DNA of 64,000 bases from a virus (IMGVR_UViG_3300001199_000006:1-64000), one strand, 5' to 3'; positions 1-64,000 are shown, numbered from the stretch's first letter. The notes: generated from the sequence alone by a model not told the origin. Translations and numbers: made by a program.

Positions 1-759
1 GGACTCCTCTTCCTCTTCTTCCTCATCCTCGTCATCGGAGGCGCGTTCCGCCTTCTCGCCCAGACTGGCCAGCTCTTCCTTGACGTCCTCGGGCAGCTCC
101 TCGCCCGTGAGCCCTTGGTAGCACTCCTCGTACGCCTCCAGATCGAAGGCGAAGAAGTGGTCGGTCGGGTCGATGGTCTTGGCCATCGCGAGCAGCGCCT
201 TGCGCAGCTCCTTGTCCTTCACCAGCAAGCTCTTGTCGAGCTTGTCGCACACGTACTTGGTCTTCCGCCCCTCACCCTTCTTCTGGATGAAGATGTCGCG
301 ACCTTCACGAGGATCCGTGAGGTCTTCGCCGACGTCCTCGTTGAGCATCCAGTCCGTGATCTGGTCGTAGACGCTCTTCTTGGCGCGGAAGATCCGCACG
401 TTCGGAGCCTTCGCCGTGCCCTCGTCACCGCGCACGATGACAGGCATCCAGTATTCCTCGCTGCGGCTCACGTACGAGCCCGCGTGATCCTTCTGCTCCT
501 TGGTGCCACTGCGGTACGTGGCATCGAGGTAGTCGAGGAGCGGATCGGGCTTGCCCCAGGTGCGCGGGCACGTCACCGACTTGTTCATCTCCTCACAGAA
601 CACCGAGAAGTGCTCGACGCCCGTCTCCTTGCCGTGCCGAGGCAGGATGCGGATCGTGATCTTCTTCCAGTCGCGGTTGTCGAGGATGAGACCTCCGCGC
701 TTGTTGCGTTCCTTCTGCTTCTGGAGCTTCGCTCGAAGCTCCGGATCCACCTTGACCAT
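1..759 (-). CDS. T4 gp32-like single-stranded DNA-binding protein (runs off window end)
   Basis: Translated by hand (not in the ORF track): MVKVDPELRAKLQKQKERNK...TCPRTWGKPDPL...DLTDPREGRDIFIQKKGEGRKTKY... with an acidic tail (DDEDEEEEEEES). The D-x-TDP-x2-G-x-D-x2-I-x-K-x-G-x-G-x2-T-x-Y motif and acidic tail are typical of gp32-like SSBs. Confidence 0.75.
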   Translation of the reverse strand, partial: MVKVDPELRAKLQKQKERNKRGGLILDNRDWKKITIRILPRHGKETGVEHFSVFCEEMNKSVTCPRTWGKPDPLLDYLDATYRSGTKEQKDHAGSYVSRSEEYWMPVIVRGDEGTAKAPNVRIFRAKKSVYDQITDWMLNEDVGEDLTDPREGRDIFIQKKGEGRKTKYVCDKLDKSLLVKDKELRKALLAMAKTIDPTDHFFAFDLEAYEECYQGLTGEELPEDVKEELASLGEKAERASDDEDEEEEEEES

Positions 760-821
760 GTTGATGCTTCTCCGTCGGTTGTTGGTCCGCTGGGCCGATG
801 GCCAATCTGGGCGTTGGGCCT

Positions 822-1289
822 TTAGGACTCGGGATGTTGCAAGAGCGTCCGCAAGGTCCAGGTGCGATGCTCGACCGCATCCCGGACCGCGCGGAGCGCT
901 CCATACTCACGGCGACGGCCGTTCAGCGCAAGCCTTGCTGCACGAACTTTCGGACTCTGGTCCACCGACGCTTTCAGTAGTGGTTCCGTCACGAAGACCC
1001 CCTCCTCGTTGTAGTAGGCGCGGAACACCTGGTACTCCCGCCCCTCCACGCGGGCCAGCTCCAGCTCGGCCTTCCGAACTCGCGATAGGGCAAGCTCGGT
1101 CTGGTATGCCCAGAACGCGAGCTTGGCCGGGGCCTTGATCGCGGCCTCGCGCATCCGAATCGGGTCCGTCGGGATCCGCACCTCGCTCCGAACCTTGAGC
1201 GTGACCTTCTCACCGCTCTCCAGCCGGATCGTGATGGCCTCGATCTGGTCGAGGTAATCTTCCGCAACCTTCTTAGGAGACGTCTTCAC
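822..1289 (-). CDS. UvsY-like recombination mediator
   Basis: Helical ~155-aa protein (start GTG 1289) with A-F-W-A-Y and '...LRAVRDAVEHRTWTL', located next to the SSB as UvsY usually is. Confidence 0.5.
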   Translation of the reverse strand: MKTSPKKVAEDYLDQIEAITIRLESGEKVTLKVRSEVRIPTDPIRMREAAIKAPAKLAFWAYQTELALSRVRKAELELARVEGREYQVFRAYYNEEGVFVTEPLLKASVDQSPKVRAARLALNGRRREYGALRAVRDAVEHRTWTLRTLLQHPES

Positions 1290-1656
1290 GCGTGAGCAAG
1301 TCTGCCGTGTGCTGCGCGTAGCGCGCGACCCAGCCGTTCGAGAAGTTCGTGATGATGTCGTCGCGCAACGGGAGCGTGCCGTCGTACGCAGCCCACGTCG
1401 CGTCTGGCTGTTGTAGCAGGTGCAGGAACACGCGCAGTCGCCGACTCGGCTTGTCATGCAAGCGGTAGGCACGATCACGCGCGACCGGGGACGCTGGATC
1501 AGCGCCGACGGCCGAAAGGCGCGCCGCATCCTCCACAGCACCGAACGCGAACTCGTCACGCAGGATCAGGTACAGGTACGCGACCAGGCGACGCACATCC
1601 TTGACCTCACCACTAGCTTCGAACAAGGCTTGTGCTTCGGACGTGTACGGAGTCAC
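1273..1656 (-). CDS. Hypothetical protein
   Basis: ORF track; GTG start overlaps the polymerase stop (GTGA coupling). Confidence 0.6.
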   Translation of the reverse strand: MTPYTSEAQALFEASGEVKDVRRLVAYLYLILRDEFAFGAVEDAARLSAVGADPASPVARDRAYRLHDKPSRRLRVFLHLLQQPDATWAAYDGTLPLRDDIITNFSNGWVARYAQHTADLLTREDVS

Positions 1657-4544
1657 GCGCTCTTCTTGGCCATCTCTTCCCACAGCGTCTCCACGTCAGG
1701 GTTGCTCGGATCCTTCACCTCGACGGTCGTACCCCAAGTGGGTCCGAGATCGCAGTCCGCGACGAGCGGCAACGCGCCCTTTCCGTCCGGGTTGAGCCAG
1801 CTCCAATCGAGCCCAGGTAGCACGGCCTCGGACAGCTTCGGCAGGTTCTCCATCGTGTGCTTGGCCAAGGCCAGCACCTCGAAGGCTTCATCGACGTGCA
1901 GATCGAACCCGATCGAGTCGTGAACCGTCAGGATCATGCGCGAGCGGTACCCGCGTCGGCGCATCGCGCGCCAGATCAAGACCAGCGACATCAGCGTCAT
2001 CTCGCTCGCGCCGCACTGGATCGGGAAGTTCACCGACTGGCGGAGGGCGCGCGCGACGATTTCCTCGTTCTCGCTGAACACCTCGGGGACGTGGCGGCGG
2101 CGGCCTGTGAAGCTCTCCAGGTAGCCGCGCTCTCGCACCTCATGTTCCAGCTTCTCGATCCCGGACTTGAGCTTGGGACGTGCCGAGAAGTAGCGGCGGA
2201 TCAGGTCCGTGCATTCGTCCAGGGTCAAGAACACCCCGTCCTTCTTGAGCGCGGCCATCAACGCGGGCGGGCCGCCCCCGTACAACACGCCGAAGTTCAC
2301 ACGCTTGGCCTGCGTCCGGATCTCCTTCGCCTTGTGCGGGTCGAGCTTCTGGTACTGCTCCAAGGTCATCCGGGAGACGTCGAGCGCGGTCAGCAAGTGA
2401 AGGTCCGCACCCTCGCGGTACGCCTTGAGCATCGCGGGCTCGCTGAACCAGCACGCCGCGACACGCAGCTCGATCTGGCTGTAGTCCACCTGCCCGATCA
2501 ACCCCTCCTCACCGAAGCGCGACACGTACGCGCGCTTGATGAGGCCCCCGCCCTTGTTCGGGATGTTCTGTAGGTTCGGGTTCGAGCTGGACAACCGGCC
2601 CGTGCCCGTGCCCCCGATGTTGAACTTGCCGTGGACTCTGCCCTGGCGGTCCAGCATCTCGCTCAACGGGGCCACGAACGTCTTGTGCAACGTCTCGGCC
2701 CCGCGCCACGACAGGATCAACGGCGCGAGCTTGCTGCCTCGTCGCGCCAGCTCGTGCAGCACGTCGGCCTTGGTGCTGAACAGCTCCCACTCCCCGTTCT
2801 TGATGGCGGTGCGCACCAACCTTCGGAACTCGGGCTTGAGCCCCTTCCGCTTCTTGCGCCACTTCGCCACGCTGCGCGTGTACCGGATCTGGAGCGTCTC
2901 CAAGCCCTTGTCGGTCAACTCCACCGGGGTCTCACCGCTCAGCCCGAACAGCACGACGCGTAGCTGATCCGTGCTGCCGGGGTTGAAGACGTGTGGCTTC
3001 CCGTCTTCGATCGACCGCTGTCGCTCGTACTGACGCACGGCCTTCGACTGCGCGATCGCCGTCTCCTGCTCGCGCATCTCGGCCCGGTACTTCTTGTCCA
3101 GGCGCTTGACCTGTTCGAGGTCCACCTGAACCCCCTCGAACTCCATGTCGGTCAGGGCCTCGGACAGCCCGATCAGGAACTCGCGTGACAGCCGCTTGCG
3201 CTTGGTGTCGTCCTTGAACACGGGCTCGGCGTCGAGAGCTTGAGCCACGCGGAACGTCACGTCCGCGTCCATGCTCGCGTACTCGAACAGCACGGACCCC
3301 GGGATATTGGCGTAGGACCCGCCCTTGTCCGGATCAGCCTCGCGGTGCTTCTCCTTGTACGTGTCGAGCGGCTTGTCGTACCCGCCCATGCCCGTGTAGG
3401 TCCACGCGAGCTGATCCAAGCCGTGCGTGCCGCGCGTCTCGTCCAGAACGACGTGGTCGATGAACGTGTCGCGGTAGTTGCGCAGCTCCACACCGAGGGA
3501 AGCGCGCAGGTGCAAGGCGTCGAACTTCCCGTTCTGCAAGACCTTCGGGACGTCGGACCGGATGAAGCGCCGCAGCAGTTTGAGCACGCGCTCGCGCTGA
3601 TCCTCGCGCTTGCCGCCGACCCGCCACGGACTCTCGGCATGGTCAACTGGCACCGTCCAGCCCTTCCCGAACTCGTCGCTGAGCGAGACGCACAGCAAGC
3701 GCGGGAACGTCGTCTGCCACGGATCCAGCGATCCGGTCTCGGTATCGACCGCGACCAGCTTGGCCGTCATCAGCCGCGCCATCAACGTCTCAAGCTCCGG
3801 GAGCTTGCGCACCGTGACGTAGGTGCCGGGCCCGCCCTTGTCCTCGACTTCATCGTGGAGCGCAGCCTGTACGGTCTCGAAGGCGCGGATGAACTTCTCC
3901 ATCTCGAAGTCCGCGCGCAGCACGTACGCAGGGTGAAAGCACCCCACGACCTTGATGTGTTCCAAGCCTGGAATCGAGCACGGCATCACGCGGGCGTTGT
4001 AGCGCGTGATCCCCGTGTTGCCGGTCAAGAACTCCAGCGGCGTGTTGCCCAGCGCCACGATAATCTTAGGGCGACGCTGCGCGATCTCGGCGATGAGACG
4101 CGGCGAGCAGCTCTGCACCTCGGTCTTGTTGGGCGTCCGGTTGCGAGGTGGCCGACACCGCACCACGTTAGCGATCCCGCATTGTTCCGGCTTCACCCGC
4201 GACAACGCCTCGATCGCAGTGCGTAGCAACTTGCCCGCCGCGCCGACGAACGGCACGCCTTCCTTGTCCTCGGTCGCGCCTGGAGCCTCGCCGACGAACA
4301 ACACGTCCACCCGTGACCACTCCTGCTCAACACAGCGAGTACGTACGACGTGCCGCTCCGACTCCTTGGCCAGGATCTTCGCGTGATCGCGGTTGTACCC
4401 GACCTTGAACTTGGCGAAGTCGTGGCTCCACGGGAGCAGCGGACACCAACGGCAGCCCGACTTCGGCTCCTTGCCCGGCATGACCAGGGGACGGCCTGCG
4501 GGTGGCTCGAACCGGGCCCGCACTTGGGTACCGAGCTTGGTCAT
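1653..4544 (-). CDS. polA: Family A DNA polymerase with N-terminal family-4 uracil-DNA glycosylase domain and 3'-5' exonuclease
   Basis: UDG motifs CRWC, VLFVGEAPG..ED..G.PFVG.AG, NVVRCRPP.NRTP, HPAYVLR. Exonuclease motifs VAVDTET, NGKFD, YASMDAD. Polymerase motifs TGRLSSSNPNLQNIP, DYSQIELR, RTQAKRVNFGVLYG, TVHDSI. Start at ATG 4544 by ATGA overlap. Confidence 0.95.
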   Translation of the reverse strand: MTKLGTQVRARFEPPAGRPLVMPGKEPKSGCRWCPLLPWSHDFAKFKVGYNRDHAKILAKESERHVVRTRCVEQEWSRVDVLFVGEAPGATEDKEGVPFVGAAGKLLRTAIEALSRVKPEQCGIANVVRCRPPRNRTPNKTEVQSCSPRLIAEIAQRRPKIIVALGNTPLEFLTGNTGITRYNARVMPCSIPGLEHIKVVGCFHPAYVLRADFEMEKFIRAFETVQAALHDEVEDKGGPGTYVTVRKLPELETLMARLMTAKLVAVDTETGSLDPWQTTFPRLLCVSLSDEFGKGWTVPVDHAESPWRVGGKREDQRERVLKLLRRFIRSDVPKVLQNGKFDALHLRASLGVELRNYRDTFIDHVVLDETRGTHGLDQLAWTYTGMGGYDKPLDTYKEKHREADPDKGGSYANIPGSVLFEYASMDADVTFRVAQALDAEPVFKDDTKRKRLSREFLIGLSEALTDMEFEGVQVDLEQVKRLDKKYRAEMREQETAIAQSKAVRQYERQRSIEDGKPHVFNPGSTDQLRVVLFGLSGETPVELTDKGLETLQIRYTRSVAKWRKKRKGLKPEFRRLVRTAIKNGEWELFSTKADVLHELARRGSKLAPLILSWRGAETLHKTFVAPLSEMLDRQGRVHGKFNIGGTGTGRLSSSNPNLQNIPNKGGGLIKRAYVSRFGEEGLIGQVDYSQIELRVAACWFSEPAMLKAYREGADLHLLTALDVSRMTLEQYQKLDPHKAKEIRTQAKRVNFGVLYGGGPPALMAALKKDGVFLTLDECTDLIRRYFSARPKLKSGIEKLEHEVRERGYLESFTGRRRHVPEVFSENEEIVARALRQSVNFPIQCGASEMTLMSLVLIWRAMRRRGYRSRMILTVHDSIGFDLHVDEAFEVLALAKHTMENLPKLSEAVLPGLDWSWLNPDGKGALPLVADCDLGPTWGTTVEVKDPSNPDVETLWEEMAKKSA

Positions 4545-4765
4545 TGCTCCGGCACCACGACCGAGCCCCAGCTCTTCGCATGCGCTACGCCACGATCCAC
4601 CGGCAGCAAAAACACGAACTCCTCCTCGGCATGACGCTCGTAGCAGTGGTGCCGCAAGCCGCACTGCGAGCACTCCGCGCAGCGCTCCGGCTTCCCGAAG
4701 CAGCTCGGGGCCACGGCCGGTGTCTTGAGCAAGGTCTTCATCGACGGGTGGTCGCGGTGGGGCAT
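4541..4765 (-). CDS. Small Cys-rich protein (CFG-x-C-x2-C-x5-C)
   Basis: SCFGKPERCAECSQCGLRHHC; translationally coupled to the polymerase. Confidence 0.65.
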   Translation of the reverse strand: MPHRDHPSMKTLLKTPAVAPSCFGKPERCAECSQCGLRHHCYERHAEEEFVFLLPVDRGVAHAKSWGSVVVPEQ

Positions 4766-5145
4766 CGTTCACGCTCCTCGGAGCCATCGGCACGGTTCAC
4801 GATCCATCCGCCCGTCAACCGCGCCTCGCCGCGTGCGGGCGGTTCCCACGTCCACAGCGCCGTGACGCCCTGCCCGGGATGAAGCTGGCTGCCATCGAAC
4901 AACGCGCCCTCTCGCTGTAGCTCCACGACCTCGGTGATCGTGCGCAGCGCACCGATGAATCTCTTCTGCTCACACAACCGGGCCAGCGTGACGGTGCCGT
5001 TCCGGATCTCGACGATCTGGAACAAGTCCTTCGCCGTGTGTCTGGGCTGCAACGGCTCGGCATCGGGATCGCCGTTCGGCTGCTCGTACAGGTCGCGGAT
5101 CACGCGATCTCCGATAGCCAGAATCTCCCAATCCTTCTCACGCAT
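4738..5145 (-). CDS. Hypothetical protein
   Basis: ORF with natural composition filling the gap between primase and the Cys-rich gene. Confidence 0.6.
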   Translation of the reverse strand: MREKDWEILAIGDRVIRDLYEQPNGDPDAEPLQPRHTAKDLFQIVEIRNGTVTLARLCEQKRFIGALRTITEVVELQREGALFDGSQLHPGQGVTALWTWEPPARGEARLTGGWIVNRADGSEERERCPTATTRR

Positions 5146-5155
5146 GTTGGGCTCC

Positions 5156-6178
5156 TCACTTCGACACCACGCGAAGTCTGGTACGGTCCACGAGGGTCGG
5201 CACGCGTCGCTTGCGGAGCAAGGCGGGCAGCCTGTCCCGCAAGTCGGCCGGGTCCCCGATCTTGCCGTCGGGACGCCGGAACCTAGACAGGTCCAGCGCC
5301 GTCACGAGCGGCACGGCGTCCTGTAGTTGCGACCGCACGCTGTCAATGTCGCGCCCGGTGCCGGGGTCGAGCAGCAGCACCAGCTCGTGCAGACCGTGCT
5401 CGGTTAGGGCCGCGATCAGCCGGGCTTGCTCCGGGCTCATCACGCGCCCCATCAGAGCGATGGCGTTGGGCGGAGCCATGCAGTCGAACGGCCCTTCGAC
5501 GAGCTGCACGACACGCTTGCCGACGACGCGGTCGTAGTTGAGCAGGCAGTGCTCGCGCGAGAAGTACCCCGGGCGTTTGGGCGGGTTCTTCGTCTTGATG
5601 CGCGCCTGCTTCCCTGCGAACCGGTTCGTCCAGTAGACGACGCGTCCACCCTGCACGACCGGGAAGATCAGGTACCCCGCGTACTCACCGCTCGGACAGA
5701 ACCCGACGCGGAACGCCTTGGCCGTTTCCAGAGGCACGCGCCGTTCCAGGTACAGGTGCGCACGGCGCAGCGCCGGACGCTTGCGCGTCGTCTCGTCCAA
5801 CGCGACGTACTCGCGCGGGAGCGGCTCGGGCTTGAGCTTCCCCGTGCCACCCTCCGCACGGTTCAGGATCGACCGCACCGTGTCCTCGACCGAGCCCACG
5901 AGAATCGGCGGATCCTCCCGCAGCAGGATGCGCTCCTCGACGGTCAAGCGCCCGTTGTTTAGGTAGCGGAAGAGATAGGCGATGTCGCCGAAGCGGAACT
6001 CGCAACGGAAGCACTGCCCCTTGCGCCGGTCCAGGTTGATCGAGAACTTCCGCTTGTTCGACTCCGAACCCGTGCGGTCGATGCAGGCCGGACACGGGAA
6101 CTGGTACTCGGGACCTCGGCCGCTGTGACGACCGAGGCGACGGTCCAAGTAGTCGAGAAGGGAGGCCGCGAGCTTCAC
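5156..6178 (-). CDS. DNA primase (Zn finger + TOPRIM)
   Basis: N-terminal CPAC...CFRC Zn finger; GYLIFPV; TOPRIM VEGPFD and LLLDPG; GTG start overlaps the upstream stop. Confidence 0.9.
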   Translation of the reverse strand: MKLAASLLDYLDRRLGRHSGRGPEYQFPCPACIDRTGSESNKRKFSINLDRRKGQCFRCEFRFGDIAYLFRYLNNGRLTVEERILLREDPPILVGSVEDTVRSILNRAEGGTGKLKPEPLPREYVALDETTRKRPALRRAHLYLERRVPLETAKAFRVGFCPSGEYAGYLIFPVVQGGRVVYWTNRFAGKQARIKTKNPPKRPGYFSREHCLLNYDRVVGKRVVQLVEGPFDCMAPPNAIALMGRVMSPEQARLIAALTEHGLHELVLLLDPGTGRDIDSVRSQLQDAVPLVTALDLSRFRRPDGKIGDPADLRDRLPALLRKRRVPTLVDRTRLRVVSK

Positions 6179-6381
6179 GCAGACACCCACTCGCAGCGTT
6201 CTTGCGCCAAGTCGATCCACATGCGCGCGTCCATCAGCCCGTCACTCGTCCGGACCAGGAAGTGCAGGTTACCGACCCGGTTCACGCACACCAGATCGTC
6301 GTCCCGGATCTTGTTCTTCGGATCGTTCAGGATCTCGCGGAGCTTGGCCACCGAGATGCAACGAGTGTCTCCGTGAATCAC
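6175..6381 (-). CDS. Small hypothetical protein
   Basis: GTGA coupling at both ends (VIHGDTRCISVAKLREIL...). Confidence 0.55.
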   Translation of the reverse strand: MIHGDTRCISVAKLREILNDPKNKIRDDDLVCVNRVGNLHFLVRTSDGLMDARMWIDLAQERCEWVSA

Positions 6382-6896
6382 GATTCCCTCGGGGTTCCGG
6401 CCGTGTAGTCGCGCCAATAGACCGGCCGCCTGGAGAGGCCGTCGGTGTCCAACACCCAGAAGTTCCACTCGCGCCGACGAGGGCCGTGGAAGACCAGCGT
6501 CAACACCTTCCCGGAGGTCGAGACGATGCGATGCGCGTCGCCCTGCTTCTTCACGTTGAACCAGCGCACTCGACGCACCGTCGGCAGCGCGGCAACCGCC
6601 GCACGGTCACCGAGACGCGGGTACACCTCCTCGACGTACGAGCCGCGCAGCACGATCGACACGAATCCGCGCTGATGATCGTGCGGGTCCAGGTCCGGAT
6701 CCGGGAAGTTGATCCAGTGCAAGCAGACCGAGAAGAGCTGGCACATGAACACGTACAGCCGGAGCAGGTAAGGCTCCGGCACGTCGCGGAACGAGTTCCT
6801 GTAGTCGCCCCTGTAGTCGCCGTTGATCGGCCGCCAGCGCCAGAAGCACCAGCTCGCCGGGGCGAAGGGGTCGTACCTGCGCGCTCCCGGATTCAC
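6378..6896 (-). CDS. Cupin-fold phage protein
   Basis: PHDHQRGFVSIVLRGSYVEE and a downstream GDAHRI match the two cupin metal-binding motifs. Confidence 0.7.
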   Translation of the reverse strand: MNPGARRYDPFAPASWCFWRWRPINGDYRGDYRNSFRDVPEPYLLRLYVFMCQLFSVCLHWINFPDPDLDPHDHQRGFVSIVLRGSYVEEVYPRLGDRAAVAALPTVRRVRWFNVKKQGDAHRIVSTSGKVLTLVFHGPRRREWNFWVLDTDGLSRRPVYWRDYTAGTPRES

Positions 6897-7075
6897 TTGA
6901 CGCTCTCCTCGATCTCGACGTCGATGTCCGCGAGCAGCGGATAGTCCGGCTCTCGTTTCAGCTCGCCACCATCCTCCATCGCACGCCGGAGCACGGCCGC
7001 GACGCGATCGCGCACTTGCTCCGCCGTACCGTCAACGTGGAACACCTGTACGAACAGGCCGACGTAGGTGGGCAT
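6893..7075 (-). CDS. Small hypothetical protein
   Basis: MPTYVGLFVQVF... starts at a TGATG overlap with the helicase stop. Confidence 0.55.
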   Translation of the reverse strand: MPTYVGLFVQVFHVDGTAEQVRDRVAAVLRRAMEDGGELKREPDYPLLADIDVEIEESVK

Positions 7076-8538
7076 CAGGACACCGCCTTCGAGAACCGTT
7101 CCTTGCGCGTCTTCTTCTTGGGACGGACCGCGTCCTTCATCCCCTGCGCCTCTTGTCGCTTCTTCGCGCGCACGACGAAGCTCGTGGACTCCAGGTTCGG
7201 ATCCGGGCGCTCGCCCTGCATCAGGACGCGTGAGCCCGCCACGTCGAACAGCGCGGTCGAACGTATACGCGCCTGCGATCGGTTGATGTCGCACTCGATC
7301 GTGCGGCCGTCCTCGGAGTTCCGTAGCGCCGCCGCGAACAGACGGCACTTGTTCTCGATCCGCTCGTCCTTGGTCTCGCAGAACGCGATCGCGGCATCGA
7401 CGACGGCCGCCTTCTCGAAGGATTCGGCGAAGTCCTCGATCGTCACGGTCTCTTTCTCCAACGCGCTCTTGCTCGTCTGCGACCCCGTCCACACCGCGCA
7501 GTTGAACTCACCGGCGAGCTGTCGCAGGTCTTCGTAGATCCCGGCCTGTTCGTGCCGCATCTCACCGAGACGCCGCGCCGGTTTCATAATGTCAGCGTAG
7601 TCCACGAGCAGCAAGTCGGGGTGGAAGCCGCGCGCCGCGAGCAAGGACAAGTGCGATCGGATCTTCCCGACCGTCGCGGTCCGCGTCGGGTACCACTTCA
7701 CGAACAACCGGCCCTTGATGAAGCGCTTCACACGCTCTTCCAGCATCTCGCCGTAGCGATCGGGGTGCGAGGTCCGGTACTCGATACGCTGCCCCATGAG
7801 CCGGTCATCGTAGCGGCGCGTGACCTTGTGCTGCTGGATCTCCAGCGAATAGTGCGCGACGTTGTACCGGTTGACCGACGTCAACGCGCCGAACCCGAAG
7901 TTGATGAGCGTCGTGGTCTTGCCGCGCTTCGGAGGCGCCAGCACGACGCCCAGCTCGCCTCGCCCGAGCCCGCCACCGAGCAGCATGTCGAGGTGCGGGA
8001 TCCCGGTGCGGATCGTGTTCTGCTCCTCGTCCGGGTTCAGGTAGTAGGCGCGACGCGCCGCCACGTCTTCGGCGTAGTCCAGGCCGAGGTCGAGCAGATC
8101 CTCGCCGATGAGCGCGGCTTCGTCGAAGAGCTTGCGCACGTCGCGCTTGCCGCGCTGGATGTCTTCGGCGGCTTTCAGCGTCGCGTTCACGTACGCCTGC
8201 TGCTGGCCGAAGTCGATCAGCTTCTCCAGCACGGCCGCGCTGTCCGAGATGTCCTCGCGGTACGCCTGCTGGATCGACTTCTCTGCGCGCTTGAAATCGT
8301 CGTCGTCTAGGCGCTCGCGCAGCTCCTCGATCAGCGTCGGACGCTGCGGCAGAGCTTTGTGCTCATCGACGTGCTCGAACAGCGTCTCGGCGAGCTGTCG
8401 CAGGGTCTTGGAGCCGAAGTACGCGGGATCGAGCGCGCTACGGTAGCGGATGACTCCGCCCGGGATACGCGCCAGCACCGCGATCGCGTGCCGCTGGAAC
8501 TGGTCGCCGTACTGGTACGTGCCTTCGCTCACGGCCAC
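7075..8538 (-). CDS. Replicative SF4 helicase (DnaB/T4 gp41-like)
   Basis: Walker A APPKRGKTT, YSLE, Walker B LLLVDYAD, WTGSQT, and the DFAESFEKAAVVD motif. Confidence 0.9.
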   Translation of the reverse strand: MAVSEGTYQYGDQFQRHAIAVLARIPGGVIRYRSALDPAYFGSKTLRQLAETLFEHVDEHKALPQRPTLIEELRERLDDDDFKRAEKSIQQAYREDISDSAAVLEKLIDFGQQQAYVNATLKAAEDIQRGKRDVRKLFDEAALIGEDLLDLGLDYAEDVAARRAYYLNPDEEQNTIRTGIPHLDMLLGGGLGRGELGVVLAPPKRGKTTTLINFGFGALTSVNRYNVAHYSLEIQQHKVTRRYDDRLMGQRIEYRTSHPDRYGEMLEERVKRFIKGRLFVKWYPTRTATVGKIRSHLSLLAARGFHPDLLLVDYADIMKPARRLGEMRHEQAGIYEDLRQLAGEFNCAVWTGSQTSKSALEKETVTIEDFAESFEKAAVVDAAIAFCETKDERIENKCRLFAAALRNSEDGRTIECDINRSQARIRSTALFDVAGSRVLMQGERPDPNLESTSFVVRAKKRQEAQGMKDAVRPKKKTRKERFSKAVS

Positions 8539-9443
8539 GTCACCCCTTTCACACTAGCAAGGTCGAGCGCCTCGGACTCAGGCTTCACTCGCGTGATCCG
8601 ACGCACCAGACGCGCGAACGACGTCCAGTCGAACCGCATGAACCCGACGCGCGTCGAGAGCCCGGTCTGGTAGGTCTCGGCCAGGTACACGGCCGCGCGC
8701 AACGTCGCGTACTCCAGCTCGTGTACCAGCTCGTTGCGCCCGAACAGCGCGCTGATGCGATGGAACTCGTCGGTGCGCCCGCCCCCGGTCAAGTACGGCT
8801 GTGCGCTACGCCACGTCACGTTCGGATCCGCACTCTCGATCGCCTCACTCCACGGGCACTTCGATCCACTCACGAAGCGCGACACGTACTCCTCGGCCAC
8901 GCTCAACTCGCCCACGTAGAGCGCGTCCCGCACGCGCGCTGCGTCGGTGCGACCGGTCAGGACGCCGTGCTTGGCATGGCGCAGGCGACGCTCCAAGTGC
9001 CGCACGTAAGCGTGGTACCTGCGCCACGCTTTCTCGCCGGACAGGTGCGTGGGTTGGAATCCGATGCGGGGGTTGTTCTTGACCCACGGCTGGAGCGCCC
9101 ACATGTTCCCCGCGATGTACGTCTCGTGGTCGATGCCGTGCGCTCGGCAAACCTCGACGCAGCGATCAAACACGCGCTCCGCGCCCCTCGACTCTCGCCA
9201 CGGCCGCCCAAACGTCTCGCGGTAGACCCTGGCGTAGGTGAGGGCGAAGGACTCGGGTCGATCAGGCTTCGGCGCGGCCTCGGCTAGACGCTCGGCCAGC
9301 GACCGATGCCGGTTGAGCGCGGCGGTCCGCTTCGCGCACACGGCGCGGACGCCGCAGGCGCGGCAGCGGGGGTCGGGTTCGAGGAATCGGTCCCCGAAAC
9401 ACACGGGGACGGAATCGGGCGCGGGAGCGGGGGTCTTGAGCAT
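8529..9443 (-). CDS. Hypothetical replication-module protein with N-terminal Cys4 motif
   Basis: CFGDRFLEPDPRCRACGVRAVC; directly upstream of the helicase and behind its own sigma70-like promoter. Confidence 0.65.
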   Translation of the reverse strand: MLKTPAPAPDSVPVCFGDRFLEPDPRCRACGVRAVCAKRTAALNRHRSLAERLAEAAPKPDRPESFALTYARVYRETFGRPWRESRGAERVFDRCVEVCRAHGIDHETYIAGNMWALQPWVKNNPRIGFQPTHLSGEKAWRRYHAYVRHLERRLRHAKHGVLTGRTDAARVRDALYVGELSVAEEYVSRFVSGSKCPWSEAIESADPNVTWRSAQPYLTGGGRTDEFHRISALFGRNELVHELEYATLRAAVYLAETYQTGLSTRVGFMRFDWTSFARLVRRITRVKPESEALDLASVKGVTWP

Positions 9444-9473
9444 CGGTGGACCTGGATCGACAACACGGGCGGG

Positions 9474-9501
9474 AGGATACCCGAAGTCCCGGGGCTGTCA
9501 A
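9474..9501 (-). promoter_or_regulatory. Sigma70-type promoter TTGACA-N16-TATCCT
   Basis: Read on the minus strand, 30 nt upstream of ATG 9443. Confidence 0.65.
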
Positions 9502-9511
9502 CCCCCCGGAT

Positions 9512-9526
9512 TTGACACCGTGTCAA
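9512..9526. repeat. Palindrome TTGACAC-C-GTGTCAA, copy 1
   Basis: Contains the TGA stop of the UvsW-like gene; 10 bp upstream of the -35 at 9496-9501. Confidence 0.9.
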
Positions 9527-11154
9527 GCGCTGGCGAGGGTCGAGTCCCAGGACGCGAACGGCAGCAAGCGTTTCCAGTCGCGCTTGCGCCACTCCTCGAC
9601 GAGCAACACCTCGTACCCCTCGGACTCGTAGTGGTCGGCGCGCGAAGCCGCGTGCGACTGGAGCATCGGGTGACAGGTCGGCACGAAGTCCACGACCCAC
9701 ACGTCCTTCGAGTCGCGGCGCATACCTCGACCGATCCGTTGCAGTGCGTTGGTCACGCTGCGCACGCCCTCGGCGAGCACGATCGCATCGACGTTCGGGA
9801 TGTCCTCGCCCTCGTCCCAGATCGTGCTCGTCAGCACGACGCGCGTGCTCCCACGCCCGTAGCTCTGCTTGGCGAGATCGCGATCCCCCTTGTCGCTGTC
9901 GCCCCACACCGCGTCGAAGTTGATCCCTGCGTTCTCGAAACGCTCGCGCAATCGCTCCCAATGCGGCTTGTAGCGGCAGAACACGAGAGGCCGACGGCCA
10001 CGCTCGACCAACCACTGCACCGAGTCCTGGACCGCGCTGTTGTGCGCGTCGTTCTCGACGATGCCGAGGCGGTAGGCGTGCCGGTACACCTCCTTGGCAT
10101 CGGGGCGCACGCGCTGCACGCTCGCGCCTGGACGCCGGGCGAGGATGCGCTCAATCGTTGCTTCGCGCGCAGCCTCGTACGCAGCCTTGGTCACGTCCTC
10201 ACCACTGACACGCGCTGACATCACCATCGCGATCTTCGGCTTGGCCGCGAGTCCCGCCGCGATCAGAGTGGACGGCTCGCACTCGTAGATGATCGGGCCC
10301 GTCGCGCCGATCATGCGTGTGTCACTCAGGTCGTCGGACTTGAGCGGCGTGGCGCTGAACCCGTACCGGCGCTTGGCGCGCGAAGCCATGAAGATGTCGT
10401 ACCAGGTCGTGCTCGAAGCGCGATGCACCTCGTCGCCGATCAGCACCTCGAAGTCGCGCACGATCCCGCGCAACAGCGGATCGGGCGGGACCATTCGCTT
10501 GACCCACCGACCACCGACGCGCTGCTTCATGCGCCGAGGTTGGAAGCCCTGCATGGTCTGGCCCGTCGCGACCACGACATCGCCCTCGACGCGTTCGCTG
10601 TCGCCCATCCATCCGACGCGCAGCTCGTCGCCGTAGTAGGACTGGAGGCGTTCAACGGTCTGGTGCATGAGCCCCTTCTTCGGCTCCAAGATCAGCGTGC
10701 GCCAGCGGAACTCCTCGAACAACGCTCGCGCGAGCGCCGCGATCATCTCGGTCTTGCCAGATCCGGTCGGAGCCTTGATGACGCCGCGTCGTGCAGCGAG
10801 CGCGGCTTGCACGGCTTCGAGCTGGTGCGGCCACATCCGCTTGAACTTGCCGACCGGGGGCAAGTAGTCCGCACCGACCCACGACCAGTCGATCGCGACC
10901 TTGGGACGCAGTCCGTGAACCGACACGTCGCGCCCGGACTCCCGCAGGTGCTCGATCACGCGCTCGGCAAGCCCGGCGGGGAATCGGTTGCCCGAGTGGA
11001 ACCGGATCAGCCCATCCCAGCGCTTCTCACGGTACGCCGCGATGCGGTGCGGGAACGGGTGCGGAACCGTCAAGCACGCTTCCAGGACATCGTTCGCGGT
11101 CGCGCACTGGAGTTCGGCGTGCGCACCACGGACGTAGATCGCCGCTCGGGCCAT
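9523..11154 (-). CDS. UvsW-like SF2 DNA helicase
   Basis: APTGSGKT, GDEVHRA, GFSATP, WDEGEDIP, QRIGRGMR. Confidence 0.9.
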   Translation of the reverse strand: MARAAIYVRGAHAELQCATANDVLEACLTVPHPFPHRIAAYREKRWDGLIRFHSGNRFPAGLAERVIEHLRESGRDVSVHGLRPKVAIDWSWVGADYLPPVGKFKRMWPHQLEAVQAALAARRGVIKAPTGSGKTEMIAALARALFEEFRWRTLILEPKKGLMHQTVERLQSYYGDELRVGWMGDSERVEGDVVVATGQTMQGFQPRRMKQRVGGRWVKRMVPPDPLLRGIVRDFEVLIGDEVHRASSTTWYDIFMASRAKRRYGFSATPLKSDDLSDTRMIGATGPIIYECEPSTLIAAGLAAKPKIAMVMSARVSGEDVTKAAYEAAREATIERILARRPGASVQRVRPDAKEVYRHAYRLGIVENDAHNSAVQDSVQWLVERGRRPLVFCRYKPHWERLRERFENAGINFDAVWGDSDKGDRDLAKQSYGRGSTRVVLTSTIWDEGEDIPNVDAIVLAEGVRSVTNALQRIGRGMRRDSKDVWVVDFVPTCHPMLQSHAASRADHYESEGYEVLLVEEWRKRDWKRLLPFASWDSTLASA

Positions 11155-11185
11155 GATTCACGAACCGCTGGTTCGAGGGTAAGGC

Positions 11186-11215
11186 CCTCCGGCCCCGACA
11201 GACCGGGGCCGGAGG
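11186..11215. other. 12-bp perfect stem-loop upstream of the UvsW-like gene
   Basis: CCTCCGGCCCCG-ACAGAC-CGGGGCCGGAGG; no U tail. Confidence 0.6.
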
Positions 11216-11430
11216 AGGTCGCGTTGGGGTGTGTTGTCGAAGGTCCCCGACGGATGAGGCCCGCTCGAACCCAACGCGACAGCGAAGAGTCTACGGTTGC
11301 GGTTGGGCCGGGTCCAGCGCGCGGAGCGGTTTCGCTCCTGGAGACTCCTGTCTCTGCTCGCGCGCTCGCGCGGGTTGGGAATACGAACGAAGTGAGTATT
11401 CCCGCTCCCGAAGGGAGCCATCCTGGTGTT

Positions 11431-11491
11431 AGTACGTAAGTACGTAAGAAGGGGCCTGCCGCCTGCTGGAAGGGGCCAGGGGCCAGGGGCC
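11431..11491. repeat. Short tandem repeats (AGTACGTA x2; AGGGGCC x3 plus one upstream copy)
   Basis: AGTACGTAAGTACGTAAG at 11431-11448; AGGGGCC at 11450 and 11471-11491. Confidence 0.8.
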
Positions 11492-11587
11492 TACTCGGGG
11501 GCGGGCGCGCGCGGGAGCTACTGACCCCCCAGGCTGTCAACCACTAGGGGTTGTGGGTGGGGGGTCCTGGAGGCACAAGTCCGGGAT

Positions 11588-11602
11588 TTGACACCGTGTC
11601 AA
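11588..11602. repeat. Palindrome TTGACAC-C-GTGTCAA, copy 2
   Basis: Contains the TGA stop of the 11599 gene; 25 bp (GGATTTGACACCGTGTCAAGCGCTG) are identical to copy 1. Confidence 0.9.
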
Positions 11603-11799
11603 GCGCTGACGCCGTAGTCGAGGTCTTCGTCGGCGCTCGAACTCGCCTTGCAGTCGCACCACAGCCCACCGTCGTGCAAGCGGCAGCACGACTCGTGTGC
11701 TTCGGGAGGTCCGAACGGCCAACGCTCCGGCGGCACGGGAGCGATCAGCTCGTCCGTCGCCATGTCGGAGTCGAGCGGACCGGTCCAGTGCGGCTTCAC
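11599..11799 (-). CDS. Small Cys-containing hypothetical protein
   Basis: GTG start overlaps the stop at 11796; SCCRLHDGGLWCDC. Confidence 0.5.
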   Translation of the reverse strand: MKPHWTGPLDSDMATDELIAPVPPERWPFGPPEAHESCCRLHDGGLWCDCKASSSADEDLDYGVSA

Positions 11800-12044
11800 A
11801 GCCCGAGCGCTTGGTTGTGCTCTCGCAGCTCGCGCGTCGTCAACGTCTTCCAACACCCGGGCGGGAGCGAGAGATCGACGAAGACCGGTAATCCGTGCAA
11901 CTGGATCGTCACGTTGGAATCGAGCGTGGTCGGGACTTCGTCGAACACCCGGACGATGTCAGGGGCGACGAACACGGCCGCAGGCACGTCTTCCAGCAAC
12001 GCACGCATCTGCCGCCCGATCTGCTCCAACGCAGGTGTAATCAC
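11796..12044 (-). CDS. Small hypothetical protein
   Basis: ORF coupled to neighbours on both sides. Confidence 0.55.
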   Translation of the reverse strand: MITPALEQIGRQMRALLEDVPAAVFVAPDIVRVFDEVPTTLDSNVTIQLHGLPVFVDLSLPPGCWKTLTTRELREHNQALGL

Positions 12045-12577
12045 GGCGCGTGCGTCCCCTCGACCCGGCGCTCCTCACGAGCACGCGTGCGAGCATGGAG
12101 CCAGTGCAGCGCTTCTTCCAAGCGCGTGATCGCGAGCGCGTTCTCCCGACATGCGAACTTGCCGCCCGAGGCAGCCTGGTAGAACTGGATGCGCTGGACA
12201 GCCGCCGCGATCACGTCCTCGACGAGCGCGCCGTTCGGTGCCTTGCGCTCCGATCCGCGTCCGAGCGGCCCATCCTGCCACCGGATCTCGATCCCCACGC
12301 CATCCACGGTCCCGCCTGCGGGGTTGCCGTCGGCGTCGAGTAGATTCGACGTCCGCAGCTTCGAGGTCTCCGGGCTTGAAGGCGTGGACGGCACCTCGCT
12401 GTGGATACTACCGAGGGAGTCGAGCGCCGCCGCGATCGCCGAGCGCTGCGCTTCGGACGTGCAGCGCTCGGCATGTCCGCCGGAGACTTCTTGCCGACAG
12501 CACACCCAGCGGGCAGGTGCCCCCTCGGTAGGTGTGAACGTCGGGACGGTGAGATTGAAGGTGTGGGTCGCGGTCAT
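12041..12577 (-). CDS. tad1: Tad1-like (Thoeris anti-defence 1) signal-sponge protein
   Basis: The C-terminal half IRWQDGP...NGALVEDVIAAAVQRIQFYQ...KFACRENALAITRLEEALHWLHARTRAREERRVEGT matches the Tad1 signature as I recall it (FQxG...G...DLL..V.DRL..FQ.GPF..RENAxALT..EEAL.W...R..DR..R.V.GT). Confidence 0.72.
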   Translation of the reverse strand: MTATHTFNLTVPTFTPTEGAPARWVCCRQEVSGGHAERCTSEAQRSAIAAALDSLGSIHSEVPSTPSSPETSKLRTSNLLDADGNPAGGTVDGVGIEIRWQDGPLGRGSERKAPNGALVEDVIAAAVQRIQFYQAASGGKFACRENALAITRLEEALHWLHARTRAREERRVEGTHAP

Positions 12578-14310
12578 GTTTCAGAGGGAGGGGCTAGGAA
12601 GTATTGACGGATGAACGCGTTGCGCGCGTCCTCGGTTTCCAGGCGAGTGAACTCGACCATCGCGCGGAGCCGCGCCACGTCTAGCGCACGCTTCGCTTCG
12701 ATGGTTGCGCGCGACAAGAACAGCTCCAGGTCCGCGCGCCACTGCAAAATCGTGATCTGGTTGCCCGTGTACGTCTGCTGGACCTCGACGATGCCTCGCC
12801 CCGTCAGCATCAGCAGGGCCTTGTCGAAGATGTGGACCGACACCCCGGCCTGCTCGCGCACGGCTTGCTTGTTGACGTGGATGTGGACCAAGCGCTCGGT
12901 CGGATGCTCCAGGGTGTAGGGCTTGACGTACCGGACCCACAACATCTCGGCCACCTTGCGTAGCTGAGGCTGCGTCAGCTCACGCAGCGAGCGCTCGAAC
13001 AGCACGGCGTCGATCACGATCGGCGTACCGGCATCGACCGGTCGCTTCTCGATCAGGGCCTTCGAGTGCATGGCGCTGAGGATCCCGCCGACCTGTGCAG
13101 GCGTCACCTTCTCGCGCATGTCCGTCGTCACAGCCTCGGCGATCGTCACGAGCGTGCGCTTGAGCACCTCGCCCGGTCCCATCATGCGGTGCAACCACTC
13201 CCACACGACGCCGTACAAGCGCCAGGGCGGGTTCTCTTCCTCGATCAGCGTGAACTGGAAGTTGATCGACCAGGCATCCACGATCAGGACCGCCACACTC
13301 GGTAGTCCGTCGCGACCCGCACGTCCGCACTGTTGCACCATCGCTTCGATCGAACCCGGGATCCCGAGGTTGATGACGGTGCGGATGTTCGGCACGTCCA
13401 CGCCCATGCCGAAGGCGATGGTGGCGCAGACAATCGGAGTCGCGCCGCTCTTGAACTCGTTCTGCACGCGCTCGCGCTCGTCCTTGTTCATGCCAGCGTG
13501 ATAGAACGCGGCCAGCCCGCCACCGCGCTCGCGCTTCACAGCCTCGACCGCCTTCTCCGCCGCGCTCCGCGTGCAGGTGTAGACGATGTGTCGGCCGCCG
13601 GGATCCAGGCCCCGCACCCACTCACCCAAGAGCCGGAAGCTCGCACCCTCGGCCGCGTCCTCGACCACGTACTTGATGTTCGGCCGGATCGGGTCCGCCA
13701 CGACCATCGCGAAGTCGGGGCGCATCCCGAGGCTGCTGCGGATGTCCTCGACCACCTTGCTCGTCGCCGTCGCGGTCAAGGCGAGGATCGGCGGGCGTTC
13801 TCCGCCCTTGCGCGTCAGCGCCTTGACCAGGCGGTTGATCCGCATGTAGTCGGGGCGGAAGTCGTGGCCGTACTCGGAACAGCAGTGCGCCTCGTCGCAG
13901 ACCACGTACGAGACCTGCGCCCGCGCGATGTCGGTCAGGAACGTCTTGGAGTTGAACCGCTCCGGGGCCACGTACAGGAGCTTGTACCGGCCCGCGATGA
14001 AGTCGGCGATCCGCTCCGCCCGCTCGTCGTCATCGACGTGCGAATTGATGTAGGTGGCGGGCACGCGACGTCGCGCGCAGTCATCGACCTGGTCCTTCAT
14101 CAGGGCGATGAGCGGCGTGATTACGATCGCACCGCCATCCTTCAACAGCGCGGGTATCTGAAAGCACGCGCTCTTGCCTGCCGAGGTTGGCAGCACGGCG
14201 ATGACGTCGTTGTCAGCCAGGGCCAACTCGATCACCGCTCGTTGCGACTTCCGGAAGTCGTCGTAGCCCCAATGCTCCTTGAGAGCTTGCCGCGCGCGTG
14301 TGATGTTCAC
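12574..14310 (-). CDS. recQ: RecQ-family helicase
   Basis: WGYDDFRKSQ, LPTSAGKSACFQIP, YVAPER, VCDEAHCCSEYGHDFRPDY, LALTATA, AFYHAGM, CATIAFGMGVDVPNIR, QQCGRAGRDG. Confidence 0.92.
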   Translation of the reverse strand: MNITRARQALKEHWGYDDFRKSQRAVIELALADNDVIAVLPTSAGKSACFQIPALLKDGGAIVITPLIALMKDQVDDCARRRVPATYINSHVDDDERAERIADFIAGRYKLLYVAPERFNSKTFLTDIARAQVSYVVCDEAHCCSEYGHDFRPDYMRINRLVKALTRKGGERPPILALTATATSKVVEDIRSSLGMRPDFAMVVADPIRPNIKYVVEDAAEGASFRLLGEWVRGLDPGGRHIVYTCTRSAAEKAVEAVKRERGGGLAAFYHAGMNKDERERVQNEFKSGATPIVCATIAFGMGVDVPNIRTVINLGIPGSIEAMVQQCGRAGRDGLPSVAVLIVDAWSINFQFTLIEEENPPWRLYGVVWEWLHRMMGPGEVLKRTLVTIAEAVTTDMREKVTPAQVGGILSAMHSKALIEKRPVDAGTPIVIDAVLFERSLRELTQPQLRKVAEMLWVRYVKPYTLEHPTERLVHIHVNKQAVREQAGVSVHIFDKALLMLTGRGIVEVQQTYTGNQITILQWRADLELFLSRATIEAKRALDVARLRAMVEFTRLETEDARNAFIRQYFLAPPSET

Positions 14311-14459
14311 GGGTCCGAGCAGTCCCGGGTGTACCCGCAGTTCAGGCAGACGAGCTTGCAGTGCCGCGCGACGAGCGAGGTCGAGCCACACACCCAGCAG
14401 CCTTCGCGCGTGTCTGCGCTGGGATCGACCCACGAAGGGTCAGGATCGTGTAGGTCCAT
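14307..14459 (-). CDS. 50-aa zinc-ribbon protein
   Basis: Below the ORF-track cutoff: MDLHDPDP...CWVCGSTSLVARHCKLVCLNCGYTRDCSDP; GTGA-coupled to recQ. Confidence 0.7.
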   Translation of the reverse strand: MDLHDPDPSWVDPSADTREGCWVCGSTSLVARHCKLVCLNCGYTRDCSDP

Positions 14460-14460
14460 T

Positions 14461-14653
14461 TCACTCACGCCGTTGCTCCTCGCGCTCGTCGAGCGCGTCC
14501 GTCACGTAGTCCATCGTGCGCCGACGCGCGCGCTCGGACAACGGCAACAGATACCCGGTCGTCAGCACGAGGGCCCCGCGTGGCGGGATCGTCCAAGGCA
14601 GCCTTGAGCGCCCTCGCTTCGGTTTCGTCGCGGACCTCGATCTCGACCTTCAT
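14461..14653 (-). pseudogene. Small gene with apparent single-base frameshift
   Basis: MKVEIEVRDETEARALKAALDDPATR continues naturally as ALVLTTGYLLPLSERARRRTMDYVTDALDEREEQRRE* only if one C of the CCCC run at 14574-14577 is removed. Confidence 0.5.
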
Positions 14654-15003
14654 TGACACGCCTCCAGCTTCGCCAGTGCTTCCAGGATCCGGGTTTGAAC
14701 ACGCTGCCGCACTCGTGCGTTGACCGGGAACGCGAGGTCCCTGAACTTGCGCTGAGGTTGCGCATTGAGCAGGGCTCCGCACGCGTTGCAGTAGTTGCTG
14801 CTGATGCGATTCACGCACGGGCAGGCGTGGCAACGCTCCGTGAACTCCTCGCACGGCATCGCCAGGAACCGTGACCCGTCAGGGCGTTCGATCACCCGGA
14901 TGCTGCGGATCACCCACTCGTCGCCGAGCGTCACCTGTCCGTAGGCTCGGACATGCGCTTCTCGCGCCGCTTGTACCAACTCGACCGCCGTGATCTCGAC
15001 CAT
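14650..15003 (-). CDS. spoVG: SpoVG-family nucleic-acid-binding protein with zinc-ribbon insertion
   Basis: MVEITAV...AYGQVTLGDEWVIRSIRVIE...FLAMP [CHAC...NYCNACG] FRDLAFPVNARVRQRVQ. Confidence 0.8.
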   Translation of the reverse strand: MVEITAVELVQAAREAHVRAYGQVTLGDEWVIRSIRVIERPDGSRFLAMPCEEFTERCHACPCVNRISSNYCNACGALLNAQPQRKFRDLAFPVNARVRQRVQTRILEALAKLEACQ

Positions 15004-15025
15004 GCTGCAACCCTCGGTGTGAGGG

Positions 15026-15241
15026 TCAAGCATGCTCGACGCGCGCACGGATGTCTAGTCTTCGCGCGGGGATTCCGAAACTCGCCGTCAGCTCAGAAAG
15101 AACTTCTGACAGGTTGACGATCAGCTCGGCGCTCACCTCGCGCGCAAGGCGTAGCTGGTACGTGAGGCTTTCGGCACAGGCGTTGAGGTCGTCCTCTGCG
15201 TGACAGCCGCCGCAGCGTCCACAGTCATGCCCCGTGCTCAT
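15026..15241 (-). CDS. Small hypothetical protein
   Basis: ORF between the Myb-like gene and spoVG; N-terminal CGRCGGCH. Confidence 0.5.
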   Translation of the reverse strand: MSTGHDCGRCGGCHAEDDLNACAESLTYQLRLAREVSAELIVNLSEVLSELTASFGIPARRLDIRARVEHA

Positions 15242-15896
15242 AGCGCCTCCTGACGTTCTCTGCTCCCATCGAGCGCAGACGTTCCTCTGATTTTTTTAGC
15301 CCTAAATGGTGGGCCTTCGACACCACGCTCTTGACGCTGCGACCGAGCATCTTGGCGATCGAGACGTTCGCGGTCCCCGCGTACTCACGCTTGAGCAGCG
15401 TCAGCTCGGACGGCGTCCAGCGCGGCATCACGGTCACCAAGCCGAGGGGTGCGAGCATGCCCTTGCTTTTGCGAAGCTGGAACCGCTGCGCGGCCTCCTC
15501 GATGTTGACCTGCGTGATGGCGAAGACGGCGATGAGGTCCGAGTCGAGTACGCTCGGGTAGCAGCGCTTGAAGTCCTCTTCGTGTTCGCGTCGGAGCGGT
15601 CCATCCAGTGCAGCGGATCGCAGTGCCTCCACGCGTCGGTCCAGCTCTTCCTGCGACACGACGAGCCGTCGTGCGATCTCCAGGCGCGATGCGCGTCGCA
15701 TCAACCCCGCGCGCACGATGGAGTCGTCCAACGCGCTCCACTCGACAGCCCGCGTGGTGAACTGCTTCACCGCTTGCCGGTGAACGCACTCGACTGTGCG
15801 TCCGATGTGGCTTGCGATCCAGGTCGCCGGGCGACGACCGTAGTAGCGCTTGAGCAGGTTGATGGTGTGCTCAGACCAACGTCCTCGTCCCGTCAT
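15225..15896 (-). CDS. Multi-repeat Myb/SANT-like helix-turn-helix DNA-binding protein
   Basis: Repeats RWSEHTINLLKRYY...IASHIGRTVECVHRQA, EWSALDDSIVR...IARRL, RWTPSELTLLKREY...IAKMLGRSVKSVVSKAHHLGLKK. Confidence 0.7.
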   Translation of the reverse strand: MTGRGRWSEHTINLLKRYYGRRPATWIASHIGRTVECVHRQAVKQFTTRAVEWSALDDSIVRAGLMRRASRLEIARRLVVSQEELDRRVEALRSAALDGPLRREHEEDFKRCYPSVLDSDLIAVFAITQVNIEEAAQRFQLRKSKGMLAPLGLVTVMPRWTPSELTLLKREYAGTANVSIAKMLGRSVKSVVSKAHHLGLKKSEERLRSMGAENVRRRYEHGA

Positions 15897-15905
15897 AGTG
15901 GGCCA

Positions 15906-15934
15906 AGGATAGGCACGAGGTCCCGCACGGACAA
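15906..15934 (-). promoter_or_regulatory. Sigma70-type promoter TTGTCC-N17-TATCCT
   Basis: The -10 element ends 9 nt before ATG 15896. Confidence 0.55.
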
Positions 15935-15960
15935 CTCGTTTAGGAGAACGCTTACCGACG

Positions 15961-16007
15961 GGGAAAAGAACGCGCCCGTCTGCGGGGGTCAGCCGCAGAC
16001 GGGCGCG
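15961..16007 (-). terminator. Intrinsic terminator
   Basis: 15-bp perfect stem CGCGCCCGTCTGCGG/CCGCAGACGGGCGCG with a 7-nt loop, followed on the minus strand by TTCTTTT. Confidence 0.85.
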
Positions 16008-16025
16008 AGAGCGAACGTCGAAAGT

Positions 16026-16655
16026 TCAGGGGGTTTCCGGCACGTTCGGCGGGAACGCCTCACGCAGCGCCTCGACCACCTGCCCGAGACGGCGAGCGGC
16101 CTCGCGCGAAGATTCACCCTCGCGCTGCTCGACCTTGGCCGTCACGGTCACGGGCTGTAGCGGTCCGTCCGTCGTACCCTCCCTGTCCGGGTCGTGCTTC
16201 CACGACACTTCGAGCACGATCCCGGTGCCGGTCAAGTAGCTGGTGGACGACGTCGGTAGCGTGAATGGTGTGCGCGGTGCGCCGAGTGACACGCCGAGCG
16301 ATTCACTGACGTTCGGCGGGTACAGCTCCATCATCGCATCCACGGCTTCCCTGAACGCCTTGGACCAATTCCTGATCGACTGGTTGGGGCGACGCTCCAG
16401 GCGCACCGTGATCTTGCGCACAGGAGAGCCGTCCTCGGCGTCCCAATCCCACGAGACTTCCATCGAGTCACCCGCAGGAGCGGCCGGAGACCAGGTCGAG
16501 CTGGACGAGCTGCCAGGCAGGCCGAAGTACGAGACGGACTGATTCCCGACCGACAGGGTCAGGCCCGCGTGCTGCTCGCTGTAGACGAGACGCTGTGCGG
16601 AAGCGTTCAGCACTCCGAGCAGGAGCGCGAGCGCCAGAAAGAGTAGACGACGCAT
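16026..16655 (-). CDS. Exported protein with two internal repeat domains
   Basis: Signal peptide MRRLLFLALALLLGVLNASA; repeats ITVRLERRPNQSIRNWSKAFREAVDAMMELYPPNV and VTVTAKVEQREGESSREAARRLGQVVEALREAFPPNV. Confidence 0.7.
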   Translation of the reverse strand: MRRLLFLALALLLGVLNASAQRLVYSEQHAGLTLSVGNQSVSYFGLPGSSSSSTWSPAAPAGDSMEVSWDWDAEDGSPVRKITVRLERRPNQSIRNWSKAFREAVDAMMELYPPNVSESLGVSLGAPRTPFTLPTSSTSYLTGTGIVLEVSWKHDPDREGTTDGPLQPVTVTAKVEQREGESSREAARRLGQVVEALREAFPPNVPETP

Positions 16656-16741
16656 GAGTGAGTCCTTTGCTTTTTCAGGGGTCAGCTTCCGGTCCCGAAG
16701 TGAGGCCGCCAAAGCTCAACGCGCCGAGGTCCCTCCGGCGC

Positions 16742-16756
16742 TTGACACGGTGTCAA
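16742..16756. repeat. Palindrome TTGACAC-G-GTGTCAA, copy 3
   Basis: Intergenic, between the DGC stop and the exported-protein start. Confidence 0.9.
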
Positions 16757-16854
16757 ACGCAACACGATCTCCGGATCTCGCCTGAGCGCGCGCATTCATC
16801 AAACCCTATCCCGGCGTGTAGAAAGCCGCAATAGGGTTTCCCCGGAAGTGCGAG

Positions 16855-17430
16855 CTAACCCGCCAGGAGCGCGTGGGAAGCCGCGTAGACGCGGTTTCGA
16901 CCTTGCCGCTTGGCCGCGTACAGCGCTTGGTCGGCACGGCGCAGCGTGTGCGCTGCCGCGCCTGGGGCCAGCTCCGCCACTCCGGCACTGATCGTCACGG
17001 CACGTCCGAGGTCAGGAATCACCGAGGCTTCCAGGCGCTCGCGCAAACGCTCCGCGACCTGCGCGGCCTCTGTCTCGGGCGCACCCGGGCACAGCACGAT
17101 GAACTCCTCACCGCCCCACCGGCACACTTCGTCGCTCGCGCGCACGCCAAGGACGAAGAGCTGCGCGGCCGACCGTAGCACTACGTCACCGACGTCGTGC
17201 CCGTGAGTGTCGTTGACCAACTTGAAGTGGTCGATGTCGAGCAGGATCACGGACGTGCGTCGATCGGCGCGCGCTTCTTGCGCGAGCCGCTCCTCGACGA
17301 AGCGCCGGTTCCACAACCCGGTCAGCGGATCGGTGCGCAACGCCCTGGAGAGCGCGATCACCTCCGACCGTAGACGATCGACTTCCAGCACGAGCTGCGT
17401 CCGCGACAGATCATCAGGCTGCATGTTCAT
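16855..17430 (-). CDS. Diguanylate cyclase (stand-alone GGDEF domain with short N-terminal coiled coil)
   Basis: TDPLTGLWNRR, LLDIDHFKLVNDTHGHDVGD, RASD (RxxD I-site)-EVC-RWGGEEF, ADQALYAAKRQGRNRV. Confidence 0.93.
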   Translation of the reverse strand: MNMQPDDLSRTQLVLEVDRLRSEVIALSRALRTDPLTGLWNRRFVEERLAQEARADRRTSVILLDIDHFKLVNDTHGHDVGDVVLRSAAQLFVLGVRASDEVCRWGGEEFIVLCPGAPETEAAQVAERLRERLEASVIPDLGRAVTISAGVAELAPGAAAHTLRRADQALYAAKRQGRNRVYAASHALLAG

Positions 17431-17437
17431 GGCTCCA

Positions 17438-17650
17438 TCAGGAAGTTCGACGCACTTCCCAGCGTTCGCAATCGTCCTGCGACAACTCGACCGGTGACTC
17501 GATCACTCCGAACGGGAACTCGCGCGTCTCGGGCAAGTCGAAGCGTGAGCACGTCGAATCCAAGTAGCCGCGCTTGACCCATGTCCAGGTGAAGCCGCGA
17601 GGCCAGCTCGTCGCCGTGGGCGGTCGGTACAGGAGGCCGTAGCGCGTCAC
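17438..17650 (-). CDS. DarA_C-like (defence against restriction A C-terminal) small protein
   Basis: YGLLYRPP...WPRGF...FGVIESPVELSQDDCERWEV resembles the recalled DarA_C pattern YG...RP.....PKG...yGvi.Y.r.L..ee...yEL. Confidence 0.45.
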   Translation of the reverse strand: MTRYGLLYRPPTATSWPRGFTWTWVKRGYLDSTCSRFDLPETREFPFGVIESPVELSQDDCERWEVRRTS

Positions 17651-18141
17651 CGCACGGCTCCCCCGCACGACGACTCGGTCACGACCACGGCGCTGCCCTT
17701 GGTGATGCGCGCGCGTTCGAGTCCCGGGATGTCCGAGGTCCACTGCCCGAGCGTGAAGTTCGGCAGCACCTCGCCGTCGATCTCAGGATGGTACCGGCGC
17801 TGTTCGGGCGCGAGCTGTGCCGCCAGATCCGCCGACATCCAGCCGATCACGAACCACTCGCCCTCGACGTCGTCGAACTGGTAGTGACGACCAAGCGAGC
17901 GCGTCGAGCCCGGGTTCCGGACGTACGACGGCGGGAGCGCACCGGACACGGCGAACCGCTCTTCGACCGACGCCCGCTCGCCGCGATCGTACGCCGGGCA
18001 CCCCGGCGACACCGGGCGCGTCAACTTGTAGCGCACGGCCGGATAGACCGTGCGGCCGATCGCGAGGTCGAAGACCCCGAGGATCTCGACCTCGGGGATG
18101 CGGCGCAGATAGGTGAGCAGCGCGTGGTGGTACGGGTTCAT
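17647..18141 (-). CDS. Hypothetical protein
   Basis: Start placed at MNPYHH (18141) from the promoter position; 18153 and 18249 are alternatives. Confidence 0.6.
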   Translation of the reverse strand: MNPYHHALLTYLRRIPEVEILGVFDLAIGRTVYPAVRYKLTRPVSPGCPAYDRGERASVEERFAVSGALPPSYVRNPGSTRSLGRHYQFDDVEGEWFVIGWMSADLAAQLAPEQRRYHPEIDGEVLPNFTLGQWTSDIPGLERARITKGSAVVVTESSCGGAVR

Positions 18142-18149
18142 GGCGTGGT

Positions 18150-18178
18150 TCATCGACGAAGAAGGATGCGGCACTTGA
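18150..18178 (-). promoter_or_regulatory. TCAAG-N16-GTCGATGA promoter
   Basis: 8 nt upstream of ATG 18141. Confidence 0.6.
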
Positions 18179-18248
18179 GCTATAGCGGGGCAAGACAGTT
18201 CCGGCACTTGGCAGGCGCGCCGTCGTGCTCGGATGTCAGTGGGCGGCA

Positions 18249-18422
18249 TCATCGAATCCGCTCGCGGAACTCGGTGACCGCGCGCCCCAGCGCGTAGCCC
18301 GCGCGCCCGACGACGTGCGGCGGGACCGTCGTCCAGGCCATCAGCACGTCCGTGCGACCTGTGCGGAACCACAGCGCGAAGGACTGCGACACGTTGACCG
18401 GGTTCAGGTACTTGCGGTTCAT
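18249..18422 (-). CDS. 57-aa hypothetical protein
   Basis: MNRKYLNPVNVSQSFALWFRTG...; ATGA overlap with the upstream gene. Confidence 0.5.
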   Translation of the reverse strand: MNRKYLNPVNVSQSFALWFRTGRTDVLMAWTTVPPHVVGRAGYALGRAVTEFRERIR

Positions 18423-18721
18423 GCCGCCGCCTCGATCGGGAACGCGCCGTTGTTGGTGCTGAACTCGCGGATCGGCCAGCCCTTCGCGTTGGTCACGCGC
18501 GGGACGACGATCTCACGTCCCTCCGCGTACGCGATCTCACCCGAGCCCGCGTACGTCAGGGCCTTGCCCAAGCGCACGCGCAGGCTTGACCCGTTGACGC
18601 GCACGACCTCGGCCTGCGCGACGTAGTGGCGGTGGCTGTGCGTCCACCGCGCCTCGACGATCTGCCCGGGCTGGAGCGCGGACTCGAACGTGATCTGTTC
18701 CAGGAACCAGTTGTCGTTCAT
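18419..18721 (-). CDS. Hypothetical protein (leaderless start)
   Basis: MNDNWFLEQITF...; ATG 7 nt after the promoter -10. Confidence 0.65.
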   Translation of the reverse strand: MNDNWFLEQITFESALQPGQIVEARWTHSHRHYVAQAEVVRVNGSSLRVRLGKALTYAGSGEIAYAEGREIVVPRVTNAKGWPIREFSTNNGAFPIEAAA

Positions 18722-18728
18722 GGGCGAG

Positions 18729-18757
18729 CTATCGGCTGACCTTGGCGTCGGGCTTGA
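18729..18757 (-). promoter_or_regulatory. TCAAG-N16-GCCGATAG promoter
   Basis: 7 nt upstream of ATG 18721. Confidence 0.75.
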
Positions 18758-18962
18758 GCCTTTCCGCCCACCAAAGTCCCATCGAGCCCCGCACCTCGTA
18801 CCACAGCCGCACGCGGTCGCCGACGGCCCCATCGCGGAGCCCGTCCCAGCCTGCACGAAGAAAATGCACGGTGCCGTCGTCGCACAGGACGCGCTGGAAG
18901 CCGTCGGCCCGTACCTCGGTGATCGCTCCGTCCTTCGTCATCGCGTCTTCCTCTTCATGCAC
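18729..18962 (-). CDS. Small OB/cold-shock-like hypothetical protein
   Basis: Beta-rich 77-aa ORF coupled to the methyltransferase gene. Confidence 0.5.
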   Translation of the reverse strand: MHEEEDAMTKDGAITEVRADGFQRVLCDDGTVHFLRAGWDGLRDGAVGDRVRLWYEVRGSMGLWWAERLKPDAKVSR

Positions 18963-20460
18963 TCTCTCCTGGTTTGCGCACCTTGACCATGATGGTCGAG
19001 ACCCCGGTCCCCGCCTCCTCGAACGCGCCGTCCGGGAGTTTCTCGATCTCGGCCTTGTGCTCGGCCAGGAACTTCGTGAGCACGCCGTAGCGGCCGTCCC
19101 GGCGCGTCGCGGCGCTCGCCGACATCACCGAGACCAGCACGCCGCCCGGCTTCACGAAGCGCCAGGCGCGGAGAACGTGCTCGACCTCCTGCGCGCCAGC
19201 GAACGGCGGGTTCATCACGACGGCGTCGTAGGACCCGAACTCCACGGGCAAGGCGGTGAAGAAGTCCAAGGGCAGGACCGTCACGCCGGGCTCGCCCTCT
19301 TGCTCGACACGCCGCGCCAGGTGTCCGAGCATCTCGATCCCGTGCGGATCGTTCTCGACCGCCGTGATGTCGCGGACCCGAGCGCGCAAGAGCGCGCGCA
19401 CGATCGCGCCCTCCCCGGCCGAGGGCTCCAGGACGCGCGAGTGTGTGTCGAGGTGGGCGGCTTCGACCAGCTTGTCCGCGACCTCGGCGGGTGTGTAGAA
19501 GGCTTGACGCGCCTGCTTCTCGGTCCGGGCCAATGCGAAGGTCGTCGGACGCCGTGCTTCCTGCGCCTGCTTCTCGGCCGCAGCCCCGCGCGGCGGCGGG
19601 AGCGCGCCCGGGTAGCGCCGCGCCATGATGAGGTTCATAGCATCGACGTGCTCGGGGTTGGTGATGCGGACGTGCGTCGTGCCGACTCGGAATATCTTGA
19701 TCCGCATCAGTGGCTCGGCGTCGGGGCCGAGCGGGCTCGGGACGTCGATCCACTTCCCGAACGGGATGGGCCCAAGCCATCGCAGCCCGACGCCGTGCCC
19801 GGACGGCGGGAGCCCCGCGAGCAGGCAGAGCACGCGTTCGAGGTCGTGCAGGCTCTCGTGACTGGACAGCGAAGCCGTGTCACCTTGGAGCGAGCGCGGG
19901 TGCAGGTAGAACGCGTGGTTCACGATGAGCTTCTCGCCGATGCGCGTGGGCTCGTTCGTGCGGTGTTCCCAGGAGAGCGAGCGATAGACGGCCTCGACGC
20001 AGCGCTCGAAGTATTCACCACGCTGGGCGTGTACGGCCGCGATCGTGGCCTCGATGTTCTCTCGCGTCAGCGCGGGCAAGTCGGCGGGCGCGTGCTTGGT
20101 GAACCGCGCGAAGCCCCTGGACCGGTGCAGTTGCTCGAACAGTTCACCGCGCGTCTTGTGGTCCATGATCGTGTCGATCTGCGTCAACACGTACAGGCGG
20201 AGCCAGAAGTGACGGTCGATCTCCTGCTCGATCGCCGTGGCGTTGCGCGGGTCCTGGATGTCGGCGGGGTTCCCGTCGGGGAAGTGAACGCTGACACGCG
20301 GCAGCTCGACTCCGAACACGCCGACCTGCTCCTTGGCTTGGTCGAGTAGTCGCACCGACTCCTTGAAGGCCGCTTGCGCCGCGTCGCGCGCGGCGAGCAG
20401 GGCCTCGATGCTGACGGCCGAGATGATGGACGCGGCTCCGGGTGCTTGTGCAGTGGTCAT
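18955..20460 (-). CDS. DUF4942-domain + class I SAM-dependent (N6-adenine-type) DNA methyltransferase
   Basis: N-terminal ...EYFERCVEAVYRSLSWEHRTNEPTRIGEKLIV...; C-terminal AFYTP, VLEPSAGEG, AVVMNPPF. Confidence 0.8.
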   Translation of the reverse strand: MTTAQAPGAASIISAVSIEALLAARDAAQAAFKESVRLLDQAKEQVGVFGVELPRVSVHFPDGNPADIQDPRNATAIEQEIDRHFWLRLYVLTQIDTIMDHKTRGELFEQLHRSRGFARFTKHAPADLPALTRENIEATIAAVHAQRGEYFERCVEAVYRSLSWEHRTNEPTRIGEKLIVNHAFYLHPRSLQGDTASLSSHESLHDLERVLCLLAGLPPSGHGVGLRWLGPIPFGKWIDVPSPLGPDAEPLMRIKIFRVGTTHVRITNPEHVDAMNLIMARRYPGALPPPRGAAAEKQAQEARRPTTFALARTEKQARQAFYTPAEVADKLVEAAHLDTHSRVLEPSAGEGAIVRALLRARVRDITAVENDPHGIEMLGHLARRVEQEGEPGVTVLPLDFFTALPVEFGSYDAVVMNPPFAGAQEVEHVLRAWRFVKPGGVLVSVMSASAATRRDGRYGVLTKFLAEHKAEIEKLPDGAFEEAGTGVSTIMVKVRKPGESA

Positions 20461-20657
20461 GCAGGCTCTTTCGGCTCCTCGGGCGCTTCGACTTGAGTCC
20501 GACGGTTCGGGCAGTCCAGGCTGGTGTGGACTCTGAACGAGTAGCCGAAGCAGTCGCAGTCGGCCTCGACCACGCGTCCGCCGTCGCTCCAGCGCGTGAC
20601 CTTGACGCGCACGCCGTTGCGCCGCGTCACCTCCACCGAGACGGGTTTGCGCTTCAC
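20457..20657 (-). CDS. Small hypothetical protein
   Basis: GTGA-coupled; VKRKPVSVEV...CDCFGYSFRVHTSLDC. Confidence 0.5.
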   Translation of the reverse strand: MKRKPVSVEVTRRNGVRVKVTRWSDGGRVVEADCDCFGYSFRVHTSLDCPNRRTQVEAPEEPKEPA

Positions 20658-21043
20658 CCGGATTCCTTCGGACGATGGCACACGCAAGCGCAACCTTGGC
20701 AGTGCGCGTGATCCGCGTCCAGACAACGTAGGCTCTTGCCGTACTTGTCGTCGCGTCGCTCCGCGTCCCGCGCCTCCTTCTCCGCTAACCGCCGTCGAGC
20801 GCGCTCCAGCTCGGCAGCCTGCTGCTCCAACGGCACGGGCGGGTCGCCCGCTCCGCCTGCCATCGCAAGTGCGTAGTACGCCGCGTGCGTCTTGTTGCAG
20901 AAGCGGCCCGCGTATCCGTACCCCATGAACACGGTGAGTTCAGGCGCGCGCCCACCGCTGTAACGCCGATAGAAGCTCGGTGTGAGCTTCTTCTTGCAGA
21001 AGCGACAGCGAGGGCGCGCCTGCATCAGAGCCTTGTGCTTCAC
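20654..21043 (-). CDS. Cys/His-rich hypothetical protein
   Basis: CRFCKKK...RFCNKTHA...CLDADHAHCQGCACVCH; GTGA-coupled. Confidence 0.55.
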   Translation of the reverse strand: MKHKALMQARPRCRFCKKKLTPSFYRRYSGGRAPELTVFMGYGYAGRFCNKTHAAYYALAMAGGAGDPPVPLEQQAAELERARRRLAEKEARDAERRDDKYGKSLRCLDADHAHCQGCACVCHRPKESG

Positions 21044-22302
21044 TTCGCCACCTCCGCGACCCGCGTCACCACGGTCGTCTTGAGGCCCTTGAACTCTTCG
21101 TGCTTCTTGACCGTCGCCTTGACCCGGCGCTCTTCGCCGATCTGCCACGCGCCCGGACCGTACGTGGGATCGTTCGACGCCCACCACACCAGCGTCGCGC
21201 CTTCGAGGTCGAACTCGCAGCGGTGCGTCGTACCGTAGTAGCCCTCGATCGCCCGGTGCGCGACCAGCTTGAGCGTCAGGATATCGCGCTTGCCAACCTC
21301 CCCGACGAACCGCGAGGACTTCGCCTTGCGCTCGCGCTCGCGCAGCCGCTCTTGCTCGCGGCGGTACGAGGCGATCAGGCTCACGGTGAGGCCGAGCTTG
21401 TCGTACCCGACCACTTCGCGGCTCGCGATCACCTTGAGGTTGAGCGGGTAGTCCTCGACGCCCTCGTACGCCCGCGCCCACTCGATCGCAGCGCGCGCTT
21501 CCGTCGCGAGCGCTTCGGTGAACCGCGTGCGGATCCGCGTACGCTCCTCGATCTCGCTGGGTTGGGGACGAGACGGCGGGAAGAGGAAGCGCACGACCTG
21601 ATCGGCCGTGGCCCCGGTGCCCTCTGCGTTCGCACGCGCCCGACTCGTCCAGCCGTACTCGTCGATGAAGGCCCCGGCGATCGTCACGATCTCGACCACG
21701 TCGATCGTCACGCGACCGCGCTGGAACCCCTCGTAGCCGAAGTCCTCTTCGTCCATCGAGAGCCCGCCGAGCGGGTCCCCGAGGAAGGTGACGAGCGCGA
21801 GCAGCGCTTCGGGCGAGAAGGCGCTGACCCCGAGGAAGTCGGCCAGGCAGTTCCGACCGACCTGCTGCACGCGGCCGTCCTCGGCCACCACGACGAACGT
21901 GTCCTTGCGCCCGCGCGCCGTGTGGCAGTGATCGCAGATCGTCCCGCGCTCGCGCTGCCCGGCGGGCAACTCGTGCCCCGGCACGTTCTTGACGATCGGC
22001 AGGCCCTCCGCGTGGTTCACCACGGCGACCAGGGTCCAGCCGCCCGGGAGCACCGGGATCGAGCCCTCGATCTCGACCTGCACGAACCGCGCCTTGGTCT
22101 CGATGACGCGCGGCGGAGTCGTGTCGAAGACCTGCCGACGATGCACGACCCGATCTTCCTCCGCCCCTCGGCGGTAGACGATCGGGTTCACGCCCAGCTT
22201 GCGGGCCTGCTTGTTCACGCGATCCAGTCGCTCGACCAGATCGGGCAGGCGGCTCTCCGGAGCCCAGCCCTGCACCTTGATGACTTGGTGGGTCACGCTC
22301 AT
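21040..22302 (-). CDS. Conserved phage protein with Zn motif and C-terminal OB-like domain
   Basis: CDHCHTARGRKDTFVV...QVGRNCLADFLG; C-terminal FVGEVGKRDILTLKLV. Confidence 0.75.
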   Translation of the reverse strand: MSVTHQVIKVQGWAPESRLPDLVERLDRVNKQARKLGVNPIVYRRGAEEDRVVHRRQVFDTTPPRVIETKARFVQVEIEGSIPVLPGGWTLVAVVNHAEGLPIVKNVPGHELPAGQRERGTICDHCHTARGRKDTFVVVAEDGRVQQVGRNCLADFLGVSAFSPEALLALVTFLGDPLGGLSMDEEDFGYEGFQRGRVTIDVVEIVTIAGAFIDEYGWTSRARANAEGTGATADQVVRFLFPPSRPQPSEIEERTRIRTRFTEALATEARAAIEWARAYEGVEDYPLNLKVIASREVVGYDKLGLTVSLIASYRREQERLRERERKAKSSRFVGEVGKRDILTLKLVAHRAIEGYYGTTHRCEFDLEGATLVWWASNDPTYGPGAWQIGEERRVKATVKKHEEFKGLKTTVVTRVAEVAK

Positions 22303-22309
22303 GCCCGCC

Positions 22310-22338
22310 TCTTCGGCAAGCGTACCGCCCGAGCTTGA
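22310..22338 (-). promoter_or_regulatory. TCAAG-N16-GCCGAAGA promoter
   Basis: 7 nt upstream of ATG 22302. Confidence 0.75.
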
Positions 22339-22361
22339 GCGAATCCGGGTGGAAAGCGTTT

Positions 22362-23624
22362 CTAGGGCGGGAAGATCGAGTTGAGCCAGGCCCGATGCAA
22401 CTCGATCTCGTACTGGATCGAGGGGTCAGTGGAGTCGATCAGGTCCACGAGTTCGAGCGGATCTGACACGGTGTCAAAGAACCACTCCTGCACGGACGGG
22501 ACACTCGTCGGCGTCCCGGTGCGCCGGAACTTGTACCGTGGCGAGACGGCCGCGATGTCGGCGGGGAGCGGATTGTCTCCGCGCGTCCCGCACACCACGT
22601 AGCTGTGGATCTGCTGGGCTTGGCCCAGGGCCAAGGGCATGAGCGACATCGAAGGGCTCGACAGCGGAACGGTCCGCCCGTACCGCTCCGCGATCGTCGC
22701 GTAGATGTCCACGGCATGCACGAGCGCGGGGCTCGTCTGTCCCGACGGGATACCTGCACCGGCCACGATCAGCGGCACGTCGATGCCCCGCCAGAACGTC
22801 GTGGTCTTGGCGCGCTGCGTGCCCGCGACGTCGCGAGGCGTGCCGTTGTCGCCGATGATGATGAGCAAGTCGTCCGGCGTCAGCAGCGGGAGCATCGCCC
22901 CGACTTGCGTGTCGAGCGCGACGATCATAGCCTCGTACTTGTCGCGATCGGTCGGCGTGTCAGGGTAGCCGTTGGGCAGCCACAGTGCGTCGGGCCGGTG
23001 GAACGGGTCATGCGCGAGCTGGGCCGAATAGACCGCGAGCTTCGGTCCCGGCGTGCTCGTCCACCAGTAGTACCAGCGCGTGAACATCACGGTCGGTTGG
23101 TACTTGTTCGACGTGCTCTGCACGCCGTCCTCGACTCGCACCCAATCCCAATACGAAGTCCCGCCGCAGGTCGTGACGTTCCCGCCCGGGATCACGCCGC
23201 GATAGACCGAGTACCCGTGCTCACCGGGCGCGCGCTGCCAGTCGTTCAAGCTGTTGGGGTTCGCGCCCTCGTGCCACTTGCCGAAGAAGCCCGGTGACAC
23301 GCCGACCGGCGACACCAGATCGGCGAGCGAGATGAGCGACGACGGCGGTGTGCGGTTCGTCGGGATGTAACAGACCTTGTCGGTCGGAGCGACGCGCCAT
23401 CCGCCGAAGTCGATCGCGTACCGCGTCGGCATGCACGTCGGCGACGCCTTTGCGTTGGTGAACTTGATCCCGTAGTCCGCGACCCTCTTGATGTTCGGGC
23501 AGCGCCCATCCGCCATCAGCTCTTCGAGGTCGATCTCACCGACGTCGTCGAGGATGAACACGATCGTGTCTTGCGCGCGCAACGTCGGCGCGAGCAACAA
23601 CAGCAAGGTCAGCAGCATCTTCAT
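22362..23624 (-). CDS. Exported formylglycine-dependent sulfatase
   Basis: Signal peptide; IVFILDDVG, SPTCMPTR (CxPxR), GKWH, AHDPFH, IGDNG. Confidence 0.88.
   Translation of the reverse strand: MKMLLTLLLLLAPTLRAQDTIVFILDDVGEIDLEELMADGRCPNIKRVADYGIKFTNAKASPTCMPTRYAIDFGGWRVAPTDKVCYIPTNRTPPSSLISLADLVSPVGVSPGFFGKWHEGANPNSLNDWQRAPGEHGYSVYRGVIPGGNVTTCGGTSYWDWVRVEDGVQSTSNKYQPTVMFTRWYYWWTSTPGPKLAVYSAQLAHDPFHRPDALWLPNGYPDTPTDRDKYEAMIVALDTQVGAMLPLLTPDDLLIIIGDNGTPRDVAGTQRAKTTTFWRGIDVPLIVAGAGIPSGQTSPALVHAVDIYATIAERYGRTVPLSSPSMSLMPLALGQAQQIHSYVVCGTRGDNPLPADIAAVSPRYKFRRTGTPTSVPSVQEWFFDTVSDPLELVDLIDSTDPSIQYEIELHRAWLNSIFPP
22464..22476. repeat. Palindrome TGACAC-G-GTGTCA, copy 4
   Basis: Inside the 3' end of the sulfatase gene. 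Confidence 0.85.
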
Positions 23625-23627
23625 GGG

Positions 23628-24005
23628 TCAAGCCTTTCGTTTGGGTCTCCTCTTTGATTCCAGCTCGGCGTGGAGGTCAACCCACCCGTCGAGATCGTCC
23701 GGAACCGGTGCAGACAAATCCATCGCGTCGGGGTTCAGAGTCCCGAGTCGCATGCAGATCCGCGCGTGCTGATTGTAGTCCAGAATGTCGGACTTGAGCA
23801 TCACGATGACCGCGCCAGCGCACCAGCGAGCCCGTTGACCGACGACGGGCTCACCGTCACCGGCGTAGTCCACGGTCTCGTGGCAAGGGAACATCGCCCC
23901 GCGCTCCAGTGACTCCGCGATCTCCTGGACTCGCGCGTGCCGCAGGTAGGGTGTGATGTCGGTACGGAACGGGCAACGCGCGCACGGACGTTTCGGCTTG
24001 GTCAT
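23628..24005 (-). CDS. Cys-rich phage protein (DUF6283-like)
   Basis: PCARCPFR...FPCHET...WCAG. Confidence 0.55.
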   Translation of the reverse strand: MTKPKRPCARCPFRTDITPYLRHARVQEIAESLERGAMFPCHETVDYAGDGEPVVGQRARWCAGAVIVMLKSDILDYNQHARICMRLGTLNPDAMDLSAPVPDDLDGWVDLHAELESKRRPKRKA

Positions 24006-24011
24006 AGAAGC

Positions 24012-24260
24012 TCACGCCTTCCTTTTCGCTTTCACTTTCGCCTTGGCCTCGACCGCGCGTTCAGGGTTCACCGCCGTCACGCCCTTGCCTACGCGATCAA
24101 CGCGCCAGTACCACCCGGGCAGCTCGAACACAACCGCGCGGATCTTGCGCATGTGCGCGTCGCCGCACGCGTCGGCCCACCACAAGTCACGCTTGCGCCT
24201 GATCTCGCGATGGATCAGCGACAGCTTCGCGGGTGCGCGGCAGATCAGGCACTCGGACAC
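24012..24260 (-). CDS. Small hypothetical protein
   Basis: ORF in a coupled run of small genes. Confidence 0.5.
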   Translation of the reverse strand: MSECLICRAPAKLSLIHREIRRKRDLWWADACGDAHMRKIRAVVFELPGWYWRVDRVGKGVTAVNPERAVEAKAKVKAKRKA

Positions 24261-24454
24261 GGCGGCATCTCCACGTTCCAGCGTTTCGCGAAGCGGCGCG
24301 CGCCGCGCTCGTCAGTGTCGTAGGTGTACCGCGTCGGCCACCGCAAGCGACTCCCCTTGATGTACCGATCGACCGTCCAGGACAAGCGGTAGTGCTGGGA
24401 CGAGAACCGCTGAATGCGATGGCTGGTCGAGCGTTGCGGACGGTAGCGACTCAC
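24245..24454 (-). CDS. Small hypothetical protein
   Basis: GTGA-coupled. Confidence 0.5.
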   Translation of the reverse strand: MSRYRPQRSTSHRIQRFSSQHYRLSWTVDRYIKGSRLRWPTRYTYDTDERGARRFAKRWNVEMPPCPSA

Positions 24455-24819
24455 GGTTTCCCCTCGGCGGCGAGCTGCTGCCTGATCCGCTCCAAGTGCT
24501 CCGACGCTTGCTGCATCGACGCCTTTGCGCGGTCTAGCCGTGCCGTCCAGAACTCCGTGCTCGCGTGCAGCGCCTCGATCAGCGTGTCATATCCATTCGA
24601 GGGAGGCGTCGGATCCGAGCGGCGCGCGTGGAACCGTTCGCCGCATTCGCCGTACGGGCTGCCGCCCACGTACTCCCCGAAGACCTGCCACTCACGCACA
24701 AAGTCCGCACCCTCAGATTTCGGGTACAGCCTGCTCCAGGGGGTGAACTCGTGCCACACGTAGCGGGTCTTGACGACAAGGCCGTCGCGGACGAGAAACC
24801 GAACAACTTCGTTGGTCAT
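24451..24819 (-). CDS. Hypothetical protein
   Basis: ATGA-coupled, SD GGAGG. Confidence 0.6.
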   Translation of the reverse strand: MTNEVVRFLVRDGLVVKTRYVWHEFTPWSRLYPKSEGADFVREWQVFGEYVGGSPYGECGERFHARRSDPTPPSNGYDTLIEALHASTEFWTARLDRAKASMQQASEHLERIRQQLAAEGKP

Positions 24820-25193
24820 GCTGTCGGGTCCTCCAGTTCAGGCGGGATCTGGATCCCGAGCAGCTTGGCGACCTTGACGTAGACCTCGTCGTCCATGTTC
24901 CAGAGATTCATCCGCGACGACAGCTCGCCCCGCGTCTCGTACCGGAACACGTCCAGATCGACTTCACGCTGCGTGAACGCCCAGTCGCGATGCGGCCCCG
25001 TCTTCGGGACCTTGGCCGGGTGTCTGTCGTGCGCGTGCGCCGCGACGATCCAACTCCGTGAGGTCTCCCCCGTGATCGTGCGCGGTACCCACTGTGCTTT
25101 GCGAATCAGCACGCCACCGAACGGCTTGCCCGGCACCTTCGTGTAGACGCGGCGGTTCGCGTCGAACTGCCAGATCGTGTCCCCGACCTTCAC
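24816..25193 (-). CDS. Hypothetical protein
   Basis: VKVGDTIWQFDANRRVY...; GTGA-coupled. Confidence 0.6.
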   Translation of the reverse strand: MKVGDTIWQFDANRRVYTKVPGKPFGGVLIRKAQWVPRTITGETSRSWIVAAHAHDRHPAKVPKTGPHRDWAFTQREVDLDVFRYETRGELSSRMNLWNMDDEVYVKVAKLLGIQIPPELEDPTA

Positions 25194-25360
25194 CCGGCCC
25201 TCCGCTTCCCGTACACGGCCTCGATCTCGGCCATGATGCGCTTCCGCCGCTCTTCGAGCGTCTCGGCGCGCGTGACGAGTCCCTGACGCCGCGCCGCGTC
25301 CTTGAAGCGACGCGCGAGGTCGTGCTCCAGTTCCTTGCGGGTCTTGTAGTAGTGAGTCAT
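25190..25360 (-). CDS. Small helical protein
   Basis: MTHYYKTRKELE...; downstream of the promoter at 25383-25411. Confidence 0.55.
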   Translation of the reverse strand: MTHYYKTRKELEHDLARRFKDAARRQGLVTRAETLEERRKRIMAEIEAVYGKRRAG

Positions 25361-25977
25361 CGAGCCCTGCTCCTTCGCCCCTTCTTCGTCTCGGGCACGG
25401 CCCAACCTTGAGGGAACTCGGGGCATTCCTCACCGGTCGGCCTTGCCGGTGCGGCGGCGAGAACCGCGTCGGCCAAGTGCTTGTGCATCGTAGCGGGATC
25501 GAGCCCTTCGGCGAGGCAGCGACGCGTGTATTCGGCGGCGACGCGCGCCTGCCACGCCATCACGGCGTCGGCGCAGCGCTTGAGCCGCGCCGCTTCCTCG
25601 ATCGTGGCAGGGTGCTCGAAGTGCCGCTTCCAGCAGGCCGGGCAGTTGACCGTGTAGGACCCGCCTTGGGGGTCGCTGCGCGAGATCCAGGTGCGGCCGT
25701 GCTGGCAGCGCGGGTTCGAGCAGTCGTGGAACCACACGTACGTCTGGCGGTCCCTGCGCCAGCTCGGGGCGTGAGGCGGGTGTGACCAGACTTCGGCCCC
25801 GCTAGCTTCGCGCTTGCCCGTGTCGAACGCCGGGCCACCCTCGCAGCCGTAGCACAGACCGGTGAAGGTCCCGGCGTACCGCTCCGCCGGGTGCCCGCCG
25901 TCGGCGTCGAGCCCCTTGCCGCAGCCGCGACACTTGATCTCGCCGGGCGCGCCGAGCATGCCGTCGCGGTCCATCAC
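25357..25977 (-). CDS. Multi-zinc-finger hypothetical protein
   Basis: CRGC, CYGC, CSNPRC, CPAC pairs. Confidence 0.6.
   Translation of the reverse strand: MMDRDGMLGAPGEIKCRGCGKGLDADGGHPAERYAGTFTGLCYGCEGGPAFDTGKREASGAEVWSHPPHAPSWRRDRQTYVWFHDCSNPRCQHGRTWISRSDPQGGSYTVNCPACWKRHFEHPATIEEAARLKRCADAVMAWQARVAAEYTRRCLAEGLDPATMHKHLADAVLAAAPARPTGEECPEFPQGWAVPETKKGRRSRAR
25383..25411 (-). promoter_or_regulatory. TCAAG-N16-GACGAAGA promoter
   Basis: 22 nt upstream of ATG 25360, with AAGGAG in the leader. Confidence 0.55.
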
Positions 25978-26180
25978 GCGCCCTCCTTGAGCTTGGCGAT
26001 CGCGACGGCGACCGCGACCAGCTCACCCGGATATTCGCGCGGGTCGGCCCCGTTCACGAGTTCCTGCACCCCCGTGCAGACCTCGAAGGTCTCTTCGTCG
26101 ATGAGTATCTTGCCGCTCTCAACGACGGCGAGTCGCCAGTAGCCCGAGAGCGGGATCTGCTCCGCACGTACGAACAGCAT
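25974..26180 (-). CDS. Small hypothetical protein
   Basis: MLFVRAEQIP...; TGATG overlap. Confidence 0.55.
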   Translation of the reverse strand: MLFVRAEQIPLSGYWRLAVVESGKILIDEETFEVCTGVQELVNGADPREYPGELVAVAVAIAKLKEGA

Positions 26181-26767
26181 CACGCGGGCTCCGCAGGCTG
26201 GAAGTTGCCCGTGTCGATCACCTCGCCGAGGTGGCGGGGCTGGATCCGGTACGTCCGTCCATCGGGCCCGCGCCCGAGGATCTTCGGCTTGACCGCGACG
26301 ATCTGCACCTGCGCCGGGCTCACGGCGTTGCGCAGCTTGATCGTCACGCCAGGGCGCAGGTTGGCCAGCGCGCGCCGTTGCTCCGTCTGCTCCTGGTGCC
26401 ACTTGCGGACCCCGGCCCTCCACTCCTCGCACGCCGCCGGAGACGCGTCCAGGAAGCGCAGCGGGCACGAGTACGTGTACGGGTGCATGGACTCGTCCAT
26501 GTCCTTGTAGCCCTGCCCGCCGCCCTTGGACGAGAGCAGGAAGAGCGCGATGAACCGCTCCACCTTCACCGTGTCCCCGATCCCGCGCACGATGACCGTG
26601 CCGTTCTCGTCCCGATCCTCGAACAGCACCCACAGCGCGCTGCCGCTCCGTGCCTTGTCGATCGCGACCCGGGTGATCCGGTGGCCGCCGTGATCGAACT
26701 CGCGCGTCGCCGTCAGCTCGGCGATCAGCTCCGCGCGCGTCTGACCCCTCGTGTACGTCCAACCCAT
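26180..26767 (-). CDS. DUF6927-like protein
   Basis: MGWTY...YKDMDESMHPYTYSCPLRFLD...EEWRAGVR. Confidence 0.65.
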   Translation of the reverse strand: MGWTYTRGQTRAELIAELTATREFDHGGHRITRVAIDKARSGSALWVLFEDRDENGTVIVRGIGDTVKVERFIALFLLSSKGGGQGYKDMDESMHPYTYSCPLRFLDASPAACEEWRAGVRKWHQEQTEQRRALANLRPGVTIKLRNAVSPAQVQIVAVKPKILGRGPDGRTYRIQPRHLGEVIDTGNFQPAEPA

Positions 26768-26787
26768 GTCCGTTACCTCCGCGCCCT

Positions 26788-26816
26788 CTATCGGCCGCGC
26801 CCCTCGCCCAGCTTGA
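26788..26816 (-). promoter_or_regulatory. TCAAG-N16-GCCGATAG promoter
   Basis: 20 nt upstream of ATG 26767, with a GGAGG SD in the leader. Confidence 0.7.
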
Positions 26817-27240
26817 ACGAAAACGGGGGTTCCGGGAACGACGGCAGGTACCCGCTCCCGGGCGGCGGAGGCCGAGGCGGAGGGGACGGGGCCGACGGAT
26901 CGAGCACGCCGCGCGTCCAGCCCTTCTCCGGGTGTGGCTCGACCAGCGGTCGTCCGTCCAGGCGCAGCCACTCGTCCAGCTCGTGTAGCACGCGCTTCAT
27001 CAGCACCTCGCGGATCCACCAAAGGAACTGGCGCTCGTCCCAATACATCCACTCGAAGCGCGTGCGAGCTTCGGTGAACGTCACGGGCAGCGGCGGTGCG
27101 CTGGACGCGGCCTCGCTGTCCGGCTCCCAGGTGCCGCAGCGGAAGACGATCGCGTCGGACGGATCCACGTACAGCTCGAACCACCAGCCAGGGCGGTACG
27201 TGATCTTGGCCGCCAAGGCGCGCATCTCGTCGAGCGTCAC
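26788..27240 (-). CDS. Hypothetical protein with Pro-rich tail
   Basis: VTLDEMRALAAKITYRPGW...LHELDEWLRLDG. Confidence 0.6.
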   Translation of the reverse strand: MTLDEMRALAAKITYRPGWWFELYVDPSDAIVFRCGTWEPDSEAASSAPPLPVTFTEARTRFEWMYWDERQFLWWIREVLMKRVLHELDEWLRLDGRPLVEPHPEKGWTRGVLDPSAPSPPPRPPPPGSGYLPSFPEPPFSFKLGEGRGR

Positions 27241-28016
27241 GATTCCTCCGGAGCCGTGTACCGGTCGCACAGGACACACCGACGTGAGTATTCCAGCAGG
27301 GCGGCCTCGAACAACGTAGCCATGTCGGGCGCCTGCACGGGCGAGTTCCAGTAGACGTGCGTCACGGCCTTGAGTGCTGCTTCCCGAGCGCTGACGTTCA
27401 ACATGACATCGCGCTGTCCCATCGCGTGATGGAACTCGCGCATGGTCTGCCGCAGTTGCTCGTTGGAGAACGTCGTCATTTCGGCTTCCTGCGCCGAGGC
27501 TTGCGCCGTGCTTCGTCCCGCTCCGTCTTCTCCACGCGCTTCGCTGCGCGCGCCACCACTCGATTGAACTCGACGCGCCCGTAGAAGACGCCGTATAGCC
27601 ACAGCAACGTCTCGATCCAGCGCTTGCCGTCATGTCCGCGCTCTTGCGATGAGGTGACGCGCCCGCTGACGTCGTCGAACACCGCCTTGCCGTAGATCGT
27701 TTTCATTGCCGACCTTCCTCTCGCGCTTGCGCACGCTCGATCGCGTCCTGCTCCATCGCACGGATCAAGCGATCGACGTGCTCGCCAAAGCTACCCACCG
27801 CGCGCTCGATCCGTTCGGAGGCATCCTGCATCTCGCGCGAAGCGCGTCGCACGTCCTCGGCACCGATCAGATGGACGAACTCGGTCACAGCTCCCCCTTA
27901 GCAAGCGCGAGCAGCTCAGCAGCGGCAAAGCACAAGACCTCTTGCGCCTCTTCCATCGAGAGTTTCTCACGCGCGCGGTACTTCGAGTTGTCGGACTTCT
28001 TCTTCGGTGAGGGCAT
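27237..28016 (-). CDS. Run of four small coupled hypothetical genes (27237-27479, 27476-27706, 27703-27888, 27885-28016)
   Basis: Each start overlaps the upstream stop (ATGA/GTGA). Confidence 0.55.
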
Positions 28017-28536
28017 AGCCGTCGGGGAGAGCTGGACCGTACAGGATGAATCGCGACGGCGACACCACCGTCACGACGTTCGTGTTGACGAGGAACGAGC
28101 GTAGCAGCTCGCGAGCGCGTGCGGACTTCGCACCCTCGTCGGAGGCGAAGCGCAGGGCGAAGACGTACGGGCCGCCACCCGCGAGCTGCGTCAACGCCGG
28201 GAAGTCCGTGGCGATCTTCATCTCGACCACGACGCCACTCCGATCCGGGCGGTCCGCGTCCGCGCCCCAGCCCTGCCGCCACAGGCATAGGAACGCGGCG
28301 CACGACGGCGGGCGCGACGCGTAGATCGCGCACCCGGCTTCGCACTGGTTCGAGCAGCGCTGACGCGCGGGCTTCGCCAGCTCGGGGATCGACATGACCT
28401 CGCAGCAGAGCTGACACGGACCGCACGTCCGCTCAGACGCGAGCCGCTTCGCGCGTTGTGCCGGAGACTCCGGCTGCGCCCGAGCAGTCCGCCGCTTCTC
28501 ACGCTCACGGCGCTTGCGCTTGTCCGGGTTGCCCAC
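27967..28536 (-). CDS. YkgJ-like Cys-cluster (CxxCxxCC) protein
   Basis: CGPCQLCC...C...C...CAIYASRPPSCAAFLCLW. Confidence 0.7.
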   Translation of the reverse strand: MGNPDKRKRREREKRRTARAQPESPAQRAKRLASERTCGPCQLCCEVMSIPELAKPARQRCSNQCEAGCAIYASRPPSCAAFLCLWRQGWGADADRPDRSGVVVEMKIATDFPALTQLAGGGPYVFALRFASDEGAKSARARELLRSFLVNTNVVTVVSPSRFILYGPALPDGYALTEEEVRQLEVPRA

Positions 28537-28900
28537 GCTTCTTCCTTCCGGCTTCGTACCCTCGCGAGTAAGCGAGGGCCTTGGCTCGTTGTAGCTCCGC
28601 CTTGAACTCACGCCGCGCGTCCAACAGCTCGCGCATGCGCGCAGCGATCGCGAGTCGCTCGGCGCGACGCGCACAGATCAGATCCGCTTGCTCGCGCGCA
28701 CCCGCTTTGAGCAACGCATCAAGCACCTCGACCATCGCCTCGCGCGTCTTCACGTCGTTCGCGCCGAACATGCGCAAGCGCCAGACGACGTGCTCGGCAT
28801 GCACACCGATCGGCTCCCAACCGTGGGAGTCGTCGGGCGGCTTGGCCTCGAAGCCGTCCGCCCCCTTCACGATCGGCGTGGTAGTGGTCTGCCAGCTCAT
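28505..28900 (-). CDS. Hypothetical protein
   Basis: ORF track; coupled. Confidence 0.55.
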   Translation of the reverse strand: MSWQTTTTPIVKGADGFEAKPPDDSHGWEPIGVHAEHVVWRLRMFGANDVKTREAMVEVLDALLKAGAREQADLICARRAERLAIAARMRELLDARREFKAELQRAKALAYSRGYEAGRKKRGQPGQAQAP

Positions 28901-29244
28901 CAGTCGTCGGTCCTCACTCGATAGGACTGTGCCCGGTCCGGCCCGGTGGCGCGGAGGTCACGGTCGATGTCGCCTTCGAGGTCGGTCTCGGCTTCCGCTG
29001 CGCTCGGAGCCGGGATGGCAACGCGCAGCCGCTTCCGACGATCGGCCCCGTAGTTCGTCCACTCCCGAAGCATCTCACTTGCGCGGAAGTCGGGCCCGCA
29101 GCTCCACGACATCCCACACGAGCAGCCGACCGCCCAGCTCCGGTTGGGCTTGTCGTACAGGCGCGGACGGCCGTCGCACACCGGACACGCGTCCAGAATG
29201 AACTGGAGCTTCCACAGGAACAGGCGACGTAGTAGTCGTTTCAT
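28900..29244 (-). CDS. Zn-ribbon protein, Lar restriction-alleviation-like
   Basis: ACPVCDGRP...WAVGCSCG...LREWTN resembles the CPxCG...V.C..CG...WN pattern. Confidence 0.4.
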   Translation of the reverse strand: MKRLLRRLFLWKLQFILDACPVCDGRPRLYDKPNRSWAVGCSCGMSWSCGPDFRASEMLREWTNYGADRRKRLRVAIPAPSAAEAETDLEGDIDRDLRATGPDRAQSYRVRTDD

Positions 29245-30201
29245 TCGTCGGCGTCCTCGTTGTCACTGCACTCAAAGGCTGTGATGGCTTCGGTCAGCTC
29301 GGGGTGGATGTTGCGCGTGACCGCGTCCCAAAGCGCGCCGCGTCCCAGCGCCTCGCGCATGATCCGACCCGCCACCGCGTAGTTGCGCCACGCGCGCTCC
29401 GCATTCCGCTGCGCGTCCATCCGATCCGGGTCGGCCAGCAGATGCACCGTCATGGCGAGGACGTCGCTCAGGGCCACGACGAACTGCGCGCGCAGTGCAT
29501 CTTTCATCGCGGTCAGGGTGCGCTCGGCCACGTTCGCGCGGCTCTCGACACGCGACAGGTCCGCTGCCAACTCGATGCGGTGTTGCCGCTCAGATTTTTT
29601 CTTCGTCATAGAGGTTCCCCGTAGCAGTCGGTGTCCGTACGAATCGGCCACTCACGTCTCGACTTCTCACGCACCGCGCGCTCGCGCACTTCCATCAAGC
29701 GGAGCCGCCGCGCTTCTTCGCGCACGTCAGTCTCGAAGCGCTCGCTCGACCATGCCATCTTCGGGTTCCGATCGCGGATCGAGAGCATGTCCAGCACGAA
29801 CTGCGCCAGCGCGCCGCGGGCTTGACGCGTGGAGAGAGTCTGTCGTCTCTTCACTCGTCGTCCTCGTTGGTGCTACCCACGAAAGCCGGATCCGCCCTGT
29901 ACGCCACGTACCCGAGCCAGATCAGCTCGTTGATAATGGCCCAGAACTGCGGAGTGATCGCGAGTCCACTGACCCCGCCTTCGATGTGTCCTTCATTCCG
30001 CCAGGTGGAGAGGATCTCGCGCTCCGCTGCATTGATCTTGCACGGCACGATGACCTGGTCGTTCACCATGACGAACTGGATGTACGGCATCAGCCGCAGC
30101 TCCAGTTGGGTGATCTCGCGGCCCAGCAACTTCTTGGCCCGGGTCTTGATCGTCGGCGTGAGCACACCTCGTCCAGCCTTCATGCTTTCTCCCTTCTTCA
30201 C
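29241..30201 (-). CDS. Three coupled hypothetical genes (29241-29609, 29606-29854, 29851-30201)
   Basis: Overlapping start/stop codons; natural composition. Confidence 0.55.
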
Positions 30202-31721
30202 GCTTCCTCCTTGGCCGCGACGGTCTCGCGACGCAGCGCCGGGCGGAGCTTGGGTTCCTGCACGAGCAGGAGCGCGAGCTGCGCACCGAGCCGGGTCAAC
30301 GCCTCGTGGTAGCCGTGCGCCAGGTGATCGTCGCACCACTCGTGCCCCAGCTCATGCAGGAGCAGCTCGACGTGCTCGATGCGAAGACCTTCCGCCCCGT
30401 CCTCAAACCAGCGGTGCCCGAGCACTTGCAAGTTGAGCGTGAGGAAACCGCCGCGCCCGTACCACGCTGCGAAGCGGTTCGCGTTGTCGCGCACGATGCG
30501 GATCGAGAGTCCGGTGCGATCGCGCAGGAGGGCTTGGCCGATCAGCTTGAAGCTGACGCACACCACCTTTTGCGCGTCGGTCCATCTCTCGAACGGCACC
30601 TCGGTGTCGATGCCGTCCGGCGAGAACCTCGGGTGCTTGGTCGGCGTGACCTGTCCCGCCGCCTTCATCGCGCCGGTCTCGCGCACGCGCTCCCACGTCT
30701 CGGCCGGGAGTGCGCCGCCCGGGACCACGGTGTAGCCCTCGGACGCCGCGCGCTTGCTCGCCTCGGGATCCGACGGGTCGTAGGTGACGCGCCGCTTCCC
30801 GAACCGCTCGTCCAGCACGTTTGACACCGTGTCAGGCGCGGCCTCGGCCAGGGCCTCCGTCACCCACTCCTCGCGTGCCTCCTCGGCCGTGAGCAGCTTG
30901 TGCGCCGCGTCCAGGACGGCGACGCGCAGCCGCTTGAGGAACGCGGGCCGCACGTTCTCGCGGTCGAGCGTGAGCGGGATCTTCTGCTTGACGTTGATCC
31001 CGAACGGGCCGTCGATCGCGACGACCGGGATGCCCATCTCGTACAGCTTCGAGCCCGAGCCGTGCCGCCACACCTCGATCGCGGTCTCGCGCTCGACCAG
31101 GCGCAGGTTCCCCTCCTCGTCGGCCAGCTCGGTCTGGAGCTTAGCACGCAGCACGAGGTCGGGCGCGCCGTGCAGGTCGTTCAACACGTAGGTGACGCCG
31201 CCATCCCCACAGCGCGTCAGCACGGTGGTGCGGATGTGCGTGGGCGGGATCAGGTTGCGCAAATCCTCCGCGACTTCGTCCAGCTCGGCCCGTGTCATCG
31301 GCATGATCGCGGTCAGCACGGTTCCGCGCTGGGTCGCGGCCTTCGACGTCGTGCGCGAGCCGTCGGCGTGGAACATCACGGTGCCCGTGGTGCTCACGAT
31401 CTCGGCCTCGCGGCAGCGCGCGAGGAACAGCTTCTCACCCGCGTTGAATCGCCCACGCGTCTCGGCCAGGCCCTTCTTCCGGGACGCCGCGAAGAGCGTG
31501 TAGCTCTCGGCCAGGTTGGCGAAGCCGTTCGGTGCGTCGTCCATGACCGCGATCTCCACCCGGGGCTGCCCAGGGAGCGCAGTGATCGAAATCGCGACCT
31601 TGGTCACGCCCGGCTCGTCCCAGGCGTTCGAGATCAGCTCGGCGATCGCCCGGGCCTTCGTCTGACGACCGAGCACCTGGGCCAGGCCGTCCTTGTCCAC
31701 CTCGAACCATGCCTTCGTCAT
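30198..31721 (-). CDS. GHKL (Hsp90/MutL-like) ATPase fused to a C-terminal HExxH metallopeptidase-like domain
   Basis: AELISNAWD, VMDDAPNGF, GRFNAGEK, RGTVL; C-terminal LLLHELGHEWCDDHL. Confidence 0.75.
   Translation of the reverse strand: MTKAWFEVDKDGLAQVLGRQTKARAIAELISNAWDEPGVTKVAISITALPGQPRVEIAVMDDAPNGFANLAESYTLFAASRKKGLAETRGRFNAGEKLFLARCREAEIVSTTGTVMFHADGSRTTSKAATQRGTVLTAIMPMTRAELDEVAEDLRNLIPPTHIRTTVLTRCGDGGVTYVLNDLHGAPDLVLRAKLQTELADEEGNLRLVERETAIEVWRHGSGSKLYEMGIPVVAIDGPFGINVKQKIPLTLDRENVRPAFLKRLRVAVLDAAHKLLTAEEAREEWVTEALAEAAPDTVSNVLDERFGKRRVTYDPSDPEASKRAASEGYTVVPGGALPAETWERVRETGAMKAAGQVTPTKHPRFSPDGIDTEVPFERWTDAQKVVCVSFKLIGQALLRDRTGLSIRIVRDNANRFAAWYGRGGFLTLNLQVLGHRWFEDGAEGLRIEHVELLLHELGHEWCDDHLAHGYHEALTRLGAQLALLLVQEPKLRPALRRETVAAKEEA
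30822..30834. repeat. Palindrome TGACAC-C-GTGTCA, copy 5
   Basis: Inside the GHKL gene. Confidence 0.85.
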
Positions 31722-31975
31722 CGTTCCTCCTCCTGTAGTTGAACATGAAGCGCCCGGGCAAGCCGGACGTGCGCGCCGCGACCTCGTGCAGCCAACGCAG
31801 GCTCGGCCGCGAAGCCGCGCAATGCCTCGACCGTGGACGTGTCCGGCAACACCAACGCGAACGACGTGCCGGTGCTGTCGAACAGCATGCGCACCGTGCG
31901 TTGATCGGGCAGCACGATGTCGATCTCGTGCGGCTCGTCTCGGCCGTGCGTCGGAAGCACGATCGAACGTCTCAC
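31718..31975 (-). CDS. Small hypothetical protein
   Basis: GTGA-coupled. Confidence 0.45.
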   Translation of the reverse strand: MRRSIVLPTHGRDEPHEIDIVLPDQRTVRMLFDSTGTSFALVLPDTSTVEALRGFAAEPALAARGRGAHVRLARALHVQLQEEER

Positions 31976-32232
31976 CCCTGCACCTTGACGCACTTGAACG
32001 CGACGCTCGCCATCTTGTGCAGCGGCAGCGCGACGAACTTGGCGCGGTTCGTCTCGTTCAGCGCGTCGTACACCGTGACGATCGCCGAGGCCGTGAACAG
32101 GTCCACTGCGTAGCCGTCGATCTTGGCGAACTGGCACTGCCGCACGATCTCGCGACACGCCTCGACCTTGTCGGTGGGCGTCTCGGTGTGGTGCTGCTCG
32201 ATGCCACTGTTGACGCGGGTGATGGTCTTCAT
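31972..32232 (-). CDS. Conserved small phage protein (VDLFTASAIVxVYDxLN motif)
   Basis: Motif recalled from T4-like phage hypothetical proteins; leaderless start. Confidence 0.7.
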   Translation of the reverse strand: MKTITRVNSGIEQHHTETPTDKVEACREIVRQCQFAKIDGYAVDLFTASAIVTVYDALNETNRAKFVALPLHKMASVAFKCVKVQG

Positions 32233-32239
32233 GTCGGGT

Positions 32240-32268
32240 CTATCGAACGGGCCGAGGTCCGGACTTGA
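32240..32268 (-). promoter_or_regulatory. TCAAG-N16-TTCGATAG promoter
   Basis: 7 nt upstream of ATG 32232. Confidence 0.7.
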
Positions 32269-32737
32269 ACCATTCCGGCGGAAGTGAGAGGCGCACCGGC
32301 GAGCCCGCAGGCCAATCAGCGGCAGAGCACGTCAGCGTGTCAATGTCCAGAGGATCGCCGAAGCGTGCAACGCGGACCGCACCCTCGCGCACCACGGTCC
32401 CGGCGTGCATCAGCGCGAAACGTGTCGCGCGCCCCGTGGCCTTCACGTCGCCTTCGACCCGATACCCATCACCGACGCGTCCGCTGAACAAGTCCCGACC
32501 CTTCTCGTCGAGCACGGTCACGGTGTAGCCGTGCCAGGGCTCGGGCGAGCGCTTCATCCAGGCGTCCACGTCGAGGATCTTCCGACGCTCGCGGCGCGCG
32601 CGATGTAGTCGCCACGTCTCCCACGTCCACAACCCAGCGAAGCACGCCGCGATCAGGAACGCGACCCAGCACCCGAACGAAAACGCGCCGACAATCCAGC
32701 GCAGCCCTTCCATCAAGAAGTCGGTGACCATACGCAC
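32240..32737 (-). CDS. Membrane-anchored hypothetical protein
   Basis: N-terminal hydrophobic helix WIVGAFSFGCWVAFLIAACFAGLW. Confidence 0.6.
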   Translation of the reverse strand: MRMVTDFLMEGLRWIVGAFSFGCWVAFLIAACFAGLWTWETWRLHRARRERRKILDVDAWMKRSPEPWHGYTVTVLDEKGRDLFSGRVGDGYRVEGDVKATGRATRFALMHAGTVVREGAVRVARFGDPLDIDTLTCSAADWPAGSPVRLSLPPEWFKSGPRPVR

Positions 32738-32747
32738 TCCAAGGAGA

Positions 32748-32782
32748 CGGCCTCTCCCCGGCGGTTGACCAGGGAGAGGCCG
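32748..32782 (-). terminator. Stem-loop after the DUF932-like gene
   Basis: 11-bp stem CGGCCTCTCCC/GGGAGAGGCCG; weak U tail. Confidence 0.5.
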
Positions 32783-32790
32783 GACGGTGT

Positions 32791-33618
32791 CTAGTTGCGG
32801 CTCGGGTCCACGTCCGTGTCCACGCTCGGAGCGAGCTGGAAGCCGCGCGAGTCCGCGACGATGCGCGGGAAGCCTTTGAGGCCGCGCTCGCCGATGCGCG
32901 GGCTGCGCCAGCCCTTCGCGACCTCGGTCACGGCGTTGTAGAGCGACCAGGCGTTACGCGACGCGAAGGCCGAGTGGTGCGGGTGCTCGTCGTCCTGGTA
33001 CGCACGGTAGGTCTCGTCGATCTTGCCGAGCTGGTTCCAGGCGACCACGCCGTTGCGTCCGGCGAGCATCAGGAGGTGATCGGCATCGCTGTTCGTCAGC
33101 TCCGTCTCCTCCATGAACTCGACGAGGCGGTGCATCTGCCCGATCTGGTCCTGCCACTTCTGGATCCCGGTCTCGACCTTGACCTCAAGCTCGTCCACGT
33201 TGCCCGACGTGTGCTTCACGCCGAACACGAAGTCACCGACGATCGCGCCGTTCTCGCAAATGAACACGCGCGAGCCCGAGACGCCGAGGAGCTGGAAGCG
33301 CTGCACGTTCGAGCTGCGGAAGCCGAGGATCGGAGCCATGTCGATGCGGTCGCCGATCTTGATCCCCTGCACCTGGATCGAGCCGAAGATGTCGTGCCGG
33401 TCCTCGGACAGCGCGAAGGACTCCTTGGCGACGCCGTAGCCGTTCTTCGCGAGAGCCGCGTGGATGTCTTCGATCAGGTCCGCGTGGTGCATGGGCTTCC
33501 AGCGCGTCCCGATCTCGTCGTTCTTCCGGATGGCGCGCAGCTCATCGAGCGTGGGCACGCGGTACGTTTTGCGCAGTTCCGGCAGGGTGATGGTGGGCTT
33601 TCCGTGCGTGTAGAGCAT
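32791..33618 (-). CDS. DUF932/DUF945-like protein
   Basis: RWKPMHHADLI...RVFICENG...NAWSLYNAVTEVAK. Confidence 0.7.
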   Translation of the reverse strand: MLYTHGKPTITLPELRKTYRVPTLDELRAIRKNDEIGTRWKPMHHADLIEDIHAALAKNGYGVAKESFALSEDRHDIFGSIQVQGIKIGDRIDMAPILGFRSSNVQRFQLLGVSGSRVFICENGAIVGDFVFGVKHTSGNVDELEVKVETGIQKWQDQIGQMHRLVEFMEETELTNSDADHLLMLAGRNGVVAWNQLGKIDETYRAYQDDEHPHHSAFASRNAWSLYNAVTEVAKGWRSPRIGERGLKGFPRIVADSRGFQLAPSVDTDVDPSRN

Positions 33619-33666
33619 GTGCTTCTCCGTTGGGTTGAACAGGCCGCCAAGCCTGCGTTGGGCGTG

Positions 33667-33695
33667 TCATCGACCAGCCCGACACCTGGAGTTTA
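33667..33695 (-). promoter_or_regulatory. TAAAC-N16-GTCGATGA promoter variant
   Basis: Same spacing and -10 as the TCAAG family; 48 nt upstream of ATG 33618. Confidence 0.5.
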
Positions 33696-33932
33696 GCTCG
33701 CGCCTGGAAATCGGACGGGAAATCCGGGATGTTTGAGCGAGGAAAGAACCACGACCGCGCGCGAATCTCCGGGGTACGGTTGGCCGAACCCATCAGGGGG
33801 GGCCGGGCCGGGAATCACAGGCGACGCAGGGGTCGCTTGCCCGGGTCTGTTCCCCGGGGCCGGGAGGTTTCTTCTCAGGGACCGCTTGCCTCCCGGCCCT
33901 TTTCCCATCCCAGACCCAGGAGGGTCATCTAC

Positions 33933-34766
33933 ATGAAGAAGATTCTGTGCTTCGCGTTCACCGCGTTCCTCGTGGTACTCGCCGCTTGCTCCGCCACCTT
34001 CAAAGGCAAGGCCGGAGACAACGTCCCGCTCATCGGCGGATCGGAGATCGAGTTCACGGTCAACATCGGCAACGGCACGCTCAACGTGCCGCCGCAACCC
34101 GGGCTCCAGGACGGTGACTGCATCAAGGTCACGTTCCTGGACAGCAAGGGGCGCGCGATCGGCTCGACCGAATCCACGGTCGGTGCCGACACGCCCGCTC
34201 CGGACGGTACCGACGATGTCGAGTTCTCGCCGTGCGATCCGAAACCGGACGACAAGGACAAGGACAAGAAGACCAAGTCCCTCATCGACTCGCAGATCGA
34301 AGCGCTGGTCGCGGGCGGTACCTACCTGTACCAACAGCGACCGTTCGACCTGCGCGACGGCCACGGCCGCTGGATCGACTACACCGTGATGGCGGAGTCG
34401 CGTGACGCGGCTGACGTCATCGCACGCCGCTTCGGCTCGAACCTCGGACAACGTCCGCGTCAGGTCGAGGTCTATACCTTCGCTGATGCGCGGATCCGCG
34501 CGGACGGCTCGGTGCGGTTCTCGATCCTGACCCAGGACAAACCGCTCTCGCTCGCGTTCGAGTGGAACAGCATCCCGCTCTATTCGCTGCACGACGCACG
34601 CGTCCGTCAGATCGGCTCCTGGTACGTCACCTCGGTGCTCGTGCCTGCGGATCTCGTGAACCTGCCTATCGGTGGTGTGCTCGACGTCTCGAACACGGTC
34701 CACTACAGGCTCGAAACGGCGACGCGTCCGCAAGAGCTGACGTTCTCACTCGGAGCCTCGCTGTGA
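33933..34766 (+). CDS. Lipoprotein
   Basis: SD AGGAGG; MKKILCFAFTAFLVVLAA-C lipobox. Confidence 0.8.
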   Translation: MKKILCFAFTAFLVVLAACSATFKGKAGDNVPLIGGSEIEFTVNIGNGTLNVPPQPGLQDGDCIKVTFLDSKGRAIGSTESTVGADTPAPDGTDDVEFSPCDPKPDDKDKDKKTKSLIDSQIEALVAGGTYLYQQRPFDLRDGHGRWIDYTVMAESRDAADVIARRFGSNLGQRPRQVEVYTFADARIRADGSVRFSILTQDKPLSLAFEWNSIPLYSLHDARVRQIGSWYVTSVLVPADLVNLPIGGVLDVSNTVHYRLETATRPQELTFSLGASL

Positions 34767-35371
34767 TCTCGGCACCTCGCCTGCTCGGGCTCTTCACGCT
34801 CGCGCTCGCGGGGTGCAACAGCATCGGCCGGATCCAGGTGCCTATGCCTGGGTCCGGCGCTGTCGTTGCGCCACCGCACGTCTACGACCTCGTACGCGAG
34901 CTGGAGCCACGCGTCATCGCCATGCTGGGCTCGCGCCGCGCACCCGGCACGTACAGCTTCCACGTCTGGGAACGAGATCACCGACAACCGGCCGGGACCT
35001 TCCTGCGCTGGAACTGCGCACAGGTCATGTTCTCGCCGTCGTCGTTGTACCTGGACGATCTCGATCGTCTCGTCGCGCACGAACTGGTTCACGTCCATGC
35101 CGACGCGCGCGTCACCGAGCTACCGGCGGCAGCCGAAGAGGGCATCGCGAACTGGATCGCCGAGCTGGTCACGGGGCGCGCTCGCGCGTACGACGGGCCC
35201 GCGCCCGATCCCACGGCGTTGCGTCGCGCCCTCACCTTGACCAACGACCAGTACCTCGCGCTGCCCGACAGCGAGTTGGCCCAGGTGGACCAGGCCGGAG
35301 CCTGGCTGGCCTCGCGACTGTTACCCGTGTCTGACGCGATTCTCTCCGCCTGCCTCACGACTCCGGAGTAG
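34763..35371 (+). CDS. Lipoprotein zinc metallopeptidase (HExxH...E)
   Basis: GTGA-coupled; LLGLFTLALAG-C lipobox; VAHELVHVH followed by EEGIANW. Confidence 0.75.
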   Translation: MISAPRLLGLFTLALAGCNSIGRIQVPMPGSGAVVAPPHVYDLVRELEPRVIAMLGSRRAPGTYSFHVWERDHRQPAGTFLRWNCAQVMFSPSSLYLDDLDRLVAHELVHVHADARVTELPAAAEEGIANWIAELVTGRARAYDGPAPDPTALRRALTLTNDQYLALPDSELAQVDQAGAWLASRLLPVSDAILSACLTTPE

Positions 35372-35535
35372 TCTTGTTCAGCTCCGATGCGACGTGGCAC
35401 GTCGGAGCGAGTTCCTCCCCCACTTGGCGGGCCGGACTATCCAAGGTGCGTGCGTCCCGGGTTCTTGAAGGGTGCTCGGGATCGCTCCTCCCCTCCTAGC
35501 GCACCGACGGTAGTTCGGCCCGTCTTTTCTCACTG

Positions 35536-35588
35536 GCATGGCGCGGTCGGTCCTCACAGTGGCTCGTGAGGCTCAGATCGCGCCATGC
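35536..35588. terminator. Long stem-loop at the convergence of the plus-strand moron and the minus-strand late operon
   Basis: GCATGGCGCGGTC/GATCGCGCCATGC outer stem (one G-U) plus CCTCAC/GTGAGG inner stem, 5 nt after the 35594 stop. Confidence 0.5.
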
Positions 35589-35593
35589 GCCTT

Positions 35594-35947
35594 TCAGAGC
35601 GCGTAGACGCCGGGGCGGTCCTGGACCTCGATCGTACCGGTGCGCACGACCGTCTCTCCGGCCAGGTACACGGCGATCGACGCGCTCCAGGTGCCGATGA
35701 ACGCCGTCACGGCCGCATCGACGAGCACGACGACGATGCCCTTGGTCCAATCTGCGCCCGGCGTGAGCGGGCTGGCGGGAAGCGGCGGGACGTTGACGCC
35801 GTTCGGGTTACGCAGCTCCAGGAGGATCTGACTCGCGCCCGCCACGTTGATCGGGCTCTTGTCGAGGAACCGACGGAACTCCCAGGTGTGGTACTCGGCC
35901 GCGTTGTAGTGCGTGACGTACGCGAAGCTCTGGCTCACGAAGCTCAC
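35594..35947 (-). CDS. Putative virion accessory protein (BppU-like beta sandwich)
   Basis: DKSPINVAGASQILLELRNP...DWTKGIVVV...GTWSASI...TGTIEVQ. Confidence 0.5.
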   Translation of the reverse strand: MSFVSQSFAYVTHYNAAEYHTWEFRRFLDKSPINVAGASQILLELRNPNGVNVPPLPASPLTPGADWTKGIVVVLVDAAVTAFIGTWSASIAVYLAGETVVRTGTIEVQDRPGVYAL

Positions 35948-38322
35948 AGGATGACTCCTGAAATGGAAGTGGTGGCGGGCGCGGCCTGCACGGCCACCAC
36001 GGTAGCGATCTGCTTGGTCGGCCACTCGTCGAAGAAGAGCGTCGAGGGCGCGCGCCCCGCGAACGGCACGACGATCTCGAAAGCGCGGGCAACGGCGGTC
36101 TGCGCCTGCACCGCGACGATGGTCTGAATCACGCGCTGGCCGACGATGCCGGTCGTCGCGGTCGAGGCTTGGGCCGCGACGTTCCCGGTCTTGACCTCGG
36201 CCCCCGTGATCCCGTTCACCACGGCCTGCGCGGTCGTGGCCTGGGCCGTGACGCCGACCTGGAAGACCTTCTGACCCACGATCGCCGCCGTCGAGGTCGG
36301 GGCCTGCACGGCGGGCGCGGCGACGTGGACGACTTGCCCCTGGACCGACGCCGTAGCCGTCGTGGCCTGGGCCGCGACGCTGCCCGAGACCTGGCTGACG
36401 TCGCCGGTGATGACCGTGGTCGCGGCCCCGGCCGTGACGACGAGGGTGGTCTGCCGGACGAGGTCGGCGTCGAACAGGGCCAAGGCGGCCCCTGCGCTCG
36501 CCACCACGCTCGTTTGGCGCACCAGATCGACGTCGAGGACCCCGGTCGCGGCCCCAGCGCTCAGCGCGAGGCTGGCTTGGCGTACGGGCCGCCCCGTCAC
36601 GGCGGCCGTGGCCGTCGTGGCCTGGACTGCCACCGTGGCATAGACCCGGATGACGGTGCCGGAGATCGAGGCCGTGGCCGTCGCGGCCTGGACCGCGACC
36701 GAGGTCTGGCGGATGACGTCGGTGTCGAACGCGGTCGTAGCTGCGGCGGCCGTGACCGCGACCGAGACCTGGTGAACCTTCTGGGCCGAGAAGACCGTGG
36801 TCGCGGTCGAAGCCGTGACCGTGACCGACGTCTGGTGAACGAGGAGGCCCGAGATCGCGGTGGTCGCGGTGTTGGCCTGGGCCGTGACGGAGCCCGCGAT
36901 CTCCCCGGCGATCTCACCCGAGATCGACGTCGTCGCGGTGTCGGCCTGGGCCGTGACCGAGGTCTGGCGGATGACGTCGGTGTCGAAGACCACGGTGGCC
37001 GCGCCAGCGCTGACCGTGACGGTCGTCTGCCGCACGACGTCGGCGTCGAACACGACGGTCGCGGTAGCAGCCGTGACCGTGACCGAGACCTGGTGGATCT
37101 TCTGGGCCGAGAAGACCGTGGTCGCGGTCGAGGCTTGGGCCGCGACCGAGGTCTGCGTGATCTTGTCCGCGTCGAAGACCGTCGTGGCGGCACCGGCCGT
37201 GACCGTGACCGTGGTTTGCCGAATGACGTCGGTGTCGAAGACGACCGAAGCAGCACCGGCCGTGACGGCGACCGAAGTCTGGCGGACGATGTCGGTGTCG
37301 ATCGCGACCGTGGCCGTCGCGGCTTGCACCGCGAGGTCCGTGTGCATGCGCTTCTGCGCAGCGATCGCCGTCGTCGCGGTGTCGGCTTGAGCCGTGACCG
37401 ACGTCTGCGTGATCTTGTCCGCGTCGAACACGACGGTCGCGGTAGCAGCCGTGACCGTGACCGTGGTCTCGACGACGTTGCCAACCGTGCCGGAGATCGC
37501 CGTGGTCGCGGTCTCGGCCGTGACCGTGGTGGTGGTCTGCCGGATGACGTCGGTGTCGAACGCGGCCGTAGCTGCGCCCGCGCTGACCGCGACGGCCGCC
37601 TGACGCACGACGTCGGTGTCGATCGCGACCGTGGCCGCGCCTGCGCTGACCGTGACCGAGGTCTGGCGGACGACGTCGGCGTCGAGTGCGACGGTCGCGG
37701 TCGAGACCGTGACGGCGACGGAGGTTTGGCGAATGACGTCGGCGTCGAACGTCGTCGTCGCTGCGCCCGCGCTGACCGCGACGGAGGTCTGGCGGACGAG
37801 CTGTCCTGCAATCGCGGTGGTCGCTGCGCCCGCGCTGACCGCGACGGAGGTCTGATGGGCAAGTTGACCCGCGATCGCCGTCGTAGCCGTCGTTGCCGTA
37901 ACCGCGACGCTGGCTTGATGGACAAGTTTACCCGCGATCGCCGTGGTCGCGGTCGGGGCCGTGACTGCGACCGAAGTCTGCCGAACGATGTCGGCGTCGA
38001 TCGCGACGGTCGCGGCTCCAGCGCTGACCGTGACCGAGGTCTGGCGAACGAGATCCGCGTCCGTCGTGACCGTGGCCGTCGAGGCCGTGACGGCGACGGA
38101 GGTCTGCCGGATTACGTCGGTATCGAAGACGACCGAGGCCGCGCCTGCACTGACGGCGACCGAGGTCTGCCGAATGACGTCGGTGTCGAACGCGACGGTC
38201 GCGGTGTTGGCCGTGACGGCGACCGTCCCCGTGACAATGCGCTGCGCCCCGCCCGGGGGCCCGATGCGGAACGGGTGAGCCTGGAGCGGGTACGAGTAAC
38301 GGCGATAGACGCCGTAGCTCAC
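35944..38322 (-). CDS. 792-aa protein built of ~34 tandem 21-aa Thr/Val/Ala-rich repeats
   Basis: Consensus RQTSVAVTAGAATVVFDADVI, counted directly in the translation. Confidence 0.9.
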   Translation of the reverse strand: MSYGVYRRYSYPLQAHPFRIGPPGGAQRIVTGTVAVTANTATVAFDTDVIRQTSVAVSAGAASVVFDTDVIRQTSVAVTASTATVTTDADLVRQTSVTVSAGAATVAIDADIVRQTSVAVTAPTATTAIAGKLVHQASVAVTATTATTAIAGQLAHQTSVAVSAGAATTAIAGQLVRQTSVAVSAGAATTTFDADVIRQTSVAVTVSTATVALDADVVRQTSVTVSAGAATVAIDTDVVRQAAVAVSAGAATAAFDTDVIRQTTTTVTAETATTAISGTVGNVVETTVTVTAATATVVFDADKITQTSVTAQADTATTAIAAQKRMHTDLAVQAATATVAIDTDIVRQTSVAVTAGAASVVFDTDVIRQTTVTVTAGAATTVFDADKITQTSVAAQASTATTVFSAQKIHQVSVTVTAATATVVFDADVVRQTTVTVSAGAATVVFDTDVIRQTSVTAQADTATTSISGEIAGEIAGSVTAQANTATTAISGLLVHQTSVTVTASTATTVFSAQKVHQVSVAVTAAAATTAFDTDVIRQTSVAVQAATATASISGTVIRVYATVAVQATTATAAVTGRPVRQASLALSAGAATGVLDVDLVRQTSVVASAGAALALFDADLVRQTTLVVTAGAATTVITGDVSQVSGSVAAQATTATASVQGQVVHVAAPAVQAPTSTAAIVGQKVFQVGVTAQATTAQAVVNGITGAEVKTGNVAAQASTATTGIVGQRVIQTIVAVQAQTAVARAFEIVVPFAGRAPSTLFFDEWPTKQIATVVAVQAAPATTSISGVIL

Positions 38323-38325
38323 TCG

Positions 38326-38793
38326 TTACCCCCCGATCTCCGCGAAGGTGATCCACCCCGACATCTGGAGTGAGTCGGGCGTCGGAGCCGTCGGGAGCGT
38401 GATGGCGAAGACGCCGCTCGGGCTGATGACCCAGCGCGTCTCAGGAACCGGGATGTGGAAGATCGGAGCCTGGATGTTCCAGTTGCGGCTCATCAGCAGC
38501 GTGGCCGTGCCGCCGAGCGAGGTGTTGTTCCGCACCACGGTCGAACCCGCCGTCGGGAACCCGACCTCGTGGGGGCGCGACGTCAGCGTGGTGCCGCCCG
38601 AGCCTGCCGTCGCGTACCGGTTGATCGTGATGCGCAGACCCTCAGCCTGTGCGTCACCGTAGTCGCCTTGCTGTGACAGCTCACCTTCCAGGATCACGAC
38701 GGCCGCGTCCGAAGGCGCGGTGATCGTGAGCAGGTCTTGCAGCGCGCTGACCGTGATGTTGTCGAAGGTGGCGGTGTATTTGAGTCCGAGCAT
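38326..38793 (-). CDS. Putative virion structural protein
   Basis: Beta-rich 155 aa in the tail module; SD present. Confidence 0.6.
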   Translation of the reverse strand: MLGLKYTATFDNITVSALQDLLTITAPSDAAVVILEGELSQQGDYGDAQAEGLRITINRYATAGSGGTTLTSRPHEVGFPTAGSTVVRNNTSLGGTATLLMSRNWNIQAPIFHIPVPETRWVISPSGVFAITLPTAPTPDSLQMSGWITFAEIGG

Positions 38794-38799
38794 GGGAGG

Positions 38800-40122
38800 T
38801 CACATCCGTAGGCGTTGCGAGAACTGGTGCTGACGCGAGCGCTCGCCCAGAACGGCGTACGGCGCGAACTGGTCCACGCCGAGGACGTGGAACAAGGCGA
38901 TGAAGTCCGAAGCTCCGGCGTCGTCGATGTTGATCGTGAATCCCGAAGGATCGTCGAACGACGTGAAGGATGCGCGCCAGATGTCGGTTCCGTCGTCTTC
39001 GACGATGTGAATCAGCGTGGAGTTGGCGACGGAGCGTGTGTCCGAGGTGGCGACACCGTCCTCGCTCTGGATGCCTGCGCACACGTCGTCCGACGATGAT
39101 GAAGCAAACCCAACGCTGACGTGGTTTGCAGGACCAGCAGAGGTCGGAGAGTTCACCGCCGTCTGACTCCACCCTACCGCCGTGATGGCCTTGCCCTTGA
39201 TGGGACACGCCGTTACCTGATGCGAGCCTGTCGTGTCGGAGTTCACCGTCGCGACGCCGACCCACTGCGGATTGCTGCTCAGGCGTAGCAGCAAGATGGA
39301 TCCGGCCAACTGGTCCGTACCGCCCTGCGTGGTCAAATCGACACCATCCGTGCGCCACGCCGTCACTGCCAAGCGCGCGCCCGAAGTCAACGCGCCGTTG
39401 GCGGCCGAGGTCACGAGCTGCGTCAGCGCGTCGTTGCGCATCACGCACGCAGCAGACGTGTTCAACGTGGGGTTGTTGCGGTCAAAGACGGTGAAGCCAC
39501 CTTGCAAGATCGAGCCGTCCGGCGCTTTGCACGCCAGGCCGAAGTTCAGGCGCGCGTTCACGCCGGAGAAGTCGGCTTGCTGAGCCGTGGTGTTCGCGCC
39601 CAACCACAGCCCGAAGTTCGGAGGGAACGGACACGTCGTCACGCTGACCGTGCCGCCGTCCGAGGCCGACCCCGTCACGTCGGCGATGAACGCCTCGACG
39701 TCGTCGCCGTAGTAGTACGTCACGGTCAGGACGTACGTGGCGTCGGGCAAGTCGTCCCAGAGGATCTCCATCCCTCCGTTCACCCACTGGTCCCACCGCG
39801 CTTCCGCGTTCAACGTCTGGGACGCAGCATCGCAGAACTGGATCAGCGTCGCGTTGTCCACGCGGACCCCGCTGTTCGGCGACGCGTCGTTGTCCGCGAT
39901 CGTGATGGCCCAGGCGCGCATGCGCGTCCCGTCGCAGAACCCCATCCCGATCCGCGCGCCGTCAGCGGGCGTACCACTCACCGACGTGGCCGCACAGATT
40001 TCCACGAACACGGCCTTCGGCTGCTCCGTACCGAGCGCGCCGATCGTGATCGACTGACGCACCGGCAGCGTCCCGGAGGTCGGGGCGGTGACTTGCGTGG
40101 AACGGTAGTCGGCCTTGACCAT
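38800..40122 (-). CDS. Putative virion structural protein
   Basis: Beta-rich 440 aa with two similar halves. Confidence 0.6.
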   Translation of the reverse strand: MVKADYRSTQVTAPTSGTLPVRQSITIGALGTEQPKAVFVEICAATSVSGTPADGARIGMGFCDGTRMRAWAITIADNDASPNSGVRVDNATLIQFCDAASQTLNAEARWDQWVNGGMEILWDDLPDATYVLTVTYYYGDDVEAFIADVTGSASDGGTVSVTTCPFPPNFGLWLGANTTAQQADFSGVNARLNFGLACKAPDGSILQGGFTVFDRNNPTLNTSAACVMRNDALTQLVTSAANGALTSGARLAVTAWRTDGVDLTTQGGTDQLAGSILLLRLSSNPQWVGVATVNSDTTGSHQVTACPIKGKAITAVGWSQTAVNSPTSAGPANHVSVGFASSSSDDVCAGIQSEDGVATSDTRSVANSTLIHIVEDDGTDIWRASFTSFDDPSGFTINIDDAGASDFIALFHVLGVDQFAPYAVLGERSRQHQFSQRLRM

Positions 40123-40183
40123 GAAGCTGCCCTCGTCCCCTGCCCGGCGACGCCGCCTCGCCTACCGGGCACTGGTCCGGGGA

Positions 40184-40576
40184 TCAGGCCGACGCCGAGT
40201 AGGTGAAGGAGTTGATGCGGACGGCGTCGCCCGAGTTGATCGTGGTCGAGGACAGGTTCATGTCCGCGCCCGAGGTGCTGACCGTGCCACGGAACACCTC
40301 GTTGTTGTCACGGTCGCGGCAACGGAACGACGCTGCCGTACCGCCACCGGCCGCGTTCGAGTCCTCGCGCGGCGCGCTGTTCATCGTGGCCGTGCCACCC
40401 GACGCCGTGCCGAAGGCAGGAGGCGTCGCGAACAGGATCGTCGCGAGGATCGTGGTGAAGGCGGTGGACGTGGCGATCTGGAGGTCGCCAGAGGCGTCGG
40501 TCGTACCGGCGTCGATCGCATCGACGACGAGGTCGGCAAGGGAGTTCCGGATCGCGGTGACGTGCGTGAGGGCCAT
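40184..40576 (-). CDS. Small virion structural protein
   Basis: MALTHVTAIRNSLAD...GTAASFR...RGTVSTSGADMNLSSTTI, a common phage minor structural pattern. Confidence 0.65.
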   Translation of the reverse strand: MALTHVTAIRNSLADLVVDAIDAGTTDASGDLQIATSTAFTTILATILFATPPAFGTASGGTATMNSAPREDSNAAGGGTAASFRCRDRDNNEVFRGTVSTSGADMNLSSTTINSGDAVRINSFTYSASA

Positions 40577-40673
40577 TAGGTAGCTCCTAGTGAGGACGAA
40601 TAACCAGGGCCGTATGGTGACAGGCCGGGGCGGGGTTGTCTACACCCTCGAAAGTGGCGCGCGCGAGCCGGTT

Positions 40674-40686
40674 TGACACCGTGTCA
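40674..40686. repeat. Palindrome TGACAC-C-GTGTCA, copy 6
   Basis: Intergenic, 8 bp beyond the stop at 40695. Confidence 0.85.
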
Positions 40687-40694
40687 CGCAGGCT

Positions 40695-42767
40695 TCACCA
40701 GGTCACGCCGAGGACCGGCCACCACTGGTCGAAGTCGCGAGACGCGCGACTCCGCAGGGCGCTGAGCGCGGCTTGCGTGGTCGAAACACCGGCGTACCGC
40801 GCCAGCAGATCGGAGGTGTCCGTGCCGCGCTGGCGTGTGATTCCAAGGTAGTAGCCGACGTGCCAGGCTTCGTTGTATGGTCCGAACCCTTGAGCGTCCG
40901 GGCTCGAAGCCATCGCTTGCCGAAGCGCTTCCGGCCACTCCTCGCGCGTCACGTACCGCATCGGCGAGCCGACAGCGCTGCGCGCGGAATGCGACCACGG
41001 ACCCGAGTAGGCCCAGCCAAGCCGACGCATGCCGTCAACGTGGCGCGCGATCATCCCGGCAATGCGGTCGTCACCCAGAGCGCGCGCAATGTCGTGCAAC
41101 GCCGCCACGATGTAAATCTCCTCGTTCCCGGCCCCGATCTGGTAATCCGGGACGCCGTCCCCGCCGTCGAACGGCCAGCTCTTCGCTTCTTTGGCGTTGG
41201 GGTTCACCTGGAACAGGCCCGAGGCCATCTGTGCAGCGGCGAGGTGATCGACCTGGGCACGCAGCCACGGCTCGTAGTGCTGACGCAGCCCTGGGCTCCA
41301 GATGTACGCGCGCGACACGAGCATGCACGCCCACGCGTCCGCGCGCCCGAACGCCGTGCCTCCGCCTGGAAGCACGACATTCGCGCGATTGGCTTGGCCT
41401 GGCCCCTGCCAGAACGTCATCACGGCCTTCGCTGCCTCCATGCGCAAGTAGTGCAGCGCGAGCGGGTCACCGGTCATCTCGACCAACAACGCGTTGTGAT
41501 TCCACTCGCGCACGGCATGCTGGCAGTCGATCGGGTCGTACCGCTCCGGGTTGTACGCACCGCTCAAGCGCGCAGGCCAGGGCCCGAACGGACCATCCAG
41601 GACCGTAGACCCTTGCGTCGCCCACACCGAGTTGAACATGCGCCACTCCGCCGCGCCGTTGTTCAAGTGCTGCCACCAACGCACGGGCGCACCGTCCGCT
41701 TCGTACAGGCAGCCTCGATGGCGCGAACGGTATCGAAGCTGCTCGATAACGTAGCGCTCGAACCCGACGGCACTCGCGCCGACCAGCCAGCGAACGCCCG
41801 GATACGGTGTCATGTCGATGCCGCCGGTCACACCTCCGTACTCGGAGTTGATTGCAGGCCAGAGCGGCGAAACCGGTGAACCTCCGGTGATCTCGGAACT
41901 CGGCACGTTGCGGCGTAGTTCGTCGCGCCACGCCTGCACGTCACTGATTGACACACTCACACCGCTCGGGACTTGGAACTCGTACAGCGAGTCCGTCACG
42001 CCGAAGTAGGGCGGCGTGTACGCCCGGCCAGGCGGCACGACCGAGAAACGGAACGAGCGCTCATGGCGTTGCGGGATGATGTGCTGCCCCGTTGCCATCG
42101 GCTTGACGAGGTAGCCGTCTCCGGTGGCAGGGTCGGGCAAGAACGGAATCCACTGAGCGTTACCCGCCACGACGATGCGCGCGTTGTTGAACAGCACGTC
42201 GCCCTGACGGTCAGCCCCCGCGTGCCAGTTCAGGATGAAGTCGAGCTGGAAAGCTCCGGCGCGGGCGCTGCGCCAGACCTGCGCGTCACCGTAGGGCCCG
42301 AGATCCAAATTGCGGAAGCCTTGCGCGTACAAGCGTCCCGCGCGAGCCTCCGTAACCGGACCGGTCAACGAAAAGCGCTGTCCGTCGATCTCCAGATAGA
42401 CGCCGTCCTCGCGCATCGACCAGTCGATCACGGCTTTCGGGATGGCGGCGGTGAACGCCGGACCGGCTGCTTTCCGCACGTCCAAGAGCCCCGGGGCACC
42501 GGGCTGCACCCACGACGCCACTTGGTAGTAGGTACGGGCGACCGAGCGCCCAAGGAGGAACGACTCGGTCGGCAAGTCACCGAGGGTCACGGGGCCCTGG
42601 TAGTCGCCCGGCACGCTCACCACTGCTTGCAGCACGTACGACGTGGTCGGGCGCGGGTTGGGCAGGCGCACACCCGGAGTTGCGGCGGTCTGCTGCGCGG
42701 CGGGACGGGAGACCGCACCGAAGACGACCAAAGCCAGTGACAGAAGGAAGCGAGAAAACAGCGACAT
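40695..42767 (-). CDS. Exported ~690-aa protein, beta-rich N-terminus and probable alpha/alpha-toroid C-terminus (possible polysaccharide lyase/hydrolase)
   Basis: SD GGAGG; signal peptide MSLFSRFLLSLALVVFGAVSRPAAQQ; Trp/Tyr-rich helices (GRADAWACMLVSRAYIW, QAASGLF, EEIYIVAAL). Confidence 0.55.
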   Translation of the reverse strand: MSLFSRFLLSLALVVFGAVSRPAAQQTAATPGVRLPNPRPTTSYVLQAVVSVPGDYQGPVTLGDLPTESFLLGRSVARTYYQVASWVQPGAPGLLDVRKAAGPAFTAAIPKAVIDWSMREDGVYLEIDGQRFSLTGPVTEARAGRLYAQGFRNLDLGPYGDAQVWRSARAGAFQLDFILNWHAGADRQGDVLFNNARIVVAGNAQWIPFLPDPATGDGYLVKPMATGQHIIPQRHERSFRFSVVPPGRAYTPPYFGVTDSLYEFQVPSGVSVSISDVQAWRDELRRNVPSSEITGGSPVSPLWPAINSEYGGVTGGIDMTPYPGVRWLVGASAVGFERYVIEQLRYRSRHRGCLYEADGAPVRWWQHLNNGAAEWRMFNSVWATQGSTVLDGPFGPWPARLSGAYNPERYDPIDCQHAVREWNHNALLVEMTGDPLALHYLRMEAAKAVMTFWQGPGQANRANVVLPGGGTAFGRADAWACMLVSRAYIWSPGLRQHYEPWLRAQVDHLAAAQMASGLFQVNPNAKEAKSWPFDGGDGVPDYQIGAGNEEIYIVAALHDIARALGDDRIAGMIARHVDGMRRLGWAYSGPWSHSARSAVGSPMRYVTREEWPEALRQAMASSPDAQGFGPYNEAWHVGYYLGITRQRGTDTSDLLARYAGVSTTQAALSALRSRASRDFDQWWPVLGVTW

Positions 42768-42835
42768 GGGGCCTCCGGTGAAAGGGGGACGATCTGGAAA
42801 GACTGCCGCGCGCATCCCTCCGCGTCTACAACCTC

Positions 42836-44050
42836 TCAGTGGCGGATGATGAAGTTCAGGGTGATGGACGGCTGCACGTTGTTGTGCGCCTGATCGCTGC
42901 CCTGGCTTCCGGTCGTGTCCGCGTCTTCGGCGTTGACGTTGTTGTTGTCCGTGCCGTCCGCGCCGCCCACTAGCGCGCCGCCCGTTCCTGACGTGAACAG
43001 ATGGTCATCGTAGCTGTGGGTGTGTCCGGGAATCTCCGGGACGGTCAGAACGTGGCGGTCGATGCCGAACGCGCCGCCGAGGGCCGCCGCATCAGGATGC
43101 GTCAGGCGTCCCGCCGTCGCGCCACCGCCCATCTTGTCCCGACCAACCGGCGTACGTCCGCGCAAGTCCGGGAGCTTGAACACCGACGCGGACGAAGGCG
43201 AGCCGTACGCGATTCCGACGATGTTGAACAGGTTTTGGTACACGAATCGACTGACTTCGCGACCGTCACAGAGCAGGAAGTTGGTCGGTACAGCGTTCTC
43301 AGCTCCGGCCCAAGGCAGCACGGTGCCGACCGGGACGTCTTGCCCGATGAACAGTGAGACCTGGTCGTCGAGGTAGTTCTTGTTGACCAGATCCCCCGAA
43401 GTCGTCGGGTCACCTAGGTTCGACGGGACAAAGCCCGGATCCGTTACGACCGGGCCGTCAAAGCTCAAGTCGAAGTTCATCGCGAGCACACCGCTGCGAG
43501 GAAGGAAATCGGACTGGAGCGTGGCGATCGCGGTATCGACCGTGTCCTTGCGCATCATGTGCGCGGCCAGCGTGGCCGCGCCCACGTTCGTGACGCGGAA
43601 GTTGTCCATATCCAGCTCGTCACCGAGCGTGGCCGTCCCGTCGAGCTTCACCACACGCGTGTCGAGGATCTGTTCCAGATCATCCTCACCCTCAAACTGC
43701 ACCGCCTGGTACTGCTCGAACGTGATGGCGTCGCGCGTGGCGGTAGCTGCGCCGATCTTCACGATCTTGAACCCGCCCATGTCGAAGTCGTTGCGCATCC
43801 ACACGCCCGGCTGCGCGGTCGATCCGACCGTACCGTCGCGATCCAGGAAGAAATCCCGGATGCGGTTGGTCATGTCGATGATCTGGTTCAGCAGGAGCCG
43901 CATGGTCTCGGTGCGGTCCGAGAGCGCGGTCGGCTGCTGGTTCTCCGCCGTCGGACCGACGCGCGTCAACGGGCCGACCTCGCTGCGCGCAGGCCAGCTC
44001 TCCCCGGACGCGGGGATCGGATCGAGCGGGATGGTCGGCCACTGCGCCAT
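42836..44050 (-). CDS. Tail fibre with phage tail-collar domain (paralog 2)
   Basis: VPVGTVLPWAG...FLLCDGREVSR..Y..LF..VG..YG...FKLPDLRGRTPVG; HNNVQP. Confidence 0.88.
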   Translation of the reverse strand: MAQWPTIPLDPIPASGESWPARSEVGPLTRVGPTAENQQPTALSDRTETMRLLLNQIIDMTNRIRDFFLDRDGTVGSTAQPGVWMRNDFDMGGFKIVKIGAATATRDAITFEQYQAVQFEGEDDLEQILDTRVVKLDGTATLGDELDMDNFRVTNVGAATLAAHMMRKDTVDTAIATLQSDFLPRSGVLAMNFDLSFDGPVVTDPGFVPSNLGDPTTSGDLVNKNYLDDQVSLFIGQDVPVGTVLPWAGAENAVPTNFLLCDGREVSRFVYQNLFNIVGIAYGSPSSASVFKLPDLRGRTPVGRDKMGGGATAGRLTHPDAAALGGAFGIDRHVLTVPEIPGHTHSYDDHLFTSGTGGALVGGADGTDNNNVNAEDADTTGSQGSDQAHNNVQPSITLNFIIRH

Positions 44051-45294
44051 CAGATTTTTATCATCATGTTGAAGGTCATCGACGGCTGCACGTTGTTGTG
44101 CGGCAGCCCGCTGCCCGCGCTACCAGTTGTGCGCCCGGCTTCGTTCGTGAACTGGCTCGTGTTGTTCGTGTTCGCAGGGCCGAGATCCGCGCCGCCGGTC
44201 CCGTTCTGCACGTACTTGTCGTTGAACGTGTGGGTGTGCGCGGGTAGCTCCGTGACCGTGAGCAGGTGAGTCTCCGCGCCGTACGCGCCGCCCAGGGTGT
44301 CGGCGAGCGGGTCGGTGAGGCGGTTCGCACTCGTGCCGCCCATGTTGTCCTTGCCCACGATCGCACGGCCGCGCAGGTCTGGCACGTTGAAGGTCGTGGT
44401 GCCGTTGCCCACGCCGTAGGTCGTGCCGATCGCCGCGAACAACGCGGAGAACGTCGTGCGCGAAACCGCCTGCCCGTTGCACAACAGCCACCCCGCCGGG
44501 AGGCTGATCTCGTCTCCAGCGAACGCCGCGACGGAGCCGGACGGCGTGACCGCGATCGCTGCCAGCACGGTGAGCAAGTACCCGCGCGAGATACCGTCGC
44601 CGTCTTGGGTCGGCGCGGCCAGGTTCAGATTCGTGATCTTGAACCCGCCCATGTTGAGGTTGGCGAGCATCGCCAAGCTGCCGTCCCGCTTCACGTAGTT
44701 GGCCGTGACGTTCGTGAAGGCGGCGTCGTGGTACTGCTTGGTCACACCGTCCGAGACGTTGATCGGATCGGCCATGAACTCGACGCGGTTGCCGCCCATG
44801 TTGAGCGGCGCGAGCATCTGGTTCGTCCCGTCCGTGAACAGGCAGCCGAGCAGGTCGGCTTCGAGTCCATTTAGGAACGTCTGGAGCGTGTCGAGCTGCT
44901 GCTTGTTGACCGCGTCGGCCGGGTTCGTCCCGTTGGCCAGGTTGACGATCTTGTGGAACACGGGCGCGGCCGGGTTGTCACCCATGTCCAGGTTGCCGCG
45001 CATGTAGCTGGGGCTTGGGAGCCCGTCCACCTGTGCAGCCGCGCCGTCTCGGTGCAAGAAGTTGTCGTTCAGCGCGTTCAGCACCGTGATGAGCTTGTTC
45101 ATCGCGGTGCGCAGCGTCTCGGTGCGGACGTCGAGCGCACGCGGTTGCCGGTTCGCGGCCTCGGGCCCGACGGAGTCAGCCGACGGCGGACCCTGGACCG
45201 TCTCCAGAGCCGGGTAGATGTTCTCGGTGTCCGTGAGATCCGTACTCTCCGGATCCGGGATGCCGTCAATCGGGATTTCCGGTACCTCTGCCAT
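44050..45294 (-). CDS. Tail fibre with phage tail-collar domain (paralog 1)
   Basis: PSGSVAAFAG...GWLLCNGQAVSRTTFSALFAAIGTTYG.GNGTTTFNVPDLRGR; HNNVQP. Confidence 0.88.
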   Translation of the reverse strand: MAEVPEIPIDGIPDPESTDLTDTENIYPALETVQGPPSADSVGPEAANRQPRALDVRTETLRTAMNKLITVLNALNDNFLHRDGAAAQVDGLPSPSYMRGNLDMGDNPAAPVFHKIVNLANGTNPADAVNKQQLDTLQTFLNGLEADLLGCLFTDGTNQMLAPLNMGGNRVEFMADPINVSDGVTKQYHDAAFTNVTANYVKRDGSLAMLANLNMGGFKITNLNLAAPTQDGDGISRGYLLTVLAAIAVTPSGSVAAFAGDEISLPAGWLLCNGQAVSRTTFSALFAAIGTTYGVGNGTTTFNVPDLRGRAIVGKDNMGGTSANRLTDPLADTLGGAYGAETHLLTVTELPAHTHTFNDKYVQNGTGGADLGPANTNNTSQFTNEAGRTTGSAGSGLPHNNVQPSMTFNMMIKI

Positions 45295-45297
45295 GTC

Positions 45298-45861
45298 CTA
45301 GCCTCGGGTGATTGTGAACGTGTGTTCGAGCTGGATCGCGTGCGTCGAGAGCTTCACCTCGGGAGGGAATGTGACGTGCGCGATCATCACCCCGTTCGCC
45401 AGGAACAAGCCCTCCTCGGTCAGCGCCAACCCGTTGAGCGCGGACGCGGCCTGCGGCACGACGCCCGCGAACGTGACGGACGTCAGGCCGGGGTAGTAGA
45501 CGGCGATGAAGCTCACGGTGTAGCTGGGCGGGTTCTCGCTGATGTTGGTGTTACCCGTGACCGGAGCTGTCGGATTCAACGTCGTGCCCAGCTTCATCGT
45601 CGTGACGCGGAGGTCCGACACATTCGACACGCCACCCGCCCCGACGGAGGGGAAGTTGAGCCCGTGCCCGAGCATGCGCGACACCGCCGACAACCCGTTG
45701 TCCACGATCAAGTTCGAGTAGCGATGCTCGCTCGCGCGCCCCGACGCCACGAGCGCGCGCGTGAGGTCGGGCATGAGCGGCCGGTCGTCGGGCAGGTACT
45801 CGACCGGGATCGAGAGGATCCGCAGTTCGCCACGCAACATCAGGGCTTCATGTGCTTGCAT
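45298..45861 (-). CDS. Baseplate/tail-fibre-associated protein
   Basis: NLIVDNG...LTEEGLF...MIAH pattern typical of genes between gpI-like and fibre genes. Confidence 0.6.
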   Translation of the reverse strand: MQAHEALMLRGELRILSIPVEYLPDDRPLMPDLTRALVASGRASEHRYSNLIVDNGLSAVSRMLGHGLNFPSVGAGGVSNVSDLRVTTMKLGTTLNPTAPVTGNTNISENPPSYTVSFIAVYYPGLTSVTFAGVVPQAASALNGLALTEEGLFLANGVMIAHVTFPPEVKLSTHAIQLEHTFTITRG

Positions 45862-45878
45862 TTTGACACCGTGTCAAA
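45862..45878. repeat. Palindrome TTTGACAC-C-GTGTCAAA, copy 7
   Basis: Includes the stop at 45874-76 and fills the whole 12-bp gap to ATG 45861. Confidence 0.9.
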
Positions 45879-47466
45879 TCACCTGGCCGGAGATCGAGAC
45901 CGTGGCCGTCGCGGCTTGCGCCACGATCGTAGCGCGTAGAGGCAGGACGCGCCCGGAGATCGCAGTGGTCGCGGGACCCGCCACGGCCACGACGAGGCCC
46001 ACTCGCTTGTTCCGGTACACGGTCGGCACACCTCCGTCGTCCACCTCGAACACCTCGGACCCGGCCGGGATGTCCGTGGTGAAGGTGCGGATTTGAACGT
46101 GAGCGGGTAGCACGTTCTCCTTGAGGAAGCGAGCGACGCGCTGCTTCACGCCGTCGTCGATCACGACCAGCGGCGTGCCGTCGAGGTTGTTCAGGTGGAT
46201 CGCCACCTGCGACGCGGGATAGAACTCGTCGTCCGCACCGCTCGGCAGCGTCTCGTCGAAGTTGAACGGCCGCTCTTGGAACTCGTCCGCCGCGCCGCCG
46301 GGCTTGACCCAAACGCTCGTCGCGTAGCCCTGGAACCCCAGGCTCTTGAGCGCCGTCACGACGCTGTCGTCCGTACCCTTGATCTTCATCAAGGGGATCC
46401 AGTTGCGCATCAGCTCGCGCTGCTCAGCTTCGGGCTGATCCGCGTCCACCGGAGCGCCGAAGTTGCGCGCCAGGATCGCGACGTACGCGGGCGGACACTG
46501 CGTCGGGTCGATGAACGTCAGCAGCTTCGAGGTATCGCGCGCGAGTTGCGCGTACTTGAGCCCGAGGATCTTGGCGTAGAAGTCGTAGATCCCGGCGGGG
46601 TCCAGGATCTCGAACGCCCGTACGCCGTCCAAGGCGCGTTGCGGCAACGTACGATGCACGACCCACGCGGTTCCATCCCACTTGAGGACGCGCGTCCCCG
46701 GAATGACGCCGATCACTTCGTTCTCTAACGGGCGGCGGAACAGCAGCACCTCCTCTTCGATCCCGTCCCCCTGCACGTCCGTGACGACGCGCATACCGAT
46801 CGAGTTCGGCAGCGCGCCCTGATCCGTCATGGCTTCGCCAGGCGTCGGGACAAACGCCGCCGACACAAGGAATGCCTGGTACAGCGCGACAACGTACGCC
46901 CCGTTCACCCGGAGGTTGTCGAGGTGCGTGACGTCTTCAAGGTAGATGAGCACAGGGAAGCACGGGCGACGACCCAGCACTCCGACCAGAACCTCGGGGT
47001 CCAACTCCGGGAAGATGATCGAACGCAGGTCGCCCGTGACGACCGAGACCGCGTTGATCTCCGAAGTCAGGAACAGCGTCAGTGCGGTCAACCCGATGAC
47101 CTGAGCATCGGCCTCGACCGTGCCGCGCACCAGCGCGCTCACCCGCAACGTGCCAGTCAACGTCGAGGTACCGACAACGCGGTGGCTGGCCGGGGTAGGG
47201 TCGTCCAGACCCAGGTACGCATCCTGCTTGAGCAAGCCCGACAAGACCCCCCGCGCCCGCACACGCGGGTTGTGCGGGGGGCCGCTGCCGAAGCTGCCAC
47301 CACCCGTCGGAGTCTCCGCAAACCACTCCAGGTAGCTCGTGGCCTGGATCAGTTGCGAACCGGGAACGTGTCCCGCGCCGATGTACCAGATCGGCGTGGA
47401 CTCAGCCGTTACGACAGCCGTCGCGGTCGATGCTGTGACCGCGAGCGTCCCGGTGATGAGGACCAT
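45874..47466 (-). CDS. Baseplate protein with P2 gpI-like domain
   Basis: FIDPTQCPPAYVAILARNFG...RELMRNWIPLMKIKGT..SV..AL. Confidence 0.75.
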   Translation of the reverse strand: MVLITGTLAVTASTATAVVTAESTPIWYIGAGHVPGSQLIQATSYLEWFAETPTGGGSFGSGPPHNPRVRARGVLSGLLKQDAYLGLDDPTPASHRVVGTSTLTGTLRVSALVRGTVEADAQVIGLTALTLFLTSEINAVSVVTGDLRSIIFPELDPEVLVGVLGRRPCFPVLIYLEDVTHLDNLRVNGAYVVALYQAFLVSAAFVPTPGEAMTDQGALPNSIGMRVVTDVQGDGIEEEVLLFRRPLENEVIGVIPGTRVLKWDGTAWVVHRTLPQRALDGVRAFEILDPAGIYDFYAKILGLKYAQLARDTSKLLTFIDPTQCPPAYVAILARNFGAPVDADQPEAEQRELMRNWIPLMKIKGTDDSVVTALKSLGFQGYATSVWVKPGGAADEFQERPFNFDETLPSGADDEFYPASQVAIHLNNLDGTPLVVIDDGVKQRVARFLKENVLPAHVQIRTFTTDIPAGSEVFEVDDGGVPTVYRNKRVGLVVAVAGPATTAISGRVLPLRATIVAQAATATVSISGQVI

Positions 47467-47489
47467 CTAGTCGCTACTTCGACGCAGGA

Positions 47490-47936
47490 CTAGACGATGC
47501 GGATCGTGAGCGTGTCGGCCGTGATGGAATCACCCGTCGCCAACGTGACGGAACTGCTCCGCTCCCACCACGCGACTTCGTTGTCGGCAGGGTCCGTGAT
47601 GAAGGCACCGGCCACGTTGTTGATCGCGCCGCCCGTCGCGGTGAACGTCTGGTTCGCCAGCACCATCTCGGTGTCACCACCGCCACCGAGCGCGGGCGTC
47701 CAGTTCGCCTTCGCGATCGTCTTGTCGGCGTAGCCGCCCCCACCCGGCGTGTTGAACGTGGCAGTGCCGAGGTTCTTGCCCGGCGTGGACGTGGAGTCGT
47801 AGAGCTTGATCTTGGTGACGATGTGCGCGATGCCACCTTGGTTGACGGCGGCGGGCGAGCTGCTGAGGCCCGCGAGAACCGCGCGACGGTCGTCGATCAG
47901 GCCGAGTTGTTGTCCGTAGTTGGTCAGACTGGGCAT
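47490..47936 (-). CDS. Putative virion structural protein
   Basis: 148 aa, beta-rich, in the baseplate module. Confidence 0.6.
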   Translation of the reverse strand: MPSLTNYGQQLGLIDDRRAVLAGLSSSPAAVNQGGIAHIVTKIKLYDSTSTPGKNLGTATFNTPGGGGYADKTIAKANWTPALGGGGDTEMVLANQTFTATGGAINNVAGAFITDPADNEVAWWERSSSVTLATGDSITADTLTIRIV

Positions 47937-47964
47937 TGAAGTTCCTTCGGTACAGGTGGTGACG

Positions 47965-49635
47965 TCATCCTGCGATCAAGGTGAAGACCAAGGACCGCAG
48001 GTTGATGGCTTGGATCGCCGTGAGGTCGATCTCGGAGTTGAACAGGATCTCGTTGTTGTAGAGGTACGCGTCGTCGTAGAAAGCACGCGTCGCGACGCCG
48101 GGGATCTCGACGTCCTTGAGCGGGTCGAACGGGCCGCCGTCGCTGCCGTCGAGGTCGGTGTCGGTGCGGTACTCCTCGATGACCGTGCCCAAGGTCGGGT
48201 TCGTGAAGTCGATGTGCTCGAACACCACGCGCTTGAGCGTGAACCCGCGCACGCCCGGCACCTTGAGCACGCGAGAGTAGATGTCGGAGACGCGGATCAG
48301 GAACCCGCTCGACTCCTCAAACAGCGCGACCAGGGCCTCGACCACACCACGATGCACGTCCTTGGTCTGGTTCGTCGTGTCGTACTTGATCTGCCCCAGG
48401 TCCAAGTCCACCTGCGCGAGCGTCGGGCGGATCACGACGTTGTGGACCGTCACCATCGTGCGCGGGCGCAGGTATTGCTGCACCTCGTAGCTGCGGTTCG
48501 ACGGAGCCTGCACGTATCGGCGGTACGCCACAGCCGTCGTCGTGCCCTGCCCCGGCGACGTGCTGACGAACGTGAACTGCTCAATGTCCCAGACGTGGAC
48601 GCGCACGATGTTGCCGCGATAGCTGGACTGCGGCACGTCCGCAAAGACCAGGCCCACGTTCGTGAACGACTCCACGGCCTCCTCGTAGTCGCGGATCGTG
48701 ATGACCTTGTCGAGCGAGCGGATGTACGCGGGGATCGAGAGGCGAAGCTCGTCCACGGTCTCACGATCCTGCCCGCCCGTGGCCGCGCCCTCCGTGTTCT
48801 GGAGCGTGATGGATGCGGTCGTGCCCGTTCCGATCACGTCCACGAGCAAGCTGCCACGCACCGTGTTGACGCCGGTGTTGCCCGCCGCGCCGTTGGTCGT
48901 GCGGTACTGGATCGTGACCTCGGCGTCCGGAACCTTCCCCGCTACCCCGTCGCCGAACGCCACGGTCAACCGCCCCTGGCCGTCGAAGAAGACCTCGTAG
49001 GTGCGGGTGTCCGAGGTCTCCAGCGCGACGTTGCCGACCAGTACCCACTCGTTCTGCGGGTCCGTGGGATCCCCGACGAACACGGACCACGAGTCCTGCT
49101 CCACGACGCCACGCGCCGTGCGGAACTGCTGCCGTGGTTGCTTCGTCACGGCGAAGCTCTCGGAGTAGCTCTGCCCCTCGCGCAGGGCCAGGGTGACGAC
49201 CGACGAACCCGGCACGATCGTGACGTCCTCGACCACCTCGTACCGCAGGCCGTTCGCCCCCGTGAGGAACTGCCCCGCTTCGACGATCGCGCCGAACGTG
49301 ACGACGTTCGTCGGCAGCGTGCCGCTGACCACCTGCACACCGGCCGAGATCGCGCCGCGTACCGGAGCCCCGACGCTTCGCGCGAAGCGCAGTGCGCTCT
49401 CGTACCGCCGCGCCGTGGCGAGGAAGACCTCCTGCGCCGTGATGTCCTGCCCGTAGCTGAGCAGGTCCACGACGTACGCGACGAGATCAACGAGCAGGGT
49501 GCCGAGGTTCGTCGCCTGGAAGTCAGTGAAGTCCTGTGGGCGCGTCGCCTGGATGAAGGCCAGGACGTCCTCGCGCACCGTCAGAAAGTCACGGCCCGTA
49601 TACGCGATCGTCGGCGGTCTGGGTTGTTCAGCCAT
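47965..49635 (-). CDS. Baseplate wedge protein (T4 gp6 / baseplate J-like)
   Basis: YTGRDF...LVDLVAYVVD.LSY..D....E.FL.TA...; FGDG..GK.P; GGQDRETVDELR..IP......VITIRDY. Confidence 0.9.
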   Translation of the reverse strand: MAEQPRPPTIAYTGRDFLTVREDVLAFIQATRPQDFTDFQATNLGTLLVDLVAYVVDLLSYGQDITAQEVFLATARRYESALRFARSVGAPVRGAISAGVQVVSGTLPTNVVTFGAIVEAGQFLTGANGLRYEVVEDVTIVPGSSVVTLALREGQSYSESFAVTKQPRQQFRTARGVVEQDSWSVFVGDPTDPQNEWVLVGNVALETSDTRTYEVFFDGQGRLTVAFGDGVAGKVPDAEVTIQYRTTNGAAGNTGVNTVRGSLLVDVIGTGTTASITLQNTEGAATGGQDRETVDELRLSIPAYIRSLDKVITIRDYEEAVESFTNVGLVFADVPQSSYRGNIVRVHVWDIEQFTFVSTSPGQGTTTAVAYRRYVQAPSNRSYEVQQYLRPRTMVTVHNVVIRPTLAQVDLDLGQIKYDTTNQTKDVHRGVVEALVALFEESSGFLIRVSDIYSRVLKVPGVRGFTLKRVVFEHIDFTNPTLGTVIEEYRTDTDLDGSDGGPFDPLKDVEIPGVATRAFYDDAYLYNNEILFNSEIDLTAIQAINLRSLVFTLIAG

Positions 49636-50046
49636 CTAGCGCGCCCCGATGAAGGTCTTGGGGATCTGCACCGTCCGCTGCACGTCCAGGTCCAGGTCGC
49701 TCCGGAGACGGAACACGACGCGGATCTCTAGCCCGCGCGCGATCTCCTTGACCTCGACACGCACGATCTGCGCGTTGGTGAGTTGACGGTCCACGGCCTC
49801 GCGCACCGCGTAGTCCACGAGCGGGAAGTCGTTCTCGATGACCGGCTCGAAGAGCTGCTCGTGCAGCGCGCTGCCCAGGCTTCGGCGCATGAAGCGGCCA
49901 CCGATCGGCGTGAAGAGCGCAAGCAGAAGATCACCCCAAGCCGTGTCGCCAGGGTTCTTCGACTCGAAGTAGCCGCCGGGACCCTTCGTCGCAGGAAGAG
50001 CCAGGCCGCGTAACTCCGTCGCTGACAGGAGGTCGGGTGTCGCCAC
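49636..50046 (-). CDS. Baseplate gp25/GPW-like protein
   Basis: LFTPIGGRFMRRSLGSALHEQLFEP. Confidence 0.85.
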   Translation of the reverse strand: MATPDLLSATELRGLALPATKGPGGYFESKNPGDTAWGDLLLALFTPIGGRFMRRSLGSALHEQLFEPVIENDFPLVDYAVREAVDRQLTNAQIVRVEVKEIARGLEIRVVFRLRSDLDLDVQRTVQIPKTFIGAR

Positions 50047-50090
50047 AGGAACGGAAGTCTACCGGTCCCGCGCGCCCGCATCTACAGGGC

Positions 50091-50393
50091 TCAGGTCACG
50101 AAGACATTGGGGATCGTGGCCTGGAGCACGCCCTGGAGCCAACCGGTGCCGAGCATCGTCACGGCCCCGCCCACGTACACGGGCTTGCCCTCGATCAGCA
50201 CCTTCGTGCTGGTGAGCGTGCCGGAGATGATCGGGCCGCCGCCCGTGTTGGCCTGGCCAACCAGCATGACGCTGCGCCCGCCGATGAAGGTCTTGACCGA
50301 GCCCGAGGTCATGGGGAACGAGGCGTAGGCGGGAGGCGTGCTCGGGTACACGTACGGGCCGCCGACATCACCCTGCACGACGGGGATCGGCAT
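50091..50393 (-). CDS. PAAR-like spike tip protein
   Basis: 100 aa; MPIPVVQGD...GSVKTFIGGRSV...KVLIEGKPVYVGG...VFV. Confidence 0.7.
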   Translation of the reverse strand: MPIPVVQGDVGGPYVYPSTPPAYASFPMTSGSVKTFIGGRSVMLVGQANTGGGPIISGTLTSTKVLIEGKPVYVGGAVTMLGTGWLQGVLQATIPNVFVT

Positions 50394-51052
50394 CAGAACA
50401 GCTCCCCTCGCAGCGCCTTGAACTTGCCCTCGCCCTGCGCGAGCTTCTGGATCAGGGCCGCGAGGTTCGTGTCGAGGATACCCGGGACACCGCCGACGAA
50501 GGAGAAACCGTCAGCGAGCTGTGCGAATCGCTGGTACGGGCCTTCGAGGAACTCCTCGTTCCCGCACACCGATTGCACGGTGGCCGCGATCACGAGGGCC
50601 TCGGCGAAGGACTCAGGTGTGAACGCGATCCGCCGTGACTCACGCTCGTACCTGCGCGCTTCCTTGACCAGCTTCGCGTTCGGACTGTTGTCGAGTGCTA
50701 ACTCGTAGTTGCGTCGCGCGTCATCCACGTCACCGGCCGTCAAGCTCTTGATCTTCTGGAGCTGGGTATTGGGGTCAAGCGCCGTGAGTGAACCGAGATC
50801 GTCAAGGCCGAGCGCCAACGGCGTCAACGGGCAAGCGACGTACGTGAGCAGCGCGACAAAGTCGAGAGGCACGGGGCTCGGGATCGAATCGACGGCTGCG
50901 TCAACGTCTTCGACGGCGATCCCGGCTGTCGCGCCGAAGGCGTCGTTGAAAAAGCCAGTCATCGAGATGATCGCGGTGAGCTTGTCCAGCTCGATCTGCA
51001 CGCGGCGACGCAGCACCGACGTGACTGCACTAGGACACGCGCCACACGCCAT
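50393..51052 (-). CDS. Hypothetical protein (baseplate region)
   Basis: 219 aa; TGATG-coupled to the PAAR-like gene. Confidence 0.65.
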   Translation of the reverse strand: MACGACPSAVTSVLRRRVQIELDKLTAIISMTGFFNDAFGATAGIAVEDVDAAVDSIPSPVPLDFVALLTYVACPLTPLALGLDDLGSLTALDPNTQLQKIKSLTAGDVDDARRNYELALDNSPNAKLVKEARRYERESRRIAFTPESFAEALVIAATVQSVCGNEEFLEGPYQRFAQLADGFSFVGGVPGILDTNLAALIQKLAQGEGKFKALRGELF

Positions 51053-51055
51053 CGC

Positions 51056-51262
51056 TCACACCCGCTCGACGACGAAGCCGTCCAAGACGAAACGCGCGAA
51101 GCGCACGGAGCCACCGTTCAACTGCGCCGTATACGGCTCGACCGGAAGCTCGATGGGTAGCGACGCTGGAAGCGGGGAGGGCCTGAAACGCGCCGACGCG
51201 AACGCCGTGACCAACAGCCCGAACAGAGAGCGGCGCGTGAGCCCTCGATGAGGGTTTGACAT
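51056..51262 (-). CDS. Small protein with twin-arginine-like N-terminus
   Basis: MSNPHRGLTRRSLFGLLVTAFASA. Confidence 0.45.
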   Translation of the reverse strand: MSNPHRGLTRRSLFGLLVTAFASARFRPSPLPASLPIELPVEPYTAQLNGGSVRFARFVLDGFVVERV

Positions 51263-51270
51263 GGTGTCAA
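51256..51270. repeat. Palindrome variant TTGACAT-G-GTGTCAA, copy 8
   Basis: One mismatch; overlaps ATG 51262. Confidence 0.7.
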
Positions 51271-51285
51271 GCATACGCCGGAGCG

Positions 51286-51732
51286 TCAGCTACGCAAGAG
51301 GCGGCGGCGCTCGCGCTGATAACGCCGATGCCGTGCGCGGTACTTCGCGGTTCGACGCGCCCGGCGCTCGCGCACTGCCTTGCACCAGCGGCACTGCCTC
51401 TCACGGCGACGCCCGGGGCGTTGGCGGTAGAGCGGGCGAATCCACGGATGCCCGGCCGCGCACGCCGGGAGCGGCTTCGAGCGCGTCGCCTCGACTCGCC
51501 AATGCGCGGGGTTGACGCAAGCGTGCCGTCCACAGACGTTCTCGATCCGCCGCGCCCCGAGCGGTTCGATCAGCGCCTCCCAGAAGACACGGTGCGCCAC
51601 CTGTCGCCGACCCTGTACCTGTACCCGGACGTAGCCGGACTCGTTGCAAGGCCGCATCGGCAAGGTCCAACAGCCGTCAGCGTGCTCTCGCACACGGGCG
51701 CGCACCGCCTCGAAGGTCTGCGCCGCAGGCAT
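51286..51732 (-). CDS. HNH-endonuclease-like protein, probably degenerate
   Basis: CW...GY...AHRVFWE...RIENVCGRHACVNPAHW...CAAGH...RQCRWC; the usual DH-L-C is ENVC. Confidence 0.7.
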   Translation of the reverse strand: MPAAQTFEAVRARVREHADGCWTLPMRPCNESGYVRVQVQGRRQVAHRVFWEALIEPLGARRIENVCGRHACVNPAHWRVEATRSKPLPACAAGHPWIRPLYRQRPGRRRERQCRWCKAVRERRARRTAKYRARHRRYQRERRRLLRS

Positions 51733-52058
51733 CAGCGCTTGACGCCGCGTCGCATGAAATCGCGCGCGCTGTCCTCAGTCGCGTTGTATTGGCGCACACC
51801 CTTGCGCGCCAGGCGGACGAGACGAGGGATCTCCTCGGCGTCGTACAGCTCAGCGTCGCCCATGACGATCCAACCGGCCTTGAGGTTGAGGGCACGCGCG
51901 TGCCGGTATCGCGCCCGCCCAACACCGCGCATGGCGTGAAACCGCCACGCCACCTGGCCGTCGCTCCACAGCGCTACGGTCTTGCCGTCCGCCGTCTGAC
52001 GACGGGCGACTTCGTGATCCGCGTGAGCGCCGCACGAGCAAGTGGGAGGATGGAGCAT
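51732..52058 (-). CDS. Hypothetical protein
   Basis: MLHPPTCSCG...; TGATG-coupled. Confidence 0.55.
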   Translation of the reverse strand: MLHPPTCSCGAHADHEVARRQTADGKTVALWSDGQVAWRFHAMRGVGRARYRHARALNLKAGWIVMGDAELYDAEEIPRLVRLARKGVRQYNATEDSARDFMRRGVKR

Positions 52059-52066
52059 GTTCAGGT

Positions 52067-52702
52067 TCAGGTGGTCTTCGGGGCAGGCGAGGTGTGCTTG
52101 CGGAAGAGGCCGTTCTTCGTGACCGACACGACGAGCTGGCAGCCCGGGCACTCCGCATAGCGCCGGCACTGACCCGAGAACTTCCCGCTGTTCGGGCAGA
52201 GCGTTGCGGCCTCGGCGGCTTCGCGAGCTTCACGCAGCGCCTTGGCGCGGAGGAAATCGGGGTGCGTCTGAACCTCTGGGAAGCACACGGCGCAGGCCGC
52301 GTCTCCGTGAGCCTGCACCATCGCGCTCTCGTCACAGTCGGCCAGGTTCACGAGCCATCCGAACTGCGTGTTCCAGTGACAGGTCGAACAGCTCCGTTCG
52401 CGATGTACGTGGCCGCCGGGCACCAGGTAGTAACGCCTCCACCCGCCGCGTCGCGCGAACTCGTTCTCGAACGGGGTCATCTCGTCCTGGATCGCCTTGC
52501 GCTCGGCACGGACCTTGGCCCACGCGGCCTCGATCTCTTCCAAGCTCTGCCCATACAGCTTCCGCCCGTCGCGCGCGTCCATCACACGCTGCTCGTACTG
52601 GCTCTCACGCATGCGCGTCCGGAAGAAGCGCTCGTAGATCGCGGCGAGCTGGGTGTCGATCTCACACGGGGTCTGCTCGGTCAAGGGCTTGGTCTCGCTC
52701 AT
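52067..52702 (-). CDS. Conserved phage Zn-binding protein
   Basis: GGWRRYYLVPGGHVHRERSCSTC...ACAVCFP; leaderless start. Confidence 0.7.
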   Translation of the reverse strand: MSETKPLTEQTPCEIDTQLAAIYERFFRTRMRESQYEQRVMDARDGRKLYGQSLEEIEAAWAKVRAERKAIQDEMTPFENEFARRGGWRRYYLVPGGHVHRERSCSTCHWNTQFGWLVNLADCDESAMVQAHGDAACAVCFPEVQTHPDFLRAKALREAREAAEAATLCPNSGKFSGQCRRYAECPGCQLVVSVTKNGLFRKHTSPAPKTT

Positions 52703-52709
52703 GCCCGCC

Positions 52710-52738
52710 TCTTCGACCACGGTACCACCGGGTCTTGA
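52710..52738 (-). promoter_or_regulatory. TCAAG-N16-GTCGAAGA promoter (leftward)
   Basis: 7 nt upstream of ATG 52702. Confidence 0.75.
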
Positions 52739-52788
52739 GGGAAAGCGTTTCCGACCGAAGAAAGTGCTCGCGCGGTCCGGTTTTCGCC

Positions 52789-52817
52789 TCAAGGTCGCGG
52801 TACGCCCTGGCCGAAGA
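52789..52817 (+). promoter_or_regulatory. TCAAG-N16-GCCGAAGA promoter (rightward)
   Basis: 7 nt upstream of ATG 52825. Confidence 0.75.
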
Positions 52818-52824
52818 AGTGGGC

Positions 52825-53151
52825 ATGAGCAACGCCAAGTTCACCGAGACGTCCACTCCGGCGGTCATGCGCTTCGCCTACGACAGCGGCGCGCAGTGGA
52901 AGGTTAGCCCGCACGGTCCCGACGACCCGGACCGAGACGCTGTCTGGTGTGACTCACGCACCGAAGCGGATCGTGTCGCCGCGTGCGAACGATACCGGAA
53001 CGCGGTCGCAGAGCTGACCAAGGCTCAAGAACGCCTCCGCACCGCCGTGCAGCACATCGACACGTACGAATCGAGGTACGCGGTCGAGCGTTTGAAGCGC
53101 GAGGTCGAGGCCGCGCGCGAAGCACTGCCGGAAGACCTCAAGACGCGTTAG
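52825..53151 (+). CDS. Hypothetical protein
   Basis: MSNAKFTETS...; leaderless start. Confidence 0.65.
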   Translation: MSNAKFTETSTPAVMRFAYDSGAQWKVSPHGPDDPDRDAVWCDSRTEADRVAACERYRNAVAELTKAQERLRTAVQHIDTYESRYAVERLKREVEAAREALPEDLKTR

Positions 53152-53166
53152 GCCCAGAGCCGACAC
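53138..53166 (+). promoter_or_regulatory. TCAAG-N16-GCCGACAC promoter
   Basis: 15 nt upstream of ATG 53182, with a GGAGGA SD. Confidence 0.6.
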
Positions 53167-53181
53167 ACAAGCACGGAGGAC

Positions 53182-53487
53182 ATGACCATGCACGACCGAG
53201 CCCTGATCCTGAAAACACACGCGCCCAGGCCGGGCGACTCCTACCTGGTGCCGCGCTTCCTGGTGGTGGACACCGACGCGGACGAGGTGGTCGCGGGCTT
53301 CTTCACGATCGAGGAAGCCGTGGACCGGTATCCGAACGCCCAGCCGACCGAGCAGTTCCTCGCCGACGAAGATCGCCACGTCGCGTACCTGGTCGCGCGT
53401 GAGAACGGCCTGCGCCGCAGCCGCGAGTTCCTGACCAAGACCCTGCCCGAGCGCGTGCGCGCGCTCACGACCTCGGAGCCCTTCTGA
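53182..53487 (+). CDS. Hypothetical protein
   Basis: Strong SD; coupled to the next gene. Confidence 0.65.
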   Translation: MTMHDRALILKTHAPRPGDSYLVPRFLVVDTDADEVVAGFFTIEEAVDRYPNAQPTEQFLADEDRHVAYLVARENGLRRSREFLTKTLPERVRALTTSEPF

Positions 53488-53840
53488 TGAACGCCCAGCA
53501 CGAAGAGATCCTGATCCAAGGCTTCAAGGACGCGGCGCGCGCGGCCGAAGAAGCGGCGCGTAGCTCGCTGGAAGACGGCGGGGCCTGCAACTTCGACACG
53601 CCCGCCTTCCGCGTCGATCGCGTGTCGAACGGCAAGTTCCGCGCGCTCGTCGCACCCTCGGGCCTGACCGTCTCGGAGTTCACCTGGCGCGGGGGCAAGA
53701 AGTGGCTGTGGTTGAACCTGCCCAGCTACGGTCAGGGAAACCGACGCACGCGCGCCAGCCAGGCTGCCGTCAACGTGCTCGAACGCCTCGTCACGCAAGT
53801 GCCGGGGCTCCGCGTCTTCCACTACATGCAAATGGACTGA
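53487..53840 (+). CDS. Hypothetical protein
   Basis: TGATG overlap; DGGACNFD...QGNRRTRASQAAVNVL. Confidence 0.65.
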   Translation: MNAQHEEILIQGFKDAARAAEEAARSSLEDGGACNFDTPAFRVDRVSNGKFRALVAPSGLTVSEFTWRGGKKWLWLNLPSYGQGNRRTRASQAAVNVLERLVTQVPGLRVFHYMQMD

Positions 53841-53843
53841 CCC

Positions 53844-54272
53844 ATGCTCAACCTGATCGCACTCATCCTGTTCGCGTTCTTCGGCAGCGCCCTGACCACA
53901 CTCGGCGGCCTCACGCTCGTCGAGTACGGGCCGAACCCGTCAAGTCGTTACGCGCTCGCGTACGGGCTGACCGCGCTGGCTTTCGTGGCGGTGTTGGCGT
54001 CGGGACGTACCCGCATCGACAGCCTGTTCCCGCGCTGGAGCCTGCGCGAAGGGCTGGGGTACGGCGCGTTGACCACGGGCGTGCTGTGCCTGTTTTTCGA
54101 CAACTACGCCGCAGCGTCGTGCGCGTTCGTGTTGTGCCTGATCGTGCGACATCAGCCGATCAGGATCACGCCGCCGTCGATGCGCGTGGTCGATCCGCCG
54201 AGCAATTCGACCAGCGAACCGGCGTCGATCCGGATGGTCGGCGCGGACAGCTCGATTCGCGAAGTCGCTTGA
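53844..54272 (+). CDS. Small multi-pass membrane protein
   Basis: Three to four hydrophobic segments; the last 121 nt overlap the spike gene antisense. Confidence 0.55.
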   Translation: MLNLIALILFAFFGSALTTLGGLTLVEYGPNPSSRYALAYGLTALAFVAVLASGRTRIDSLFPRWSLREGLGYGALTTGVLCLFFDNYAAASCAFVLCLIVRHQPIRITPPSMRVVDPPSNSTSEPASIRMVGADSSIREVA

Positions 54273-55381
54273 AGCGTGAGGATCGCGCCGCACGTCACGT
54301 CCATGTTGGCTCCGGCGTCGATCGTCATGTTCACGCTGCCCTCGATGTCGAAGTCGCCGTCGGCGGTCAGCGTGAACGTGCTGGCGGCGTTCACCTCGAT
54401 CGCCGCGTTGCAATTCACCTCGATCTTGAGCGCCGCGTCCACGGTGAGCGTGCCTTCGAGGTCGAGCACGACGTTGCCCTGCACCTGTAGCTGGCAGTCG
54501 CCTTCGAGGTCGATCAGGGTGTCGCCCTGCGCCAGGATGGTCAGGGCAGCGTCGGACTCGATCTTGAGGTCGGAGGCCGACTTGATCGTGATCTTGGACT
54601 GGCCGTCCACCTGGATCTCACCGGCCACGTCCACGTCGAGCAGCCCGGCACTCTCCACGACGATCGTGTCCGCCGCCTTGATGTTGATGACCTGACTGCG
54701 CTCGGGCAACGGCGGCGGCGACCCGGGCGGCTGGTACTCGCCGATGTTGATCTCGTCGGCGGCACGGATGTTCGTCACGCCGCCGCAGCGCAACGTGGTC
54801 TCCTCCGTCACGTCCGCGATCAAGATGCGGGTGTTCGCCGTCACCTGGTCAGCATCGACGATCTGCACGGCCGGAGCCGTGAGTTGGATCCGGCCTTCCC
54901 CGCGTAGCTCGATCGTGCCGTCACGCGCGCCAACGCGGATGCGCGAGCCGTCCGGCGTCTCGACCGTGATCCACAGCTCGTCGTCGAGCGGGCTCATCTC
55001 GATCTTGTTCCCAACGCGGTCGATGCGCGTCCAACGCTTCGACGTGCGGTCGTACTCGGCGGTCTGCTCGGCCGGGAGCGGCGGCAACCCGCCCTCGAAG
55101 TTGAGGATCCCGCCCACGATGACGGGGAACCGGCGATCGCCACCCTCGAACATGACCCAGACCGGGTCACCGACCTCGAAGGCCGGGATGTCGCCGAAGC
55201 TGCCACCGCCGAACGCGACGGCGTGCTCGGCCCACGGTAGGTGATCGGACTCGACCTCGGGCGGATGCACGTTCGACACGCGCACGCGGTATCGCTTGCG
55301 CTGCTCGGGGTCCGACGTGACCTCGATCGCGGCGCGGTACACGCCCGGGTACGTCTCGGTCAGCTCGCGCGGATCTCTCAC
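54152..55381 (-). CDS. Baseplate central spike (gp5/gpV/VgrG-like)
   Basis: OB-fold DPEQRKRYRVRV...LPWAE...IPAFEVGDPVWVMFEGGDRRFPVIVG; C-terminal beta-helix repeats. Confidence 0.9.
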   Translation of the reverse strand: MRDPRELTETYPGVYRAAIEVTSDPEQRKRYRVRVSNVHPPEVESDHLPWAEHAVAFGGGSFGDIPAFEVGDPVWVMFEGGDRRFPVIVGGILNFEGGLPPLPAEQTAEYDRTSKRWTRIDRVGNKIEMSPLDDELWITVETPDGSRIRVGARDGTIELRGEGRIQLTAPAVQIVDADQVTANTRILIADVTEETTLRCGGVTNIRAADEINIGEYQPPGSPPPLPERSQVINIKAADTIVVESAGLLDVDVAGEIQVDGQSKITIKSASDLKIESDAALTILAQGDTLIDLEGDCQLQVQGNVVLDLEGTLTVDAALKIEVNCNAAIEVNAASTFTLTADGDFDIEGSVNMTIDAGANMDVTCGAILTLQATSRIELSAPTIRIDAGSLVELLGGSTTRIDGGVILIG

Positions 55382-56634
55382 GACTCAACCTCCAAGCCGA
55401 CGAGGCCACTCGCGTCTCCAGCCAGGGGCGGATCGACCGTGCGCGACGCGACGGTGGGCTCGGTGCCGTCCTGCGCCGAAATCCCCTCGCGCGTCATCTC
55501 GAACGACGTCTCCCAACCCGACGACGAGACTTCGTGTTTTACCTTGAAGACCTGGAAGTTGCCGGAGAGATAATGCAGCTCGCCGTTCGTCTTGAGCACC
55601 TCGGCGCGGATGTAATCGAGGACGCGGATGCGGTGCGTGCCGTGGACCGACAGCTCAGCCGAGTATGCAAAGCGACGATAGTGCTCGTAGCGAGAGCGCG
55701 CGATGCGCTCGGCCTCAGCAGGGTGCCGCGTGACCAAGTTCACGAAGCTGTGGATCCCGTCCCCGAGGTTCGGCCTGGCGGCGGCGTCCACGGCCGTGAC
55801 CGCGCCCTCGGAGTTGACCCCGCCGGTCGAGGTCGAGCGGATGTCAGCGGTCCCGCCCTGCGCCGACACGGGCGAGGTATAGCGGGTGTTGCCGCCGCCC
55901 GAGAGCACGCCGAACAGGCTCATGTCGGCCGGAGTGAACGAGAGCACGTCCCCAGCCATGTCGCGCGCGTACCGGTACAGGTGCGTGCTCGCCGAGATGT
56001 AGTTGGACGTGTGGAAGTGGAGCGCACCTTCTTCGTCGAAGAAGAGGCGGAAGTCGCTGCCGCCGTTCGGGCTGCGCGCCTGTTTCAAGAGCTGATCGCG
56101 GATGAAGTTGAACGCGCTCTCGCCCTTGGTGTTGAACGGCGTCTCCAGCGGCGGCTCCGTCGCCTCGATCGTGTCGTTGCCGAACAGGTCCGACGTCGGC
56201 CATCCCTGCTCTTCCGCGATCGCGCGCACGATCTCGGACGCGCGCATGCCCTCCTTGTACGAGCGCACGGTCCGATCCACGATCGTCGGCCCCAGCGACC
56301 GCGCCATGACCTCCAGGGTCAGGGTCGTGCCGTTGGGCTCGAAGTTCGGACGGTACCGCGTGATCCAGCCTTTGAACGAGCGCTGGAAGCTGTCCACGGG
56401 GTCGTCCCAGCCGAACTGTAGGTCGATGTTCCGGTCGCGCTCGGCCGCGAGGATGGCCAACTCCAGCTCGTCGAAGGTCGGGTCGAACAGCGTGATTGTC
56501 CCGGTCCACGCGCCGGTCGTGACCAGCTCGATCGACAGCTCCGTCAGGTAGTCGGCGAACGGGAGCTGGACCGACGTCCCGGCCCCGCTCAGTGCCAACG
56601 TGCCGACGACCGAGACGTTCGAGTTCGTCGTCAC
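55378..56634 (-). CDS. Baseplate hub (gp27/P2 gpD-like)
   Basis: Position before the spike; IDLQFGW...F.GWIT...; SEIVRAIA...; GESAFNFI; FKVKHEVSSSGWETSFEM. Confidence 0.8.
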   Translation of the reverse strand: MTTNSNVSVVGTLALSGAGTSVQLPFADYLTELSIELVTTGAWTGTITLFDPTFDELELAILAAERDRNIDLQFGWDDPVDSFQRSFKGWITRYRPNFEPNGTTLTLEVMARSLGPTIVDRTVRSYKEGMRASEIVRAIAEEQGWPTSDLFGNDTIEATEPPLETPFNTKGESAFNFIRDQLLKQARSPNGGSDFRLFFDEEGALHFHTSNYISASTHLYRYARDMAGDVLSFTPADMSLFGVLSGGGNTRYTSPVSAQGGTADIRSTSTGGVNSEGAVTAVDAAARPNLGDGIHSFVNLVTRHPAEAERIARSRYEHYRRFAYSAELSVHGTHRIRVLDYIRAEVLKTNGELHYLSGNFQVFKVKHEVSSSGWETSFEMTREGISAQDGTEPTVASRTVDPPLAGDASGLVGLEVES

Positions 56635-57215
56635 TGCCAGTCTCCGGAGATCGGGCCGCCGACCGTCCCGGAGGGGAAGTACCCGAGGTTGCGCTTGAAG
56701 GCGCGCACGACCTCGAACGTCGCGTTGAAGTCAGCGCCGTGCGGGAGCAGGCTGTCCGGGTCCATCGGATCGAAGACCCACTGGATATCCCCGCCCGTCA
56801 GCACGCAGCGCGCGGTCAGGAGGTTGCCCACCTTGAGGAGCACGGGCGGCGGCGCGTAGCTGACGTCCTGCTGCTGGTTGTAGACCGGGTACTTGAGCGC
56901 GTCGAGGAAGCGGGCCGGGAGGATGACCTCCTCGTTCAAGACCTGCTCCGTCACCGTGCTGTTCAAGCCCTGCGCGCGGAACTTGAAGTTGATGTTGATC
57001 GACCGGTTCGGGTTCGAGACCCACACCTTGTACGCCTCGGCGCGACCGATCGGGCTGCTGTCCGTGTACCCCGGGCTCACGCCTTCCGTGATCCCGGAGT
57101 CCCAATCCACGTACGTGATGCGCAGCACGGTCCCGAACGGGTGCTGCCACAACGACCGGTGCGGCCAGCCCGTGTCGATCGCGATCGTCAGCCGATCACC
57201 GAGGTTGGAGTCCAT
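56631..57215 (-). CDS. Tail tube initiator / CIS tube-like protein
   Basis: SPIGRAEAYKVWVSNPNRSININFKF...YPVY...PPPVLLKVG...CVL..G.I.W. Confidence 0.75.
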   Translation of the reverse strand: MDSNLGDRLTIAIDTGWPHRSLWQHPFGTVLRITYVDWDSGITEGVSPGYTDSSPIGRAEAYKVWVSNPNRSININFKFRAQGLNSTVTEQVLNEEVILPARFLDALKYPVYNQQQDVSYAPPPVLLKVGNLLTARCVLTGGDIQWVFDPMDPDSLLPHGADFNATFEVVRAFKRNLGYFPSGTVGGPISGDWQ

Positions 57216-57218
57216 ACG

Positions 57219-60200
57219 CTAGTAGTTACCCTCTGCGACGTCGCGCGTGAACGGGCTGCCCTTGCGCGATCCTCGCACGATGGTTGGCCCCGGCTCCGGG
57301 CGCGCCGCACCGGTCCGGTCCTTCTGCATCAGCGCCAACATCTCGGCCAGGAGCCCGGCCATGAGGTCGAGCTTGTCCGTGATCTCTTCGCGCGGCTCGC
57401 GGCCGATCTCAGCCTGGATCGCCTGCTCGATCGCCTGCGGAGGCACGGGCTCAGCGCGCGGGACCTGTGCAAACCCCTGCACCTGCGAGACGCGGAGCAT
57501 GACCTGCTCCAGCGCGTCCATGAACGGGCCGACGTTCTGCGCCAACTTCTCCGCCGGGTCATCGCCGAACAGACCGCCGAACAGCCCCTCGCCCGGTAGG
57601 TCGCGGATCGTCGCGATCATGCGGGCGTACGCGAGCACGAAGCCCGACAGCCCGTTGACCGTCGCGGTCAGCGACTTCACCTGGTCTGGCCCGGTCTGTA
57701 GTCCGGCGATCGAGCCGAGGAGGCTCTGGAGGAAGCTCCCGGTCCCGCCCGGTCCCGCCGCGCCGCCGGTGAAGAACGCCAGGATGGCGCTCCCAATCTG
57801 CACGGCCCCGAGCACAGCCATCGACCCAGCGATCGCCGTGATGCCCCCGGCCACGCTCACCAGGCCCGCGCCCAGCGCGATCAGGTTCGAGGGTGGGACC
57901 TCGGAGAGGGATTGGAACATCGTGACGACGCCCTGGATCCCGGCGATCAAGACGTCGCCGGTCATCTCGATCAGGGCCTTGCCCACGTCCACGACGCCTC
58001 CGATGCCCGCCACGAGGATCGGGACCGCTTCCTTGATCGCCGGGGCGGCCAGGCGCAGGGCCCCGCCCAGCGCAAGCAGGAAGGCCACGAACGAGACGGT
58101 CAAGGCGATGCCGGGAGGGGAGAGAAGTGCCGTGCCGAGCGTCACGACCCCGCCCGCGAGCGTGGCCATGCCGGTAGAGAGGCCGGTGAACACGCTGCTG
58201 ACCATACCACCCGCGCCGACGCCTCCCTGGAGCTTGCCCACGGCCCCGCCGATGCCCTTAGGGCCCATCAGGCCCGTGACGCGCATCAGACCGCCTGCGA
58301 GGCCCGCGACGAGCTTGCCGCCCGCCACGGCGCTCTGGACCGCGAGCTTGCCTAGGTAGCCGACCGACAACAGGGTGGCGACGTTGAACTCCTTGGTGAG
58401 GTCGAGCACCTCGCCCATCTTCACACCGAAGACGTCGAAGTTACTGACCTGGTTCGTCACGCCCGTCGCCCACTGCTGGAACGCGGTCTTGTTGTTGGTC
58501 GCGCGCTCCGCCAGCACGTCCATCGCCTCACCGTTCGAGACGAGCAACGTGTTCGAACGCGTCAGGTTCGCATTGATCGCGTCTTGGCCGTCGGCGAACT
58601 TCTGGAGGTCGCCGGACGAGACGCCGACCTGCTCGGAGAACGCGCGTAGTTGGTCCGGCGACATACCGCGCGAGTTCTCGGCGATCGAGTTGAAGATCCC
58701 GGCGAGGTCTCCGTCCGTGAGCTTCTGGCGCAGCTCGTCCTGAGCTAGACCCGTGAGCAGGAACGCTTTCTGCGTCGCCTCGATGTTCTCCGGACCGCCC
58801 TCGAACGCACGGGCGAGAACCTGTCGAACCTCTCCGGCTCCGTCGATGAACTGCGTCTGGAGTACGGCTCCGATCTGGTTGAACGAGTTGACCGTGCGCT
58901 GCGCGTCTTCGGCCGAGAGCTGACGCAGCGAAGCTCCCATCTGTTCCACGTCAGCCGTGGTCTGCGTGAGCAGCTCTTGCGCCGAGATGTTGAACCCGCT
59001 GTTCGCGTCCGACAACCGCCCGAGGTTGGCGATCATCGACGTGAACTGCTGATTCTGTAGTCCGATCGACTGCGTCATCTCGAACCCGAGCTTGTTCGTC
59101 TCGCTTGCCGCGACGCCCAAGCCCTCGGCCGCCAACGCCGACGTCTTGCCGAGTTCGACCAGCGTCATAGTGTCGCGCACACCCTGCTCGGCGAGGTCCG
59201 CCATCGACGCGGTGAGCTGATCGACAGACGCGGCATTACCCAGCTCCTCACCCGCCTCGAACGCCGCGATCTTCACCGCGAGCAGTTGCTCACGCGAGCC
59301 GCCGAGGAACGTGTTCATGCGGTTCAGGTTGTCCACCGCGCTGTCGATCGGACGGCCCGCGATCTCGTCGAACACGCCTTTCGCGTCCGCCTTCATCTGC
59401 GGCCACAGGTTCGAGACGTCTGTGATCGCCTTGTGTAGTGCGAGGAACCGCGCGGGTCCGAGGATCCGGCGCAACAGCGTGTCCGACTCCTTGCCCGTGT
59501 CCTCCACCTCCTCACGGAACTCGGAAAGCCCTGCTTTCGCCTGTGCGATCGACGGAGCCAGGCGCACGCGCGTCGTGTACCCGAGGTTGCCCATGAGGCG
59601 GTCGAGCGATTCGACCTTGCCGTTGAGCGTCCCGATCATCTCGTCGTACTGCTTGATCTCCCGCTCGTTCACGAGCCCGGCTTTGGAGAGATCCTGAACC
59701 TTCTTGAGCGCGGTGACGAGGTTCGCGACGTCAGCGAGCGTCTCGGCGATAGGGCCGCTGCCAACGAACTTGCCCGAGGCGTCGCGTAGCTGCCCCGCGA
59801 CATCCATGAGGCCCTGCGTCACGTCGGCCGGGACGACCAGCTCGCCGGGCTTGAGCAGCGCGAGCACGCTGTCCATCGCCTTGTTCGGCCCCTTGACGAT
59901 GCCGCCCTCTTCGAGGCGCGGGATGTCGAAGCGCCCGACCAGATCGGGGAGCGCCTTCATCCGACGCCCCTCGTTCAACTTGACGCGGGCATCGGTCAGC
60001 GCCTTGGTCACGGCGTCGCCGATCGCCTTCGAGAGCTGCTTGCGCGAGCTGACCGAGAACTCCAGGTTCGCCTTCACGGTGAAGGGCTTGATGGCTTTGG
60101 CGATCGTCGCGCTGGACCGTTTCAGCCCGCTCAGCGTGCGCTCCGGTAGCTCGGCCACGGCCTTGACCAGGCTCTCGACCTTGCCCAACGCACTGCTCGC

Positions 60201-60341
60201 ACCCTCGAACGCCTGCGTGTTCAGCTCGTCCAGGGCCTTGACGTACGCGCGGTATGTGCGCTGCGCCTTCTCCAGCGTGGGCCCGAAGGTCGAGTCGTCG
60301 ATCTCCAGGTAGAAGCCGATCGCGTCGTCAGAAAAGGCCAC
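57219..60341 (-). CDS. Tape measure protein
   Basis: 1040 aa, Ala/Gly-rich and helical with a hydrophobic segment, directly upstream of the tube-initiator/hub/spike genes. Confidence 0.85.
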   Translation of the reverse strand: MAFSDDAIGFYLEIDDSTFGPTLEKAQRTYRAYVKALDELNTQAFEGASSALGKVESLVKAVAELPERTLSGLKRSSATIAKAIKPFTVKANLEFSVSSRKQLSKAIGDAVTKALTDARVKLNEGRRMKALPDLVGRFDIPRLEEGGIVKGPNKAMDSVLALLKPGELVVPADVTQGLMDVAGQLRDASGKFVGSGPIAETLADVANLVTALKKVQDLSKAGLVNEREIKQYDEMIGTLNGKVESLDRLMGNLGYTTRVRLAPSIAQAKAGLSEFREEVEDTGKESDTLLRRILGPARFLALHKAITDVSNLWPQMKADAKGVFDEIAGRPIDSAVDNLNRMNTFLGGSREQLLAVKIAAFEAGEELGNAASVDQLTASMADLAEQGVRDTMTLVELGKTSALAAEGLGVAASETNKLGFEMTQSIGLQNQQFTSMIANLGRLSDANSGFNISAQELLTQTTADVEQMGASLRQLSAEDAQRTVNSFNQIGAVLQTQFIDGAGEVRQVLARAFEGGPENIEATQKAFLLTGLAQDELRQKLTDGDLAGIFNSIAENSRGMSPDQLRAFSEQVGVSSGDLQKFADGQDAINANLTRSNTLLVSNGEAMDVLAERATNNKTAFQQWATGVTNQVSNFDVFGVKMGEVLDLTKEFNVATLLSVGYLGKLAVQSAVAGGKLVAGLAGGLMRVTGLMGPKGIGGAVGKLQGGVGAGGMVSSVFTGLSTGMATLAGGVVTLGTALLSPPGIALTVSFVAFLLALGGALRLAAPAIKEAVPILVAGIGGVVDVGKALIEMTGDVLIAGIQGVVTMFQSLSEVPPSNLIALGAGLVSVAGGITAIAGSMAVLGAVQIGSAILAFFTGGAAGPGGTGSFLQSLLGSIAGLQTGPDQVKSLTATVNGLSGFVLAYARMIATIRDLPGEGLFGGLFGDDPAEKLAQNVGPFMDALEQVMLRVSQVQGFAQVPRAEPVPPQAIEQAIQAEIGREPREEITDKLDLMAGLLAEMLALMQKDRTGAARPEPGPTIVRGSRKGSPFTRDVAEGNY

Positions 60342-60344
60342 GCG

Positions 60345-63300
60345 TCACCGTCCCACGGGCTCGGGTTTGCGCGAGAGAAACGCCGTCAGCGCGTTCCGAC
60401 TCGGGATGACCAGCTCTTGCCCGTCGAACATGTCCAGCTCGGGGTCGATGATCCGGTTAGCGTACGCCACGACCCACCACATGTCCTCGAAGCCCGCGCC
60501 GTAGTAGCGGACGGCGATCTGCTCGGGGAATCCGACCTCGTGCGAGCGGACGCGATGGAGCTGGAACTCGGTGCCCAGGGCCTCGAAGTCGGTCAGCGTG
60601 GACATGAGCCCGAACTCGCGACCGTCCGGGTTGCGATCGGCCAAGCGCGGAGCGTCCTCGTCGTTGAAGAAGACGCGCGTGAGCTTGTACCTCGACCGGT
60701 TCGAGAGCTGTAGTCGCCCGAGCTGGGTCTGCGCGGCCTCTTCGAGCGCGAACTGCTGCTGCTCCAGCGAGATCACCAGGTCGATGACCGGCGGCACCTC
60801 GGGCGCGCCCGTGCCCGGGATGATGATGACCTCGGTGTCGGAGTTGTCGAAGTTGTCGCCTTCCATCCGCACGAACAGCGACGCCCAGACCTGATCCGGG
60901 TCGAAGAGCGAGCGGATGACGAAGCGGATGCGCTTGTTCTTGAAGTTGAACCCGTCCGGGATCGTGAAGGTATCGACCTCGTCGCGGTTCAGCGAGAACG
61001 ACCCCGTCTCTTGGTCGATGCGGATCAGCGTCTCGACGTTGCCGGTCTCGACCTCCACCTCCCACCACCACTCGACCGGGCCTGCGTCCGTAGGTCCGGC
61101 ATTGACCGTGGCCGTGACGTTGTGCGCGACGTCCGCGATGACCGAGATGATGATCGGGTTCGGGTTCTGGAACGGCAAGAGGCCGCCGCCCGGGTCAGAC
61201 AAGTCCTCCGGCTCCAGCACGTCGTACGGCTGGTCGGTGTACCGGAAGTCGAGGTCGATCTCGTGGATCGCCTGATCCGTGACGGTCGTGGGCAACTCCT
61301 CGTCGAAGAGGAAGGCGCGGTGCATACCCGTCGCGGACAACCGCGTCGAGGCATTGACCGGGATCGAGATCGCCACGTTCTGCGTCTGGCTGAACGGGTT
61401 GCTCGGCACCTGGTCGTGATTGAGCCGGGTGTAGCAGGCGTCGGTCACGGCGTCCCCGGTCAAGTCCAGGTTGACGCGCGTCCCGGCCGTGATGTTGAGC
61501 GGCGACGCATTGATCGCGGCGATCAGGTTGTCGATCGTGGCGAAGACGTTCGCACCGATCGTGACCGCGATATTCGACCCCGACACGCCACCACCGCTGT
61601 CGAACTCGAAGGTTCTGGGCGTGCTGCCGTCACTGATCGTGAAGCGGTCACCGTCGTTGGGCTGCCCCGACAACCCCAACGTGCCGGTCGCACCGCGAGC
61701 GATGAACAGGACGTCGTCCGGCGTCTCGTCCACGGCGTAGTTCGTGACGTACGAACCAAACTGTTCGCCGGGGATCGGGTACGCCTGCGCGGCGCTCCGC
61801 CAACTCTCGGCTTCGATCTCGAAGCTCCGGAGATCCACGCCCGACAGTTCGTTGAGGATCTGCGCCACCTGCTCGTCCGTGGCACAGGCCGCGATGACGC
61901 GCGCGTCTTTGTAGTCGGCGTCGTCGCAGAGCTGGAGGCCAGTGCCCGAAGCCGGGGAGCCCGTGGCCGTAATGGCCGAGGGCTCGACTTTGCGGTTGCC
62001 GATGATGAGTGAGACCGTCTGAGTGACGGCGTTCCAGCGCACACACAGGACCGCAGGGAACCCCGCGCGGAGCTGCTGATTGGTCCCGTAGTTGTACCGA
62101 TCCGGTGTACCGGTCGCGCCCACGAACAGGAACAGGTCCCGCGAGACGTGGTCATAGAAGAGCCGTAACCCGAGCAGGTCGAAGAACACGACGTCCGTGA
62201 CCGAGGCCGCGTTCTTGCGTCCGCGTACGAACAACGTGATGTCCGAGCGGAAATTGCGGAAGCCGGTCGTGATCTGCGGGTGCGTGGTGAGGGTCGGAGG
62301 CCCGTACAGACGATAGGTGCCGTTCTCGCTCGCGTCCGTGCTCGACGTGTTGAGCGCGTAGTTCGACGTGAGGTTGGTGTCGTTGCCGTACGCGCCGTTG
62401 TTGACGAAGTCGAGCCCCCACCGGTCGGAGAACGCCATCACCGCACCGGGCGCGGCCTCGACCGGATAGACGATCGGGCGCGGCGTCGCCACGGCGATCA
62501 ACGCGCGCCCACCCTCACGGTCGATCCAGTCGTGGAACAGGGTGTTGAGCCCGTTCGACCCGATCACGTACGGATCCCACGCGGCCTGTAGGTTGGCGGC
62601 CTGCGGCGGGGTCGGGATCACGCCCTGCGCCGTCAAGCCCTGCGCTTCGCTCAGCGAGAGCGTCACGTTCCACACCCACACCCCGCACACCGCGCCGCGC
62701 AGGTGGTTCGAGGCCGTGAGGGCCGAGTTCACACGCGCTCCGATCGCGAACTTGGCCGTCGTCGTGACCATCGAACCGGGCGTGCCGGTCGTGGTCTGCG
62801 TGCCCTCATCGGTGGCACCGTTCACCACAATGCGGATGTTGGTGCCGTCGTAGGTGAATACCACGACCGAGCGCGTCCGGATCGCGGTCGCGTTGACGCG
62901 CGAGACCTTGTTCGTACCGGCTAGGTTCGAGCTGATCGAGACTGTGATGAGACCCGTGGTCTTGTCCCACGTCACCTCCCACCCGTTCTGCGTACCTGTC
63001 GGGTCCGTCTTCCCAAGCACCGTACCGGTCTGCGAGAAGTTGGTGATCTCAGGGTCAAAGATCAGCGCGCAGGAGAAGTTCGACCCGCCGTTGAGGTCGG
63101 TGTCCGAGGCATTGGCATGCCAGACGTAGGTCGTGCCGTCGAAGAACAGGTACGGCGGGCTGCGCAACACGCCGATCACGCGAGGGCCCGCAGCGGGCAA
63201 GAGCGTGGACGCGGCACCGATGACGTTGTCCGTGCCGTTGACCTGGACAAGCTCGCCGAAGTCGTGGATGACCCGGCCCGAGACCGGGGCCGTGGCCGAG

Positions 63301-63740
63301 ATCAGACGCGCAGCGAACGCCGAGCCCCCCACGATCGGCTGGAACTTGAGGCTCCCGGCGAACTCCGCCCGCGCATGCACGGGTAGCGGGGAGATGTCGT
63401 AGCTGTCCGTGGTCGAGGTGTTGACGTCGAGCTGCCCACCGAGATCGGCCCGGCCCTGGACCAGGTGTGGGCTCGCAGCCGCGAGTAGCGCGAGCGCGGC
63501 CCGCACGATCCCCGCCGCCGGGAACTGTGCCGTCGCGTCCAGCTCATGCTCCGTGCCGCCCGGCGGATTGCTCGCGCCGATCGTCCGAATAGGTGCGCCG
63601 ACGAGGACCGTCGAAGCGCTAAGCAGCGCAGCGGCGTTCGCCTTGAGCGACGCCGTGAGCACGCCCTCGACCTCGGGGTGAATCCCCAGAGGGTTCTTGC
63701 CGTCGGGGAACGGCAAGCCAGAGAGCGTGAAGCTGGCCAT
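60345..63740 (-). CDS. Large virion protein: LamG/ConA-like domains fused to a C-terminal gp53/LysM-like baseplate domain
   Basis: LamG-like ...VVFTYDGTNIRIVVNG...FAIG...LRGAVCGVWVWNVTLS; C-terminal HRVRSHEVGFPEQIAVRYYG...WWVVAYANRIIDP...GQELVIPS. Confidence 0.7.
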   Translation of the reverse strand: MASFTLSGLPFPDGKNPLGIHPEVEGVLTASLKANAAALLSASTVLVGAPIRTIGASNPPGGTEHELDATAQFPAAGIVRAALALLAAASPHLVQGRADLGGQLDVNTSTTDSYDISPLPVHARAEFAGSLKFQPIVGGSAFAARLISATAPVSGRVIHDFGELVQVNGTDNVIGAASTLLPAAGPRVIGVLRSPPYLFFDGTTYVWHANASDTDLNGGSNFSCALIFDPEITNFSQTGTVLGKTDPTGTQNGWEVTWDKTTGLITVSISSNLAGTNKVSRVNATAIRTRSVVVFTYDGTNIRIVVNGATDEGTQTTTGTPGSMVTTTAKFAIGARVNSALTASNHLRGAVCGVWVWNVTLSLSEAQGLTAQGVIPTPPQAANLQAAWDPYVIGSNGLNTLFHDWIDREGGRALIAVATPRPIVYPVEAAPGAVMAFSDRWGLDFVNNGAYGNDTNLTSNYALNTSSTDASENGTYRLYGPPTLTTHPQITTGFRNFRSDITLFVRGRKNAASVTDVVFFDLLGLRLFYDHVSRDLFLFVGATGTPDRYNYGTNQQLRAGFPAVLCVRWNAVTQTVSLIIGNRKVEPSAITATGSPASGTGLQLCDDADYKDARVIAACATDEQVAQILNELSGVDLRSFEIEAESWRSAAQAYPIPGEQFGSYVTNYAVDETPDDVLFIARGATGTLGLSGQPNDGDRFTISDGSTPRTFEFDSGGGVSGSNIAVTIGANVFATIDNLIAAINASPLNITAGTRVNLDLTGDAVTDACYTRLNHDQVPSNPFSQTQNVAISIPVNASTRLSATGMHRAFLFDEELPTTVTDQAIHEIDLDFRYTDQPYDVLEPEDLSDPGGGLLPFQNPNPIIISVIADVAHNVTATVNAGPTDAGPVEWWWEVEVETGNVETLIRIDQETGSFSLNRDEVDTFTIPDGFNFKNKRIRFVIRSLFDPDQVWASLFVRMEGDNFDNSDTEVIIIPGTGAPEVPPVIDLVISLEQQQFALEEAAQTQLGRLQLSNRSRYKLTRVFFNDEDAPRLADRNPDGREFGLMSTLTDFEALGTEFQLHRVRSHEVGFPEQIAVRYYGAGFEDMWWVVAYANRIIDPELDMFDGQELVIPSRNALTAFLSRKPEPVGR

Positions 63741-63746
63741 GCGCGA

Positions 63747-64000
63747 TCACAGGTAGCGGAACTTGAGGATGTGCAGATTCGAGACCCGACCGTTCGAGCC
63801 GCGCGTGGGCGCGCCCGGGTCGTCGCGTTGCGCCGAGAAGCGCAACAAGATGCGCGGCGTCCCCGAAGTCGAGTCCTTCACCACACCGGCCGTGTAAGTG
63901 ACCGGCGTGTAGCTGAGCCCACCCGACGGGTTCGTGTGCGCCGGGTTGGTCCCGGCACAGGTGATCGTCAGCACCGTGACGAACACGCTGTTGAAGCTGT
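63747..64000 (-). CDS. Hypothetical structural protein (3' part; start outside the window)
   Basis: Open frame from the window edge to the stop at 63747. Confidence 0.55.
   Translation of the reverse strand, partial: SFNSVFVTVLTITCAGTNPAHTNPSGGLSYTPVTYTAGVVKDSTSGTPRILLRFSAQRDDPGAPTRGSNGRVSNLHILKFRYL

What the first reader, a model, noticed from the sequence alone, without database searches (positions are those of the whole stretch)
18150..53166. Ten copies of a sigma28-like promoter (TCAAG-N16-GCCGATAG type), mostly driving leaderless mRNAs
Seen: the same 5 + 16 + 8 architecture at 18150-18178, 18729-18757, 22310-22338, 25383-25411, 26788-26816, 32240-32268, 33667-33695 (TAAAC variant) and 52710-52738 on the minus strand, and at 52789-52817 and 53138-53166 on the plus strand. 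The spacer is exactly 16 nt in all ten and CGA in the -10 is invariant. ATG follows 7 nt later in five cases and 8 nt later in one, with no SD; the other four have longer leaders (15-48 nt), three with a clear SD. All sit in front of accessory/early-type genes. Known: the sigma28 (FliA/SigD/WhiG) -10 is GCCGATAA and the -35 is TAAA (TCAAG in Pseudomonas), but with a spacer about 2 nt shorter than here. Inference: a regulon read by a host flagellar/alternative sigma or a phage-encoded sigma located outside the window. The 8 fixed bases alone would occur about twice by chance in 128 kb of both strands, so the evidence is the fixed distance to start codons. I did not scan exhaustively.
Basis: partly seen in the sequence, partly recalled or inferred. 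Interest (0 to 1): 0.8.

Follow-up and report, generated by a model that had tools for sequence, protein, structure and literature searches.

The report
Sigma-28-like leaderless phage promoter set
An uncultured high-GC phage and its relatives place the same two-box promoter, which looks like a flagellar (sigma-28) promoter with a stretched spacer, 7-8 bases before the start codons of many accessory genes, so those messages probably begin at the AUG itself.

Summary
All ten sites are where stated, and I found an eleventh at 20468-20496(-). TCAAG-N16-nnCGAnnn followed by ATG 7-8 nt later occurs 7 times in the 76.5-kb contig. It occurs 0 times at spacers 12-20 other than 16, and 0 times at N16 in 1.57 Mb of unrelated phage DNA.

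Two related metagenomic phages, L059 and L060, carry 5 and 10 copies. At orthologous sites the two boxes are 98% and 88% conserved, while the equal-length spacer is 43% conserved.

The boxes match sigma-28/FliA/WhiG promoters, but the spacer is 2 nt longer than in E. coli and 1 nt longer than in Streptomyces WhiG promoters.

No sigma gene was found in the contig, which is about 58% complete. An unrelated siphovirus contig (G485) uses the same promoter class. The only protein it shares with this phage is a Myb/SANT-repeat DNA-binding protein.

I conclude these are real promoters that probably give leaderless mRNAs, read by a sigma-28-family factor or by a phage-specified factor. Host, reading factor and transcription start sites are all untested. 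This is a new variant of a known kind. Other notes from this scan report GYCGA boxes before leaderless starts in other phages.

The parts
18150..18178 (-). Promoter copy TCAAG-N16-GTCGATGA. The ATG at 18141 lies 8 nt after the box. It heads the operon 17647-18141, 17438-17650 and the GGDEF gene 16855-17430.
   Evidence: Weight-matrix score 19.1. Ortholog is L059:13924, a TAAAG variant.
18729..18757 (-). Promoter copy TCAAG-N16-GCCGATAG. The ATG at 18721 lies 7 nt after the box (gene 18419-18721). The TAG of the box is the stop codon of ORF 18729-18962.
   Evidence: Weight-matrix score 25.3. Ortholog is L059:13173.
20468..20496 (-). The ATG at 20460 lies 7 nt after the box (DUF4942/methyltransferase gene 18955-20460).
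   Evidence: Weight-matrix score 15.8. Orthologs are L059:11460 and L060:11236.
22310..22338 (-). Promoter copy TCAAG-N16-GCCGAAGA. The ATG at 22302 lies 7 nt after the box (420-aa phrog_2319 protein, 21040-22302).
   Evidence: Best weight-matrix score, 33.0. The N-terminus MSVTHQVIK is conserved in homologs. Orthologs are L059:9965 and L060:9929.
25383..25411 (-). Promoter copy TCAAG-N16-GACGAAGA with a 22-nt leader carrying the SD GAAGGAG. The ATG is at 25360. The site lies inside the 3' end of gene 25357-25977.
   Evidence: Weight-matrix score 22.7.
26788..26816 (-). Promoter copy TCAAG-N16-GCCGATAG with a 20-nt leader carrying the SD GGAGGT. The ATG is at 26767 (gene 26180-26767). The TAG of the box is the stop codon of the upstream ORF.
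   Evidence: Weight-matrix score 27.0. Orthologs are L059:4660 and L060:2571, with the same leader and SD.
32240..32268 (-). Promoter copy TCAAG-N16-TTCGATAG. The ATG at 32232 lies 7 nt after the box (gene 31972-32232). The TAG of the box is the stop codon of ORF 32240-32737.
   Evidence: Weight-matrix score 30.4.
33667..33695 (-). Marginal copy TAAAC-N16-GTCGATGA with a 48-nt leader and an SD. It sits at the head of the 33.6-kb-to-1 minus-strand block (DUF932 gene 32791-33618).
   Evidence: Weight-matrix score only 9.1.
52710..52738 (-). Promoter copy TCAAG-N16-GTCGAAGA. The ATG at 52702 lies 7 nt after the box (gene 52067-52702). It is one of a back-to-back divergent pair.
   Evidence: Weight-matrix score 20.8.
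52789..52817 (+). Promoter copy TCAAG-N16-GCCGAAGA. The ATG at 52825 lies 7 nt after the box (gene 52825-53151). It is the divergent partner of 52710.
   Evidence: Weight-matrix score 29.1.
53138..53166 (+). Marginal copy TCAAG-N16-GCCGACAC with a leader carrying the SD GGAGGA (gene 53182/53188-53487).
   Evidence: Weight-matrix score only 8.2.
31960..31988 (-). Possible twelfth copy, TCAAG-N16-TTCGATCG, upstream of the GHKL-ATPase gene 30198-31721. Weak.
   Evidence: A TCAAG-N16-GTCGATAC site also precedes the GHKL ortholog in the distant relative G488. It did not reach the weight-matrix threshold.
15225..15896 (-). Gene for a DNA-binding protein of four Myb/SANT-like repeats. It is the only protein family shared with the unrelated phage G485 that uses the same promoter class, which makes it a candidate phage-encoded factor.
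15906..15934 (-). Ordinary housekeeping-type promoter TTGTCC-N17-TATCCT, 9 nt before the ATG of the Myb-repeat gene. It shows that a second, conventional promoter class is present.
   Evidence: G485 has the analogous TTGCGA-N17-TATGGT 9 nt before its first early ATG.
16855..17430 (-). Stand-alone GGDEF diguanylate cyclase, the last gene of the unit that starts at 18150-18178. The arrangement is kept in L060.
   Evidence: Pfam GGDEF at 2e-42. L060:17376-17921 is GGDEF at 1e-42 and lies behind the site at L060:16926.

Best explanation
The sites are genuine promoters of one class, kept across a clade of uncultured high-GC phages with T4-like tails.

Consensus and geometry: the consensus is C-TCAAG-N16-G-Y-C-G-A-W-R-A. 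In about three quarters of the copies the start codon, always ATG, follows 7-8 nt later. Transcription should therefore start on or next to the A of AUG and give leaderless mRNAs. The remaining copies have 15-60 nt leaders with a canonical GGAGG ribosome-binding site.

Reading factor: both boxes, including their natural variants (TAAAG, TAAAC, GCCGATAG, GCCGAAGA), are those of sigma-28/FliA/WhiG promoters. The most likely reader is RNA polymerase carrying a sigma-28-family sigma whose preferred spacer is 1-2 bp longer than in characterised members. That sigma could belong to the unknown host or be encoded in the missing ~40% of the phage genome.

What is shown and what is inferred: the motif, its statistics, its orientation, its conservation and its footprint are shown. 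The transcription start, the leaderless translation and the identity of the sigma are inferred.

My odds: promoter about 0.9, leaderless about 0.75, sigma-28-family reader about 0.5.
For: Specificity of the composite motif: it appears only at N16, with 7, 3 and 9 copies in the contig, L059 and L060. It gives 0 at N16 in 1.57 Mb of unrelated phage loci.

Independent training: a matrix built from L059 and L060 alone recovers nine window sites as its nine best hits, all co-oriented with their genes.

Footprint at eight orthologous pairs:
- -35 box 98% identical
- -10 box 88%
- spacer 43%, with its length kept
- upstream 25 nt 53%

Start codons: the N-termini of the downstream proteins are conserved in homologs.

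Ribosome-binding sites: every copy with a leader has GGAG or GGAGG. Of the 19 copies without a leader, 11 have no SD-like 4-mer (sequences).

Match to sigma-28 promoters: E. coli FliA sites read TAAAG/TCAAG/TAAAC/TCAAC-N14-GCCGATAA (PMC4203485). Streptomyces WhiG sites have one base more of spacer (PMC7005675). The consensuses reported for Actinomycetota are T(A/C)AA-N16-GCCGATAA and CTCA-N16-17-GCCGAACT (10.64898/2026.01.14.699351). The C before TCAAG is present in 21 of 25 sites.

No competing promoter signal: no sigma-70-type promoter is predicted in 15-35 kb, with 0 found against 1.2 expected.

Shared trans-factor: the same class occurs in the unrelated siphovirus contig G485, which shows that a common factor exists.
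Against: Spacer: in the TCAA...GCCGA register it is N17. No characterised sigma-28-family member uses this; the known values are N15 and N16.

No sigma gene in the DNA held: none in the 76.5-kb contig or in G485.

Host unknown: none of 401 sampled Pseudomonadota genomes or 81 Gemmatimonadota genomes shows an excess of the N16 geometry. Those screens had low sensitivity, and they include the unpublished genomes G061 and G467. Other phyla could not be screened.

Possible ribosome-binding site: 8 of the 19 'leaderless' copies contain GAGG, formed by GAAGA+GG, 5 nt before the ATG. That could act as a weak SD on read-through RNA.

No RNA 5'-end data exist.
Confidence: 0.5

Rival explanations
1. The promoter class is specified by a phage-encoded factor rather than by a host sigma-28. 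Two candidates exist. One is the Myb/SANT-repeat DNA-binding protein (window 15225-15896), acting as an activator or sigma-appropriating factor in the manner of T4 MotA. The other is an unrecognised phage sigma encoded in the missing part of the genome. On this view the likeness to sigma-28 sites is partial or convergent.
For: Two independent searches of IMG/VR converge on the same contigs. One searched by the exact promoter pattern (re-scored). The other searched by the Myb-repeat protein. Both land on G485 and G486.

G485 shares no other protein with this contig. It has three sites, two of them 7 nt before ATG.

Among about 190 fetched loci, homologs of the protein occur only in loci that carry the promoter class.

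In both lineages the gene sits at or near the head of the early region, behind an ordinary TTGnnn-N17-TAnnnT promoter. That fits an early-to-middle switch.

The spacer fits no known sigma-28.
Against: The protein is built of Myb/SANT-like repeats, not sigma-like domains. G485's version has only two repeats in 124 aa.

An activator would still need a sigma for the -10 box. That box lacks the T at -7 that housekeeping sigmas require.

A shared host would equally explain the co-occurrence.

G488 encodes the protein but has fewer sites.
Confidence: 0.3
2. The sites are read by another host alternative sigma, for example an ECF-type sigma, whose specificity happens to resemble sigma-28.
For: From my own knowledge, unchecked here: CGA/CGT-type -10 boxes and 16-18 bp spacers are typical of ECF sigmas. 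High-GC environmental bacteria carry dozens of them.
Against: The near-universal ECF -35 core AAC is replaced by an invariant AAG (24 of 25 G). The extended GYCGAWRA box and the T(C/A)AA variants fit sigma-28 far better.
Confidence: 0.1
3. The motif is not a promoter. It could instead be a recombination or cassette boundary, a protein-binding site unrelated to initiation, or a translation signal.
For: Three near-identical copies (22310, 52710, 52789) share extra bases, GGTAC in the spacer and GGCGGGCATGAGC after the box. That looks like duplicated cassettes. Some copies contain GAGG near the ATG.
Against: Several features are the signature of a sigma-dependent promoter:
- a bipartite layout with a spacer of strict length but free sequence
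- strict co-orientation with the downstream genes
- a fixed 7-8 nt distance to ATG
- canonical SDs only where a leader exists

 The two boxes cannot pair with each other in RNA.
Confidence: 0.05

Closest known systems
Sigma-28 (FliA/SigD) promoters of flagellar regulons: TAAA-N15-GCCGATAA, e.g. the E. coli sites in PMC4203485
   Same: Both half-sites match, including the invariant CGA, the leading GC/GY and the -35 variants TAAAG, TCAAG, TAAAC and TCAAC.
   Different: The spacer is 2 bp longer (N17 in the TAAA/TCAA register). The last three bases are WRA rather than TAA. The sites lie in a phage in front of accessory genes. The ATG is fused 7-8 nt downstream.
Actinobacterial WhiG/FliA-family promoters: Streptomyces whiH/whiI with N16 (PMC7005675); reported consensuses T(A/C)AA-N16-GCCGATAA and CTCA-N16-17-GCCGAACT (10.64898/2026.01.14.699351)
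   Same: The spacer is longer than in the enteric type. The CTCA-type -35 matches, since C precedes TCAAG in 21 of 25 sites, and the -10 is of the GCCGAA type. Those regulons often include c-di-GMP enzymes (PMC8325347), and here a GGDEF gene lies behind one of the sites.
   Different: The spacer is still 1 bp longer than the longest reported. The host is not known to be an actinobacterium. G485's nearest cultured relatives by large terminase infect Proteobacteria.
Early-promoter arrays and PeSL (promoter-early stem-loop) cassettes of T4-type phages
   Same: Many copies of one promoter are scattered through a plastic region of small accessory genes, each driving a short unit. Some copies look duplicated along with their first codons.
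   Different: The promoter is not of the housekeeping type. No associated stem-loop was seen. The messages are predicted to be leaderless.
T4 middle promoters (MotA box plus AsiA sigma appropriation) and phage-encoded sigmas (SPO1 gp28, phiEco32 gp36)
   Same: These are possible analogies if the Myb-repeat protein or an unseen phage sigma redirects the host polymerase to a phage-specific promoter class.
   Different: No MotA, AsiA or sigma homolog was found. The -10 box is not of the housekeeping type.

Membership tests
Sigma-28 (FliA/WhiG) dependent promoter | -35 element T(A/C)AA | tested here: met
   In 25 sites from three phages: T 25/25, C 23 and A 2, A 25/25, A 25/25.
Sigma-28 (FliA/WhiG) dependent promoter | -10 element GCCGATAA with an invariant central CGA | tested here: met
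   CGA 25/25, first G 22/25, second base C or T 24/25, then W, R and A/G.
Sigma-28 (FliA/WhiG) dependent promoter | Spacer of 15 bp (flagellar type) or 16 bp (WhiG type) between T(A/C)AA and GCCGA | tested here: not met
   The spacer is 17 bp in all 25 tabulated sites. One further site, L060:15799, has 16 bp. Reference spacings come from PMC4203485, PMC7005675 and 10.64898/2026.01.14.699351.
Sigma-28 (FliA/WhiG) dependent promoter | Transcription depends on a sigma-28-family sigma present in the cell or the phage | not testable with these tools
   The host is unknown. No Sigma70_r2 or Sigma70_r4_2 domain is in the contig, and no Sigma70_r2 domain is in G485. The contig is about 58% complete.
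Leaderless mRNA | The transcript 5' end lies at or within a few nt of the AUG | not testable with these tools
   Inferred only from the fixed 7-8 nt between the -10 box and the ATG.
Leaderless mRNA | No Shine-Dalgarno sequence; the start codon is AUG | tested here: inconclusive
   Of 19 copies, 11 have no SD-like 4-mer and 8 have GAGG 5 nt upstream, formed by the box itself. The all-ATG result is partly circular, because ATG was in the search pattern. However, no TCAAG-N16-nnCGA hit listed for the contig, L059 or L060 has a GTG at +7/8.
Housekeeping (sigma-70/sigma-A) promoter | TTGACA-N17-TATAAT with A at -11 and T at -7 | tested here: not met
   The -35 box matches 2 of 6 positions. There is no T at -7. 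The consensus scan finds 0 sites in 15-35 kb.
ECF-sigma promoter | -35 core AAC and a -10 beginning CGT | tested here: not met
   The sites have AAG (G in 24 of 25) and CGA (25 of 25). The defining features are from my own knowledge.
T4-type PeSL cassette | An early promoter coupled to a conserved stem-loop flanking small ORFs | not tested
   The only strong terminator-like hairpin in 15-35 kb (16007-15971) is not next to a site. No dedicated search was made.

The most novel reading that the evidence does not exclude
One or both of two readings remain open.

(a) Several unrelated phages share a phage-borne Myb/SANT-repeat protein that acts as a new kind of promoter-specificity factor. It would redirect the host polymerase to sigma-28-like promoters with a stretched spacer.

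(b) The phage runs its early programme on the host's FliA/WhiG sigma, which is active only in motile or differentiating cells. It then uses its own diguanylate cyclase, itself behind one of these promoters, to raise c-di-GMP and switch that sigma off, giving a built-in timer.
Probability: 0.15. Interest if true: 0.75.

Novelty: new variant of a known kind. Interest (0 to 1): 0.5.

Why it matters
Promoters of uncultured phages are almost never defined. Here one class is delimited precisely enough to test: the consensus, the spacing, 25 or more sites in three related phages, and further sites in an unrelated one.

If a sigma-28-family factor reads it, this would be a phage whose accessory or early genes depend on a motility or development sigma. 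The known spacing range of that family would also be extended.

If the shared Myb-repeat protein is the specificity factor, it would be a new phage transcription regulator.

The fusion of promoter to start codon adds to growing evidence, including other notes of this scan, that leaderless expression is common in environmental phages. That matters for gene calling, because start codons can be fixed from the promoter.

Tried and rejected
**Searches for relatives**
- Close relatives among cultured phages: none by DNA. DNA polymerase and tail sheath find only remote hits.
- IMG/VR searches with single proteins found nothing.
- 57 distant homolog loci lack the motif.
- An exact-pattern scan of IMG/VR gave 51 single hits that looked like chance. 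A later re-scoring showed that G485 and G486 are real.
The records behind L059 and L060 are not held by the genome search. The 142-kb and 105-kb relatives could therefore not be searched for a sigma.

**Host identification failed**
- The sulfatase, the SpoVG-like protein and the GGDEF protein have no close cellular homologs. The lipoprotein found no related cluster.
- There are no tRNAs.
- Codon usage is not diagnostic.
- The genome-contig scan found only mis-binned or remote phage-like contigs.

**Genome screens for the N16 geometry**
- 81 Gemmatimonadota and 401 Pseudomonadota genomes gave no enriched genome. These samples include the unpublished genomes G061 and G467, which enter only these negative screens.
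- The apparent excess in G284 was not in front of ORFs.
- Other phyla could not be reached.

**Other checks**
- The Pseudomonas phage Ab19, a cultured relative of G485 by large terminase, lacks the motif.
- Readings as an archaeal, a T4-late or a sigma-54 promoter were considered and dropped on sequence grounds.
- The TTGACAC-S-GTGTCAA palindrome does not travel with the promoter class.
- The fold of the Myb-repeat protein is not sigma-like.

Full report
**What the DNA is.** The window is bases 1-64000 of a 76,560-bp IMG/VR virus contig. The contig is linear and CheckV estimates it at 58% complete. GC content is 66%, and nearly all genes lie on the minus strand.
- The tail genes are T4-like: sheath, tube and baseplate.
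- The replication module holds a gp32-like SSB, a DnaB helicase, other helicases and a PolA fused to a UDG domain.
- Accessory genes include a sulfatase, a GGDEF cyclase, a SpoVG homolog and a Tad1/Acb2-like protein.
- No cultured phage is close.

**Checking the observation.** An exhaustive scan adds an eleventh at 20468-20496(-), 7 nt before the ATG of the DUF4942/methyltransferase gene.

The bare pattern TCAAG-N16-nnCGA occurs 12 times, against 3-11 at other spacers. Coding periodicity makes N12, N15 and N18 common and N13, N16 and N19 rare, so N16 is about 3-fold enriched.

The composite with ATG 7-8 nt after the box is the decisive statistic:

| Sequence set | Copies at N16 | Copies at other spacers (12-20) |
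|---|---|---|
| This contig | 7 | 0 |
| L059 | 3 | 0 |
| L060 | 9 | 1 (at N15) |
| 1.57 Mb of unrelated phage loci | 0 | 26 in all (2-8 per spacer) |

**Relatives.** Homologs of the 420-aa protein behind site 22310 led to two metagenomic relatives:
- L059, from Hainich groundwater, 74% protein identity.
- L060, from a 142-kb contig, 61% protein identity.

Both carry the same motif on the coding strand, 5 and 10 times in about 20 kb each. A weight matrix built from those sites alone returns nine window sites as its nine best hits, at 15.8-33 bits, with the next hit at 14.0. The TAAAC site (33667) and the GCCGACAC site (53138) are marginal.

At eight orthologous pairs the conservation is as follows:
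- -35 box: 98% identical
- -10 box: 88%
- spacer: 43%, with its length kept
- upstream 25 nt: 53%

The N-termini of the downstream proteins are conserved. This is the footprint expected of a sigma-dependent promoter.

**Anatomy.** The consensus from 25 sites is C(21/25)-TCAAG-N16-G-Y-C-G-A-W-R-A. There is an A/T-rich patch 4-6 nt before the box and a weak yCCGG after it.
- Copies with a leader all have GGAG or GGAGG.
- Of the 19 copies without a leader, 11 have no SD-like 4-mer. The other 8 have GAGG, formed by GAAGA+GG.
- In three window sites the TAG of GATAG is the stop codon of the upstream gene.
- No housekeeping-type promoter is predicted in 15-35 kb.
- Two conventional promoters exist elsewhere, at 9501(-) and 15934(-). 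The second lies 9 nt before an ATG.

**What reads it.** Both boxes are those of sigma-28 promoters.

| Promoter set | Spacer between T(A/C)AA and GCCGA | Source |
|---|---|---|
| E. coli FliA sites (TAAAG/TCAAG/TAAAC/TCAAC-N14-GCCGATAA) | N15 | PMC4203485, |
| Streptomyces WhiG sites | N16 | PMC7005675, |
| Actinomycetota reported consensus T(A/C)AA-N16-GCCGATAA | N16 | 10.64898/2026.01.14.699351, |
| Actinomycetota reported consensus CTCA-N16-17-GCCGAACT | N16-17, counted from CTCA | 10.64898/2026.01.14.699351, |
| This phage clade | N17 | |

The half-site tests are therefore met and the spacing test is not. The family's spacing does vary by lineage, which keeps a sigma-28-family reader plausible.

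No Sigma70_r2 or Sigma70_r4_2 domain occurs in any frame of the contig.

WhiG regulons often include c-di-GMP enzymes (PMC8325347). Here a GGDEF gene ends the unit that starts at 18150, and L060 keeps the same arrangement.

**A second lineage.** Re-scoring the loci found by the exact promoter pattern showed that G485 carries three sites. Two of them lie 7 nt before the ATG of small early genes.
- G485 is 42.8 kb, about 72% complete, with 64% GC.
- It is a siphovirus-type contig. Its large terminase is 57% identical to those of Roseobacter phage RDJL3 and Pseudomonas Ab18-like phages.
- It has no Sigma70_r2 domain.
- It shares only one protein with this contig: a DNA-binding protein of Myb/SANT-like repeats, window 15225-15896.

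A search of IMG/VR with that protein family returns only G485, G486 and G488. G488 is a distant relative of this contig and also carries the motif.

The promoter class and this protein therefore travel together. Either they share a host, or the protein is the specificity factor. In both lineages the gene sits behind a conventional promoter.

**Host.** The host is unresolved. Screens of 81 Gemmatimonadota and 401 Pseudomonadota genomes showed no lineage enriched for the N16 geometry. These samples include the unpublished genomes G061 and G467, and only these negative screens rest on them.

**Verdict.** These are real promoters (about 0.9) that probably give leaderless mRNAs (about 0.75). The main rival is a phage-specified factor (about 0.3). 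This is a new variant of a known kind.

Other notes from this scan describe actinobacterial CTCA-N17-GCCGA regulons and other phages with GYCGA boxes about 10 nt before leaderless starts. I did not check those notes.

Noticed in passing
window 9513, 11589, 16743, 22464, 30822, 40674, 45864, 51257; contig 67871, 75774: Ten copies of the palindrome TTGACAC-S-GTGTCAA, mostly just after stop codons or in intergenic DNA. There is one copy in L059 and none in L060, G485 or the G488 parts. It therefore does not travel with the TCAAG promoter class.
   Followed up: partly
minus strand at window 40643, 42829, 50062, 50085; contig 66868, 71381: GTAGAY, often as CCCTGTAGAT, occurs only 10 times on the coding strand, and 8 of those are intergenic, mostly in front of virion genes. 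It occurs 37 times on the other strand. This is a candidate late-promoter box. G485 has CCCTGTAGGG just before one TCAAG site.
   Followed up: partly
window 15225-15896 (-): A protein of four Myb/SANT-like repeats (AF2 pLDDT 83; SANT domain 2cqq at E=0.003). Its orthologs are in L059, L060 and G488, and a two-repeat version is in the unrelated phage G485. The L060 ortholog gives a weak hit to the Pfam GcrA family.
   Followed up: partly
window 15906-15934 (-) and 9474-9501 (-): Conventional promoters TTGTCC-N17-TATCCT (9 nt before an ATG) and TTGACA-N16-TATCCT. G485 has TTGCGA-N17-TATGGT 9 nt before its first early ATG. Near-leaderless starts are therefore not confined to the TCAAG class.
   Followed up: partly
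window 15971-16007 (-): A strong intrinsic-terminator-like hairpin (15 pairs, 13 of them GC, followed by TTCTTTT) between gene 16026-16655 and the Myb-repeat gene.
   Followed up: no
window 16855-17430 (-); L060:17376-17921: A stand-alone GGDEF diguanylate cyclase is conserved in the clade, in each case the last gene of a unit headed by a TCAAG promoter.
   Followed up: partly
window 14650-15003 (-), 1-759 (-), 1653-4793 (-), 12041-12577 (-): A phage SpoVG homolog, a gp32-like SSB, a DNA polymerase A fused to a UDG-superfamily domain and a 3'-5' exonuclease, and a protein with an Acb2/Tad1 hairpin domain.
   Followed up: no
L196:826, L197:4401(+), L197:3116(-) (contig G488): In the distant relative G488, three leadered TCAAG sites are each followed about 24-27 nt after the -10 box by the same element, GGAYCCAGACG. 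This is a possible conserved leader or operator.
   Followed up: no
L181 (129.5-kb contig binned in an Ignavibacteriaceae MAG): A more distant relative (47% identity for the 420-aa protein, GC 58%) lacks the TCAAG class. Instead it shows TAnnnT-type boxes 5-7 nt before several start codons. The habit of leaderless starts may be older than the promoter class.
   Followed up: no
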